In this document: piece after piece, positions 1 through 32,000 of the stretch
Numbering within the stretch: the stretch's first letter is position 1
Layout: every line of letters starts with the position of its first letter
Assembly (NCBI GenBank): GCA_023898645.1
Contig: CP060232.1
Location: forward strand, 1,102,347-1,134,346
Reading direction: 5' to 3'
Length of the DNA: 32,000 nt
From: Candidatus Saccharimonadota bacterium
GTDB lineage: Bacteria > Patescibacteriota > Saccharimonadia > Saccharimonadales > Saccharimonadaceae
Position numbers and translations under genes: made by a program
Notes under the pieces: generated by a model
What the model was told of the DNA's origin: nothing
The model's input: only the letters and a program-made list of their open reading frames with translations
Database searches by the model: none

Positions 1-608
1 TATCGAATAAATCTCAGCGCAGGAATTATTAAAAGCCAGCTAAATTTTGCTATATCAGCATTAAATAGAGCAATCACTATCGAGATCAAAAATATAGCAC
101 CCATCGCTAAAGAACTGAATAGGCCGTTACGTATAGTCTGCTCTGCAATATTCGCACTAAGAAACTTCTTTTTTACGGCATATTGCCAACTCACAAAAGA
201 AATCAATTCAATAACAACGAACGTTGACGCATACAATATCGTGGCCACTTTAGTGTCTGATTCACTCAATAGAGCTGTTGGGAACGGAATAAATGCGACA
301 AAAAGCAATAAGACAAGATTCGACATCATAAAAACTCGGTCATATTGCACAAGAGCACGGTATTTTCTTACGTGTACCGACCAGATTGCACCAATGACAA
401 GAAAGCTCAATACATAGGAAAAGAAACTGGGGATTATCGCTATAAGACCGCTCAGCACTGATGATTCAGAACTAAGGTCAACGTTTTCGGGTAAATGAAT
501 TTCAAGCGCAAGCAAGGTGATTGCGATTGCAAATACGGCATCACTGAAGAATACGAATCTATCCACCCCTATTCTTGTCTGTTCCTCTGCAGATAACGAC
601 ATCGACAT
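1..608 (-). CDS. DUF1211/TMEM175-family putative potassium channel (C-terminus runs off the left window edge)
   Basis: Hand translation of the minus strand from ATG 608..606 stays open to position 1: MSMSLSAEEQTRIGVDRFVFFSDAVFAIAITLLALEIHLPEN...GAIWSVHVRKY... The R-x3-FSDAVFAIAITLL-x-LE motif followed by several hydrophobic helices is the hallmark of this family. The start overlaps the upstream stop (TAATG). It is missing from the ORF track only because it has no stop inside the window. Confidence 0.7.
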   Translation of the reverse strand, partial: MSMSLSAEEQTRIGVDRFVFFSDAVFAIAITLLALEIHLPENVDLSSESSVLSGLIAIIPSFFSYVLSFLVIGAIWSVHVRKYRALVQYDRVFMMSNLVLLLFVAFIPFPTALLSESDTKVATILYASTFVVIELISFVSWQYAVKKKFLSANIAEQTIRNGLFSSLAMGAIFLISIVIALFNADIAKFSWLLIIPALRFIR

Positions 609-1426
609 TAAGCAGCACTCCGGTACGTCAATTCTCGGTCTTTCATAACGGATTTATTAAATGCGCTCGTTCGTATAACGCTCAGAGCGACAACGACTTG
701 AATCAAAACGAATAACCAAAATAGCGTTTTGTCACCGGACATAACGCCCGTATATGCAATCGATACGTCTGTAACAGCGTGAAATATAGCAACTAATAGA
801 ACGCTGCCTCGAGAATTATTAAACACCCACGACGTAAGTATAGATGTCGCAATAGCGGAAATAAGAAAGCCCACAAATGGTAGATTTGCCTGAAACGAGT
901 CCGCAATCATAAACAATGGTATGTGCCAAAGGCCCCAGAGCAGCCCTAAAATCAAACTTGCGTTTAATGGAGTAAACTTTTTTTGCAACCGTGGTAACGC
1001 AAAACCACGCCAAGCCGTTTCTTCTGTAATAAGAAACAACCACCATTCAATTAAGAAAACAAGAAGGAGGCTCGAAGTGGTAATATCTGTGGCAAAATGT
1101 TTATTTTCACCGCCAAACAGATAATATATGAGCAAAGCGACAATAGAAATTATCGGAACCACCACCAAAGAAATGACATACCAAACTGGTTTTACTCTGA
1201 ATCGCACAAGTCGTTTCAATAAATCAATGACAGCCACCTTTCCTCCACTTAATGCCGCGACGCCATATGTCGCTATTGTTAAGCCGAACCAAAAGGCAAG
1301 TGACTGTGGAATGTGCCATGTCAATAACTTGTTTTGTTGCGCTACACTCGTGCCCCACACAAGCCATGGAAGCAAATAAGCCATCCCGAAAAAAATAATA
1401 AGTGGGTGTTTTTTTATTATGTTCAT
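608..1426 (-). CDS. CPBP-family intramembrane glutamic endopeptidase (CAAX protease / Abi family)
   Basis: 272-aa polytopic membrane ORF carrying the three CPBP motifs: EETAWRG (EExxxR), LWGLWHIPLF (FxxxH type) and AIFHAVTD (HxxxD/N). Confidence 0.8.
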   Translation of the reverse strand: MNIIKKHPLIIFFGMAYLLPWLVWGTSVAQQNKLLTWHIPQSLAFWFGLTIATYGVAALSGGKVAVIDLLKRLVRFRVKPVWYVISLVVVPIISIVALLIYYLFGGENKHFATDITTSSLLLVFLIEWWLFLITEETAWRGFALPRLQKKFTPLNASLILGLLWGLWHIPLFMIADSFQANLPFVGFLISAIATSILTSWVFNNSRGSVLLVAIFHAVTDVSIAYTGVMSGDKTLFWLFVLIQVVVALSVIRTSAFNKSVMKDRELTYRSAA

Positions 1427-1555
1427 TCTTGATTTCCCTTATGTTACAACATTAGTATACACAAGTTTAAAATATGGGCTCAAGGCGGCTTGCTGGAGTT
1501 TAATCTGTCCGATTCGCCAAACAGAAAAGAGATGCAGCCGCATCTCTTTTTCATT

Positions 1556-1648
1556 TGGCGGAGGAGGGGAGATTCGAACTCCCGCTACAGGTCTCCCCGT
1601 ACTAACGATTTAGCAAACCGTCCCCTTCAGCCACTTGGGTACTCCTCC
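1556..1648 (-). tRNA. tRNA-Ser (anticodon GCU)
   Basis: The minus strand reads GGAGGAG TA CCCAAGTGGCTGAAGGGG A CGGT-TTGCTAA-ATCG ... GGGAGTTCGAATCTCCC CTCCTCC G CCA. It has a 7-bp acceptor stem, anticodon loop TT-GCT-AA, the long variable arm typical of Ser, a GTTCGAATC T-loop and an encoded CCA. Confidence 0.9.
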
Positions 1649-1746
1649 GTATTTGGCTTGAAATATTGCTCTCGCAATTCCTTGGGACTCGATAGATTAT
1701 AGCATAGTGTAAGGGGTCGGACTAGCCCTTGTGTGTTCTACGTCTA

Positions 1747-1775
1747 TTGACTTTATGCTTATTTATTGGTATAGT
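1747..1775 (+). promoter_or_regulatory. Sigma70-like promoter with extended -10, placed for a leaderless transcript of the pilin gene at 1782
   Basis: TTGACT (1747..1752), a 17-nt spacer ending in TGg, then TATAGT (1770..1775). Only 6 nt (attaat) separate the -10 from the ATG at 1782, and there is no Shine-Dalgarno sequence. Confidence 0.5.
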
Positions 1776-1781
1776 ATTAAT

Positions 1782-2204
1782 ATGAAGACAAAGGTTTTCT
1801 TGGGAGTACCAATCATTGCTACTATTTTGGTGGCTAGCTTAGTATTTACCCAAGATACTCATGCAGTTAGCCTCAGTATATCTGCCGGCGCCAGTGCTGC
1901 AAAGGGTACGGATCAAGCAGCTAATTTATTCGGTCAGACAGGTATGTTTCGTACTATAACCAACGTACTGCTATATCTCATTGGTGCCATAAGCGTCATT
2001 ATGCTTATCATAGGTGGACTACGATACGTTGTGTCTGGTGGAGACAGTACTGCCGTACAAAATGCGAAAAATACGATTCTTTACGCCATTGTCGGTATCG
2101 TCGTTGCAATTTTGGCATATGCTATCGTCAGTTTTGTTATTTCATCGTTCACAGGAGTAGGTGGCGGAGCTGGTGGTGGTGGAGTTGCGCCGACTAATAC
2201 GTAA
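1782..2204 (+). CDS. VirB2/TrbC-like T4SS pilin paralog (class A)
   Basis: I prefer the start at MKTKVFLGVPIIATILVASLVFTQDTHA (signal peptide); the track ORF begins upstream at 1731. The core FRTITNVLLYLIGAISVIMLIIGGLRYVVSGGDSTAVQNAKNTILYAIVGIVVAILAYAIVSFV forms a two-helix hairpin with a short basic loop, as in TrbC/VirB2 pilins. It has a Gly-rich C-terminal tail and is about 91 percent identical over the core to the gene at 3788..4222. Confidence 0.75.
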   Translation: MKTKVFLGVPIIATILVASLVFTQDTHAVSLSISAGASAAKGTDQAANLFGQTGMFRTITNVLLYLIGAISVIMLIIGGLRYVVSGGDSTAVQNAKNTILYAIVGIVVAILAYAIVSFVISSFTGVGGGAGGGGVAPTNT

Positions 2205-2320
2205 TTATTTAAGTAATGTATGTAAACTTTTCCAGCATTTCGCTACACTGCGCCGAAAACTCATAGTTGCATCGGCTAAAGCCGCTGCCCGCAAGCTCTA
2301 ATCAAGCCCGAACAGACAAG

Positions 2321-2352
2321 AAAATAGACCAGGCATTTGCCTGGTCTATTTT
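2321..2352. terminator. Bidirectional intrinsic terminator (pilin gene on +, tRNA-Ser on -)
   Basis: Perfect hairpin aaaatagaccagg-catttg-cctggtctatttt with an A-run on one side and a T-run on the other. It directly abuts the 3' end of the tRNA at 2354. Confidence 0.75.
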
Positions 2353-2353
2353 C

Positions 2354-2442
<89 letters not shown>

Positions 2443-2484
2443 TTGTTAAAATGTGCTTCAGCAATAATAGCAGATTTACCCCTG

Positions 2485-3153
2485 TTAGTCGAGAGTTTGA
2501 CGACTAATTGAGGCAACCCAAACCTTACCAGCACCAGCATCAAGTAAAGTCTGGGCTGCGTATTTCACGGTCGCCCCAGTTGTAATGACATCATCTATAA
2601 GTAGATATGTTGCATTTGGATCTAACTTTTTACGGCAGACAAATGCAGACTTTGCTTGTGACACACGCTCCCGCACTCCCATGCCGCGCTGTGTTGTATT
2701 TGTAGCACGACTCAGCGACAAATCGACAGACAGCTTTCGTAAGCCACTAAACTTTCGCGCTACTAATAGCATGTGGTCGTAACCCCTTTGGCGAATATGA
2801 GAACCAACTGTAGGTACGGGAACAATAATTGTATTTTTCGGTAATTCAGGCAAATGGGAATGAAGTAGGTCAGCGAGCGGGCCATGTGCTGCTCGCGTGT
2901 TACTAAACTTGAAGTCATTTATCAGACTTTCAAGATGATCACGACGGTCGGCGACACACCAGGCGCGCTCATATGGCACACGACATACTCCACATAAACC
3001 ACTTGCTGGCGCCAGTTGCTTGCCACAGCCCACACACGCAGAGAAAGGTTCGCTTATGATGTCATATTTACAATTATCACATAGCATGGTGCCAATTATT
3101 CCGCATCCGGAACAGTGGTGGGGAGCGATAATTGATAGTAGTTGGTCAATCAT
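2485..3153 (-). CDS. comFC: ComF-family protein (ComFC-like phosphoribosyltransferase-fold competence protein)
   Basis: The N-terminal region has four CxxC pairs (CSGCG...CDNCK...CVGCG...CGVCR). The C-terminus carries the PRT-type motif YLLIDDVITTGATV. At 222 aa it is a typical ComFC length. Confidence 0.85.
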   Translation of the reverse strand: MIDQLLSIIAPHHCSGCGIIGTMLCDNCKYDIISEPFSACVGCGKQLAPASGLCGVCRVPYERAWCVADRRDHLESLINDFKFSNTRAAHGPLADLLHSHLPELPKNTIIVPVPTVGSHIRQRGYDHMLLVARKFSGLRKLSVDLSLSRATNTTQRGMGVRERVSQAKSAFVCRKKLDPNATYLLIDDVITTGATVKYAAQTLLDAGAGKVWVASISRQTLD

Positions 3154-3184
3154 TGTGATTTTTACGTTTTGACGGCTTGTCCGG

Positions 3185-3213
3185 TTGATTATATCACCGC
3201 TACTGGTTATACT
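3185..3213 (+). promoter_or_regulatory. Candidate sigma70-like promoter of the Hsp20 gene
   Basis: TTGATT (3185..3190), 17 nt, TATACT (3208..3213). A strong RBS GTGGAGGA lies 6-7 nt before the ATG at 3259. Confidence 0.4.
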
Positions 3214-3258
3214 GTAGGGGACAAGTTGTCAAGAGCCTAGAGAAAGTGGAGGATATTT

Positions 3259-3726
3259 ATGGCCCGCAAACAAAATACCAATGACGATCTATTGATCGAA
3301 GACGAATTGGCCGCCGCATTCCTGAATGACGACGATCTTTCAAGTAACGCCGATGATGGCGGTGTCGTCATGCATGATGACGAACAGCTTGAAGACGATT
3401 TTCCAGGACAGTTGGCAGTCGATGTATACGAAACCGAGGATAAGCTGGTTGTTAAAGCCCGCACAGCCGGTGTAAACAAAGATGAGCTAGACGTCAGTAT
3501 ATCTGACGGCATCCTAACAGTCAGCGGTACGCTGAGCAGTGGTGATGACGCCGATGTTAATAACTGGCACATTCAAGAATGCTACTGGGGCGAGTTTAGT
3601 CGTACACTAGCACTTCCTGTTGCCGTTAAGGAAGATGAAGTAGAGGCCGTCTTAAAGGATGGTGTTCTAACCATTACATTTAGCAAGGTTAAGCAAGAAC
3701 ACGCTAAGAAAATTCAGGTTCTGTAA
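3259..3726 (+). CDS. Hsp20/alpha-crystallin family small heat-shock protein
   Basis: The alpha-crystallin domain is recognisable: QLAVDVYETEDKLVVKARTAGVNKDELDVSISDGILTVSG...GEFSRTLALPVAVKEDEVEAVLKDGVLTITFSK. It has an acidic N-terminal arm and a good SD sequence. Confidence 0.9.
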   Translation: MARKQNTNDDLLIEDELAAAFLNDDDLSSNADDGGVVMHDDEQLEDDFPGQLAVDVYETEDKLVVKARTAGVNKDELDVSISDGILTVSGTLSSGDDADVNNWHIQECYWGEFSRTLALPVAVKEDEVEAVLKDGVLTITFSKVKQEHAKKIQVL

Positions 3727-3741
3727 AACTACAGTCCAATC

Positions 3742-3773
3742 AAAAAACTCCGCGATAATCCGCGGAGTTTTTT
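3742..3773. terminator. Bidirectional intrinsic terminator between convergent hsp20 and the pilin array
   Basis: Hairpin aaaaaactccgcg-ataatc-cgcggagtttttt, a GC-rich stem flanked by A- and T-runs. It sits between the stop at 3726 (+) and the stop at 3788 (-). Confidence 0.8.
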
Positions 3774-3787
3774 GATTAGCAGCTTAA

Positions 3788-4222
3788 TTACTGGCCGCTA
3801 GTGAAACTTGAGACAACAAAGTTGACTACAGCGTAGGCGAGAATAGCAACGACCACACCGACAATAGCATAAAGAATCGTATTTTTCGCATTCTGCACAG
3901 CCGTACTGTCGCCGCCAGATACAACGTAACGAATACCGCCGATAATAAGCATGATCACACTAATTGCGCCAATGAGGAACAATAGCACGTTGGTAATGGT
4001 ACGGAATATACCACCCTGGCCACCTGTACCAAAGAGAGTAGACGCGTCACCCTGCTGGTCCTTGCCCTGTGCAGCTCCTGCGCCGTCACTTAGTCCTTGG
4101 TTGAATGATGCGTGCACGGGAACAGGTTGCGCGAACAGACCAAAGCCCAATACCAATGCCGGTACGACAAGCGCCGCCGACAGAAGTTGTTTGATTTTAC
4201 TTTTCATGTATGAACCTTTCAT
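3788..4222 (-). CDS. VirB2/TrbC-like T4SS pilin paralog (class A), last gene of the array
   Basis: Signal peptide MKSKIKQLLSAALVVPALVLGFGLFAQPVPVHA. An alternative start at 4207 is preceded by AAAGG. Variable G/Q-rich segment, then the core FRTITNVLLFLIGAISVIMLIIGGIRYVVSGGDSTAVQNAKNTILYAIVGVVVAILAYAVVNFV. Confidence 0.75.
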   Translation of the reverse strand: MKGSYMKSKIKQLLSAALVVPALVLGFGLFAQPVPVHASFNQGLSDGAGAAQGKDQQGDASTLFGTGGQGGIFRTITNVLLFLIGAISVIMLIIGGIRYVVSGGDSTAVQNAKNTILYAIVGVVVAILAYAVVNFVVSSFTSGQ

Positions 4223-4279
4223 TTTGATTACTTTACTACTTTTATACCAGATGACGGGAGTTTTGTTAAGTGCTAACCA

Positions 4280-4660
4280 TTAACTTTTAAACGCACCGAG
4301 AACGAAGTTGACGATGGCGTACGCTAAGATAGCGACAACTAAACCAATAACCGCATACAGCACAACGTCCTTTGCTGATTTCACTGCTTGCGCGTCACCG
4401 TTACTCGTCGCGTAACGAATACCACCGATGATAATCATTATGACCGCAACAGCACCCAAGAGAAACAGGAGTACGTTCACGACTGTTTTAATTTTATCTT
4501 GAAGATCTTGCGTACCTGTCTGAGTACCGCCAACAGACGTAACTCCGCCTTGTATGCTATCAATTGGGCTTTGGGCTAAAACAGTTGAAGGCAACAGTGG
4601 TGCTGTAGCCAATCCAACTGTTGTCATAATGCCGAGAAGTAGTGTACGTAGTTTATTCAT
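4280..4660 (-). CDS. VirB2/TrbC-like T4SS pilin paralog (class A)
   Basis: Signal peptide MNKLRTLLLGIMTTVGLATAPLLPSTVLA, a variable T/G/Q-rich segment, then the core VVNVLLFLLGAVAVIMIIIGGIRYATSNGDAQAVKSAKDVVLYAVIGLVVAILAYAIVNFV. Confidence 0.75.
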   Translation of the reverse strand: MNKLRTLLLGIMTTVGLATAPLLPSTVLAQSPIDSIQGGVTSVGGTQTGTQDLQDKIKTVVNVLLFLLGAVAVIMIIIGGIRYATSNGDAQAVKSAKDVVLYAVIGLVVAILAYAIVNFVLGAFKS

Positions 4661-4673
4661 ATGGTTTCTCCTA

Positions 4674-5090
4674 TTAGTTTCCTTTCAGTCGTGCCAGTAC
4701 GAAGTTGACAATTGCATACGCCATGATTGCAACGACGAGGCCTATAACAGCATACAACACGGTGTCTTTGGCAGATTTAATCTGTTGTGAATCACCATTA
4801 CTTGTGGTGTATCTGATACCCCCTATGATAATCATGATCACAGCAACTATACCTAGCACGAATAAAATCATGTTGATAATGTTTGTCATAATAGAGGTGA
4901 AGCTGTCGCCAGTTGCGCCACAAATCTGACTCTGGCCAGCGCTAGAGGAGGCTCCGCCACCGGTAGTAGCACCACCAGCACCGCCACCAGGGCAATTCTG
5001 AAACACATTAATAGCCATAGCTGGCACTGGCATAAAACTAGTAAAAATAAGACTGAGACTAATGAGTAATGGTGATAGATATTTTTTCAT
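4674..5090 (-). CDS. VirB2/TrbC-like T4SS pilin paralog (class A)
   Basis: Signal peptide MKKYLSPLLISLSLIFTSFMPVPAMA, a Gly-rich variable segment with two Cys, then the core IINMILFVLGIVAVIMIIIGGIRYTTSNGDSQQIKSAKDTVLYAVIGLVVAIMAYAIVNFV. Confidence 0.75.
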   Translation of the reverse strand: MKKYLSPLLISLSLIFTSFMPVPAMAINVFQNCPGGGAGGATTGGGASSSAGQSQICGATGDSFTSIMTNIINMILFVLGIVAVIMIIIGGIRYTTSNGDSQQIKSAKDTVLYAVIGLVVAIMAYAIVNFVLARLKGN

Positions 5091-5100
5091 ACGTCCTCCT

Positions 5101-5397
5101 TTATTTTGCGACTTGCTGCAATATGAATTGTGTTATACCGGCCGCCATGATGACCACAATTAAACCAACGACAGCATAGGTGATAGTGTTCTTTGCTGCC
5201 TGGATCTGACTACTGTCACCGTTGGCACCTACATAGCGAACACCTCCGATGATAATAGCAAGTACCGCAACAATGCCTGCAATGAAATAAACGACGCCCA
5301 GTAAGTTACCAACCGTAGTACCTGTAATACTAGTAGGGGCACCCTGAAGGTTCAAATCTTCTTTTGAAATCTTAATTGTGTTGTTTGAAGTTGCCAT
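5101..5397 (-). CDS. VirB2/TrbC-like T4SS pilin paralog without an obvious signal peptide
   Basis: 98 aa. The hydrophilic N-terminus MATSNNTIKISKEDLNLQGAP is followed by the core LLGVVYFIAGIVAVLAIIIGGVRYVGANGDSSQIQAAKNTITYAVVGLIVVIMAAGITQFI. The start overlaps the upstream stop (TAATG at 5395..5399). Confidence 0.7.
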   Translation of the reverse strand: MATSNNTIKISKEDLNLQGAPTSITGTTVGNLLGVVYFIAGIVAVLAIIIGGVRYVGANGDSSQIQAAKNTITYAVVGLIVVIMAAGITQFILQQVAK

Positions 5398-5864
5398 TAT
5401 TTGATACTCCCAGCAATAAATTGAACAATGGCAATCGCCATAATTGAAATAACCAGACCAATGATAGCATTTTGGATGGTTTTGCGAGCAGCAACAGTGC
5501 CGCTACTGTTGTCACCCTGTGTCATATATTTAAACCCTCCCCATATAATGAATATGAGTGATGCGTAACCAACGACGTAAAGTAACATATCTACAATGTT
5601 CATGGCGATAATCGTCAGCCATGTGCCAAACCTTTTACCAGTGTCGCCACTACCAACCTCATTGGGTGATTTTATACTTCCGTCACTTTTACATAGTCCA
5701 TCGTACCAATGGGGGAAAATAGTGATACTTCCGCCACACGGATTAGAGCCGCCCGCAGAACTTGCGACGGTAGGCGCCGCATTAACGTATGACACCGGTA
5801 GTAGAGTAAATGCCGCAAGACTTATGAAAGTAATAGCAATTTTATATCTTATATTTCGTAACAT
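5397..5864 (-). CDS. VirB2/TrbC-like T4SS pilin paralog (divergent)
   Basis: Signal peptide MLRNIRYKIAITFISLAAFTLLPVSYVNA, an ectodomain of about 50 aa with two Cys, then the core NIVDMLLYVVGYASLIFIIWGGFKYMTQGDNSSGTVAARKTIQNAIIGLVISIMAIAIVQFI. Confidence 0.7.
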   Translation of the reverse strand: MLRNIRYKIAITFISLAAFTLLPVSYVNAAPTVASSAGGSNPCGGSITIFPHWYDGLCKSDGSIKSPNEVGSGDTGKRFGTWLTIIAMNIVDMLLYVVGYASLIFIIWGGFKYMTQGDNSSGTVAARKTIQNAIIGLVISIMAIAIVQFIAGSIK

Positions 5865-5871
5865 GTCGCAT

Positions 5872-6240
5872 CTATCCTATCACGCCACCAGGTACCAGCC
5901 AATTGATAATTGCAATGGTAAAACCATAAAGTAACAGACCAATGACAATATTTCGAATGATTGTTTTTGACTGATCTAGCTGGGATTGATTGTCGCGAGC
6001 AGACGCATAGAGAATTGCAGCATACGCCAAACCGCCAGTCGCCACCACTCCGATGAGTATAGTTAGTACGTTTGTCGCTATTTTTATCAAAGCACCAATT
6101 GTACCTATACCAGTTTTATCGCTACAGGAAATCAATTGAGTTTTAGTAGTACCACATGAACCTGCAGCGTATACAGGTGCAGCACTAACACCAAGCAGGA
6201 CGGCAAAAAGCGCAATGGTGATTTTTATTTTTTTCATCAT
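5872..6240 (-). CDS. VirB2/TrbC-like T4SS pilin paralog (class B, INWLVPGGVI C-terminus)
   Basis: Signal peptide MMKKIKITIALFAVLLGVSAAPVYA and a C-x9-C loop (SCGTTKTQLISCSD). The core is ATNVLTILIGVVATGGLAYAAILYASARDNQSQLDQSKTIIRNIVIGLLLYGFTIAIINWLVPGGVIG. Confidence 0.7.
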   Translation of the reverse strand: MMKKIKITIALFAVLLGVSAAPVYAAGSCGTTKTQLISCSDKTGIGTIGALIKIATNVLTILIGVVATGGLAYAAILYASARDNQSQLDQSKTIIRNIVIGLLLYGFTIAIINWLVPGGVIG

Positions 6241-6249
6241 ATCTTGGCG

Positions 6250-7425
6250 CTATTTTATCACGCCTCCGGGTACTAGCCAATTGATGATAGCAATCATAAA
6301 TCCATACACAAATAAACCTATCACGATATCGCGAATCCGCTTCCGTGCGTTTGATACGGCTCCTTGGTCGTCTTGAGCCTGTGCGTACTGAATTGACTCC
6401 CACACTATACCGCCGACAGCCCCTATACCAACCAGTATCGAAAGTGCCTGCACGACATACTGAAGCACCGTACTAAGTACCTCTCCGCCCCTAGCATTTG
6501 TGTCGCAGTTTATAAGATTAGTCTTTGCTTGGCCACATCCGCCTTTAACCGTAGAGGTTGTCGTACCTGGACCGCCAGCATCATTAACACTTGAACCGTC
6601 TGGGCAATTACCGTTTGCATCCGCCGTGCTGCCATCCTTACACTTAGGAGGCGTGGGTGGCGGCGGCAATGTACACTTATTATTTACCCATGTACCTCCG
6701 GCAGCAGAGCATTCATTTGGCGACTTCGCCTTCGTTGCCATACATTGCTGCAGTGTATCGTTGGTAATTTTTGTTCCCGTACCACCATTCTGGTCATAAC
6801 ACTCATTAATCGAGTTATCGATGTTTGTCTCGCACTGCTTTATCTGATTAACATCACTAAGATTAGCGTTGTTACAGGCGCTCGCCACATAGCTATCTAT
6901 GCGATCCTGTTTAGTCTTCGAGTTCGTATTGTAGTCTTGGCCCCCGACCGCTGCGTTACGCTGGTCAATGGCGTTGTCTATGCCACACCCAGACCCCAAG
7001 GTAACTAGCCACAAATCCGTTGGCCCTGAACCATCCGCACCAACATTACCGTTATTACACGTTGTTGCAAACGCTAAAACATCTTTGTCATTACACGCGG
7101 TAGTGTCTATTTCATTGGTATAACAAGATACAAGTGCGTTCGAACAGTTACCCTCTTCAGTACCTGGTACATAAGAAATGGAGCTAAGGCCACCTATCTG
7201 TGCCGTGTTTGCACACTGCCTAACCGCAGCAAGACAGTCACTAGCCTTTATGTATTGCGATACCGACTTGCAGTTACCGCTTACACATGTACCATCATCC
7301 TTTGAGCCAGAGCAAGACGCCTGCGCTGCGTCCTCATACACAAATGAAAAAGAAAATGATGCGGCGATTATACTGACAATTACGAGTAGTTTTTTCATGA
7401 ACAATGTTATTCTCTTAATATTCAT
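6250..7425 (-). CDS. Cysteine-rich ectodomain fused to a class-B VirB2/TrbC-like pilin module (candidate adhesin or tip pilin), first gene of the array
   Basis: 391 aa with a signal peptide ending AAQA (alternative start at 7398, MKKLLV). A secreted region of about 260 aa holds about 20 Cys and a PPPPTPP linker. Next comes the C-x9-C loop GGCGQAKTNLINCDTN. The pilin core follows: VLQYVVQALSILVGIGAVGGIVWESIQYAQAQDDQGAVSNARKRIRDIVIGLFVYGFMIAIINWLVPGGVIK, colinear with 5872..6240. Confidence 0.7.
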   Translation of the reverse strand: MNIKRITLFMKKLLVIVSIIAASFSFSFVYEDAAQASCSGSKDDGTCVSGNCKSVSQYIKASDCLAAVRQCANTAQIGGLSSISYVPGTEEGNCSNALVSCYTNEIDTTACNDKDVLAFATTCNNGNVGADGSGPTDLWLVTLGSGCGIDNAIDQRNAAVGGQDYNTNSKTKQDRIDSYVASACNNANLSDVNQIKQCETNIDNSINECYDQNGGTGTKITNDTLQQCMATKAKSPNECSAAGGTWVNNKCTLPPPPTPPKCKDGSTADANGNCPDGSSVNDAGGPGTTTSTVKGGCGQAKTNLINCDTNARGGEVLSTVLQYVVQALSILVGIGAVGGIVWESIQYAQAQDDQGAVSNARKRIRDIVIGLFVYGFMIAIINWLVPGGVIK

Positions 7426-7519
7426 CCGTCACGCAGACTAAAATAGTTTATTCTTAAGATACATGTCTCTATAAAATTACACAAGCGAAATGAATTGAGA
7501 TACCCTGATCATTTTGCAC

Positions 7520-8488
7520 CTATTCAGACGGTGCTTTAATAGAGAGTGTGTCGGGATAGGTGATTATCATTGTTGTAGTTGCGGGCACGCGGTCTTTATT
7601 GTCACTAATATTTTGAAGCTTCGTTATCTTACCAGATGTCTTATTAATCCAAAACTTCACTTTCACAACACCAGATTGTTGATTGGCAGTCGCGTAGGAT
7701 ACGGTGCGACCAAGCAACTTATCTACCTGTAAACTGGCTGTCTTTAATCCGTTCTGATTCAGAATAATCGTATAAATATCTGTGTCGTTGCCTGAATTAA
7801 CGCCATCAATTGTATAAACGTTATTTTCCTTCACGATGTCCAATAGGCTTTGAACTCCGTCACCAAAATTGCCAGCAAATACATATCTTGGTATCGTGCT
7901 AGCAGTAAATCTTAGACCAAATGGGTCATATGCCGACACGTCCGCTTTTTTGCTCAGATCGCTTAGATGTTTCCATACACCCGTTTGGACTAAGCCGTTT
8001 GGAGCCATAGTGCCAGACACATTGTCAATCTGAGAAAACTTCGCGTAAAAATCTCCTGAATCTAAAGCGATTAATGACCCCGCAACTCTACCTTTATTAA
8101 GCCCATACGCATCGCTATCTTTAGATACGGAGACACTGTAATTAACGTCCACCCTAGGCGCACTCTTCATGGAGAAGTCTGATGTCGTCGTCATGTCTAT
8201 CTTCAATGATTCACTACTGGCGGTTCCGTCTGCAACGATTTTGATATATTTTTCGTTCGCAAACTGTCTAATTGCTTGATAAAACTCTCTCTCCGGGACG
8301 CCTTGTACCCATACAAATACCGCCGCGCCAAGACCACCAACCAATAGAATTATGAGTGTGACTGTAAATATAAGCTTCAACTTTTTATTAGATTTCGACC
8401 GCTGGCCCGTTGCGGGATCAAGGTGTAAGTAATCAGGAACTTGATAGGGCATACCGTTTTGATTTGAGTTTTGTTGATTTGGTTGCAT
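7520..8488 (-). CDS. Bitopic membrane protein of unknown function (Q/N-rich cytoplasmic N-terminus, one TM helix, ectodomain of about 250 aa)
   Basis: 322-aa ORF with TM segment LKLIFTVTLIILLVGGLGAAVFVWV. I recognise no motif. It is co-oriented with and 94 nt upstream of the pilin array, and divergent from the VirB6-like gene. Confidence 0.6.
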   Translation of the reverse strand: MQPNQQNSNQNGMPYQVPDYLHLDPATGQRSKSNKKLKLIFTVTLIILLVGGLGAAVFVWVQGVPEREFYQAIRQFANEKYIKIVADGTASSESLKIDMTTTSDFSMKSAPRVDVNYSVSVSKDSDAYGLNKGRVAGSLIALDSGDFYAKFSQIDNVSGTMAPNGLVQTGVWKHLSDLSKKADVSAYDPFGLRFTASTIPRYVFAGNFGDGVQSLLDIVKENNVYTIDGVNSGNDTDIYTIILNQNGLKTASLQVDKLLGRTVSYATANQQSGVVKVKFWINKTSGKITKLQNISDNKDRVPATTTMIITYPDTLSIKAPSE

Positions 8489-8569
8489 TGATAAACTAAT
8501 TATATCACTTACGCTTATCTCTTGTTTTCATTGACACCATAACCAGTATGGCAGATACTATAAGGGTAT

Positions 8570-10639
8570 ATGATGCAGCGCTTGTCGAACCAACTGTTTG
8601 GCGGATCGCGCACACTTCTTCGGCGTGGGGCGTTATTCATGTTTGCCGGTGTTATGGCACTAGTCGTGACAGTATCGCCACTTGCAACACGTCCAGCATC
8701 AGCTCTTAGTTTTAGTCTGACCGGCAACAGTTGCGCCATCGAAACTGTAGGGTGGGTTGTTTGCCCCACGATGCGCTCTATTGCGCGCCTAGCTGACTAT
8801 GGTTTTTCCTATATAAATCAAAGTTCTCTCGCTATAAACTATAAAATTTTCGATAATTCGAGCAAAACCTTCAAGGCATGGGAAATCATGCGCAACATCG
8901 CCAACGGCATGTTTGTTGTAGTCTTTTTATACATTATATATGGCTACCTTATAGGTCGAACCGGCGGAAACTACACCATCAAGCGGCTACTACCACGCCT
9001 CGTAATCACAGCCATCGTCGTCAACACTTCGTATTTCCTAGGGGTTATTCTAGTTGATATATCAAATATTATCGGTGATTCCATATGGAGTATATTGAAA
9101 AATATTTACGGCAACGGCAGTCCTGTCATGCCAATTGGCGGAAGCGCCAATCCACTTAGTGATGGCAATTTGACCAAAATGGCCGCGGCTGCCATGGGCA
9201 ACACAGGAATGGTATGGGTACTAATGCCTCTAATTGCTGCCGTCACTATTACTGTCGCTATCATCAGCGCCGCCATGGTGATACTTGTCATCATGCGCGA
9301 AGCACTTGTTGCCGCACTTATTTTTGCGTCACCGTTATTAATAGTCCTTTATATATTGCCCAATGTTGAGCGTTTTTCCGGACAAGCAATACGACTATTC
9401 CTACAGCTCTTGTTGCTGTACCCAATTATTGCGCTACTGTTAGGAACTGGTCAAATTGTCAGCCTGGCGGCCGGTAGCTGGAGTAATACATCTGCATTTT
9501 ACGGCGGTGGAACTATGAGTATTGTGCCCGACCTTGTTGCTGCGGCAGCAGCCGTAGTACCCTTACTAGCCGTATGGTTCGTCTTTAAGAATATGTCGTC
9601 CATCATGAACGCTGCCGGTACACGATTAACTGCAAGCATTTCCGGTCGACGAGGGGGTGGTAAAGATGACGAAAAAGCTCGCGTTACCGGCAACGCGACG
9701 GCTGGTGCCGCCAACAATAAAAACACCGGCGGGTTACTAGGCCCTATGAATCGACGCCAGGCTTATAGCCGTAATCGACGCCATTCATCGCTTGGTAATA
9801 GTAGTCTTCCGGGTGTTATACGAAGTTCCGGCGGAGAAGGCGGAGCAGGCGGCCTTGGTGGTGTCGGCGGAGAAGGCGGAGCAGGCGGTCTTGGTGGTGG
9901 GGGCGGAGCAGGCGGTCTTGGTGGTGACGGTGGAATCACAGATGTAAGACCAGAGGTTGCAAGCGGAGCGGCGTTACAAAATACCCTTAATAACGTCATA
10001 AACCCAGGTGACACAACCGCGAAACTCGAAGGTCAACAAGAAGCTCGGGTTGAGGCGGATGTAAAATCCGGCGGCGTGGATGCTGGCGAGATAGCAAAGT
10101 CGCTGTCTACTTCTGAACTACAAACTCAAGAAAAAGAGAAGAAAAAGCAGGTTACCGCGAAAGACATATTCAATAGTCTCAACAAAGATCGTGGACATTC
10201 GTCAAAAGACAAAGACCGAAAGTTCGGTGCCGGACCCGCTCCTGCAGGCGGTGGCGGTGGCGAAGCTTCGTCTGTCGGTCAGCCGTCAGCACCAGTTGCT
10301 AGTTATCAAGCACCTCAGATCGCTCAGGGTAGTAATAATGTTGTGAGTGGCAGCTCCGCTCCGCAACAACCTGTCCAAGTAATTGCCGTGCCCGTGCAGG
10401 TCGATGCTTCAACGTTACTTGGCCAAAATCATCCACCCGACAATGTCAGTCAGCCTCCAATCAGTGGAACAGAGGAAAAAGCAAAAGCGCGAGCACAAAA
10501 ATACCTTTTTGACACCGAAAAAGACCTTAGTGAAGCACGTAATGCCGATGACATCTTAAAGCACGCAAACGGCATACTAACTGAACAACCCCACACATCG
10601 AGTGCACCTGAAAATGGCGACAAGGAAGACGAGAGGTAA
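8570..10639 (+). CDS. VirB6/TrbL-like polytopic T4SS membrane protein, paralog A, with a long disordered Gly/Lys/Glu-rich tail
   Basis: 689 aa with a signal/anchor and the C-x9-C motif NSCAIETVGWVVCP. About 6-7 TM helices carry IKRLLPRLVITAIVVNTSYF, SPLLIVLYILPNVERF and VPLLAVWFVF, all shared with 17843..20164. The architecture (N-terminal loop, polytopic core, hydrophilic tail) is that of VirB6/TrbL/ConG-type proteins. Confidence 0.65.
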   Translation: MMQRLSNQLFGGSRTLLRRGALFMFAGVMALVVTVSPLATRPASALSFSLTGNSCAIETVGWVVCPTMRSIARLADYGFSYINQSSLAINYKIFDNSSKTFKAWEIMRNIANGMFVVVFLYIIYGYLIGRTGGNYTIKRLLPRLVITAIVVNTSYFLGVILVDISNIIGDSIWSILKNIYGNGSPVMPIGGSANPLSDGNLTKMAAAAMGNTGMVWVLMPLIAAVTITVAIISAAMVILVIMREALVAALIFASPLLIVLYILPNVERFSGQAIRLFLQLLLLYPIIALLLGTGQIVSLAAGSWSNTSAFYGGGTMSIVPDLVAAAAAVVPLLAVWFVFKNMSSIMNAAGTRLTASISGRRGGGKDDEKARVTGNATAGAANNKNTGGLLGPMNRRQAYSRNRRHSSLGNSSLPGVIRSSGGEGGAGGLGGVGGEGGAGGLGGGGGAGGLGGDGGITDVRPEVASGAALQNTLNNVINPGDTTAKLEGQQEARVEADVKSGGVDAGEIAKSLSTSELQTQEKEKKKQVTAKDIFNSLNKDRGHSSKDKDRKFGAGPAPAGGGGGEASSVGQPSAPVASYQAPQIAQGSNNVVSGSSAPQQPVQVIAVPVQVDASTLLGQNHPPDNVSQPPISGTEEKAKARAQKYLFDTEKDLSEARNADDILKHANGILTEQPHTSSAPENGDKEDER
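9830..9928 (+). repeat. In-frame tandem repeat (36+36+27 nt) encoding GGEGGAGGLGGx units inside the VirB6-like tail
   Basis: ggcggagaaggcggagcaggcggccttggtggtgtc, then ggcggagaaggcggagcaggcggtcttggtggtggg, then ggcggagcaggcggtcttggtggtgac. The first two units are 33/36 identical. The third lacks the first 9 nt. Confidence 0.85.
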
Positions 10640-13600
10640 TGGTTGATAAGCTTAGCCCTTCTGGACAAACAGCCCCGGAGCAGGATTACCAAAAAAAATT
10701 CAACCGAGCAAAAAAAGCCCCATCTGACACCTCGGATATAAAGGAGCAAGAAAAAAGCGGTGGCGATGCAAGCTGGAAAACCAAAGCCGATAGCAAAACA
10801 AACGAAGTATCAAAATCAGACAATTCAGGACGTAAAAAGGGTAGGTTTGGCTTCAAGGGCAGGCGAAGGGGAAAAATTCGGCAAGGTTCAGCATTTGTAT
10901 TTGTTGTAGGGCTCATTCTTGCTGGGGTCTGGTATACATCAGTGTTGGCACCAAACATATTATTGGTAAACATTAAAGAAATGTATACCAACGACCTAGC
11001 CGACGCGACTACCGCGCTCGAGATTTACACACAAATCATGTATTTCTATAAGATCGGACCTTTGTCTGGTCAAGATTGCAACATGGGGCAGCCAATGAAC
11101 ACGCAGTCCATTAAATGTAAGCTGACGACTATGAGTCGAAGTCAAAAGGAATCATTCGAAAGACAAGGCTTTAGTTTTGGAATTCCAATTCCTGACACCG
11201 TAAAGACACTGATTCCCGGTTCTGACAAGTTTGATTTTTGCGCTCAAAAAGTATACGAAGACAATCGGGACGATGGAGACCCTCGCAATGACAAGCCCGA
11301 AAGTCGCTATAGGATATTCTGCATATTACCACCAAACTACAAACAAATCATAGACTCCGTCAAAGCTGCCGGCACTTCATCAATCATGAAGACTATTCAA
11401 GGTAACGGAGATGCTCAGGGTGGTGTAACTAGTGTTTTAAATCAACTCTTAAACCCACTTAAGGATGCTACAAAAAGTCCGCAGGCTCTGCTTAATGGAA
11501 TTTTATCAGAAGCGCCAATCACCTCGGGCCCACAGTTATGGCTCTACTCACAACTCAGTACGACCGCGAAAGAACAGGTATATAGCGTATTCAACCCTAG
11601 ATCAAGTTTCTTTACTGACGCACGATTCAAGCAGCGCATAAAGTCCAGATACAACATGACAAAAAGCGTCACAGTAACCGGCAACACCGAAGCGCAGGTC
11701 AACAGCTCATTTGACAGCTCTGTACAAAAAACCGACGGAGGCATAGATGGACTCACAGGACAGCCAAATCCCACAGACGGCGTCAGCCTAGCCTCGCTTA
11801 GTAGCCCACTCAACCTCACTCAGTTGAAGTCGCTTGCTAGCACCCTGACAGGTGGTCTAAATATTAACACGATAAAAAGTTTCGGAAGTAAGCTTCCCGC
11901 AATCGCCGATCTCGAAACCGCTGGAAATTTGCTTGCAACAAACACCTACACCTACACGGACCTTATGTGTAGTTGGTATACCATCGGTGAAATGACCAAC
12001 AATGCGCTAACTCGCGCAAAAGCCACGACTGCGGCACGCTTCGCCCTGCAATATCTTAAGGCTGCCGATGCAATCAAAGCGGGTACTGCAGAAGAGGTGC
12101 CGACAAATGTCCTAGCCAGTAAATTGGCCGAGGGTACGCTGGGCGGCTATGGCGGTAGTAGTGCGACCGATTCGCTCATCTACCATTCGATTACCTATGG
12201 TGATTCAGTACCTAAATCTATCGGTGGTCTTGGTAAGCTGCTTGAAGACGCCGCAGCCATCGTCACCTATAATCTTTCGGCCTATGAAAACATCGGTACA
12301 CTTGCTGCCTCGTGGGCGCAAATAATACCTAACGCAGCAGCACTTGGTGCAATAGCTGGTACGACTGGTGAGCTTTTGCCGCCACCTGCAAATGCAACGA
12401 TGCCGGGTTCAACTCCGCTCGACAGCCAGTACTGCGAGTCGGGCGCAACAACTCAAAGTACAAGTCAAATAAAACCGGGTGATAGTAAAACCACAAAATG
12501 TATCGATGCCATCAATGCAATGGCTCCGATTGGGACACAAGGACTCGTTGCCGATGCAACCGTTACTGCTGGTCAAACGTGTCCGGAACCTCACTACGAC
12601 CAACCAGACGATACCTTCGAAGGTGAATATCTCATGTTGCCCTCACAAAAAATTGTTCAGGCAACGCTAACACCTTACGTTGCTGGGTGGTTTGGTGTAA
12701 ACACTATGCTCAGCGCCGCAATCACCCAACAACTTTACACATCACACATCAAAGGTATTGCCGCAAATTATGCGTTGTTTTCAGGTATGGGCGAACTACT
12801 GGGCGATATGGCTCAAAGTCGTGGCTTAATGCCAAGCAATACCATCGACATGGAGGCTTACTTGCATCTAGGCGAAGTACTAGGTGTCCAAAAAGACCAA
12901 GACGCAATCGCCCAATACAATGCAAAGAAAAACCCTTTTGATCCATACAATAAATTCTCGTTTGTAGGCTCAATCTTCAGCGGACTTTCACCATCCGTAG
13001 ACAATAGAGCCCCATTATTTGCCACTATCAACAACATACTTTCTCTCGTAAGCAACGGTGCTCAACATCTAGGACAAATGTCTATGGCTAATGCATTTTA
13101 TCACTCACAACCATCACTCATAACTGGTGACGGTAGTATGCCGGAACGAGAGGCGGCTTACTTACTGCGACTTTCATCGGCATTTTGTCCAATTGATCTT
13201 CAGTACCTTGCAATCGGCATCACACCCGACATTATGTGCAACGTCCGCTATAGTATGCCTCTCGAGGATATCGGTACCGCACTCAATCTATCTGGGGTTA
13301 TTGACTATATGACCCAATCTCATTCAGATGCATATAACTCACAAACCCAAGAACTAACCAAGCGCATAGGCGAGGCCGACGTAGAAGGTAACAAAGCGTA
13401 TTTAAGTGCGCAACTTGCCACCGTTGAAGCAGTCCAGAACAGGCCTTTCATCGACAAGAAAACAGGTAAGCCAACACCGGGTGGTGAATATGACAAATAC
13501 TTACAATATTGCGTTAACCGACTCGACCCATGGGGGCGTAGCGCAATTGCAGAGACATATCGTGGACTGTCAGACAAAGAAAAAGAAAAGCGTCAATCAG

Positions 13601-13926
13601 CACTCTTTCAAAACGATGAGAACGCAGGCAGCAAAAACGCTGGTGATCCAAACGAAAGAATACCAAACGGCATACCAACTATGGCTGTTACGGCAACTCA
13701 AAGCGACCAGGGATGGTACACGGGCAGTAAATGTACACGGGCAGGTCAACTGACAGACCCTTCTATATCTCAGATGCTACAGTACTTCCGCGCTTATACC
13801 ACGTTATGTTCGGTTGACGGCTCCATGTCGGGCATCGTCGACTGCACGGAGCCCGACCACGTAGAAGGGGACTATAGCGATCCGTTCTACCTAAACAACA
13901 ATATATTGTATACATCCTGGTACTAG
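10639..13926 (+). CDS. Large membrane-anchored surface protein, paralog A of the 25493..28702 protein (no hydrolase domain)
   Basis: 1095 aa. A basic, disordered N-terminus of about 85 aa is followed by one TM helix (AFVFVVGLILAGVWY) and an ectodomain of about 1000 aa. It is colinear with 25493..28702: MSRSQKESFERQGFSF vs MSEGQKARFEKEGFKV; FSFVGSIFSGL vs YSFMGQIASQL; YLQYCVNRL vs YIKYCVERK. The start is coupled to the upstream stop (TAATG) and preceded by GAGAGG. Confidence 0.7.
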   Translation: MVDKLSPSGQTAPEQDYQKKFNRAKKAPSDTSDIKEQEKSGGDASWKTKADSKTNEVSKSDNSGRKKGRFGFKGRRRGKIRQGSAFVFVVGLILAGVWYTSVLAPNILLVNIKEMYTNDLADATTALEIYTQIMYFYKIGPLSGQDCNMGQPMNTQSIKCKLTTMSRSQKESFERQGFSFGIPIPDTVKTLIPGSDKFDFCAQKVYEDNRDDGDPRNDKPESRYRIFCILPPNYKQIIDSVKAAGTSSIMKTIQGNGDAQGGVTSVLNQLLNPLKDATKSPQALLNGILSEAPITSGPQLWLYSQLSTTAKEQVYSVFNPRSSFFTDARFKQRIKSRYNMTKSVTVTGNTEAQVNSSFDSSVQKTDGGIDGLTGQPNPTDGVSLASLSSPLNLTQLKSLASTLTGGLNINTIKSFGSKLPAIADLETAGNLLATNTYTYTDLMCSWYTIGEMTNNALTRAKATTAARFALQYLKAADAIKAGTAEEVPTNVLASKLAEGTLGGYGGSSATDSLIYHSITYGDSVPKSIGGLGKLLEDAAAIVTYNLSAYENIGTLAASWAQIIPNAAALGAIAGTTGELLPPPANATMPGSTPLDSQYCESGATTQSTSQIKPGDSKTTKCIDAINAMAPIGTQGLVADATVTAGQTCPEPHYDQPDDTFEGEYLMLPSQKIVQATLTPYVAGWFGVNTMLSAAITQQLYTSHIKGIAANYALFSGMGELLGDMAQSRGLMPSNTIDMEAYLHLGEVLGVQKDQDAIAQYNAKKNPFDPYNKFSFVGSIFSGLSPSVDNRAPLFATINNILSLVSNGAQHLGQMSMANAFYHSQPSLITGDGSMPEREAAYLLRLSSAFCPIDLQYLAIGITPDIMCNVRYSMPLEDIGTALNLSGVIDYMTQSHSDAYNSQTQELTKRIGEADVEGNKAYLSAQLATVEAVQNRPFIDKKTGKPTPGGEYDKYLQYCVNRLDPWGRSAIAETYRGLSDKEKEKRQSALFQNDENAGSKNAGDPNERIPNGIPTMAVTATQSDQGWYTGSKCTRAGQLTDPSISQMLQYFRAYTTLCSVDGSMSGIVDCTEPDHVEGDYSDPFYLNNNILYTSWY

Positions 13927-13973
13927 AGTATCTAGCCATATATAACTAGTTCGAGAAGGTCTGAGCTTGGTTC

Positions 13974-14642
13974 TTACAACTTAACTGCAAGAGCTATTTT
14001 CTTGAGAGCTGCTAAGGAGTTGACTTCACTCATATAAATATCGTCGTCTGGCTGCGCAACTACAAATCGATACACAGTAAGCCCGTCGATAACCATCAAA
14101 TGATACTCCCGGCTGTTACCAATCGTTTGGGCGTGTCTGAAGTAAAGAGGAAGGCCATTTACCTTTCCTGCCTGCATAGTAGCTATGTAGATATGATCGT
14201 CATCAAGCGCCTTTTTATCCTTGTATATTCTTTTGTCTATATACAGACTCGACGCCACGCCGTCGATTCGAACAAACGGAAAGGTGAGTGTTTGACCAAG
14301 GTTGCCGTTGTAATTAAACACCTTGCTTACTTGAGGGTCTCCAACAGACCTTGCACTACTACCTAAAGCAGTGACCACTTGAGCCTTACTTGCAATCGAC
14401 TTCACATTAAGACTAACTCCATCTTCGATACCTGCTCGAAATCCGTCAGCTCCCACGCCACGTTGCACTCCGGGGTTTGGGTCTTTTGGCATCATTGTGA
14501 TTGATAAAACTGTTATTGCGACCGCGACTGCGCCTATGATACAGAAAATGGCCAATACAGCTATCTGTTTCTTTCGACCTATAATCACCTCTACCTCTTG
14601 TTCAAGAGGTTTTTTGTCATGAGGTTGAGTGTTTTTTGTCAT
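13974..14642 (-). CDS. Bitopic membrane protein of unknown function
   Basis: 222 aa with N-terminal TM helix IAVLAIFCIIGAVAVAITVLSI followed by a soluble domain of about 170 aa. I recognise no motif. It is the only minus-strand gene between the two + strand T4SS modules. Confidence 0.55.
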   Translation of the reverse strand: MTKNTQPHDKKPLEQEVEVIIGRKKQIAVLAIFCIIGAVAVAITVLSITMMPKDPNPGVQRGVGADGFRAGIEDGVSLNVKSIASKAQVVTALGSSARSVGDPQVSKVFNYNGNLGQTLTFPFVRIDGVASSLYIDKRIYKDKKALDDDHIYIATMQAGKVNGLPLYFRHAQTIGNSREYHLMVIDGLTVYRFVVAQPDDDIYMSEVNSLAALKKIALAVKL

Positions 14643-14730
14643 TCTACTCTTATACTATCACAGGTATTACACTCTCGGTAAAGTACTTGTCCTTAAAGTG
14701 GTGCTATTGTATCCTTATGGTGTACGTATC

Positions 14731-16824
14731 ATGAATAAAAAAACAGTACAGTTCATAACCCACAGTAAAAAATCTATGCGACGCGCCGTTCATCTACCAG
14801 CCGCAGTGCCCGCACTTATCCTTGTTGGGCTTTTTGTAGTTGGTGGAGTAGGTATGGTTCAGCAGGTCCATGCTGCCCAATCAATGTCTGACTACTGTAG
14901 TAAGTACTCGTCAAATGATGACAATAACGCTTGTAAAGACGGCGTAAAAGGTCTTGACTGTGGTGCTTATCAAATAATATTTGCTCAAGATCCAACTACC
15001 GCCAATAAAACCACAGGTATATGCAACCAAGCAGCCAAAGATCGTGCCTCTGGCATCGTCTCGAACTCACTATTAACGCCCACTCCCACACCTACACCCC
15101 CTGCAACTCCAAGCACGGCACCATCTACAAACCCGAATCCTACACCTACCGTTTCTGCAACAGCAACTCCAAGTGCCACGCCTACAGCTACACCTACCGC
15201 AACACCAAGCGCCACACCCACACCTACAGACGCGTCACCAGGAGCTAGCCCTGTTAATTTCCAAAATTTCCTCGAACAAGCAAAAAGCCTATCTCAGTAT
15301 ATCGACATCCTCCACAATAACGGACCCGATGCTAATGTTGACACCACAAAGGGAGTTAGTAATAGCCCATCGTCGTATGTAAACGGTGCCGGCAAGCAAC
15401 AACCAATAAAGATTCTCCAACAAGGCACCGGCAACTCACCAATTATTCTGTTCTTTAACGGTGGTGGCTGGCACAACAACGACTTAGACGGCGAAAGGAT
15501 TCAGAGTGCTGAAGACAATGGTGAAAACCCTTGGAATCGTGGGTATGCAATGCTCGATGTAACATATCGACTTGGTTCAAGTGGTATTTACTATATGTAC
15601 GAAGACGTCATGCGCGCCATTCAACACGTTCACGACAACGCCGCCTTATATGGTGCAGACCCAAACAAAATGGTCATTTGGGGAGACAGTGCTGGCGGTA
15701 GCTTAGTTATGCGAGCAGCGGCTAGTGGTAAAACAGGAGCTAAAGCTGCAGTAGGCTGGTCCGCGCCGACTAATGCATTCACGGTATTGTTTAGATCATT
15801 TGGCTCTCTAGCCATCGGCATAGACCACTCAACATGCGCTCCGACCGATCTTGCAGGTTTAGCTAACTTCGCCGATCTACTTGGTGGCGGTAGCGGAGAC
15901 GTAGCGCAATACGGTCAGGGCCTCAGTAGTAATGACTTTTCCGCAATCGGCTATAGTGGTGACGCTGTAAACGTTGCTGGCTTTAATCCACTTGCACTCC
16001 TCACAGAAGGATTTGTTGCAGGAAAAAACCTACTCGGCGCAGCAAAAAACTTCGAATCAATCACAAATCAAATAGGTAGCAAAGATTTCTCGGGTCTTGC
16101 GGGAAGCACACTAAATCTCGCTAGTAAAAAATTTGTTGAATGTATTGATAACTTTAATGTTATGTCGCCGGCATTGTTCGCTAGCCCAGACACGCCACCA
16201 AGCTTCTTGGCGGAGTTTGAAAATGACGGACTCATCGGTCCAGACCAAGCTTATGGCATGCGCGATAAATTACGGCAGCTAGGTATTAAATCGGAAGCCT
16301 GGGTGCTACCTGGTAGTGATGATTGTATGCAAAAGGCAATCGCACCACTGGGTCTTGGGTGCCACCTGGGATATTATTCGCCCTTCATTCGTCCTACGCT
16401 CGACTTCCTCGACAGTGTCATCAACACGGGGGACCTACCAGCTGGTGGTGGTACTAGTGCTACCGGAGGTGGTTCGACGAATTCAAACGGTTCAGGCAGC
16501 GACTCTGGTGGTGGATCGAGTGGGAATTCTAGCAATAGCGGGAGTGGGGGCGGCTCAAACAACTCTGGCTCCGGCGGCTCTAGTAGTAATCAAGATAGCG
16601 CTACGACAGTCGCTCAGCAAAAAGCAGACTGCGAAAGCGCTGGAAAGACTTGGGTAACCATCACGAAGAACATAGGCTATTGCCCTCGGCCAACTCTACA
16701 AGAAAAATCAAATGGCTATTACACTGCATCCTATGTTAAATCAGGTGACTCGGGACATTATAACTGTCCAAAAGGCGGCACCTTTACCCAAGACCCTCAA
16801 AAGGGCAACATCTGTAAACTCTGA
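14731..16824 (+). CDS. Secreted alpha/beta-hydrolase (esterase/lipase, hormone-sensitive-lipase-like fold) with Cys-rich terminal modules
   Basis: I prefer the start at MNKKTVQF... with the signal/anchor PAAVPALILVGLFVVGGVGMVQQVHA; the track start at 14629 overlaps the divergent gene. It has the oxyanion-type motif ILFFNGGGWH and the nucleophile elbow VIWGDSAGGSL. A TP-rich linker separates the N-terminal 4-Cys module, and a G/S/N-rich linker separates the C-terminal 4-Cys module. Confidence 0.65.
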   Translation: MNKKTVQFITHSKKSMRRAVHLPAAVPALILVGLFVVGGVGMVQQVHAAQSMSDYCSKYSSNDDNNACKDGVKGLDCGAYQIIFAQDPTTANKTTGICNQAAKDRASGIVSNSLLTPTPTPTPPATPSTAPSTNPNPTPTVSATATPSATPTATPTATPSATPTPTDASPGASPVNFQNFLEQAKSLSQYIDILHNNGPDANVDTTKGVSNSPSSYVNGAGKQQPIKILQQGTGNSPIILFFNGGGWHNNDLDGERIQSAEDNGENPWNRGYAMLDVTYRLGSSGIYYMYEDVMRAIQHVHDNAALYGADPNKMVIWGDSAGGSLVMRAAASGKTGAKAAVGWSAPTNAFTVLFRSFGSLAIGIDHSTCAPTDLAGLANFADLLGGGSGDVAQYGQGLSSNDFSAIGYSGDAVNVAGFNPLALLTEGFVAGKNLLGAAKNFESITNQIGSKDFSGLAGSTLNLASKKFVECIDNFNVMSPALFASPDTPPSFLAEFENDGLIGPDQAYGMRDKLRQLGIKSEAWVLPGSDDCMQKAIAPLGLGCHLGYYSPFIRPTLDFLDSVINTGDLPAGGGTSATGGGSTNSNGSGSDSGGGSSGNSSNSGSGGGSNNSGSGGSSSNQDSATTVAQQKADCESAGKTWVTITKNIGYCPRPTLQEKSNGYYTASYVKSGDSGHYNCPKGGTFTQDPQKGNICKL
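15076..15227 (+). repeat. Low-complexity Thr/Pro/Ala/Ser-rich linker-coding repeat
   Basis: Encodes TPTPTPTPPATPSTAPSTNPNPTPTVSATATPSATPTATPTATPSATPTPT, with imperfect ac(n)cc(n) dinucleotide-codon reiteration in the DNA. Confidence 0.7.
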
Positions 16825-16935
16825 CGCAATTTTGTAATATACGTCTAAACCTCTTGCGCTTATTCGATTTTTAGTGTATAGTTAAGTTTGAAAAATATTG
16901 TTCATTTGTCGATTAGACGAAAGGATATCCACCAC

Positions 16936-17772
16936 ATGTCACGTCACAATCAAGAGCCTAAAAATAAAGATAAGAAATTAAACTGGAAAAAAGTCACTGC
17001 CGTTACCGCCATAGGTGGTGCCGCCGTGCTTGGAGTAGGTGCCTGCTCGACCGAAAACTCTAACTCTAATTCTAGTCCCGCTATTTCAAACTCTTCAGAA
17101 GCTCCGCACATGTATGGCGACACGAACGGTGATAGTACTTTTTCCCAGGATGAACTGCACGCCATGAGTCCAAGCGACGTTGCGAATATTGCGCCATCTC
17201 TGCTCGCAAATGCATACGCTTCAGATTTTGAAAAATATAGGCAAGATACACTTAATATACTTGTGGATAAAAACCTCCTGTACGGACAAGAAAAAGATAT
17301 TCTGTCGGCTCCTAGTGGACCTAAAGTTAACTATACAGACCAACAAGTGATAAACGAGGTTACTCTTGACGTTGCGGATTCGAGTATGCAACCCGACCCC
17401 ACAGATGGACAGCGAATGCTCGCTCTTCCATACAACAAAGATGCTGGTGGCTTCACTGATGCACAGAACTTTATTAAGCCGGGTGCAGGCGTTAATTTGA
17501 ATGCCTACATACAAACCGACGACCCAATACCTAGGCCCCAGGGAGAGTTTAACGGCGTCGACTTATCCGACTATGCCCAGGCTCGTGTTATCCGTCAAAG
17601 GAAACTTCCCAACAACCCTCAAGATGCAATATTTGACGAAATCAGTCTCTATGGACTCATTAAAGACAAGAGCGGTCAAAACGAAGAATGGCAGCTAGTT
17701 CAACGATGGCTCGCTACTGACTCTGGTGTAAATCTTGCGGTTGATAAGCTAACTGCGCCAGGCAACTGGTAG
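16936..17772 (+). CDS. Putative lipoprotein of unknown function
   Basis: I prefer the ATG at 16936 (AAAGGA lies 10 nt upstream) over the TTG at 16888. The sequence MSRHNQEPKNKDKKLNWKKVTAVTAIGGAAVLGVGAC-S has a lipobox-like VGAC followed by a Ser/Asn-rich tether. The remainder has no motif I recognise. Confidence 0.5.
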   Translation: MSRHNQEPKNKDKKLNWKKVTAVTAIGGAAVLGVGACSTENSNSNSSPAISNSSEAPHMYGDTNGDSTFSQDELHAMSPSDVANIAPSLLANAYASDFEKYRQDTLNILVDKNLLYGQEKDILSAPSGPKVNYTDQQVINEVTLDVADSSMQPDPTDGQRMLALPYNKDAGGFTDAQNFIKPGAGVNLNAYIQTDDPIPRPQGEFNGVDLSDYAQARVIRQRKLPNNPQDAIFDEISLYGLIKDKSGQNEEWQLVQRWLATDSGVNLAVDKLTAPGNW

Positions 17773-17842
17773 TCCATACAGCCGCCAACCTCTGGCTTTC
17801 GCCTTGTGATGCGCTAGTGCTTAGTGTATCTTATAGACAGGC

Positions 17843-20164
17843 ATGTTGGGCTTGTCTATAAGAAAACATACAAAGAAAATAGTCGTCGGTGCAATTATTG
17901 TCCTTGGGCTTTTTTCCGCATTTCCTACCATTAGCCCTCAATCAGCTTACGCGGCACCACCTGTCGCTCCAACTAGCCCGACCACTGGAACAGCAAACGG
18001 CGGTACCGGGTCCGGCACCTCAACCTCTCAAAACAGCGGAACTTCCGCCCCCACCACCTGCGCCATCGAAAAAATCGGATGGATTTTATGCCCCGTCATT
18101 GAATGGGGTGGCAAGATTGGCGACGGCGCCTTCAACATGTTGGCGAAATTCTTTTTGCAAACCGAACCCGAACTACTGTCGAGCGATAGTACGAACGGTA
18201 CGAAAATTGCCTGGGAACTGGCACGCAACCTGGCAAACATCATGTTTATCATCGCGTTCCTGACGATCATCCTTTCACAGGTTACAGGCAGGGGAATCGA
18301 CAACTACGGCATCAAACGCATGTTACCGCGACTGATCATCGCGGCCGTCGCGGTAAACGTATCGTATTACATATGCCAGCTGATGGTAGATTTGTCGAAC
18401 ATTGCCGGTTGGGAAATCGAGAGTTTCCTTGTGCAAACCGCTCATCAAGTGTCGTCTTATGTAGCCATGCCTATTCAAACAAGCATCGACAACCAAACGT
18501 CAAGCGGCAACTTGGGCACACTCGCAACAATCGCCATCGCCGTGATGGCGCTAGGTGTTGTTGTATATCTTTTACCGGCTCTGTTCTCGATCATCATGGT
18601 CATCGCTGTCACTTGTATGACCATCGTTGTTATACTCCTCCTCCGAAAGGCAATCATAGTTCTACTTGTCGTCGTTTCACCAATTGCGTTCGTGATGTAT
18701 TTGCTGCCAAATACGGAAAAACTCTATAACAAATGGCTAAAGATGTTTGGCCAATTGTTGATGGTTTTTCCAATTGTGTCGCTCCTGTTTGGTGGCGGAC
18801 AACTCGCTAGCGCAATCATCCTAGTGGCAGGATCTCATGGCAATACTCCGTGTACCTCAACGCAAACCGAAAATTGCAGTGTATACACCGACTCGAGTAA
18901 GCAATGTATACAACTACCGAGGATTGCAGATGCCAGCGGTACTATCGCCTCACAACAGGACACCGGTGCAAAGGTTGCGAATTGCGGTCCAAATAGTACG
19001 CCATTCCTTCTGGGGCTGGTTGCTTCTGGCATAGCCGTCGTGCCACTTCTAGCTGTATGGTCGGTGCTTAAAGGCGCCCTCTCGGCCGCCGGAGCAATTG
19101 GCGGCATGGTGCAAAATGTCAGCAAGCCTGCCATAGGCTGGGCATCAAAGCGCCGCAAAGAAGACATGGAAGCCCTCGGCGACAGGCGTACGCTTGCTGC
19201 TATGAATCACCCTATGGGCTTTTCAGACGTCGCCACCTTTGGAGCAAAGCGGCGAAAAGCGTTTAAAGATTACGCTCGTTCGAGCACGAAACAAGAGTTG
19301 GGATATGTTACTCAACAAGAAGCTGCATTAAAAGCGAAAGATAGTGATGCATACGCCCGTAAGCTTGCAGGCGGTAGTGCATTACCAGTTAGCATGGGTG
19401 GTGCAACTAGCGAAGGCGTTGAGCGAGCACTCCGACGAGCACAGTTTACTATCGATAAAGCTGAGATTGAAGAAGTTAATGCAACAGAGGCAACGATTGA
19501 CAGGATTGGTGTAACTGGTGAGCAGCTTTCCGAATTAGCACAAGGTGAAAGTGTGAAGTTAGCCGACGGCAATACGCTGGACGCTAAAACTAATAAAAAC
19601 ATACAAAAAGCAGCGTTGCAGAAACTCGCCAAACAAAGTGACGTCGGAAATCTGGAAAAAGCCCTTGCGAAAATACCTGCAGGTGACAAAGATATGGGTA
19701 ACTTCGCCGCGCGCGCTGTTGAACAAAACTGGTCTGGCATAAAATCAAAGGCAGCACACATAACAACTGGCGCAGTTACTGATAGCTTAAAAACTGGCAA
19801 AGCCGTCGATTTAGATGCTGGCATGAAAGAGGCCATGGGTGGCATGGATGCTAACCTTATGTCTACACAAAAGACCGGTACGCTCAATAGGCTTAATAAG
19901 GTACTGGCAGCTACAGCCGCAGTAAACCCACAAGACAAGAACGTAATGAACGCTAGGGCGGCTGCAAACGCCTTGCGTTCAAATGTACAAATCTATGACA
20001 AGGTCAATGAGGCAAGTAAAGACTTTGTAGATAAGATTGCCGGCCCTCGTACTCAGGCCACACCGACTCCCGTAGCGGGAACCCCTAATACTACTACTGG
20101 ACCTTCAAACCCTACCAGCGGAACATCTGGACCTTCTACAGGTGGTCCCAACCCAACTCCTTAA
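17843..20164 (+). CDS. VirB6/TrbL-like polytopic T4SS membrane protein, paralog B, with a hydrophilic C-terminal domain of about 330 aa
   Basis: 773 aa with a signal peptide ending AYA, a T/G/S/P-rich spacer and the C-x9-C motif TTCAIEKIGWILCP. Its TM core carries IKRMLPRLIIAAVAVNVSYY, SPIAFVMYLLPNTEKL and VPLLAVWSVL, paralogous to 8570..10639. It also has a Cys-containing loop between late TM helices. Confidence 0.65.
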   Translation: MLGLSIRKHTKKIVVGAIIVLGLFSAFPTISPQSAYAAPPVAPTSPTTGTANGGTGSGTSTSQNSGTSAPTTCAIEKIGWILCPVIEWGGKIGDGAFNMLAKFFLQTEPELLSSDSTNGTKIAWELARNLANIMFIIAFLTIILSQVTGRGIDNYGIKRMLPRLIIAAVAVNVSYYICQLMVDLSNIAGWEIESFLVQTAHQVSSYVAMPIQTSIDNQTSSGNLGTLATIAIAVMALGVVVYLLPALFSIIMVIAVTCMTIVVILLLRKAIIVLLVVVSPIAFVMYLLPNTEKLYNKWLKMFGQLLMVFPIVSLLFGGGQLASAIILVAGSHGNTPCTSTQTENCSVYTDSSKQCIQLPRIADASGTIASQQDTGAKVANCGPNSTPFLLGLVASGIAVVPLLAVWSVLKGALSAAGAIGGMVQNVSKPAIGWASKRRKEDMEALGDRRTLAAMNHPMGFSDVATFGAKRRKAFKDYARSSTKQELGYVTQQEAALKAKDSDAYARKLAGGSALPVSMGGATSEGVERALRRAQFTIDKAEIEEVNATEATIDRIGVTGEQLSELAQGESVKLADGNTLDAKTNKNIQKAALQKLAKQSDVGNLEKALAKIPAGDKDMGNFAARAVEQNWSGIKSKAAHITTGAVTDSLKTGKAVDLDAGMKEAMGGMDANLMSTQKTGTLNRLNKVLAATAAVNPQDKNVMNARAAANALRSNVQIYDKVNEASKDFVDKIAGPRTQATPTPVAGTPNTTTGPSNPTSGTSGPSTGGPNPTP

Positions 20165-20210
20165 ATTCATATTTCGCATAAACACGAGTAGTTAACTGTA
20201 GTCATAGTTG

Positions 20211-20239
20211 TTGACTTTTTGTAAAGCTTATGCTTAAAT
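20211..20239 (+). promoter_or_regulatory. Sigma70-like promoter with extended -10, placed for a leaderless transcript of the gene at 20246
   Basis: TTGACT (20211..20216), a 17-nt spacer ending in TGc, then TTAAAT (20234..20239). Then 6 nt (tactac) precede the ATG at 20246, with no SD. The geometry matches the promoter at 1747..1775. Confidence 0.5.
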
Positions 20240-20245
20240 TACTAC

Positions 20246-21205
20246 ATGAGTATTGAATCAAGTCCTTCTCATTCTACAGATCAAGCGTCGCCAACCGCTG
20301 CCGAAACGCTTGATGCCTATAAAGATGCCGGTCTTGATCCAAACGTCGACGCATATATAGACGAAAATAACGCTCGCGCTTATTCACAGGAGCGCGACAC
20401 CTCCGAAGTAACTAACCCCGAACAAAACGTTAATTCAATAGAAGAAGTCGTCGACAAGCCAGCAAATACTCCCGAAGAAGTAGATGCAAGTAAAACACTA
20501 CATAGTTCCAGTGAACTTAAAGAAGTGGCCCGCAAAGAAACAGAGGACCGTCTAGACCTTAGGGACAAGGCTATGAACACAAAAGATCGAGTCATGAAAA
20601 AGGCACTCATGTATGATCAACGAGATTCTGCACGTCAGTGGAAAGTGGTGCGCCTAGAGGCGAAACTCGAGAACTCAAGAGCACGTAACCCAAACTCAAA
20701 CAGAACGCGACAACTCGAACGAAAATTAAACTGGCAACGCATGATGCTGGGAAATATCCGGAAGAAATCCGGAGCTATCGATTCACGTATGGACAACAGG
20801 GGTGACCGACGTAAAAATATTGAAAACGCAAAAGAAAACGCAAAAGCACTCCGTAAAAAACTACAGGAAGCCGCCAAGGAGACCGAAAAAGAAAGACGAC
20901 GACGCTGGCAGGTTCGAAAAGAAGCTTTTACGTCGAAAAGTGAAACGCGCAAGAAGCAATTAAGAGCTGAGATGCGGTCGTGGGACAAAAACACGCTTGC
21001 TAAGTTTTACCAAGAAAAAGTTAATGAATCGGTGAAACGATATGAATCAGATGAAAATATTAACAATGCGATTGATAGACTTGAAGCTGCGGCCGCAAAC
21101 AATAACCCAGTGAACTCGGAAATTAACGAAGAAATCAGCAATACTGTCGACAAACTCAAAAGTGCCGTTGATACTACCGAGCATAACCCCAATGTGGTAG
21201 AGTAA
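20246..21205 (+). CDS. Highly charged (K/R/E-rich) predicted coiled-coil protein of unknown function
   Basis: 319 aa with no TM segment. It has an acidic N-terminus followed by long basic and acidic helical-looking stretches (RKLNWQRMMLGNIRKK..., KENAKALRKKLQEAAKETEKERRRRWQVRKE). It lies immediately upstream of the VirB3/VirB4 core. Confidence 0.55.
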   Translation: MSIESSPSHSTDQASPTAAETLDAYKDAGLDPNVDAYIDENNARAYSQERDTSEVTNPEQNVNSIEEVVDKPANTPEEVDASKTLHSSSELKEVARKETEDRLDLRDKAMNTKDRVMKKALMYDQRDSARQWKVVRLEAKLENSRARNPNSNRTRQLERKLNWQRMMLGNIRKKSGAIDSRMDNRGDRRKNIENAKENAKALRKKLQEAAKETEKERRRRWQVRKEAFTSKSETRKKQLRAEMRSWDKNTLAKFYQEKVNESVKRYESDENINNAIDRLEAAAANNNPVNSEINEEISNTVDKLKSAVDTTEHNPNVVE

Positions 21206-21210
21206 AAACC

Positions 21211-21507
21211 ATGTCACTACTAAACAAACAATTTTTACAATCATTAGGCATAGAGCTTGACGATCAAACATTTGAAGCTTTCGACGAACACTTTGAAGCA
21301 ACGCTACAGGAGCGAGTTGTTGACGCTATAGTCGACGGTTTGGATGAACAGCAACTTGAACAACTGTCTGCCGTACGTGAACAAGGTGGCGATGCTGTCG
21401 CTATGCAAACATGGCTACAGGCAAACGTGCCCGATTTGAGCCAAATCGTTCAAAGCGAGGTAGATATACTACTAGGTGATCTAGCCGAAAGCGGCGATCA
21501 TATCTAG
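21211..21507 (+). CDS. Small acidic cytoplasmic protein of unknown function
   Basis: 98 aa, rich in D/E, with no TM segment (MSLLNKQFLQSLGIELDDQTFEAFDEHFEATLQERV...LQANVPDLSQIVQSEVDILLGDL). It starts 5 nt after the preceding stop. It resembles a small-protein family I associate with CPR genomes, but I cannot name that family reliably. Confidence 0.5.
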   Translation: MSLLNKQFLQSLGIELDDQTFEAFDEHFEATLQERVVDAIVDGLDEQQLEQLSAVREQGGDAVAMQTWLQANVPDLSQIVQSEVDILLGDLAESGDHI

Positions 21508-21566
21508 ACATTAACCCCCTCCACACCTCGTAAAACCATAAGAAGTACGATATAATACCACCAGAT

Positions 21567-22685
21567 ATGGCGGTTTACAAAGTACCTCAGGACGTCGAGG
21601 CGGACGACAAACTGATCGGTCCGTTCAGTTTTCGCCAATTCATCTATTTGATAGTGGTGGCTATTTCGATAGCCGGCGCCTGGGGGCTTTCCCAAGTGTT
21701 TATACCTTTGGCGATTATACCTTTGCCGATAATAGTCTTTTTCGCGGCTCTTGCCTTACCGTTACGTAAAGATCAGCCCATGGAAGCCTATCTGTCTGCA
21801 GTGGTGTCTTTTTATTTCCTAAAATCGCGCAAACGATTCTGGATACCCGACGGTATCGACTCTTTCGTAACGATCATACCGCCAAAAGACGCTGATCGCA
21901 TACTGACAAAAGGTTTCGACGATGTCGAGGCGACAAAACGACTCGGCTACCTGGCTGACCTGGTAGACACTCACGGCTGGGCTATACGTGGTGCCGGCGG
22001 CACACCTGATACGTCAATTAGCACCGACCTGTACTATGAGTCACAGCAAACTGTCGACATGATGGACGGCTCGACGCCACAAGCTCAGGCAATGGCGCAA
22101 CACCTACAAAAAGAGGCGGCTGGTCATCGTCAGGATGCAATCGAGACTATGCAAACAGCTAAAAAAGCCGCCCCGGTAGCGACAACACAAGCTCCTGCTA
22201 CCGTCACGGTGAAATCAAATACACCACCAGCCCCTCAAGCCACAGCTACAATCAAGACTACACCGAATGCTCCGGCTCAACCTGCGCAAGTCCCACCGCC
22301 AGAAAGCAATGACACACCACCGGTATCTAAACTTCCCCCTCTAGAGAAAATTCGTGCGGCTCGAATGTCTAATGCGGCTCAACAAAAGGCAGAAAAGGAC
22401 TCCAAAGACGCACTCGCTCTCGTAAACGGACTAATCGAAGAGGCGGGCGAAAAAAAGAGTACCCCTGCTGTTAAACCAGTGCCCGAAAAACCCGCAAGCA
22501 CTAGCGTTCCTACCCCCGATACTGCTACAATGGTGCTAACGCAAAAACAGGCAGGTGATTTGTCACAGCAAAAGGATGTTTCTGTCGAAACGCTCGCTAA
22601 AGAGGCAAACCGCGTCGCGAAGAAAAATGAAGCCGATAATAAGATTTTGAAAGACGGCGACGAAGTAACAATTTCGTTTCACTAG
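21567..22685 (+). CDS. PrgI-family (VirB3-like) T4SS membrane protein with a long Pro/Ala/Thr/Gln-rich C-terminal extension
   Basis: The N-terminus MAVYKVPQDVEADDKLIGPFSFRQFIYLIVVAISIAGAWGL...PLRKDQPMEAYLSAVVSFYFLKSRKRFW matches the PrgI pattern: a-x-VP-x-D...(D/E)K-x-x-G-x-(L/F)-(T/S)-x-RQ, then a two-TM hairpin, then D/G-x-P-x-E. It sits directly upstream of the VirB4 genes, as VirB3 homologs do. Confidence 0.7.
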   Translation: MAVYKVPQDVEADDKLIGPFSFRQFIYLIVVAISIAGAWGLSQVFIPLAIIPLPIIVFFAALALPLRKDQPMEAYLSAVVSFYFLKSRKRFWIPDGIDSFVTIIPPKDADRILTKGFDDVEATKRLGYLADLVDTHGWAIRGAGGTPDTSISTDLYYESQQTVDMMDGSTPQAQAMAQHLQKEAAGHRQDAIETMQTAKKAAPVATTQAPATVTVKSNTPPAPQATATIKTTPNAPAQPAQVPPPESNDTPPVSKLPPLEKIRAARMSNAAQQKAEKDSKDALALVNGLIEEAGEKKSTPAVKPVPEKPASTSVPTPDTATMVLTQKQAGDLSQQKDVSVETLAKEANRVAKKNEADNKILKDGDEVTISFH

Positions 22686-22700
22686 GTGGAGGTAAGAAGG

Positions 22701-23570
22701 ATGGGACCAAACTCACAGCAACCAGCAGCCGCCCCTGTCCGTGGACAGGCTCCTGCTGGTATGCCTGGTCAGCCGGTACCACCTGGCGCACCGGGGCAGC
22801 CAGACCCAGCCCACACCCCGCCGCCACCAACCAACCCAAATACAACCCAAAACAGCTTGCTGTTTTCGGAACTACGAGACAACATGGTTATCATGAACGA
22901 TGGCAGTTTTCGCGCAGTCATCGCCTGTAAATCTATAAATTTTGACTTGATGAGTAGTAAAGAACGTGAAGGTATTGAATATAGTTACCAAAACTTCTTG
23001 AACTCGCTATACTTTCCGGTACAAATCCTCATCCGTTCGCAGCGCGTCGACATTGGCCCATACATAGAGCGCCTGACTAACATCCGTCGCGACCAAGAAA
23101 ACATGCTACTAAACGTACTTACTGACGACTACATTGACTTTATCGATACCCTTAGCCAAGAGGCGAACATTATGGATAAATCATTCTATGTTATCGTCCC
23201 TTATTGGCCACACGGCGACATCAACACGATCAAACGAGGTAGCAAAAGCTTGTTTAGTACGATTTTTGGCGGCACGCCACAGCAACGCTCAATCGTCGTT
23301 GACCATGCCCAATATGAAAAAGCGAAGGATGAAATAAAAAACCACTGTGATTCTGTAATGAGTGGTCTGTTTCAGCTTGGCATCAAATGTGTTCAACTTA
23401 ATACCAGAGAGCTGGGCGAGCTTTATTATAATTTCTACAATCCAGACACGGCCGTTCGAGAACCACTTGGCGACTTCGGAAGTATTACCGCTATGTACGT
23501 ACGCAAGGGTCAGGGCGAGGCGCCAAAACCTCACTTAATTCGCGAAGAAGATAGGGATGGACCGCAATAA
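22701..23570 (+). CDS. Protein resembling a stand-alone VirB4/TraC-type N-terminal domain (function unproven)
   Basis: I prefer the ATG at 22701, preceded by GGAGGT; the track uses the GTG at 22686. A Pro-rich N-terminus is followed by LFSELRDNMVIMNDGSFRAVIACKSINFDLMSSKEREGIEYSYQNFLNSLYFPVQILIRSQRVDI. That pattern (I-x-dG...y-x-x-I...iNf-x-L-x-S-x-x-E...f-x-x-fLn-x-L...QI) recurs at the N-termini of Gram-positive VirB4 ATPases. It has no Walker motifs. Its stop overlaps the virB4 start (TAATG). Confidence 0.45.
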   Translation: MGPNSQQPAAAPVRGQAPAGMPGQPVPPGAPGQPDPAHTPPPPTNPNTTQNSLLFSELRDNMVIMNDGSFRAVIACKSINFDLMSSKEREGIEYSYQNFLNSLYFPVQILIRSQRVDIGPYIERLTNIRRDQENMLLNVLTDDYIDFIDTLSQEANIMDKSFYVIVPYWPHGDINTIKRGSKSLFSTIFGGTPQQRSIVVDHAQYEKAKDEIKNHCDSVMSGLFQLGIKCVQLNTRELGELYYNFYNPDTAVREPLGDFGSITAMYVRKGQGEAPKPHLIREEDRDGPQ

Positions 23571-25474
23571 TGAGCGCTAAACGACCCGACGCCGTAGACA
23601 TAGCCGCCCAACAACGTGCCCGCGAGCAGGCTGAAGTTGAACAAGCATTTCAAAAGGGAATTACGACTCTACGTGATTTAGTAGCACCGGCTTCTTTGGA
23701 AATACACGCCAGCTACTTCAGGCTAGGTACTAAATACGGACGTACCATCTATGTATATGCGTATCCTCGTCAGATCTACACTGGCTGGTTGTCGAGTATC
23801 ATCAACATCGATGAAGTGCTTGATGTTAGTATGTACTTCTACCCGGTAGAGTCTGAGATTGTGCTCAAAAACCTGCGCAAAAAAGTGACTCAAATGCAGG
23901 CAACTATGGCTATCAACGAAGAAAAGGGCCGTACGCGCGACCCAGGACTCGAAGCCGCTCTTAACGACGCCGAGGAGCTGCGTGATGAAATCCAGGTTGG
24001 CTCGGAGCGATTTTTCCGTTACGGACTCTACATCACTATGTATGCCGACAGCCTCGACGAGCTAAACTTCATACAACATAAAATCGAAACCATCTTTGGT
24101 CAGCAACTCGTCTTTAGTAAGGTTGCTTCTAGTCAACAGGAGCAGGGAATCAACAGTACCGTGCCACAGATGACAGACCAGCTGCAGATTCGCCGCAACA
24201 TGAACACCGGTGCAATTTCAACGTCATTCCCATTCACAAGTGCCGACCTGACACAAGAAAAGGGCATCCTGTACGGGATCAATATGCACAACAACGGTTT
24301 GATTATCTTTGACAGGTTTACCTTGGAAAACGCCAATATGGTTGTCTTTGCAAAGTCTGGTTCCGGTAAGTCATTCACCGTTAAGCTTGAGGCGATTCGC
24401 TCTATGATGATGGGCGCTGACGTTTTGATTATCGACCCTGAAAACGAATATCAGAAGCTTTCAGATGCCGTTGGCGGTAGTTATATACGCCTATCACTTA
24501 ACTCTGACGTTCGTGTTAATCCGTTTGACCTGCCACGAGTTGTTGACACTGAAGAAGCTGATGACGCGTTGCGTGCCAACTTGGTAACACTCCACGGTCT
24601 ACTGCGACTTATGCTCGGTGGTGCTTCACTACAAGCGAGTGGTCAAACAAATGTTTCCGCCATGACACCCGCCGAGGAAGCTGATTTGGATCAAGCGTTA
24701 ATCGACACATACGCTCGAGCTGGCATTACTAGTGATCCGCTAACACACACTTCGCCGCCGCCAACAATGGTTGACCTGTATGACACGCTTGTTCACATGG
24801 AAGGCAGCGGCCCATCGCTTGCACAGCGTCTCCGTAAGTACACTACCGGTACATTCGCAGGTATTTTCAGTCAGCAGTCTAATATAGACATCAATAACCA
24901 GATGGTTGTGTTTAACATTCGTGACCTTGAGGATGAACTGCGACCAGTTGCTATGTATATCGTCCTAAGCCACATTTGGAATGTTACTCGAAGCCACTTA
25001 AAGAAACGTATGTTGATCGTGGATGAGGCATGGCAGCTTATGAAATACGAAGACAGTGCAAACTTTTTGTTCAGTCTCGCGAAACGTGCTCGAAAATACT
25101 ACCTTGGCGTTACAACCATTAGTCAGGACGTCGAGGACTTCATGGCGAGTAAAATGGGTCGCGCCATCGTAGCCAACAGCTCTATGCAGCTACTTCTCAA
25201 ACAGTCGCCAAGTGCGGTCGACGTGCTCGCTGACGTCTTTAAGCTCACCGACGAAGAGCGCAAGCGACTTAGTAACTTCCCAGTCGGTCAAGGACTTTTC
25301 TTTGCTGGTGCTAATCACGTCCATATTCAGGTTGTTGCTAGCCGTACCGAACATCAACTCGTTACAACAAGCCCAGTTCAGCTACTTCAGCAAGAGGAGC
25401 AAAAGCGCATGGAGACATTAGCGGCGCAACAACGAGAATCACAAGGGCAGCAAGCAGCTGATCAACAAGGATAA
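23570..25474 (+). CDS. virB4: VirB4-family T4SS ATPase
   Basis: 634 aa. The N-domain reads LVAPASLEIHASYFRLGTKYGRTIYVYAYPRQIYTGWLSSII. Walker A is VVFAKSGSGKSFTVK, followed by LIIDPENEYQKL...VNPFDL. Walker B is KRMLIVDEAWQLM. The motif TTISQDVEDF is also present. Confidence 0.93.
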   Translation: MSAKRPDAVDIAAQQRAREQAEVEQAFQKGITTLRDLVAPASLEIHASYFRLGTKYGRTIYVYAYPRQIYTGWLSSIINIDEVLDVSMYFYPVESEIVLKNLRKKVTQMQATMAINEEKGRTRDPGLEAALNDAEELRDEIQVGSERFFRYGLYITMYADSLDELNFIQHKIETIFGQQLVFSKVASSQQEQGINSTVPQMTDQLQIRRNMNTGAISTSFPFTSADLTQEKGILYGINMHNNGLIIFDRFTLENANMVVFAKSGSGKSFTVKLEAIRSMMMGADVLIIDPENEYQKLSDAVGGSYIRLSLNSDVRVNPFDLPRVVDTEEADDALRANLVTLHGLLRLMLGGASLQASGQTNVSAMTPAEEADLDQALIDTYARAGITSDPLTHTSPPPTMVDLYDTLVHMEGSGPSLAQRLRKYTTGTFAGIFSQQSNIDINNQMVVFNIRDLEDELRPVAMYIVLSHIWNVTRSHLKKRMLIVDEAWQLMKYEDSANFLFSLAKRARKYYLGVTTISQDVEDFMASKMGRAIVANSSMQLLLKQSPSAVDVLADVFKLTDEERKRLSNFPVGQGLFFAGANHVHIQVVASRTEHQLVTTSPVQLLQQEEQKRMETLAAQQRESQGQQAADQQG

Positions 25475-25492
25475 GTTAGGGGGTAGTAGTTT

Positions 25493-28400
25493 ATGGCCCT
25501 GACAACAAAAGGTGGCATCCCAGATCAGGACAATGGCAACCACAACCCATCTGAATTTGACTCAAGTGATACTGCTCGTGGCTTAAGCCAACTCGAAAAC
25601 CACCCAGACAATCCGTCAGATGACGACTCCGAACAAGGTATTCAAAACGCAGAAAATTTTGCCAATAGCGACAGTAGTAATGGCAACCCTTTTGATTCTT
25701 ATTACAAAAAGAAGATGGGTGGCAATAAGAGCGGTCAACATATTGATACTCACGGTGACACCGTACAAGACAACCCTAACGCTGATACGCCAAACTTAAA
25801 GGAGAGGGAAGAAAATCCAGGATCTCTCTATAAGTCCGGTGAGGAATCGTCTGTTAATCCGAAATCGGGAGGACGTTGGAAATCAAAATTTTTATCGAAC
25901 GCTAAGCGTTATGGTGCAAGCGGTGGTGCTGCCGGTTTAGTTATCGGTGGTTTTTTCGGAGTAAGCGTCATCATGGTGCCGGGGTCTCTGCTTGTAACCA
26001 TCGAAAAGGCGATTACTAATGATAGTTCTGATTCAACGCGAACCAATATTTCGTTTCGTCGAGCCTATGTCTCTAAACTTTTTAATAAGGGAAATTCCAG
26101 CACGGGTTCAAAGATAGAAGACAAGCTGACTAGTATGAGTGAAGGCCAAAAAGCAAGATTCGAAAAAGAGGGCTTTAAGGTAGAACTGAATACAAAAGGC
26201 AAGATAAAATCCATGAAATTCCCTGATGGCACTTTAGTTAAAGATGGCGCTTCCTTTAATAGTCATGCCGAGAATACAGTCGAAGGTAGACGTGCAACCA
26301 GTAACGTACTCGACGTTAGGTCTGCATTTTTTGAGAATCAAAAGTTCAAGGATGTACTTAAAAACTTCAATATCGAGAAGGGGAAACGCCTTAAGCCATC
26401 TGAAGACGCTGACCCCGCGAAGCGTAAAAAAGCCATCGATGAATCGTTTGATGAAAATACAAAATTAAAGGCAGAGAATACGAGTGATCCAAAAGCTGTA
26501 GATAGTAGGGTTAAAGACCTAGAATCAAAAACAGTTGAAAGTAGCAGCCTTAAATCAAAAGTAACCGAAATTACCGACAAAGCAGGAAAAGCCGCTCTTG
26601 CCGCACTTCCGATATCAACCGTCTGTGCATCTTATAATGTCGCAAGATTGACGACCGCAACCATAAAGGCAGAATGGATTTATCAGCTTGTTAGTTTTGC
26701 CTATCCGTTCGTGCGGGCGGCAGCCCAGATAGAGGATCAGGGTGACATCGAACCGTCAGTCGTAGAAAATCTAGCTAATCGATTAACGTGGTATGACCCG
26801 AATAAAACCCTGCCAAGTCCAGATCCATCATTACCAGGATCAAAAGCGGGTGATCCAAATCCAAAATATAATTTAACCGCCATGGATTCGCAGGGATTAC
26901 AAATGGCTATATATGGTGATTTTTCTGGCTTAACTCAATTTGCTAAAAATTACACCTCTTGGGGCTGGGAGGTTAGTGTTAATTCTATTGCCAATAAATA
27001 CATCAATCTTGTGCGAAGTGTTGCTGGTAGTAAACAAAATGTAAAAGATATCTGTTTGGGCGCAAAACTCGTTAACGAAGCAGCTACCATACAGTGTGCC
27101 GCAGGACCAGTTGCAGCCGCTTTATGTGTAGCGGGCGTACTTGTACTACCAACGGTTGGTAAGATAGCCGCTGGAGCACTGGCGGCCGAACTCGCAAAAC
27201 CAGCGCTGGCATTTCTTGCTAGAGTTGACCTTTCCTCTACTACTCAGGGTGTAGATGCTGGTAATGCTCTTGCAGCTGGCATCGGACTGCTATTATCCAA
27301 CTCAACCCTAGGCTCTGGATTGCGCCCGGTTGGCGGCACTTCAAAGGCGCAAATGTTACAAAAAATAAAAGGATTCATCGCTGATACGAACGAAACAAAC
27401 TATAAATACACAACCCAACTTGCTCTCGATGAAGCTAAAAGAAACCAGTTTGACGTATCAAACCAATATTCGTTTATGGGTCAAATAGCTTCTCAGTTAA
27501 ACCCTTATCTAAATGGAGACGGAACTTTCTTTAGCAGGATTGCTAGTATGGTGCGTGTTATTGGTACGTCATTTAGTAAATTACCGACATCGGCTAACGC
27601 CTTATTTAGCCAACCTTCAAATATGACACTCGAAGATGGGATTAATGGGGACCCAGCATCTAATCGTATAAATAAATGCGCGGACCAAGATATGGAGACT
27701 ATCGGTGCGGCATGCGATTGGTCTGGGAGGATAATTGGCTACACCACCAACAATGTCCTTCAGGGATTAAATCAAATTGCAAACAATAAAATCGCAGGCG
27801 GTTCGGATATACTCACAAAAAGTATTAATTTCATGATAAACGACAAGACGGAATACAGAGATCCAACCACTGGCGTCTCAAAGACAATAGACGGTGATAT
27901 TAATCAAGATACTGGCGAAACGATTTCTCATTCAAATTTTGAAAATTACATAAAATACTGCGTTGAGCGTAAGAGTCCTAATAATGGAACTGTTCCAATT
28001 GGTTCGTCGGTAGAATCAATTGCCGAAGATGACGGTAATTGGTTTGACGGTGAACGATGTCTAGGTAAAGATAATAAGGATCAAACGATGCTCGACAGTT
28101 TTGCTACATACTACAACTGGTGTTACGTGCAGTACGCTACTGCCGAGCGGATGACTGATTGCGTGCATAATACACCAGAAGCAAACAATGCAGCTAATGT
28201 ATCGAGCGATTGCGGTGACGGCTCAACCGGTAGTATTTACTCTTGTGCACTACAGTTCGACCCTTACGCGTATTCCTACGGAGCTGGTCACGATGAATAT
28301 GGAAAAGTTTCCTGGTATCAAAATTTTAAAACGAATACTCCCTCACCAAACTCTAATCCGTTCGACTGCTCGAGTTTAGTTATGGCATCAGTTGTCGCAG

Positions 28401-28702
28401 CGTTCGGACACGACATACCGGGTATGTCGGCACCTAGCAGCTTTCATGACACCACGCATTGGCAAAAACTTCCCGATGGAAGCGCGCAGCAAGGCGATGT
28501 CATAGTCTGGAACGGTCACGTAGAAATAATTAAAAGCAAAGATGGCAACGGCTATACGACGTTTGGTGCACACACCCACCACGCGAATAATCAAGAGGCA
28601 GATATTAGTGGAGGGAGTTATGGTTTACATGGAGAAGGTCAAGGCGACGCCTATGACGGAGTTTATCGATACGTAGGTCCGGGAGCGAGTAAATCAGTAT
28701 GA
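25493..28702 (+). CDS. Large membrane-anchored surface protein, paralog B, with a C-terminal NlpC/P60 cysteine peptidase domain (VirB1-function analogue)
   Basis: 1069 aa with a disordered acidic/polar N-terminus, one TM helix (AAGLVIGGFFGVSVIMVPGSLLV) and a large ectodomain colinear with 10639..13926. The C-terminal NlpC/P60 signature is NPFDCSSLVMASVVAAFGHDIPGMSAP...QQGDVIVWNGHVEIIKS...FGAHTHH, with the Cys codon at 28367..28369. Confidence 0.8.
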   Translation: MALTTKGGIPDQDNGNHNPSEFDSSDTARGLSQLENHPDNPSDDDSEQGIQNAENFANSDSSNGNPFDSYYKKKMGGNKSGQHIDTHGDTVQDNPNADTPNLKEREENPGSLYKSGEESSVNPKSGGRWKSKFLSNAKRYGASGGAAGLVIGGFFGVSVIMVPGSLLVTIEKAITNDSSDSTRTNISFRRAYVSKLFNKGNSSTGSKIEDKLTSMSEGQKARFEKEGFKVELNTKGKIKSMKFPDGTLVKDGASFNSHAENTVEGRRATSNVLDVRSAFFENQKFKDVLKNFNIEKGKRLKPSEDADPAKRKKAIDESFDENTKLKAENTSDPKAVDSRVKDLESKTVESSSLKSKVTEITDKAGKAALAALPISTVCASYNVARLTTATIKAEWIYQLVSFAYPFVRAAAQIEDQGDIEPSVVENLANRLTWYDPNKTLPSPDPSLPGSKAGDPNPKYNLTAMDSQGLQMAIYGDFSGLTQFAKNYTSWGWEVSVNSIANKYINLVRSVAGSKQNVKDICLGAKLVNEAATIQCAAGPVAAALCVAGVLVLPTVGKIAAGALAAELAKPALAFLARVDLSSTTQGVDAGNALAAGIGLLLSNSTLGSGLRPVGGTSKAQMLQKIKGFIADTNETNYKYTTQLALDEAKRNQFDVSNQYSFMGQIASQLNPYLNGDGTFFSRIASMVRVIGTSFSKLPTSANALFSQPSNMTLEDGINGDPASNRINKCADQDMETIGAACDWSGRIIGYTTNNVLQGLNQIANNKIAGGSDILTKSINFMINDKTEYRDPTTGVSKTIDGDINQDTGETISHSNFENYIKYCVERKSPNNGTVPIGSSVESIAEDDGNWFDGERCLGKDNKDQTMLDSFATYYNWCYVQYATAERMTDCVHNTPEANNAANVSSDCGDGSTGSIYSCALQFDPYAYSYGAGHDEYGKVSWYQNFKTNTPSPNSNPFDCSSLVMASVVAAFGHDIPGMSAPSSFHDTTHWQKLPDGSAQQGDVIVWNGHVEIIKSKDGNGYTTFGAHTHHANNQEADISGGSYGLHGEGQGDAYDGVYRYVGPGASKSV

Positions 28703-29166
28703 AAAAACGAATTATTATCGTCGCGGTTGTCTTGATTCTTGGCGCAATGGGAATATACTTCTTTATTTTGCATAATAAACAGTCAAGCGAAGAAAATACG
28801 CCGACAAAAACGACCGTGCCAATCGGCGAAACAGTAACTCCAAATAAAACACCCGACGGTACACCTACGAAAACTCCTGCTTCCATACCGCCGCCAACGA
28901 CGCAACAATTATATGATGTGATCACGCAAAACGATGCCGTGCCTATAAAAGAAAATGGGCAGCCCGATTTTGGCATTACGAATGTTAAACAACCTCTGTC
29001 AGGCTGGTTTATCGTGACGATTCGCAAAAATGGTCTTGAACCAGCAAAAGTTATATTAAAACAAACGGGTAATTCCAGTAGCCCACTAACGGTCGTGGCA
29101 GGTCCCGGCACATCCTTCCCGCCGAGCGATGTGTCTCTTCCTGATGCGGTAAGGAGGGCGTTGTAA
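28699..29166 (+). CDS. Small bitopic membrane protein of unknown function
   Basis: 155 aa with N-terminal TM helix IIIVAVVLILGAMGIYFFIL, a T/P-rich tether and a globular part of about 80 aa. The start overlaps the upstream stop (ATGA) and its stop overlaps the next start (TAATG), which suggests tight translational coupling within the operon. Confidence 0.6.
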   Translation: MKKRIIIVAVVLILGAMGIYFFILHNKQSSEENTPTKTTVPIGETVTPNKTPDGTPTKTPASIPPPTTQQLYDVITQNDAVPIKENGQPDFGITNVKQPLSGWFIVTIRKNGLEPAKVILKQTGNSSSPLTVVAGPGTSFPPSDVSLPDAVRRAL

Positions 29167-30536
29167 TGAAAAGTAGTTCCCGCGCCAGCGACGTATTACA
29201 AAAGATGAAGATTTTGTTCCTGTTGTTTGTCTGTGCAATCAATGCCAATATGTCACCACTCGCACACGCCGTAAATGCAAATAGCAACCAAGAAGCGGCA
29301 GATCTTGAAAGGCGATACCGTGAAACGAATGACGTTTTATATTATGACCATAGTTGCTCCAGTTCGAGTTCTAGTTCTTCTAGTTCGGCAACGGCCGGAC
29401 TTGGCGATGCCGGCGGTTGTGGAGTCAATGGCGGTAATGACCCGGCAAACGTGAATCAAGTATGGACATATCTGGTCGGGCAATTCGAGGCAAAGGGCTT
29501 TTCGGAACAAGATGCGCAAAATGCAGCTGCTGGTGTTATGGGTAACTGGATGCAAGAAAGCAGTCTTAATTCCTATGTTTCTGGTGGTCAGGGTTGCGGT
29601 AGTAGTGCAGCTTTTGGTATCGCCCAATGGTGCGGTGATCGTATTACTAAGGCGAAGGAATTCATTGCATCACAAGGAAAATCAGAGGATTGCCTTGGCG
29701 CTCAAATCCAATATGCATGGAGTGAGTTAGAGGGTGGATATTCTAGTGTTATCGATAACATGAAAGGTAAAAGTGCGAGTGAAGCCGCATTGATATTTGA
29801 CCAACAGTTTGAAAAGTCGACCGATCAACAACATGGTAATAATAACCGTGAAAATAATGCTGCGAACATTTTTGCCGTACAAACAGGAGCAGCACCCGCA
29901 AGTACACTTGGTAGCAGTACGCCAGGCGCAGGATCTTCAAGTAGTTCCAGTTCGTCGTCGTCATGCGGTTCGGCAGCTACTGATAATGGCGAGTGTCAAA
30001 ACCCTTTTCGAGATCTAAAGAATTCAGGTGTATCGAGACTCGACGGCGGTTATGATTACGGCGGGCCAAGCGGAGAGGGACCGATATATGCAGCTTGTCC
30101 TGCAAAAATCATATTAGTGCGCACTTCAGGTTCCGGTTGGCCAGGATTAGGAACTAGTAGCGGAGGGGCATACATCAAATATCAGATGACAGCAGGCAAG
30201 GCAAAAGATCTCTATATGTTCATATCAGAAGACTGTACACCAAAGGTCAAAGAAGGGGATACTGTCGACACCAGCACTCCTATTTGCTATTACAAAGACC
30301 AGGGCACACAACTTGAAACAGGCTGGGCCTCTGGTGGCGGGGGAACGGGATATGTTGAGTGGTCGGATTACAACTCGCATGGCGGCGGCAACTGGGCATC
30401 TAACTCGGGTGTTGATGTCGATCAATTTCTACAGTCTCTCGGATTGCCGCACGACAATGTCAACGCCGGACCAAGTACGACAGGCGTCCCGCCAGGATGG
30501 CCGAAGTGGACCACGGGAGGTAATATAAATGATTAA
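29166..30536 (+). CDS. Secreted peptidoglycan hydrolase candidate (phage-tail-lysozyme-like / lytic glycosidase-like domain) with a C-terminal domain of unknown function
   Basis: A strong RBS AGGAGGG lies 7 nt upstream. The signal peptide ends LAHA, and poly-Ser linkers are present. The domain reads AAAGVMGNWMQESSLNSYVSG...FGIAQWCGDRITKAKEFIASQGKSEDCLGAQIQYAWSELEG...ASEAALIFDQQFEKS. This matches the G-x-(M/I)GN-x-x-x-ES...GI-x-QW...R...QL/QI-x-(F/Y)-x-x-x-EL...F-x-x-x-(F/Y)E pattern of phage-tail-lysozyme-type muramidases. Confidence 0.55.
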   Translation: MKSSSRASDVLQKMKILFLLFVCAINANMSPLAHAVNANSNQEAADLERRYRETNDVLYYDHSCSSSSSSSSSSATAGLGDAGGCGVNGGNDPANVNQVWTYLVGQFEAKGFSEQDAQNAAAGVMGNWMQESSLNSYVSGGQGCGSSAAFGIAQWCGDRITKAKEFIASQGKSEDCLGAQIQYAWSELEGGYSSVIDNMKGKSASEAALIFDQQFEKSTDQQHGNNNRENNAANIFAVQTGAAPASTLGSSTPGAGSSSSSSSSSSCGSAATDNGECQNPFRDLKNSGVSRLDGGYDYGGPSGEGPIYAACPAKIILVRTSGSGWPGLGTSSGGAYIKYQMTAGKAKDLYMFISEDCTPKVKEGDTVDTSTPICYYKDQGTQLETGWASGGGGTGYVEWSDYNSHGGGNWASNSGVDVDQFLQSLGLPHDNVNAGPSTTGVPPGWPKWTTGGNIND

Positions 30537-30547
30537 GGATATACAGT

Positions 30548-31975
30548 ATGTCTCCGACTAAGCAACGAACGATACTTTTCTATACGGTCATGGGTATATT
30601 TGCAGTGGCAGCGATTTGGGCGTTATTTCTGTACTTTACATCGGCAACGCTTACGATCACGACAAACAGCGCTTCAAATACAATCCTTGTCCACGAAAAC
30701 AGCCCGACAAAACGCAATATCGAATTAAATCAAAACAAAAACCAGGCAAGCGTACAGGTAGAAGCCGGGAATTATACTGTGACGATTCAAAATAAAGCCA
30801 CCTCCACAAGTCAGATCGTAAATCTGAAAATGGGCGAGCGTAAGTCGATAATACTCAACCTTGAAACCGCAGAGCTGGGGGTAACTACACCTTCGGTCGT
30901 CACCAGCCTGGGCGCTGGAAATATCACCGCCGCAAGTGATCACCTGACTTTTATCGACAAAAACAATCCTAATAGACCGCTATACACCGTGAATATAGCA
31001 AATCGCACCTCATTACTTGATGGCGGACACAATTACACTTCCGTGAAGTGGGCGGATCCATCATTCGGTATTGGTCTCGTGACTTTTGGTTCGGTGAAAT
31101 ACGGTCTCGTAAAAATAAGCGGGCAAACAATCACCAACATTACGTTACCGTTCACCGCGACAAAAGCAATTACCTATGCAATATCGCCGAACCGTACTTG
31201 GTATATCTCCGACGGTAGTATCGTTTATAAAGCAAATGGCGACGGATCATTTACGAAAATATATACGACAAATGATACCGTTAGGGTTGAATCTGCTTCA
31301 AACAATGCCGTTCTACTTACGCATCTTGCAAAAAATTCCATTCGTGTCGACAGCTTAATATCGCTTCATAGCGATGGGACGAAATATCAAATCGAAGGTG
31401 AGTTATATGAGTCAGTGTGGTCGCCGCTTGGTGACAAACTTGTTATCAGTAGTGATGACGATACTGGTATATACGACAGTACTCTACATAGTCTATCTCC
31501 ACTACCACGTGGTAATGTCATTTCTCCTGTTTGGCTTGATGATACGACACTGTTTTATGTCATCGGTAGCGACGTCTGGCGCTACGACACAACGAGTAAA
31601 AAGGCGAGTATTGTGACGTCAGTCGATAGTTCGGTTGGTTCATTCTCTTCAATAACACCCGATAACAGTGGAAATTACCTCTATATATCCGTATACCGTT
31701 CAGGTTTTACACAGCCGACCTTTGGACTCGATCGAATCAGTTTAAAGGGTAAACCTCTATTAAACACCACGACAGCAGGTCGCTTGAATATTATATTTCC
31801 TCATGTCGACAGTATATGTACCATCAACTTTATGAATTTCACTTCAATTAGCGTACTTATTAGCCAAACAGCTACCAATCAAAGTTGTTATGCGACAGCA
31901 AAAAATGCAATCACTGACTCTCGGATTCTCGATGCTTCAGTAATCTCAAAACTCAATTATCAACGTATTCAATAA
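30548..31975 (+). CDS. Membrane-anchored protein of unknown function, possibly with beta-propeller (TolB/PD40-like) repeats
   Basis: 475 aa with N-terminal TM helix ILFYTVMGIFAVAAIWALFLYF. Recurrent segments are reminiscent of PD40 repeats: ISPNRTWYISDGSIVYKANGDG, WSPLGDKLVISSDDDTGIYD and ITPDNSGNYLYISV. The RBS AAGGA and an 11-nt gap after the hydrolase gene support co-transcription. Confidence 0.45.
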   Translation: MSPTKQRTILFYTVMGIFAVAAIWALFLYFTSATLTITTNSASNTILVHENSPTKRNIELNQNKNQASVQVEAGNYTVTIQNKATSTSQIVNLKMGERKSIILNLETAELGVTTPSVVTSLGAGNITAASDHLTFIDKNNPNRPLYTVNIANRTSLLDGGHNYTSVKWADPSFGIGLVTFGSVKYGLVKISGQTITNITLPFTATKAITYAISPNRTWYISDGSIVYKANGDGSFTKIYTTNDTVRVESASNNAVLLTHLAKNSIRVDSLISLHSDGTKYQIEGELYESVWSPLGDKLVISSDDDTGIYDSTLHSLSPLPRGNVISPVWLDDTTLFYVIGSDVWRYDTTSKKASIVTSVDSSVGSFSSITPDNSGNYLYISVYRSGFTQPTFGLDRISLKGKPLLNTTTAGRLNIIFPHVDSICTINFMNFTSISVLISQTATNQSCYATAKNAITDSRILDASVISKLNYQRIQ

Positions 31976-32000
31976 TAGATAGTATCATAAGTCCAATACT

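Follow-up and report, generated by a model that had tools for sequence, protein, structure and literature searches.

Gene content and probable ancestry of an origin-adjacent T4SS locus in a Saccharimonadia genome

Genes of the locus

The window (the whole 32,000-nucleotide stretch analysed here) holds 27 ORFs, which leave at most about 300 nt between neighbouring genes, and displays the following features.

1556..2442, minus strand: two tRNA-Ser genes, gct 1556-1648 and tga 2355-2442 (ARAGORN, Rfam)
1782..2204, plus: solitary VirB2-like pilin, signal peptide and two-TM hairpin (PF18895 T4SS_pilin, 41.6 bits)
2485..3153, minus: ComF/GntX-family phosphoribosyltransferase-like competence protein (TIGR00201 comF, 5e-25, full-length alignment)
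3259..3726, plus: Hsp20 small heat-shock protein, a conserved neighbour (PF00011, 2.9e-19)
3788..7425, minus: array of seven VirB2-like pilin genes, six above the PF18895 cut-off (3788-4222, 4280-4660, 4674-5090, 5101-5397, 5397-5864, 5872-6240, 6250-7425; all minus)
7520..8488, minus: bitopic 322-aa protein, one TM helix, last gene of the leftward operon
8570..10639, plus: putative VirB6/TrbL-like polytopic protein 'a', about six TM helices, paralogue of 17843-20164
10639..13926, plus: 1095-aa bitopic protein, paralogue of the hydrolase-bearing protein after VirB4
13974..14642, minus: bitopic 222-aa protein with a TM helix, in a clade-specific block
14776..16824, plus: esterase of hormone-sensitive-lipase/BD-FAE type, GDSAG motif (PF20434 BD-FAE, 5.5e-19)
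16936..17772, plus: bitopic 278-aa protein, candidate VirB8-like (NTF2-fold) subunit, matching SEML1_0012 in position and size
17843..20164, plus: putative VirB6/TrbL-like polytopic protein 'b', 'extended VirB6' type, about six TM helices
20246..21507, plus: two soluble proteins, one 319-aa and highly charged, one 98-aa, acidic and DUF5663-like
21567..22685, plus: PrgI/VirB3-like membrane protein, extended at its C-terminus by a long stretch rich in Pro/Ala/Thr (Pfam PF12666, E 3.8e-13)
22686..23570, plus: TrsD-like protein, a detached VirB4 N-terminal domain (NCBIfam TrsD, 1.6e-6)
23570..25474, plus: VirB4 ATPase of MPF-FATA/CD1110 type (Pfam P-loop_TraG, 7.9e-29)
25493..28702, plus: membrane-anchored protein of 1069 aa whose C-terminal part is a cysteine peptidase of NlpC/P60 type (Pfam NlpC_P60/Amidase_5, residues 951-1011)
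28699..29166, plus: bitopic 155-aa protein with a TM helix, within a hypervariable cassette
29166..30536, plus: secreted lysozyme, Phage_lysozyme2 domain and a further C-terminal domain (PF18013, 3.6e-24)
30548..31975, plus: bitopic 475-aa protein with a TM helix, the window's last gene

The PrgI and VirB4 genes stand as an earlier note on this DNA had placed and named them. VirB4 scores 376.7 bits (2e-112) against the NCBIfam CD1110 family, whose curated cut-off is 325, and spans profile positions 173-733, the first 170 or so positions being absent. Walker A (GSGKS) and Walker B (LIVDEA), read from the translation, are intact, and the best solved VirB4 homologue is that of Thermoanaerobacter (PDB 4AG5, 8e-46). 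The TrsD-like protein, which the earlier note had missed, matches N-terminal positions of VirB4_plasma (4e-7) and of CD1110 in NCBIfam and has a precomputed PF26593 TraC-like match; the stop of its gene and the start of virB4 overlap by 1 nt.

The eight VirB2-type pilins that had been counted are paralogues, and seven lie above the PF18895 cut-off. The eighth, 5872-6240, falls below it (16.1 bits, E 0.012) and shares 47% identity with the C-terminal part of 6250-7425; both have Cys pairs and a WLVPGGVI tail and make up a subclass. Pilin 6250-7425, of 391 aa, carries a long Cys-rich N-terminal extension, while 4674-5090 also exceeds the cut-off of PF04956 TrbC/VirB2 (30.2 bits). The solitary pilin ORF opens with GTG at 1731, and the ATG at 1782, the start used in another annotation, yields a 140-aa product that is 65% identical to pilin 3788-4222, the two genes forming a 221-nt inverted repeat.

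Proteins 'a' and 'b' are 35% identical (E 6e-54). Their reading as two VirB6-like proteins is favoured by PF04610 TrbL/VirB6, which is matched by 25/57 members of the family (best E 1.7e-5), and by a precomputed PF19590 TrbL_3 match recorded for a protein identical to 'b', but Pfam and NCBIfam scans of 'a' and 'b' themselves returned no match. Foldseek and PDB profile searches with 'b' gave nothing significant; the VirB6 assignment of the window's own two proteins is a weak one. The C-terminus of 'a' is Gly-rich, repetitive and probably disordered, with a tandem GGxGG repeat at 9830-9934, and a promoter-like TTGACA-17-GATACT upstream of it (8531-8559) is not above chance. In protein 'b' the external loops contain Cys, and the C-terminal domain (residues about 440-735) is helical and well folded; the AF2 model of the protein has pLDDT 76. 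For the 278-aa VirB8-like candidate only four homologues were found. In its AF2 model, residues about 103-290 have pLDDT 70-89 and form helices followed by a beta-sheet, and Foldseek gave no significant match, most of the top 50 being NTF2-like folds that include VirB8-like 4o3v. Its positional match SEML1_0012 has been placed in ECOD domain e4ec6D1, which is NTF2-like (PMC10633639).

Two cell-wall hydrolases had also been proposed. The lysozyme is confirmed by its Phage_lysozyme2 domain. The NlpC/P60 match of the 1069-aa protein is weak (E 0.0096), but catalytic-type motifs 'DCSSLV' and 'GHVEI' are visible. The 1069-aa protein is analogous to the large VirB1-like hydrolase found after virB4 in Gram-positive conjugative modules; two compared conjugative plasmids have an SLT or NlpC/P60 protein in the same position, and BLAST of the 1069-aa protein against these found no similarity. 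The 1095-aa protein is related to 25493-28702 (BLASTP 1e-11 and 8e-9) and to a 977-aa M23 protein downstream of the window, and belongs to a block confined to the nearest clade and absent from more distant Saccharibacteria. The esterase, a clade-specific accessory gene for which the 682-aa start was adopted from a gene call in another record, is membrane-anchored or secreted, with Thr/Pro-rich and Gly/Ser-rich linkers and NCBIfam matches of LipP1/LipQ type. Three paralogues of about 1000 aa and the esterase make up a clade-specific expansion.

Family scans returned no match for the 322-aa, 222-aa and 475-aa proteins, the second of which is kept only in the nearest relatives. The 319-aa and 98-aa proteins have no TM helices (DUF5663 E 0.0024 for the latter) and evolve fast, with almost no tblastn matches, close species included. 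The 155-aa protein shows 48% amino acid identity to that of a strain with identical VirB4; near-identical strains differ at two bounded hypervariable cassettes.

Chromosomal setting and conservation

The locus runs about 5.6 kb beyond the window end on the contig that extends it, a continuation also missed by the earlier note. Past the 475-aa gene follow two further wall hydrolases, the 977-aa M23 protein and a 425-aa lysozyme2 protein, then a PEGA protein and recF-dnaN-dnaA-rnpA, with recF-dnaN-dnaA at about 5.6-9 kb past the window end, so that the locus abuts the chromosomal origin. A TMEM175 channel and an SRPBCC protein are encoded upstream of the window, and a 1.13-Mb contig carries a protein identical to one of the window's. 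Within the window, the tRNA-Ser pair that flanks the solitary pilin, a context shared by Southlakia epibionticum ML1 (PMC10633639), and the Hsp20 and ComF genes are confirmed by ARAGORN, PF00011 and TIGR00201, in keeping with the chromosomal surroundings described before. The ComF/GntX-family gene is taken only as a conserved neighbour of the machine; GntX has been noted in the T4SS region of TM7x. In 52/58 Saccharibacteria species loci dnaN lies less than 10 kb from virB4, which argues for vertical inheritance.

VirB4 is 92-96% identical to Saccharimonadia MAGs, bearing out the suggestion that the source is a Saccharibacterium. Across 80 Saccharibacteria species loci median identity is 49% for PrgI, 62% for the TrsD-like protein and 82% for VirB4 (78-100% in 86 loci), a pattern that points to purifying selection on this core. 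The gene order is that of SEML1_0001-0024 in ML1, with Hsp20 as SEML1_0020, and ML1 keeps the same VirB4 split with the same 1-nt overlap (PMC10633639). Tn-seq in ML1 found SEML1_0006-0011 and 0013-0019 essential for epibiotic growth; these include the counterparts of the lysozyme (SEML1_0006), of PrgI (SEML1_0010) and of the pilin array (SEML1_0014-0019), as well as SEML1_0007, which has a DD-peptidase fold in place of NlpC/P60, whereas SEML1_0024, the positional equivalent of the solitary pilin, is non-essential (PMC10633639). Essentiality comes from S. epibionticum; gene content, homology, chromosomal context and conservation are established here.

The nearest plasmid homologues of VirB4 (30-38% identity) come without exception from Bacillota or Actinomycetota, and together with the CD1110-family match they uphold the monoderm-type reading. 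In these plasmids MobC-relaxase-DUF3801-VirD4 lies directly upstream of PrgI-VirB4-large hydrolase, and precisely that block is absent here. Pfam and NCBIfam scans of the 27 ORFs found no VirD4, relaxase, VirB11, VirB7/9/10, integrase or replication/partition family, the same absences that had been read by eye.

Ancestry, function and alternatives

At a probability of about 0.85, taken jointly, the window is an orthologue of the Patescibacteria T4SS in an activated-sludge-type Saccharimonadia genome, origin-adjacent, vertically inherited and chromosomal, and derives from a monoderm (MPF-FATA, CD1110/CTn2-like) conjugation apparatus that would have lost its DNA-processing half (MobC, relaxase and T4CP) and gained a VirB2-type pilin array. 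It is a further example of a described system, the T4SS by which ultrasmall Saccharibacteria live on host bacteria, and its pilins and its lack of coupling protein and relaxase were already published in 2020-2025. That such loci had been 'noted' in Saccharibacteria was correct but understated: synteny and Tn-seq essentiality were reported in ML1 (Wang 2023, PMC10633639), thousands of Patescibacteria genomes have been surveyed for T4SS, with pilin arrays, missing relaxase, distant coupling protein and origin proximity all covered (Quinonero-Coronel 2025, PMC12102498), and the system has been reviewed (PMC12857230). Survey and review agree with the present reading.

In the proposed mechanism, the complex that energises the machine at the cytoplasmic membrane would consist of PrgI/VirB3, the VirB4 ATPase and the TrsD-like fragment; the two VirB6-like proteins would form a translocon or pilus-assembly platform, and the weakly supported NTF2-like candidate may take the VirB8 role. 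The giant membrane-anchored hydrolase proteins and lysozymes would open the epibiont's own peptidoglycan and perhaps that of the host as well, and Sec-inserted pilins could be pulled out of the membrane and polymerise to give a filament or conduit reaching an Actinobacteria-type host. Our committed guess is a contact-dependent conduit that transfers no relaxase-bound DNA, pilus formation being the step we only infer. Protein export onto or into the host is the likeliest function, at slightly less than even odds, and uptake of host molecules, ranked second, is possible but doubtful; for both, direction and substrate are purely our deduction.

A purely adhesive pilus, binding the host with no substrate passage, is improbable. 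Eight diversified pilins, of which the 391-aa Cys-rich one could be a tip adhesin, and the lack of a T4CP for substrate recruitment would suit it, but Saccharibacteria already adhere via two type IV pili (PMC11623550), protein secretion by the Ptl and Brucella VirB systems involves no T4CP (PMC12102498, PMC12857230), and the many wall hydrolases suggest envelope breaching beyond surface binding alone.

Quite improbable, too, is a DNA-uptake T4SS in which VirB4 and pilins pull in host or environmental DNA, as in Helicobacter ComB and archaeal Ced, which both share the absence of relaxase and T4CP; imported DNA would then feed an organism unable to make nucleotides. The ComF/GntX gene lies within the locus and Saccharibacteria are naturally competent (PMC10633639), but SEML1_0021, at the ComF position in ML1, is non-essential (PMC10633639). 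VirB4 gives weak matches to CedB (1.8e-10) and CedD (4.7e-6), but the one to CedB is far weaker than that to CD1110 (2e-112). Competence of S. epibionticum requires comEC, and a comEC deletion mutant is viable whereas the T4SS is essential (PMC12857230); what makes the T4SS essential is thus something other than DNA uptake linked to ComEC.

A conjugative element or ICE with coupling protein, relaxase and integrase beyond the window is very hard to sustain. The order of VirB4, PrgI and hydrolase is colinear with CD1110-type conjugative plasmids, and many Patescibacteria genomes hold T4CP homologues elsewhere, commonly distant from virB4 (PMC12102498). Against this, the locus leads directly into recF-dnaN-dnaA, with housekeeping-type genes upstream, and the downstream extension holds no VirD4, relaxase or integrase; neither att-like direct repeats flanking the locus nor a compositional break was found, and the conserved dnaN-adjacent position implies that the locus is inherited vertically. 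Just 103 Patescibacteria genomes contain a relaxase, and ML1 can do without its T4CP (PMC12102498). The locus is thus fixed, as the earlier note had proposed, and not an ICE.

Finally, the view of the locus as what is left of an old conjugative element, no longer functional and in decay, suggested by the loss of DNA-processing genes and a VirB4 in two ORFs, is effectively refuted by conservation and the ML1 Tn-seq data, since the split recurs in ML1 with the same overlap, conservation is strong in either half (median identity 62% and 82%), VirB4 has kept its Walker motifs intact and the ML1 orthologues are essential.

Gene content of the locus

The window comprises 27 tightly packed genes and two tRNA-Ser genes in a six-frame ORF listing, all intergenic gaps being ~300 nt or shorter, and its G+C content is even (0.41–0.51) with no island-like break. 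An Rfam scan of the window returned the two tRNAs and nothing else. The coordinates and gene assignments proposed in the earlier note hold on profile searches, with VirB6 the weakest assignment among the locus components.

Features of the window, in order along the sequence (strand where noted)
608-1426, CAAX protease (profile search)
1731/1782-2204, solitary T4SS pilin (profile search)
2485-3153, ComF (TIGR00201, 5e-25)
3259-3726, Hsp20 (profile search)
3788-7425, minus, seven further pilin genes
7520-8488, bitopic protein
8570-10639, plus, polytopic VirB6-like protein (VirB6a)
10639-13926, plus, bitopic giant protein, 1095 aa
between the 1095-aa protein and the esterase, minus, bitopic protein, 222 aa
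14776-16824, plus, HSL/BD-FAE-type esterase (profile search)
16936-17772, plus, bitopic protein, 278 aa
17843-20164, plus, second polytopic VirB6-like protein (VirB6b), 773 aa
between VirB6b and PrgI, plus, two soluble proteins
21567-22685, plus, PrgI/VirB3 (PF12666, 3.8e-13, above cut-off)
22686-23570, plus, TrsD-like protein, 294 aa (TrsD match)
23570-25474, plus, VirB4 (CD1110 family)
25493-28702, plus, bitopic giant protein, 1069 aa (weak NlpC/P60 match at the C-terminus)
after the 1069-aa protein, plus, bitopic protein, 155 aa
29166-30536, plus, Phage_lysozyme2 protein (3.6e-24)
last gene listed, after the lysozyme, plus, bitopic protein, 475 aa

The eight pilins proposed from the sequence are all recovered. 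Seven exceed the PF18895 gathering score, one of these also exceeding that of PF04956 (TrbC/VirB2), and the eighth (5872-6240), sub-threshold for PF18895 (E 0.012), shares 47% identity with the C-terminal hairpin of the 391-aa pilin. Pairwise BLAST connects the whole set of eight, at identities from 22% to 76%, and every member combines a signal peptide with a two-TM hairpin. The products of 6250-7425 and 5872-6240 form a separate subclass, marked by Cys pairs conserved between them and by the C-terminal sequence WLVPGGVI; one of the two, with a Cys-rich N-terminal extension of ~300 aa, may serve as a tip pilin or an adhesin. An inverted repeat of 221 nt, 76% complementary, pairs 1932-2152 in the solitary pilin gene with 3801-4021 in the first array pilin gene, thus flanking the tRNA-Ser, ComF and Hsp20 genes on both sides. 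A perfect 18-nt palindrome at 2318-2355 abuts the 3' end of tRNA-Ser(tga) and is probably a bidirectional terminator between this gene and the solitary pilin gene.

Three features lay beyond the earlier note, namely a split VirB4, the paralogy of the giant proteins and the continuation of the locus past the window. The 1095-aa and 1069-aa proteins are paralogs, and a third paralog of 977 aa with a Peptidase_M23 domain lies just beyond the window end (8754-11687 of L087, a contig that extends past this point). The C-terminal wall-hydrolase domains of the three anchored proteins, each ~1000 aa, are unrecognised (1095 aa), NlpC/P60-like (1069 aa) and M23 (977 aa). Neither the 1069-aa protein nor the lysozyme yielded anything informative in PDB sequence searches. 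The esterase, which is membrane-anchored or secreted and has a GDSAG motif, occurs within the T4SS locus only in the nearest clade and could act on host envelope esters.

VirB4 and the candidate VirB6 and VirB8 subunits

The VirB3-like PrgI and VirB4 of the earlier note are both upheld by family profiles, VirB4 scoring 376.7 bits against a cut-off of 325 for the NCBIfam CD1110-family equivalog. The assignment of VirB4 is unambiguous, as it also matches PDB 4AG5 (8e-46) and retains intact Walker A and Walker B motifs. By profile score and pairwise identity, it is classed as MPF-FATA type and placed close to Saccharibacteria VirB4s. Its alignment to the profile is confined to positions 173-733 of 752. 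The preceding ORF (22686-23570), precomputed as TraC-like, matches TrsD (1.6e-6) and also the N-terminal part of full-length VirB4 models (4e-7). Thus, on alignment evidence, VirB4 is split into two conserved ORFs, a TrsD-like N-terminal domain and the ATPase, whose stop and start codons overlap by 1 nt. The same split is observed in Southlakia epibionticum ML1, an epibiont with published Tn-seq on the orthologous locus (SEML1_0009 and SEML1_0008), and is kept in ~80 species loci. Pseudogenisation of VirB4 was considered and rejected. The core in the cytoplasm and membrane is under strong purifying selection, as protein identity shows, the medians across Saccharibacteria loci being 82% for VirB4, 62% for the TrsD-like protein and 49% for PrgI, against 24–36% for VirB6-like and exposed proteins.

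For the two VirB6-like proteins proposed earlier, the results point both ways. VirB6a and VirB6b are paralogs (35% identity, E 6e-54) whose topology and synteny agree with a VirB6/TrbL assignment. PF04610 (TrbL/VirB6) is matched by 25 of 57 members of their family (best E 1.7e-5), and a database protein identical to VirB6b carries a precomputed PF19590 (TrbL_3) annotation. Pfam and NCBIfam scans of the two proteins themselves gave no match, and the family profile found nothing below E 0.4 among PDB sequences. Similarly, a Foldseek search of the PDB with the AF2 model of VirB6b (pLDDT 76) returned nothing significant, TrwI/VirB6 (8rt9_F) appearing at rank 38 with E = 1; the multi-domain model, used whole and uncropped, probably blurs this search. 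At 9830-9934, a 9-nt-periodic tandem repeat coding for GGxGG falls within the C-terminal tail of VirB6a, which is probably disordered.

Upstream of VirB6b, the 278-aa bitopic protein equals SEML1_0012 in length and position, and SEML1_0012 was placed in the NTF2-like ECOD domain e4ec6D1 (Wang et al., Table S2, PMC10633639). Two database searches, one with a profile, yielded only four homologues of the 278-aa protein, and its AF2 model is therefore shallow (pLDDT 56 overall, confident only for residues ~103-290). The top 50 Foldseek hits of this low-confidence model are mostly NTF2-like and include a Rickettsia VirB8-like protein, all at E ≥ 0.37 and none of them significant. By its code, e4ec6D1 corresponds to PDB 4EC6, which we take to be the VirB8-like TraM of pIP501. 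The protein is a candidate VirB8-like NTF2-fold subunit, for which position, length and model are suggestive only.

Chromosomal setting and comparison with known systems

Beyond the window, as seen in L087, the locus continues with the M23 protein, a second Phage_lysozyme2 protein, a PEGA protein and a 157-aa protein, followed by recF, dnaN, a 93-aa ORF, dnaA and rnpA. The recF-dnaN-dnaA-rnpA region lies ~5.6–9 kb past the window end (L087 14060-17833), and in 52 of the 58 Saccharibacteria species loci with sufficient downstream sequence no more than 10 kb separates dnaN from virB4. A TMEM175 channel and an SRPBCC protein are encoded upstream of the window. As the earlier note had stated, VirD4, relaxase, VirB11, VirB7/9/10, integrase and replication/partition proteins are absent from all 27 ORFs in Pfam and NCBIfam searches. 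A VirD4/TcpA-type coupling protein, a relaxase and an oriT are absent from the window, from ~9 kb downstream and from 1.5 kb upstream. Direct att-like repeats of at least 20 nt flanking the locus were sought, and only paralog- and tRNA-derived repeats were found. Prophage or ICE origin is rejected, given the lack of an integrase and of flanking direct repeats and the even G+C; in place of a VirD4, relaxase and integrase set with att repeats, the ground just outside holds the dnaA side of the chromosome. The locus is thus chromosomal, origin-proximal and vertically inherited.

VirB4 shares 92–96% identity with its counterparts in Saccharimonadia MAGs, the complete genome CP011211 among them, and 78% or more with those of 80 further Saccharibacteria species. 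The organism is a Saccharibacterium, because every close VirB4 relative comes from Saccharimonadia. NCBI labels the source proteins (H6797_*; VirB6b is 100% identical to H6797_05915) as 'Candidatus Nomurabacteria bacterium', a label that, to go by these identities, is probably wrong.

The locus is a Patescibacteria-clade chromosomal T4SS of a kind already described. In ML1 the order runs dnaA, dnaN, recF, SEML1_0004, PEGA 0005, lysozyme 0006, the 1113-aa 0007, VirB4 0008, 0009, PrgI 0010, 0011, NTF2-like 0012, VirB6-like 0013, pilins 0014-0019, Hsp20 0020, 0021, tRNA-Ser, 0023 and pilin 0024 (PMC10633639). The present locus, with its continuation past the window, matches this order almost gene for gene, from the dnaA side through VirB4, the TrsD-like protein, PrgI and a VirB6-like protein, and also in the small bitopic protein, VirB6-like protein, divergent pilin array, Hsp20, ComF-like protein, tRNA-Ser and solitary pilin; both loci lack a local coupling protein (T4CP) or relaxase. 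In contrast, the present locus is larger (~36 kb vs ~20 kb for SEML1_0004-0019) and has eight pilins rather than seven. It alone carries the 1095-aa paralog, 222-aa protein and esterase inserted between the VirB6-like genes, extra soluble proteins before PrgI, and the downstream M23 paralog and second lysozyme. At 689 and 773 aa, its VirB6-like proteins fall short of the ~1000–1090 aa seen in ML1, and the hydrolase domain after VirB4 is NlpC/P60-like instead of DD-peptidase-like, the three giant paralogs contrasting with a single protein of DD-peptidase fold in ML1.

The monoderm comparison class is the CD1110/CTn2 subclass of MPF-FATA conjugative T4SSs (for example Clostridium perfringens and Brevibacillus plasmids), along with pCF10 and pIP501. 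Among plasmids, the best VirB4 homologues come without exception from Bacillota or Actinomycetota (30–38% identity, annotated as CD1110 family), and two such plasmids (L094 and L095) display the order MobC, relaxase, DUF3801, VirD4, small proteins, PrgI, VirB4 and a large SLT or NlpC/P60 hydrolase. Like the window, these systems have PrgI directly upstream of VirB4 and a large anchored peptidoglycan hydrolase directly downstream, and lack VirB7/9/10 and VirB11. The window keeps the right half of the plasmid order (polytopic protein, PrgI, VirB4, large hydrolase-bearing protein) without the DNA-processing left half (MobC, relaxase, DUF3801, VirD4). Unlike the plasmids, it has VirB2-type pilins, a split VirB4 and an origin-proximal chromosomal site instead of a mobile element. 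The polytopic and hydrolase proteins match their plasmid counterparts in position only. BLASTP found no similarity between the 1069-aa protein and the NlpC/P60 protein after VirB4 in the Brevibacillus plasmid, and hhalign, at low power with single-sequence templates, found none between the VirB6 family profile and the 264-266-aa proteins upstream of PrgI in the two CD1110-type plasmids.

Bordetella Ptl and Brucella VirB likewise lack a T4CP or relaxase and have VirB2-type pilins, and the DNA-uptake systems ComB and Ced also function with neither T4CP nor relaxase. Ptl, Brucella VirB and ComB belong to diderms and are built on a VirB7/9/10 core, and Ced is an archaeal system; we know of none of the four that its owner needs to stay viable. 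The Patescibacteria T4SS is at present regarded as one of the superfamily's most intriguing members. No other T4SS is essential to the organism that carries it, and no other monoderm T4SS has VirB2 pilins (PMC12857230).

The view of the earlier note, a chromosomally fixed, non-conjugative T4SS-derived surface apparatus, is correct but not new, since it restates published findings. Wang et al. (2023) described the ML1 system as resembling Gram-positive conjugative T4SSs but with essential pilins and without recognisable coupling and relaxase proteins (PMC10633639). Quinonero-Coronel et al. (2025) surveyed 2,474 virB4 genes across Patescibacteria and reported MPF-FATA affinity, TrsD, PrgI, VirB6, arrays of 2-11 VirB2 genes, scarce relaxases, T4CP genes distant from virB4 and dnaA nearby (PMC12102498). 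McLean et al. (2020) had earlier pointed out in TM7x that the VirB4/B6/B2 region is conserved and includes GntX and an array of small proteins, and a 2025 review called such systems unique among monoderms and speculated on a pilus conduit for signals or uptake (PMC12857230). The window adds comparative detail and no new principle, as a well-assembled, expanded environmental example that confirms the conserved origin-side position, split VirB4 and pilin array.

Proposed function and strain variation

VirB3, the TrsD-like protein and VirB4 would power a VirB6-based platform, the anchored hydrolases (NlpC/P60 and M23, with two lysozymes) would breach the wall, and Sec-inserted pilins would polymerise into a filament reaching the host. 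Essentiality for epibiotic growth is known only from the ML1 orthologues, where Tn-seq found SEML1_0004-0011 and 0013-0019 essential and 0012 and 0024 not (PMC10633639). With neither relaxase nor T4CP, contact-dependent protein export is the favoured function (probability about 0.45), followed by import of host molecules, at a clearly lower probability. Uptake of DNA in the manner of ComB or Ced, systems that share the lack of coupling protein and relaxase, is less likely because cells survive deletion of comEC whereas they need the T4SS (PMC12857230). A purely adhesive pilus, in which the filament would only attach, is a minor option, as is a cryptic ICE, set against the origin-proximal site without integrase or relaxase.

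The locus varies unevenly between strains. In a second strain (L001), VirB4 is 100% identical in amino acids, nucleotide identity over 17.8–19.3 kb and 20.3–28.3 kb is 93.8–100% (mostly 98–100%), and the downstream M23 gene is 95–99% identical. In contrast, two bounded segments are only 57–75% identical in nucleotides (vs L001 and L087). The first, 19330-20329, encodes the C-terminal helical domain of VirB6b; the second, 28300-31950 (~3.6 kb), spans the NlpC/P60 end, the 155-aa protein, the lysozyme and the 475-aa protein. From alignment alone these segments look like cassette replacement, and they may be linked to host specificity. The stronger proposal, that they are swapped by recombination to fit differing host cell walls and are host-range determinants of the T4SS, is doubtful. 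Together with the paralog expansion and the esterase, the strain-level hypervariable cassettes could serve as comparative material for work on host specificity. The block that begins with the 1095-aa paralog and ends with the esterase is present only in the nearest-clade Saccharibacteria loci (L007-L014) and, if the cassette reading is true, would represent an additional adaptation to the host envelope.

Follow-up and report, generated by a model that had tools for sequence, protein, structure and literature searches.

A VirB2-type pilin gene encoding a cysteine-rich N-terminal head precedes the six-pilin array of a Saccharibacterial T4SS

What lies around the pilin genes of this Saccharibacterial genome? 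The window analyzed here, a 32,000-nucleotide stretch of contig CP060232.1 from Candidatus Saccharimonadota (assembly GCA_023898645.1, positions 1,102,347 to 1,134,346), carries a T4SS locus that holds PrgI, a VirB4-like gene, two VirB6-like genes, and a lysozyme, together with a run of VirB2-like pilin genes:

3736..3779, minus strand: strong terminator-like hairpin with a 20-bp stem, closing the pilin array
3788..5864, minus strand: five more small VirB2-like pilin genes (155, 98, 138, 126, and 144 aa), all five matching PF18895
5872..6240, minus strand: short pilin-1 (122 aa), a paralog of the long-pilin hairpin (BLASTP against the C-terminal 99 aa of the long pilin, 47% identity, E 2e-30)
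6250..7425, minus strand: long pilin (391 aa), the open reading frame being present and encoded as given
7520..8488, minus strand: 322-aa single-TM protein, upstream of the long pilin on the same strand, its position kept in many relatives
8570..10639, plus strand: VirB6/TrbL-like multi-TM protein #1 (689 aa), divergent from the pilin array and homologous to P0074 and P0089
17843..20164, plus strand: VirB6/TrbL-like protein #2 (773 aa), without a head, the positional counterpart of the head-VirB6 fusion P0074
21567..25474, plus strand: core T4SS genes (PF12666 and PF19044/PF12846), among them a 294-aa protein
21567..22685, plus strand: PrgI/VirB3-like
23570..25474, plus strand: VirB4-like ATPase

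This arrangement is widely conserved. Some 20 species of Saccharibacteria share the order VirB6-like gene, 322-aa gene (not always present), long pilin, six small pilins, hsp20, and comF-like gene; pilin-1 orthologs come after the long pilin in at least 15 loci, and the five further small pilins keep their order across Saccharibacteria at 50-86% identity. In size and flanking genes these five agree with SEML1_0015-0019 of Southlakia epibionticum, and all six small pilins agree with the essential SEML1_0014-0019 array in size, order, and flanking genes, so that the long pilin heads the same conserved array (PMC10633639). Compared with six-pilin arrays, it is a seventh gene placed before the six, an extra first pilin. 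In two loci (L018 and L024), the long form appears to replace short pilin-1 instead of adding to it, which counts against a minor-pilin role. The initial annotation had called the gene the first of a pilin operon; among the pilin genes of the array it does come first, but the operon may begin earlier, because the 322-aa gene sits 94 bp upstream on the same strand. That protein is found at 22-30% identity in 11 loci and is missing from others. In a promoter scan, sites were no more frequent than in shuffled sequence.

The long pilin itself divides into six segments, all on the minus strand:

7318..7425: signal peptide, residues 1-36 (MNIKRITLFMKKLLVIVSIIAASFSFSFVYEDAAQA), with a hydrophobic core (residues 7-31) and an AxA motif, the AQA|S cleavage motif
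6580..7317: Cys-rich ectodomain ("A2-type head"), residues 37-282, about 246 aa, 25.3 kDa, pI 4.35, 18 Cys
6538..6579: flexible G/T/S-rich linker, residues 283-296 (AGGPGTTTSTVKGG), identified from pLDDT and ortholog indels
6505..6537: C-x9-C loop, residues 297-307 (CGQAKTNLINC), common to short pilin-1
6274..6486: VirB2-type pilin hairpin, two hydrophobic helices and a charged loop (…QDDQGAVSNARKRIRD…), from PF18895 and AF2
6250..6273: conserved C-terminal tail VPGGVIK and stop codon, from the ortholog alignment

The N-terminus has a hydrophobic core followed by AQA|S at residues 34-37, and its start motif, M-x-[IVL]-K-[QR], is kept in orthologs. Once the signal peptide is removed, the mature protein would come to about 37 kDa. 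Both orthologs and independent gene calls back the 391-aa start, the identical product having been called independently on five other contigs; the NCBI annotation gives 382 aa. This slightly shorter start is the one observation on the side of an artefact, and nothing else was found in favour of one. A frameshift or misassembly joining two genes had been named at the outset as what could undo the fusion, but it is not an artefact: the protein is full-length in dozens of orthologs and in independent assemblies. Sixteen full-length orthologs were recovered at 30-45% identity, and the architecture is common to about 85 homologs. A profile of the head had 69 matches in 1.84 billion representative proteins, nearly all of 320-500 aa; a C-terminal pilin module is present in 58 of them and a VirB6-like module in 4, and the others are fragments. 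The head is almost never found without a T4SS membrane module, and the proposed architecture, a pilin module fused to a Cys-rich ectodomain, is fully supported.

Is the C-terminal part a genuine VirB2-type pilin? Residues 315-384 match PF18895 T4SS_pilin (E 1.4e-7, 32 bits; curated cutoff 26.6), and this score above the cutoff, together with the 47% identity to the 122-aa gene, places the assignment beyond chance. The C-terminal 95 aa are a bona fide member of the VirB2/TrbC-type pilins (PF18895), encoded in the same T4SS locus. Hydrophobic segments span residues 319-343 and 367-391, with an intervening loop that includes ARKRIR, and AF2 places helices at residues 314-352 and 354-384. The hairpin is modeled with moderate confidence only (pLDDT 53-74), which counts against a tip-pilin reading. 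The C-x9-C loop noted earlier in both genes was confirmed (GGCGQAKTNLINC from residue 295; GSCGTTKTQLISC from residue 27 of the 122-aa neighbor); C297 is invariant and C307 at least 90% conserved in orthologs, while P386, G387, and V389 are invariant across 17 orthologs. Like other proteins of the T4SS_pilin class, the long pilin has a cleavable leader, two helices, and a short positively charged loop, and it is encoded with VirB4, VirB3/PrgI, and VirB6-like genes. It departs from the small, hairpin-only form of that class (mature length ~70-130 aa) in being 391 aa long with a 246-aa folded head. Many long pilins score under the Pfam threshold, and Pfam-based surveys therefore likely overlook them.

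The long pilin differs from known VirB2 pilins, described at ~100-185 aa, by the 246-aa, 18-Cys head inserted between signal peptide and hairpin. Such a head-pilin fusion is absent from two accounts of VirB2 arrays (PMC10633639 and PMC12102498), the second of which catalogued these arrays in Patescibacteria and detected no adhesins with the T4SS in 3,035 genomes. The whole protein has exactly 20 Cys (residues 38, 47, 52, 64, 71, 94, 101, 111, 123, 147, 184, 198, 209, 228, 239, 251, 262, 274, 297, and 307), matching the earlier count of about 20, an even number. The secreted Cys-rich extension had been put at ~260 aa and comes to ~246 aa here; its composition favors G, N, T, S, and D, much as first described (N/D/T/G), with one Phe and two Trp only. 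A PPPPTPP motif is present as noted (residues 254-260), but the role of inter-domain hinge once proposed for it was rejected, as the motif is unconserved and lies inside the modeled region between Cys251 and Cys262. Low confidence in the full-length AF2 model (pLDDT <50) instead marks a linker of about residues 283-318, highly variable in length in the ortholog alignment, with many indels and no conserved motif.

Modeling and Cys conservation point to a head that folds outside the cell with disulfide bonds. Modeled alone it reaches a pLDDT of 82.8 and a pTM of 0.74 as an all-alpha domain with a small beta hairpin, and in the full-length model its pLDDT is mostly 80-95; this confidence rules out a disordered or low-complexity ectodomain. 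Twelve Cys of the head are invariant in the family alignment, 83 of the 84 complete family members have an even number of Cys, and Cys are lost in pairs, 52/64 co-varying perfectly and 123/147 and 262/274 nearly so. Residues 38/47 are a further co-loss pair, and the C-x9-C loop implies a 297/307 pair. The earlier claim had been exposed to the prospect of a disordered ectodomain with unconserved cysteines; with a head predicted to be folded and its Cys conserved, it stands. The invariant non-Cys residues (N, A, G, S, and W) are not a catalytic set. Members of the "A2-type" head family, as defined here, have a domain of ~230-300 aa that comes straight after a signal peptide or TM segment, contains 12 invariant Cys and an even number of Cys in all, and is followed by a pilin hairpin or VirB6-like module; the long pilin shows every one of these features.

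Does the head resemble any known domain? A Pfam search of the long pilin returned PF18895 and no other domain, none in the head; a PDB profile search gave 0 matches at E<=1; and Foldseek gave noise only, both against the PDB with the full-length and head-only models (best E 4.2 and 2.1, TM <0.2) and against BFVD. With no detectable relative in the PDB, the head may be a new fold. Homology to VirB5 (e.g., 1R8I and 3ZCI) was rejected, having no Pfam, PDB-profile, or Foldseek support. The long pilin contains neither an LPXTG motif nor an adhesin Pfam domain. The window holds no thiol-oxidoreductase (CxxC) gene, its CxxC motifs occurring only in the ComF-like zinc ribbon.

How fast does the head evolve, and is it confined to pilins? 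Heads are 29% identical and hairpins 63%, the head evolving about twice as fast as its anchor; neighboring genes, by comparison with the 29% of the head, are 50-86% identical across Saccharibacteria. In 27 of 51 long pilins, the same anchor carries unrelated Cys-rich heads. Four independent clusters of VirB6-like proteins from other Saccharibacteria (P0074, P0076, P0089, and P0106) also carry the A2-type head, at their N-terminus, with matches to VirB6-like fusions at E 9e-30 and 2e-20. In one locus (L027), a head-VirB6 fusion accompanies six small pilins, and the long pilin is absent. The head profile found no second head copy in the window's own VirB6-like proteins and their neighbors; VirB6-like protein #1 is without a head and has a C-x9-C (C55/C65). 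The label "VirB6-like" rests on precomputed PF19590 TrbL_3 hits (P0074 and P0089), mutual homology, and the structural annotation of S. epibionticum, and a Pfam rerun on P0074 and P0089 did not recover the precomputed PF19590 match. From its fast divergence and swapping, the head looks like an interaction surface, and the VirB6-like fusions suggest that the same head may be linked physically to a stalk or tip.

What role would such a protein play? We infer that the long pilin is most likely a minor, tip, or initiator pilin whose head contacts the host, in the position that VirB5 takes elsewhere; stated as a specialised minor pilin of the Saccharibacterial T4SS with its head toward the host, the proposal has, in our judgment, about an even chance. 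The long pilin would be exported by Sec, after which the signal peptide would be removed; its 25-kDa N-terminal head would fold outside the cell as an all-alpha domain with about nine disulfides, and its VirB2-type hairpin would lie in the membrane with the N-terminus out, the loop in, and the C-terminus out. Because the hairpin and pilin-1, which leads the six conserved small pilins, are paralogs, the T4SS may recruit the long pilin as it does a pilin, and because the head is too bulky for every subunit, the protein would enter as the first (distal) layer or sparsely. The head would be placed in this way at the tip of a short pilus or tube growing from the VirB6-like platform and, at the position of VirB5 in Gram-negative bacteria, would contact the host cell surface. 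Presumably, then, the long pilin would be incorporated into the pilus, stand at its tip, and bind the host. The head cross-section (~1180 A^2) is larger than the outer surface per subunit (~640-970 A^2, from T-pilus dimensions that may not apply here), which argues for a minor or tip role. VirB6 fusion, faster head divergence, and head swapping lend indirect support to a tip or adhesin reading. Since no similarity of the head to VirB5 or a known adhesin emerged, the suggested binding function rests on context. The essential T4SS of S. epibionticum has six small pilins only and lacks the long form, so not every such system needs a head on a pilin.

VirB5 itself is a soluble protein of the periplasm, made separately, and is not known to have a TM hairpin or to be Cys-rich. 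The long pilin resembles VirB5/TraC/CagL in its proposed place above VirB6, ahead of the VirB2 layers, at the pilus tip, where it would meet the target cell (PMC9259494). The head, like VirB5, is mostly alpha-helical and has about 220-250 aa, and its joining to either a VirB6-like or a VirB2-like partner mirrors the two contacts of VirB5. They differ in that there is no similarity of sequence or predicted fold and the head is covalently tethered here. In the R388 system, the pilus grows between a VirB6 pentamer and the VirB5 pentamer on top of it (PMC9259494), and in the T-pilus the termini of VirB2 face outward. Extended VirB6 proteins, in which large hydrophilic domains are added to the VirB6 core in central or C-proximal positions (PMC12857230), are matched by P0074, P0089, and P0106 as VirB6-like proteins enlarged by the A2-type head; here, by contrast, the head is N-terminal and, in the window, on a pilin, both VirB6-like proteins of the window being without it. 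Like the PrgB-type surface adhesins of Gram-positive conjugative T4SS, the long pilin could provide a monoderm-type T4SS with target-cell contact, but it has no LPXTG or adhesin domain and is anchored by a pilin hairpin and not by the cell wall. The Pam pilus was set aside as a comparison, the preprint concerning an unrelated Ig-like pilus and not a T4SS. CofB and TcpB are tip minor pilins of type IVb pili with large extra domains. They share with the long pilin the combination of a pilin module for incorporation and a bulky domain that confines the protein to the tip, where assembly starts and binding occurs; their pilin fold and machinery are unrelated, however, and their extra domain is C-terminal, not N-terminal.

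Could the long pilin instead be a stationary component of the T4SS envelope, its hairpin anchoring or docking by the VirB6-like platform and its head forming a fixed cap, gate, or wall-spanning collar? VirB6-like proteins, to which the same head can be tethered, should stay in the membrane, a 25-kDa head is hard to fit in a filament, and for Saccharibacterial pili PMC12857230 goes no further than a "potential" to elaborate them. We nevertheless consider this rather unlikely, since the hairpin, at 47-63% identity, retains all the hallmarks of pilin-1, among them the C-x9-C loop and the invariant C-terminal PGGV tail, which is more than a simple anchor needs. The long form also fills the pilin-1 slot itself in L018 and L024, and neither fast divergence nor head swapping is obviously needed by a fixed cap. 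Alternatively, the long pilin may be a pro-protein, the head being cut off in the linker and released as an effector or toxin, or serving as a very long leader, so that an ordinary pilin-1 is left. Processing of VirB2-family propilins is known, with cleavage and modification at the N-terminus described for F and T pilins; the disordered linker falls right before the position matching the mature N-terminus of the 122-aa pilin; and a CPBP/Rce1-like membrane protease gene lies nearby (608..1426). This seems a good deal less probable still: signal peptidase cannot cut before the C-x9-C of the long form, because no hydrophobic segment or AxA site is there, the linker has a widely variable length and no conserved motif, a separate short pilin-1 is already encoded next door, and the VirB6 fusions would require a second, independent cleavage logic.

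A pilus decorated with a head on every subunit, with the long pilin as the major structural subunit, is very improbable. The N-termini of VirB2 do point outward, and a linker of ~14-35 residues could let the heads splay, but the head exceeds the surface available per subunit, the locus also encodes six other conserved pilins, the best matches are chiefly short pilin-1 forms (the best 120 of 1163 all having 110-186 aa), and cultured S. epibionticum does without the long form. That the open reading frame is spurious or a product of frameshift or misassembly has next to no probability, being refuted by colinear full-length orthologs in many independent metagenomes and MAGs, by the gene calls on five other contigs, and by the rarity of the head apart from a T4SS membrane module.

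Newly described here are an extra first pilin ahead of the six, a head that diverges about twice as fast as its anchor, unrelated heads in about half of the long pilins, and head-VirB6 fusions elsewhere. The T4SS is essential for epibiotic growth of the sole Saccharibacterium tested genetically, and its role is "completely unknown" (PMC11665869). The long pilin is a good candidate for the part of the Saccharibacterial T4SS that touches the host, and the head family offers a concrete candidate for that meeting point, namely a predicted folded extracellular domain hard-wired to a pilin or to the VirB6 platform. Imaging of a Saccharibacterium showed a lance-like tube, ~9 nm in width and ending in a "barb" (PMC11880426). 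Possibly, if on the unlikely side, the Cys-rich heads are a device for host recognition or penetration: the long pilin or a head-bearing VirB6 would form, as five copies, the barb of the lance or conduit that joins parasite to host, VirB5 would have been replaced functionally by an unrelated, novel disulfide-locked fold, and swapped heads would set host range. A fast-evolving, exchangeable head is as expected of a specificity determinant, and the concept of a VirB2-type pilin is extended to that of a carrier of a 25-kDa head. If true, the tip model would open a way into host range and the lance and conduit structures seen by cryo-ET.

What does the gene at 6250..7425 encode? This minus-strand ORF codes for 391 aa, a product identical to USN96559.1 ("hypothetical protein" at NCBI), with the following layout.

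Segments of the 391-aa protein (the long pilin)
Residues 1-36: signal peptide, a hydrophobic core and then AQA|S (direct inspection)
Residues 37-282 (246 aa): acidic Cys-rich segment, 25.3 kDa, pI 4.35, 18 Cys (direct inspection)
Residues 283-296: G/T/S linker
Residues 297-307: C-x9-C loop, CGQAKTNLINC
Pilin hairpin: two hydrophobic helices, with ARKRIR in the connecting loop
C-terminal tail: VPGGVIK

The initial annotation had described a terminal pilin hairpin colinear, C-x9-C loop included, with the neighboring 122-aa gene (5872..6240, minus strand; pilin-1), behind a long N-terminal extension with about 20 Cys and many N, D, T, and G residues. All of this was borne out. The last 99 residues, from the C-x9-C loop to the C terminus, are 47% identical to pilin-1 (E 2e-30), the closest relative of the hairpin; the sole Pfam domain is PF18895 (T4SS_pilin, residues 315-384, E 1.4e-7, 32 bits; curated cutoff 26.6); and there are exactly 20 Cys, 18 of them within residues 37-282, where direct inspection finds G, N, T, S, and D abundant and aromatic residues nearly absent. 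The PPPPTPP motif lies at residues 254-260. Pilin-1-type proteins share an invariant C-terminal W-L-V-P-G-G-V tail that could be a processing site, and a gene for a CPBP/Rce1-like intramembrane protease (608..1426, minus strand) lies close to the pilin array.

Is the fusion genuine? Searching with the single sequence gave 50 homologs (293-499 aa), and 16 of these are colinear over their full length at 30-45% identity. A profile of residues 37-282 alone (the A2-type head), searched against 1.84 billion representative proteins, matched 69, nearly all 320-500 aa long with the head spanning roughly residues 35-300; 58 of the 69 carry a C-terminal pilin module. Five other contigs from independent assemblies also give the 391-aa product. 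These full-length orthologs and independent assemblies refute an artifact ORF created by frameshift or misassembly. An N-terminal M-x-[IVL]-K-[QR] is kept among homologs, which speaks for the start that gives 391 aa and against the 382 aa annotated at NCBI.

The long pilin heads an array beside a type IV secretion system (T4SS) cluster.

Genes and features around the long pilin in the window
3779..3736: terminator closing the pilin array, 20-bp stem
3788..6240, minus strand: six small genes 3' of the long pilin (122, 155, 98, 138, 126, and 144 aa)
7520..8488, minus strand: p322, single-TM protein of 322 aa, 5' of the long pilin on the same strand
Beyond p322, divergently transcribed: T4SS cluster with a 689-aa multi-TM VirB6-like protein, a 1095-aa protein, a BD-FAE esterase, a second VirB6-like protein (773 aa), a PrgI/VirB3-like protein, a VirB4-like ATPase, and a phage-tail-type lysozyme

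PF18895 matches five of the six small genes; the 122-aa gene, without a match, is counted in the family because the hairpin of the long gene resembles it. The label "VirB6-like" follows from precomputed PF19590 (TrbL_3) matches in homologous proteins (E 1e-28 to 1e-40), from the structure-based annotation of the Saccharibacterium S. epibionticum counterpart, and from locus position; when we ran Pfam ourselves, the precomputed PF19590 match did not recur. The 689-aa protein has a Gly-rich repeat (GGEGGAGGLGG and similar; 9760..10020, plus strand) in its C-terminal hydrophilic half, opposite which lies a spurious proline-rich ORF. The p322 protein, between this gene and the long pilin, has no Cys and no Pfam match; its position is retained at 11 of 22 related loci, where identity is only 22-30%, and the gene is missing at L001, the locus of the closest ortholog. 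The esterase (731 aa, BD-FAE/alpha-beta-hydrolase; 14629..16824, plus strand) has the same arrangement inside the T4SS cluster at one related locus (L026) and may serve the system by modifying the envelope. An eighth PF18895 pilin (157 aa; 1731..2204, plus strand) stands isolated beyond the array and the comF-like gene, is 60-80% identical in relatives, and is positioned like SEML1_0024, a nonessential S. epibionticum "pilin." A 111-aa ORF (3237..3572, minus strand) was rejected as a low-complexity shadow of hsp20 (3259..3726, plus strand; PF00011, E 2.9e-19), which accounts for its seeming conservation elsewhere.

How conserved is this array? We mapped ORFs in 22 loci of a species-representative genome collection and in the locus of one further homolog (P0002). 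Gene order is conserved: a divergent VirB6-like gene comes first, frequently with a p322-like gene after it; next is a long pilin rich in Cys (10-22 Cys, 246-502 aa), and then come orthologs of the 122-, 155-, 98-, 138-, 126-, and 144-aa pilins, hsp20, and a comF-like gene. All 22 loci in the collection belong to Saccharibacteria/Saccharimonadia, so the NCBI label Candidatus Nomurabacteria on the source MAG of USN96559.1 is probably wrong. At two loci (L018 and L024) the long form directly precedes the 155-type gene, apparently replacing the short pilin-1. A profile of the pilin-1 hairpin matched 1163 proteins at E<=1e-10; the 120 top-scoring ones are all 110-186 aa long, making the short form the norm. 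In S. epibionticum ML1, the array SEML1_0014-0019 encodes pilins of 132, 185, 103, 126, 127, and 138 aa, all six essential (PMC10633639); the next genes encode Hsp20 and a 224-aa protein. From size, order, and flanking genes, we infer that the window's six small pilins are their counterparts; by position and size, the 391-aa gene would be an additional first member. Compared between the window and loci L001 and L003-L024, the six small pilins form six distinct orthogroups, constant in order across about 20 species at 50-86% identity. PMC12102498 suggested antigenic or host variation; such fixed orthogroups point instead to an ordered hetero-oligomeric structure.

What is the head? AF2, given 17 sequences, yields pLDDT of mostly 80-95 at residues 45-280 and <50 at residues 283-318; the head alone (mean pLDDT 82.8, pTM 0.74) is predicted as ten helices and a small hairpin. 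Twelve Cys are invariant in the alignment and four others nearly so. Variable Cys are lost in pairs: co-variation is perfect for 52/64 and almost perfect for 38/47, 123/147, and 262/274. The Cys count is even in all 17 aligned heads and, after the signal-peptide core, in 83 of 84 complete family members (range 12 to 24); the odd one has a Cys inside its signal peptide. The invariant residues other than Cys (N, A, G, S, and W) do not suggest a catalytic site. The possibility that the extension is disordered with unconserved Cys thus finds no support. The structure prediction and Foldseek comparison proposed initially yielded a confident fold but no relative in PDB: the best E values were 4.2 (full-length model) and 2.1 (head only), with TM below 0.2. 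Sequence profiles gave no PDB match at E<=1, Pfam gave none, BFVD held nothing similar, and no VirB5 homolog matched in the Pfam, PDB-profile, or Foldseek searches. The head is therefore predicted to be a folded, disulfide-locked domain without a known relative in these searches, and its fold is possibly new. Cryo-EM of other Saccharibacterial surface filaments has noted paired, potentially disulfide-forming Cys, so extracellular disulfides are plausible in this group.

The head diverges faster than its surroundings. Among 17 orthologs its mean identity is 29% (25% without shared Cys) versus 63% for the hairpin, and other pilins, VirB6, and the 1095-aa protein in the same loci are 40-86% identical to the window versions. 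It is also exchanged: among the 51 long pilins from the single-sequence search, 24 carry the A2-type head, and in the other 27 this anchor follows N-terminal regions that are also rich in Cys but unrelated; the A2-type head occurs at 10 of the 22 species loci. Both features are signs, in sequence comparison, of an interaction module. In three non-A2 proteins (P0024, P0025, and P0036) the head consists of repeated C-P-x-G-x-E-[YF]-H-x-x-D-x-x-C-W units, with a subthreshold match to CBM_14 (chitin-binding peritrophin-A; E 0.0017, 18.9 bits, cutoff 22.1) that we take as no more than a lead. For many long pilins the PF18895 score is 15-21 bits, under the cutoff, which is probably why they are unannotated.

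The head also occurs without a pilin. Four independent head-profile matches, P0074 (842 aa), P0089 (890 aa), P0106 (844 aa), and P0076 (its sequence ending at a contig end), run from an N-terminal TM segment through the head to a VirB6-like multi-TM body related to the window's 689-aa protein (blastp E 1e-28 to 1e-40). At one locus (L027) a head-bearing VirB6 (head E 2e-20) adjoins six small pilins of 131-138 aa, and the long pilin is absent; at L026 the gene corresponding to the second VirB6-like gene of the window carries the head (E 9e-30), and the pilin-1 there bears a different, shorter Cys-rich extension. The window's own two VirB6-like proteins lack the head. The head is thus a module joined in evolution to either of two T4SS membrane components, sharing one outside-facing topology and standing always just before a C-x9-C. 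Both window VirB6-like proteins have such a motif, C55/C65 (8570..10639, plus strand) and C73/C83 (17843..20164, plus strand), with the consensus C-x-[IV]-[ED]-x-[IV]-G-W-[IV]-[IVL]-C-P right after the N-terminal TM/linker. In P0074 and P0089 the head immediately precedes this motif; the pilin head precedes a different C-x9-C. Such loops might act in docking.

How might a headed pilin work? VirB2 subunits are pulled from the membrane and stacked as five-fold layers. In the T-pilus (76 Å diameter, 13.4 Å rise, five subunits per layer) their termini face outside, so an N-terminal head would be external. At T-pilus dimensions each subunit offers roughly 640 Å^2 of outer surface, less than the head needs at its minimal cross-section (about 1180 Å^2), which makes a homopolymer unlikely and favors placement in the first layer (tip) or at sparse positions. 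In R388, VirB5 forms a pentamer on top of the VirB6 pentamer; the pilus elongates from between the two and carries VirB5 outward to the tip (PMC9259494). A head on VirB6 and a head on the first pilin layer would occupy one place, that of VirB5. We propose on this basis that the long pilin may be a tip or initiator pilin displaying a host-contact domain, a functional analog of VirB5 and not a homolog; given genomic context and structure prediction, we consider the chances about even. This proposal is weakened by the lack of any demonstrated VirB2-type pilus in this phylum and by the absence of the long pilin from S. epibionticum. A fixed cap or collar outside any filament would fit the VirB6 fusions but accounts less readily for head swapping and for how strictly the pilin features are conserved, and seems rather unlikely. 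A pro-protein that releases its head is quite improbable, since a cleavage motif is absent and a separate short pilin-1 is already present. A major pilin decorated on every subunit, sterically unfavorable and contradicted by six co-encoded pilins, is very improbable. For the tip or initiator pilin, one might speculate further: on the Saccharibacterium M. amalyticus, cryo-ET has imaged a lance-like tube with a barb at its tip (PMC11880426). The tube measures 70 nm by 8.98 nm, a width within the range of conjugative pili, and the pilin array could form the tube and the head its barb.

Patescibacterial VirB2-like pilin arrays and their essentiality were already known (PMC10633639, PMC12102498, and PMC12857230), and no adhesins were detected in PMC12102498. 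Our literature search turned up neither a pilin bearing a large Cys-rich head nor any account of head swapping or head-VirB6 fusions. The long pilin offers a handle on the task of the essential Saccharibacterial T4SS and on the way it meets the host.

What the first reader, a model, noticed from the sequence alone, without database searches (positions are those of the whole stretch)
8570..28702. The locus is built from two anciently duplicated modules: VirB6-like channel plus ~1,100-aa anchored surface protein
The VirB6-like proteins A (8570..10639) and B (17843..20164) share motifs along the whole TM core. These are CAIExxGWxxCP, IKR(L/M)LPRL(V/I)I(T/A)A(I/V)(V/A)VN(T/V)SY(F/Y), SP(L/I)xxV(L/M)Y(I/L)LPNxE(R/K) and VPLLAVW. 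Their tails are unrelated: a Gly-repeat, K/E-rich tail in A and an alanine/lysine-rich helical domain of about 330 aa in B. The giant proteins A (10639..13926) and B (25493..28702) are colinear from the TM anchor to the Cys-containing C-terminal region. Only B continues into an NlpC/P60 peptidase. In module A the two genes are translationally coupled (TAATG at 10639). Only one VirB3/VirB4 set is present. That implies either a heteromeric channel using both VirB6 paralogs, or two alternative translocon/surface assemblies powered by one ATPase. VirB6 multiplication is known in Rickettsiales. I do not know of an example in which VirB6 is paired with a duplicated giant surface protein.
Basis: partly seen in the sequence, partly recalled or inferred. 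Interest (0 to 1): 0.7.

Follow-up and report, generated by a model that had tools for sequence, protein, structure and literature searches.

The report
Expanded secretion-system locus in an ultrasmall bacterium
This is the type IV secretion gene cluster of an ultrasmall Saccharibacteria-type bacterium. Its channel protein is present twice, and a large, previously unnamed wall-spanning surface protein is present three times, not twice. That gives a fuller parts list for a machine these parasites need to live on their host bacteria.

Summary
The two 689/773-aa proteins are paralogs (35% identity, E=5e-55). They are VirB6/TrbL-like at family level. The two ~1,100-aa proteins are true homologs over about 730 columns (profile-profile E=1.4e-79), and the TAATG overlap is real and conserved.

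The "two duplicated modules" reading is only partly right.
- The same genome has a third giant paralog (977 aa, M23 peptidase head) starting 51 nt beyond the window.
- The second "module" is not a module. Its order VirB6–VirB3–VirB4–hydrolase resembles pCF10 prgH-I-J-K (order recalled from my own knowledge).
- One other Saccharimonadales genome has two VirB6 genes but no giant A, and those two look independently duplicated.
- Two VirB6 genes in Saccharibacteria were already noted in earlier work.

The giants themselves are the new result. They form a large unnamed family (1,279 clusters at 50% identity). They have no Pfam hit and no match to any solved structure, despite a confident model. Each is a single-pass anchor plus an all-helical, cysteine-bearing ectodomain. 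Most carry interchangeable cell-wall hydrolase heads (M23, NlpC/P60, VanY, amidase). Giant A is a conserved headless copy, translationally coupled to a divergent VirB6.

Verdict: a new variant of a known system, of moderate interest.

The parts
8570..10639 (+). B6-A: VirB6/TrbL-like polytopic membrane protein. It has an N-terminal TM plus 5 TM segments and a ~340-aa Gly-repeat, K/E-rich tail that I infer to be cytoplasmic.
   Evidence: Paralog of B6-B. Hydropathy. Family members hit Pfam TrbL/TrbL_3. Foldseek top 4 hits are R388 TrwI/VirB6. The Gly repeat is a tandem DNA repeat at 9829-9926.
10639..13926 (+). Giant A (GA). It has an N-terminal basic tail that I infer to be cytoplasmic, one TM (~84-106), and a ~990-aa all-helical, Cys-containing ectodomain. 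There is no enzymatic head. It is translationally coupled to B6-A.
   Evidence: AF2 pLDDT 80.4, pTM 0.83. No PDB or viral fold match. All 16 GA-clade representatives lack a tail domain.
13974..14642 (-). o222: conserved small membrane-anchored protein of unknown function, part of the block found only in type I loci.
   Evidence: Conserved in 15 related loci. No Pfam hit.
14629..16824 (+). Secreted or anchored BD-FAE/alpha-beta-hydrolase esterase. The true start is probably the ATG at about 14731.
   Evidence: Pfam BD-FAE 5.5e-19. Co-inherited with B6-A and GA (Spearman 0.72-0.76). Absent from L020.
16888..17772 (+). o294: hypervariable small anchored protein upstream of B6-B.
   Evidence: Homolog found in only 1 of the related loci. 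No family hit.
17843..20164 (+). B6-B: VirB6/TrbL-like polytopic membrane protein with a Cys-rich external insertion (~330-387) and a ~330-aa helical C-terminal domain.
   Evidence: The ortholog in L027 hits TrbL/TrbL_3 weakly. Its history is decoupled from the left block.
20246..21205 (+). cc319: K/E-rich soluble protein, hypervariable.
   Evidence: No homolog in any related locus. No family hit.
21567..22685 (+). PrgI-family protein (VirB3-like).
   Evidence: Pfam PrgI 3.8e-13, 50.2 bits against a cut-off of 27.
22686..23570 (+). TrsD-like protein (N-terminal part of a split VirB4).
   Evidence: NCBIfam TrsD 1.6e-6 and VirB4_plasma N-terminus 4e-7, both below cut-off. Orthologs are annotated PF26593 TraC-like.
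23570..25474 (+). VirB4 ATPase of the CD1110 (Gram-positive conjugation) family.
   Evidence: NCBIfam conju_CD1110 376.7 bits against a cut-off of 325. 92-97% identical among type I genomes.
25493..28702 (+). Giant B (GB): the same scaffold as GA plus a C-terminal NlpC/P60-type cell-wall peptidase head (~950-1069).
   Evidence: Orthologs carry M23 heads instead.
28699..29166 (+). o155: small anchored protein that follows GB.
   Evidence: Conserved in 6 loci.
29166..30536 (+). Phage-tail-lysozyme-like muramidase (first of two in the genome).
   Evidence: Pfam Phage_lysozyme2 3.6e-24. The second copy lies after GC.
30548..31975 (+). o475: anchored protein of unknown function. It is the last gene before the third giant (GC), which starts at window-equivalent position 32051.
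1731..7425 (.). Array of six VirB2-like pilin genes: 1731-2204 (+), 3788-4222 (-), 4280-4660 (-), 4674-5090 (-), 5397-5864 (-), 6250-7425 (-). A related 122-aa gene sits at 5872-6240 (-). comF-like and hsp20 genes are interspersed.
   Evidence: Pfam T4SS_pilin/TrbC. Cross-hits between o122 and the long pilin.
7520..8488 (-). o322: anchored protein, divergently transcribed from B6-A.
   Evidence: Conserved weakly in 13 loci.

Best explanation
What it is. The window holds most of the chromosomal type IV secretion (T4SS) locus of a Saccharimonadia (Patescibacteria/CPR) bacterium, which lies close to dnaA. The system is of the Gram-positive type. Its gene order is VirB6–VirB3–VirB4–anchored wall hydrolase, which as I recall matches pCF10 prgH-I-J-K. 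A VirB2-like pilin array is added.

Expanded parts around one motor. Several structural parts have been multiplied around a single VirB3/VirB4 motor:
- six pilins;
- two VirB6-like channel subunits (B6-A, B6-B);
- two tail-lysozyme-like enzymes;
- three members of a previously unnamed 'giant scaffold' family (GA, GB, and GC just beyond the window).

The giant scaffold. Each giant has a basic N-terminal tail, one transmembrane helix, and a ~900-aa all-helical ectodomain. Six cysteines are invariant across the GA and GB families.
- GB (NlpC/P60 head) and GC (M23 head) are the wall-cutting, VirB1/PrgK-like components. They hold a hydrolase far out from the membrane.
- The head is swapped freely between orthologs.
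- GA is a headless copy under purifying selection.

Proposed mechanism. GA's gene overlaps the stop codon of B6-A. GA and B6-A are therefore probably made together, and I infer that they bind each other as a membrane-plus-wall sub-assembly. Both VirB6 paralogs then probably serve the same motor in non-redundant roles.

Shown: homology, conserved coupling, domain swapping and phylogenetic distribution. TM segments are shown by hydropathy; their in/out orientation is inferred from the basic N-terminal tails and the conserved cysteines.

Inferred: physical pairing, non-redundancy, and the role in breaching the cell wall (the bacterium's own or the host's).
For: - Paralogy.
- VirB6 likeness.
- Gram-positive-type core: VirB4 CD1110 family above cut-off and PrgI above cut-off.
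- TM segments (orientation inferred).
- Coupling, conserved in 13 of 14 loci.
- Third giant and second lysozyme in the same genome (0 mismatches over 8,703 nt of overlap). The same layout occurs in five other genomes.
- Head classes among the 150 best representatives: 55 M23, 26 NlpC/P60, 20 unassigned, 8 VanY, 4 Amidase_3. All 16 GA-clade members are headless.
- Family size: 1,279 clusters at 50% identity.
- Confident model with no solved or viral fold match.
- Published Tn-seq in Southlakia ML1. The giant after VirB4, the lysozyme and both VirB6-like genes are scored essential at the later time points (PMC10633639 supplement).
- TM7x has two virB6 genes with opposite expression timing.
- The locus lies next to recF-dnaN-dnaA.
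Against: - No direct evidence that GA binds B6-A, or that either belongs to the T4SS machine rather than merely lying in the locus.
- The window's own B6-A and B6-B do not reach any Pfam or NCBIfam VirB6 model.
- The B6-A structure model is poor (pLDDT 49), so its TrwI match is weak (E about 5e-3, TM 0.2-0.4).
- The Southlakia comparison rests on gene order, lengths and supplement annotations, not on sequences I could align. Southlakia also lacks GA.
- B6-B and GB show no special co-variation (Spearman 0.37, 6 genomes).
- The window's own NlpC/P60 head scores below Pfam's threshold.
Confidence: 0.6

Rival explanations
1. A single ancient duplication copied a two-gene VirB6+giant module. The two modules now give either a heteromeric channel or two alternative translocon/surface assemblies driven by one ATPase.
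For: Both families are duplicated, with each copy forming its own clade. B6-A and GA are adjacent and coupled. B6-A and GA occur together in all type I loci and are both absent from L020 (by sequence) and apparently from Southlakia (by gene order and lengths). This fits a joint origin. Their pairwise distances correlate (Spearman 0.86).
Against: There are three giants, not two. B6-B and GB are not adjacent and sit in what I recall as the ordinary PrgH-I-J-K order. The 0.86 correlation is shared with the neighbouring esterase (0.72-0.76), so it reflects common descent of a block, not specific pairing. Distances between giant clades are star-like (0.21-0.28), and there is no VirB6 outgroup, so one event cannot be told from several. 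L020 shows that VirB6 can duplicate on its own.
Confidence: 0.3
2. The block B6-A–GA–o222–esterase was not duplicated in place. It was acquired by recombination from another Patescibacterial T4SS locus, making it a xenolog, and inserted between the pilin array and the core.
For: The four genes are present or absent as a block. In NJ trees the GA clade does not sit next to the GB clade. Between-clade identities are equally low. Recombination within this locus is shown by the conflicting, 100%-supported groupings of B6-B against B6-A, GA and the esterase.
Against: No donor lineage was identified. All relatives that carry a taxon label are annotated Saccharibacteria/Saccharimonadales, apart from a few stray database labels. 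NJ trees at 20-30% identity are unreliable. GC content of the block is not distinct from the rest of the locus.
Confidence: 0.15
3. B6-A and GA are not parts of the secretion machine. They form a separate envelope system, for example an adhesion or uptake device, or a pilus-assembly platform for the adjacent pilin array. On this view they merely share ancestry and location with T4SS genes.
For: They appear to form their own transcription unit: they are divergent from the pilin genes and followed by a gene on the opposite strand, with a promoter-like site at 8531-8559 (not above chance). GA has no hydrolase head. B6-A is the more divergent VirB6 clade, with a disordered tail unlike that of B6-B.
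Against: In R388, VirB6 is itself the platform on which the pilus and stalk are built (the structures matched). A pilus-platform role would therefore still be a T4SS role. No separate ATPase or other energy source is encoded in the block. The position is conserved inside the T4SS locus in every locus examined.
Confidence: 0.1

Closest known systems
T4SS loci of cultivated Saccharibacteria: Southlakia epibionticum ML1 (SEML1_0006-0019) and Nanosynbacter lyticus TM7x
   Same: Near the replication genes (recF in Southlakia; recF-dnaN-dnaA here). Pilin array, two VirB6-like genes, PrgI, TrsD-like gene, VirB4, then a ~1,100-aa protein with a C-terminal peptidase, then a lysozyme. Shown to be essential by Tn-seq (PMC10633639). 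Two virB6 genes were noted in TM7x.
   Different: Southlakia has no GA, no esterase block and, from its gene list, no third giant. Its two VirB6-like proteins are ~1,000-1,090 aa with ARM-like tails. Its giant carries an M15B-type head rather than NlpC/P60. In the similarly arranged L020, the two VirB6 genes group together rather than as A and B. The giant scaffold is not described as a family in the four papers I checked.
Gram-positive conjugative T4SS (MPF-FATA), e.g. pCF10 PrgH-PrgI-PrgJ-PrgK; CD1110-type elements
   Same: Same core order: VirB6-like, VirB3-like, VirB4, then a membrane-anchored wall hydrolase. The VirB4 belongs to the CD1110 family and the PrgI family is present. A phylogenetic link is reported in PMC12102498.
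   Different: No coupling protein or relaxase in the window. VirB2-like pilins are present. VirB4 is split. The hydrolase sits on a ~900-aa helical scaffold that has no tblastn match in 72,556 plasmids. VirB6 and the scaffold are multiplied.
Rickettsiales Rvh/VirB systems with arrays of 'extended' VirB6 paralogs
   Same: Several divergent VirB6 paralogs with large hydrophilic extensions serve one set of ATPases. Pilin genes are also multiplied (own knowledge; extended VirB6 described in PMC12857230; pilin arrays).
   Different: Those are diderm MPF-T systems. The paralogs lie in tandem and are not paired with a scaffold or hydrolase protein. I did not retrieve or align any Rickettsiales VirB6 sequence here.
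R388 TrwI/VirB6 in the solved T4SS stalk (PDB 7o3v, 8rt9, 8rtd)
   Same: Best structural matches of the B6-A model (probability 0.95-0.99, ~270 aligned columns, 17-18% identity). Polytopic helical core.
   Different: The match is weak (E 5e-3 to 1e-2, TM 0.2-0.4) and comes from a low-confidence model. No VirB5 partner was recognised here. The profile search of PDB sequences found nothing.
VirB1-like bifunctional wall hydrolases of Gram-positive elements (PrgK, TraG of pIP501, CwlT)
   Same: N-terminal anchor with extracellular peptidoglycan hydrolase domain(s), encoded beside VirB4 or VirB6. NlpC/P60 (CHAP-like) and M23 (LytM-like) domains also occur there (own knowledge; PMC12102498).
   Different: The conserved part here is the large non-catalytic ectodomain, which has no detectable relative in solved structures. 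The catalytic head is a swappable appendage and is absent in GA.

Membership tests
VirB6/TrbL (Pfam PF04610, PF19590) | Significant match to the family profile | tested here: inconclusive
   The window's own B6-A and B6-B give no hit even at E<=1. 11 of 17 aligned family members hit PF04610 (best E=1.4e-6). Orthologs of both paralogs carry TrbL_3/TrbL in precomputed annotation.
VirB6/TrbL (Pfam PF04610, PF19590) | Polytopic inner-membrane protein with at least 5 TM helices and a large external loop | tested here: met
   Hydropathy gives 6 segments in B6-A and 6-7 in B6-B. The conserved Cys pair (CAIExxGWxxCP) lies in the first loop.
VirB6/TrbL (Pfam PF04610, PF19590) | Fold similar to solved VirB6 (TrwI) | tested here: inconclusive
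   The top 4 of 350,542 PDB chains are TrwI/VirB6 (probability 0.95-0.99). However, E is only 5e-3 to 1e-2, TM is 0.2-0.4, and the model's pLDDT is 49.
VirB6/TrbL (Pfam PF04610, PF19590) | Encoded with VirB3 and VirB4 | tested here: met
   PrgI and VirB4 lie 1.4 kb and 3.4 kb downstream of B6-B. The order is conserved in all related loci.
Gram-positive-type (MPF-FATA) T4SS | VirB4 of the Gram-positive conjugation clade | tested here: met
   NCBIfam conju_CD1110 scores 376.7 bits against a cut-off of 325.
Gram-positive-type (MPF-FATA) T4SS | PrgI/VirB3-like small membrane protein | tested here: met
   Pfam PrgI scores 50.2 bits against a cut-off of 27.
Gram-positive-type (MPF-FATA) T4SS | Coupling protein (VirD4/TcpA) and relaxase, for a conjugative system | tested here: not met
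   None of the 26 ORFs scanned (all the likely genes of at least 100 aa) hits a coupling protein or relaxase family. The rest of the genome was not examined. The same absence is reported for Patescibacteria in general (PMC12102498).
Gram-positive-type (MPF-FATA) T4SS | Absence of VirB2-type pilins | tested here: not met
   Six T4SS_pilin/TrbC genes lie in the window. This is a known peculiarity of Patescibacterial systems.
VirB1/PrgK-like anchored T4SS wall hydrolase (for GB and GC) | Peptidoglycan hydrolase domain | tested here: met
   GC: M23 (precomputed Pfam; PHROG endolysin 1.6e-21). GB: NlpC/P60 below threshold in the window copy (16.3 vs 23 bits) but above it for the representative of its tail cluster (27.5 bits).
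VirB1/PrgK-like anchored T4SS wall hydrolase (for GB and GC) | Sequence homology to PrgK, TraG or CwlT outside the catalytic domain | tested here: not met
   No tblastn match of GB residues 1-880 in 72,556 plasmids. No Pfam, NCBIfam or PHROG hit to the scaffold.
VirB1/PrgK-like anchored T4SS wall hydrolase (for GA) | Peptidoglycan hydrolase domain | tested here: not met
   GA ends 26 residues after the last conserved Cys. All 16 GA-clade representatives are headless.
Rickettsiales-type VirB6 paralog array | Multiple VirB6 paralogs with large hydrophilic extensions in one genome | tested here: met
   Two paralogs with unrelated tails of about 340-370 aa.
Rickettsiales-type VirB6 paralog array | Diderm MPF-T machinery (VirB7/9/10 outer-membrane core) | tested here: not met
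   No such components were found among the window ORFs.

The most novel reading that the evidence does not exclude
The giant scaffold family would be a Patescibacteria-specific structural class of T4SS component with a fold unlike any solved structure. It would build the extracellular part of the machine across the epibiont's wall towards the host. The interchangeable hydrolase heads of GB and GC would be aimed at the host's peptidoglycan type. The headless GA, with its dedicated VirB6 paralog, would form a second, non-lytic conduit or docking assembly on the same motor. The locus would then encode two functionally distinct outer assemblies for host breaching and for transfer.
Probability: 0.2. 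Interest if true: 0.8.

Novelty: new variant of a known kind. Interest (0 to 1): 0.55.

Why it matters
The T4SS is essential for the epibiotic growth of Saccharibacteria, yet its role is described as completely unknown (PMC11665869). Published parts lists stop at VirB1/2/3/4/6-like genes.

This analysis adds three things:
- a large, conserved, unnamed component family with a confident model but no solved structural relative;
- evidence that its wall-hydrolase head is swapped between at least four Pfam-identified enzyme classes, plus one unassigned tail type;
- a conserved headless paralog tied to its own VirB6.

These give concrete targets for genetics, multimer prediction and cryo-ET. They also yield a testable idea: head class may track the host's cell-wall chemistry. 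Separately, the VirB6 nearest the motor and its flanking genes turn over by recombination, as expected for parts exposed to host-range selection.

Tried and rejected
- Profile searches of PDB sequences with the VirB6 alignment and the giant alignment found nothing usable.
- A phmmer search of the GB head against PDB gave only chance hits.
- Foldseek of the GA model against PDB and BFVD gave no match. Ideas that the scaffold resembles lytic transglycosylase superhelices, VirB5, or phage tape-measure/tail proteins therefore have no support.
- tblastn of the GB scaffold and the B6-B core against plasmids gave no match.
- PHROGs gave nothing for the scaffolds or the small flanking genes.
- The literature search for the database label 'iviTM7', attached to one GA homolog, found no paper.
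- I tested whether B6-B and GB co-vary as a 'module B'. The result was a Spearman correlation of only 0.37 in 6 genomes, so the idea is not supported.
- I tried to date the duplications from NJ trees. The giant clades are star-like and the VirB6 tree has no outgroup, so rooting is undetermined.
- Promoter and terminator scans were not above the shuffle expectation.
- The genome-contig scan used a single peptide pattern and returned mostly A-type loci, so the taxonomic breadth of the sample is limited.
- Taxon names for distant representatives were mostly unavailable.
- The metagenome-contig scan was not used.

Full report
**Observation**

All four ORFs lie at the stated coordinates. B6-A (8570..10639) and B6-B (17843..20164) align at 35% identity over 349 residues (E=5e-55). 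All four quoted motifs are present, and nothing significant aligns in the tails.

Giant A (GA, 10639..13926) and giant B (GB, 25493..28702) give three colinear BLASTP segments (E=1e-12, 0.027, 9e-10). I built family alignments from database homologs. The profile-profile comparison gives probability 100%, E=1.4e-79, over 733 aligned columns. Twenty columns are invariant across 58 sequences of both families, six of them cysteines.

The B6-A stop and the GA start overlap (GAGAGGTAATGG). A stop/start overlap is present in 13 of the 14 related loci that contain both genes.

**Organism and system**

GA and GB are identical to proteins H6797_05895 and H6797_05945 of a 1.13-Mb MAG contig labelled Candidatus Nomurabacteria. 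Apart from a few stray database labels, all other labelled relatives are annotated Saccharibacteria or Saccharimonadales.

The window encodes:
- a PrgI-family (VirB3-like) protein, above the Pfam cut-off;
- a TrsD-like protein;
- a VirB4 of the CD1110 Gram-positive conjugation family, above the NCBIfam cut-off;
- a phage-tail-lysozyme-like enzyme;
- six VirB2-like pilins.

This is the chromosomal T4SS already described for Patescibacteria (PMC12102498; PMC7427843). It is essential for epibiotic growth of Southlakia epibionticum (PMC10633639), and its role is still called completely unknown (PMC11665869). In this genome it lies next to recF-dnaN-dnaA, as in a related locus.

**Are the 689/773-aa proteins VirB6-like?**

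The window's own copies hit no VirB6 model. At family level the link holds:
- 11 of 17 aligned relatives hit Pfam TrbL.
- Orthologs of both paralogs carry TrbL_3/TrbL annotations.
- Hydropathy shows the expected polytopic core.
- The B6-A model is poor (pLDDT 49). Even so, its four best matches among 350,542 PDB chains are TrwI/VirB6 of R388 (probability 0.95-0.99, E about 5e-3 to 1e-2).

I accept 'VirB6/TrbL-like' with moderate confidence.

**What are the giants?**

Each has a basic N-terminal tail, one transmembrane helix and a ~900-aa ectodomain. With a 58-sequence alignment, AlphaFold2 gives a confident all-helical model of GA (pLDDT 80.4, pTM 0.83). That model has no match in the PDB (best E 0.33, probability 0.04) or among viral models. 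Neither scaffold hits Pfam, NCBIfam, PHROGs, PDB sequences or plasmids.

The family is nonetheless large. A profile search of 1.84 billion representatives finds 1,279 clusters at E<=1e-3 and 574 at E<=1e-30.

I classified the regions after the last conserved cysteine among the 148 best representatives of at least 700 aa plus the two window proteins (150 sequences):

| Tail type | Count |
|---|---|
| Peptidase_M23 | 55 |
| NlpC/P60 (includes GB) | 26 |
| Unassigned type with motifs that look metallopeptidase-like to me | 20 |
| VanY | 8 |
| Amidase_3 | 4 |
| Three minor types (two unassigned, one matching P0163's precomputed PF04450) | 4 |
| No enzymatic tail | 33 |

Some members also carry an Exo_endo_phos domain. 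Southlakia's equivalent carries an M15B-type head. The conserved element is thus the scaffold, and the wall hydrolase is an interchangeable head. All 16 representatives of the GA clade are headless. GA is also well conserved (49-81% identity among 11 genomes), so it is a maintained, non-catalytic paralog.

**A third giant**

A contig identical to the window over 8,703 nt continues past its right end. It shows a 977-aa gene starting at window-equivalent position 32051. This protein matches the giant profile (E=9.3e-65) and ends in an M23 domain. It is followed by a second tail-lysozyme gene, a PEGA protein and a small gene, then recF, dnaN and dnaA.

This third copy (GC) is present in five other genomes. 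One of them shows a clean tandem cassette, [giant–lysozyme–PEGA–small gene] twice. In NJ trees GA, GB and GC fall in separate deep clades with star-like between-clade identities of 0.21-0.28.

**Is there a duplicated two-gene module?**

Gene order is conserved in every related locus recovered that carries B6-A and GA ('type I'). The order is: pilins – o322 – B6-A – GA – o222 – esterase – variable gene – B6-B – variable gene(s) – PrgI – TrsD – VirB4 – GB – o155 – lysozyme – o475 – GC – lysozyme – PEGA.

B6-A/GA is a genuine coupled pair. B6-B and GB, however, flank the motor genes in an order that, as I recall, matches pCF10 prgH-prgI-prgJ-prgK.

A different Saccharimonadales genome (L020) has two VirB6-like genes, one giant, and no GA or esterase. 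From its published gene list, Southlakia ML1 looks the same. In L020 the two VirB6 genes group with each other and with the B6-B clade (NJ bootstrap 100/100). This suggests an independent duplication, although concerted evolution or tree artefact cannot be excluded.

B6-A and GA are therefore gained or lost together, along with o222 and the esterase. That fits a joint origin. It does not show that they arose by copying a B6-B+GB unit.

**Histories within the locus**

Among 11 type I genomes, pairwise identities behave as follows:

| Comparison | Spearman correlation |
|---|---|
| B6-A vs GA | 0.86 |
| B6-A vs esterase | 0.76 |
| GA vs esterase | 0.72 |
| B6-B vs B6-A, GA or esterase | about 0.03 (-0.03 to 0.03) |

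Strongly supported groupings conflict. The window groups with L001 and L002 for B6-A, GA and the esterase (100/100/96% bootstrap). For B6-B, L002 groups with L005 and L015 (100%).

The genes flanking B6-B are hypervariable. o294 has a homolog in only one related locus and cc319 in none. B6-B and GB do not specifically co-vary (0.37 in six genomes). VirB4 is 92-97% identical, and GB falls into types that match its head class. The part of the locus around B6-B is evidently subject to replacement or recombination.

**Mechanism (inferred)**

One VirB3/VirB4 motor serves expanded sets of outer parts. GB and GC, each followed by a lysozyme gene (directly, or after one small gene), are the wall-cutting components, analogous to VirB1/PrgK. 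They present a hydrolase on a long helical scaffold. Because the head class changes freely between close relatives while the scaffold persists, the target may be the host wall rather than the bacterium's own; this is a hypothesis.

GA and B6-A are probably made together and associate as a headless membrane-plus-wall sub-assembly. Non-redundancy of two VirB6 paralogs is suggested by two published results:
- Tn-seq in Southlakia scores both as essential at the later time points.
- Expression timing is opposite for the two virB6 genes of TM7x.

Those paralogs may not be orthologous to B6-A and B6-B. Whether the channel is heteromeric or there are two assemblies remains open.

**Comparison and novelty**

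The system is a member of the known Patescibacterial, Gram-positive-like T4SS. Two VirB6 genes in Saccharibacteria had been noted before, as had pilin arrays and the peptidase and lysozyme genes after virB4. In the literature I could search, I found no description of the following:
- the giant scaffold as a family;
- its interchangeable heads;
- its triplication;
- the headless GA coupled to a dedicated VirB6;
- the decoupled history of B6-B.

I rate the finding as a new variant of a known kind, with moderate interest (0.55).

Noticed in passing
just beyond the window: window-equivalent 32051 onward (L023 8754..11687): A third giant-family paralog (GC, 977 aa, M23 head) follows o475. It is followed by a second Phage_lysozyme2 gene, a PEGA protein and a small gene, then recF, dnaN and dnaA. 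The T4SS locus therefore abuts the dnaA–dnaN–recF region, presumably the replication origin.
   Followed up: yes
window 1731..7425: Six VirB2-like pilin paralogs, one of them 391 aa long, plus a related 122-aa gene. comF-like and hsp20 genes are embedded in the array. The same arrangement is conserved in related loci.
   Followed up: partly
window 16888..17772 and 20246..21205: The two genes flanking B6-B are hypervariable. o294 has a homolog in only one related locus and cc319 in none, while the surrounding genes are conserved. B6-B itself shows a phylogeny that conflicts with the left part of the locus, which suggests a recombination or replacement hotspot.
   Followed up: partly
window 14629..16824: A secreted or anchored BD-FAE/alpha-beta-hydrolase esterase with a Thr/Pro-rich linker and a Gly/Ser-rich C-terminal region. 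It is co-inherited with B6-A and GA and absent from the L020-type locus. It could be a wall- or lipid-modifying accessory enzyme. The listed GTG start overlaps o222, and the real start is probably the ATG near 14731.
   Followed up: partly
representatives P0232, P0213, P0196 (giant family): Some giant-family members carry an endonuclease/exonuclease/phosphatase (Exo_endo_phos) domain in addition to, or instead of, a wall-hydrolase head. This hints that the scaffold can display other enzymes.
   Followed up: no
L025 10001..20939: A related genome shows a clean tandem duplication of a four-gene cassette: giant (M23), tail lysozyme, PEGA protein, small protein.
   Followed up: partly
window 9829..9926: The glycine-rich stretch in the B6-A tail is encoded by a 36-nt/27-nt tandem DNA repeat (92-100% matches). 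Its length may vary between strains.
   Followed up: no
window 22686..25474: VirB4 is split into a TrsD-like N-terminal gene and the ATPase gene, with overlapping stop and start (TAATG at 23570). PrgI and TrsD are also directly abutted. VirB4 is very conserved (92-97% among type I genomes, 84% to L020), in contrast with 24-64% for GB.
   Followed up: partly
L020 10001..12790: In this Saccharimonadales genome the B6-B-like gene appears split into a 587-aa ORF, with a 330-aa N-terminal extension, and a 340-aa ORF that matches the B6-B C-terminal region.
   Followed up: no
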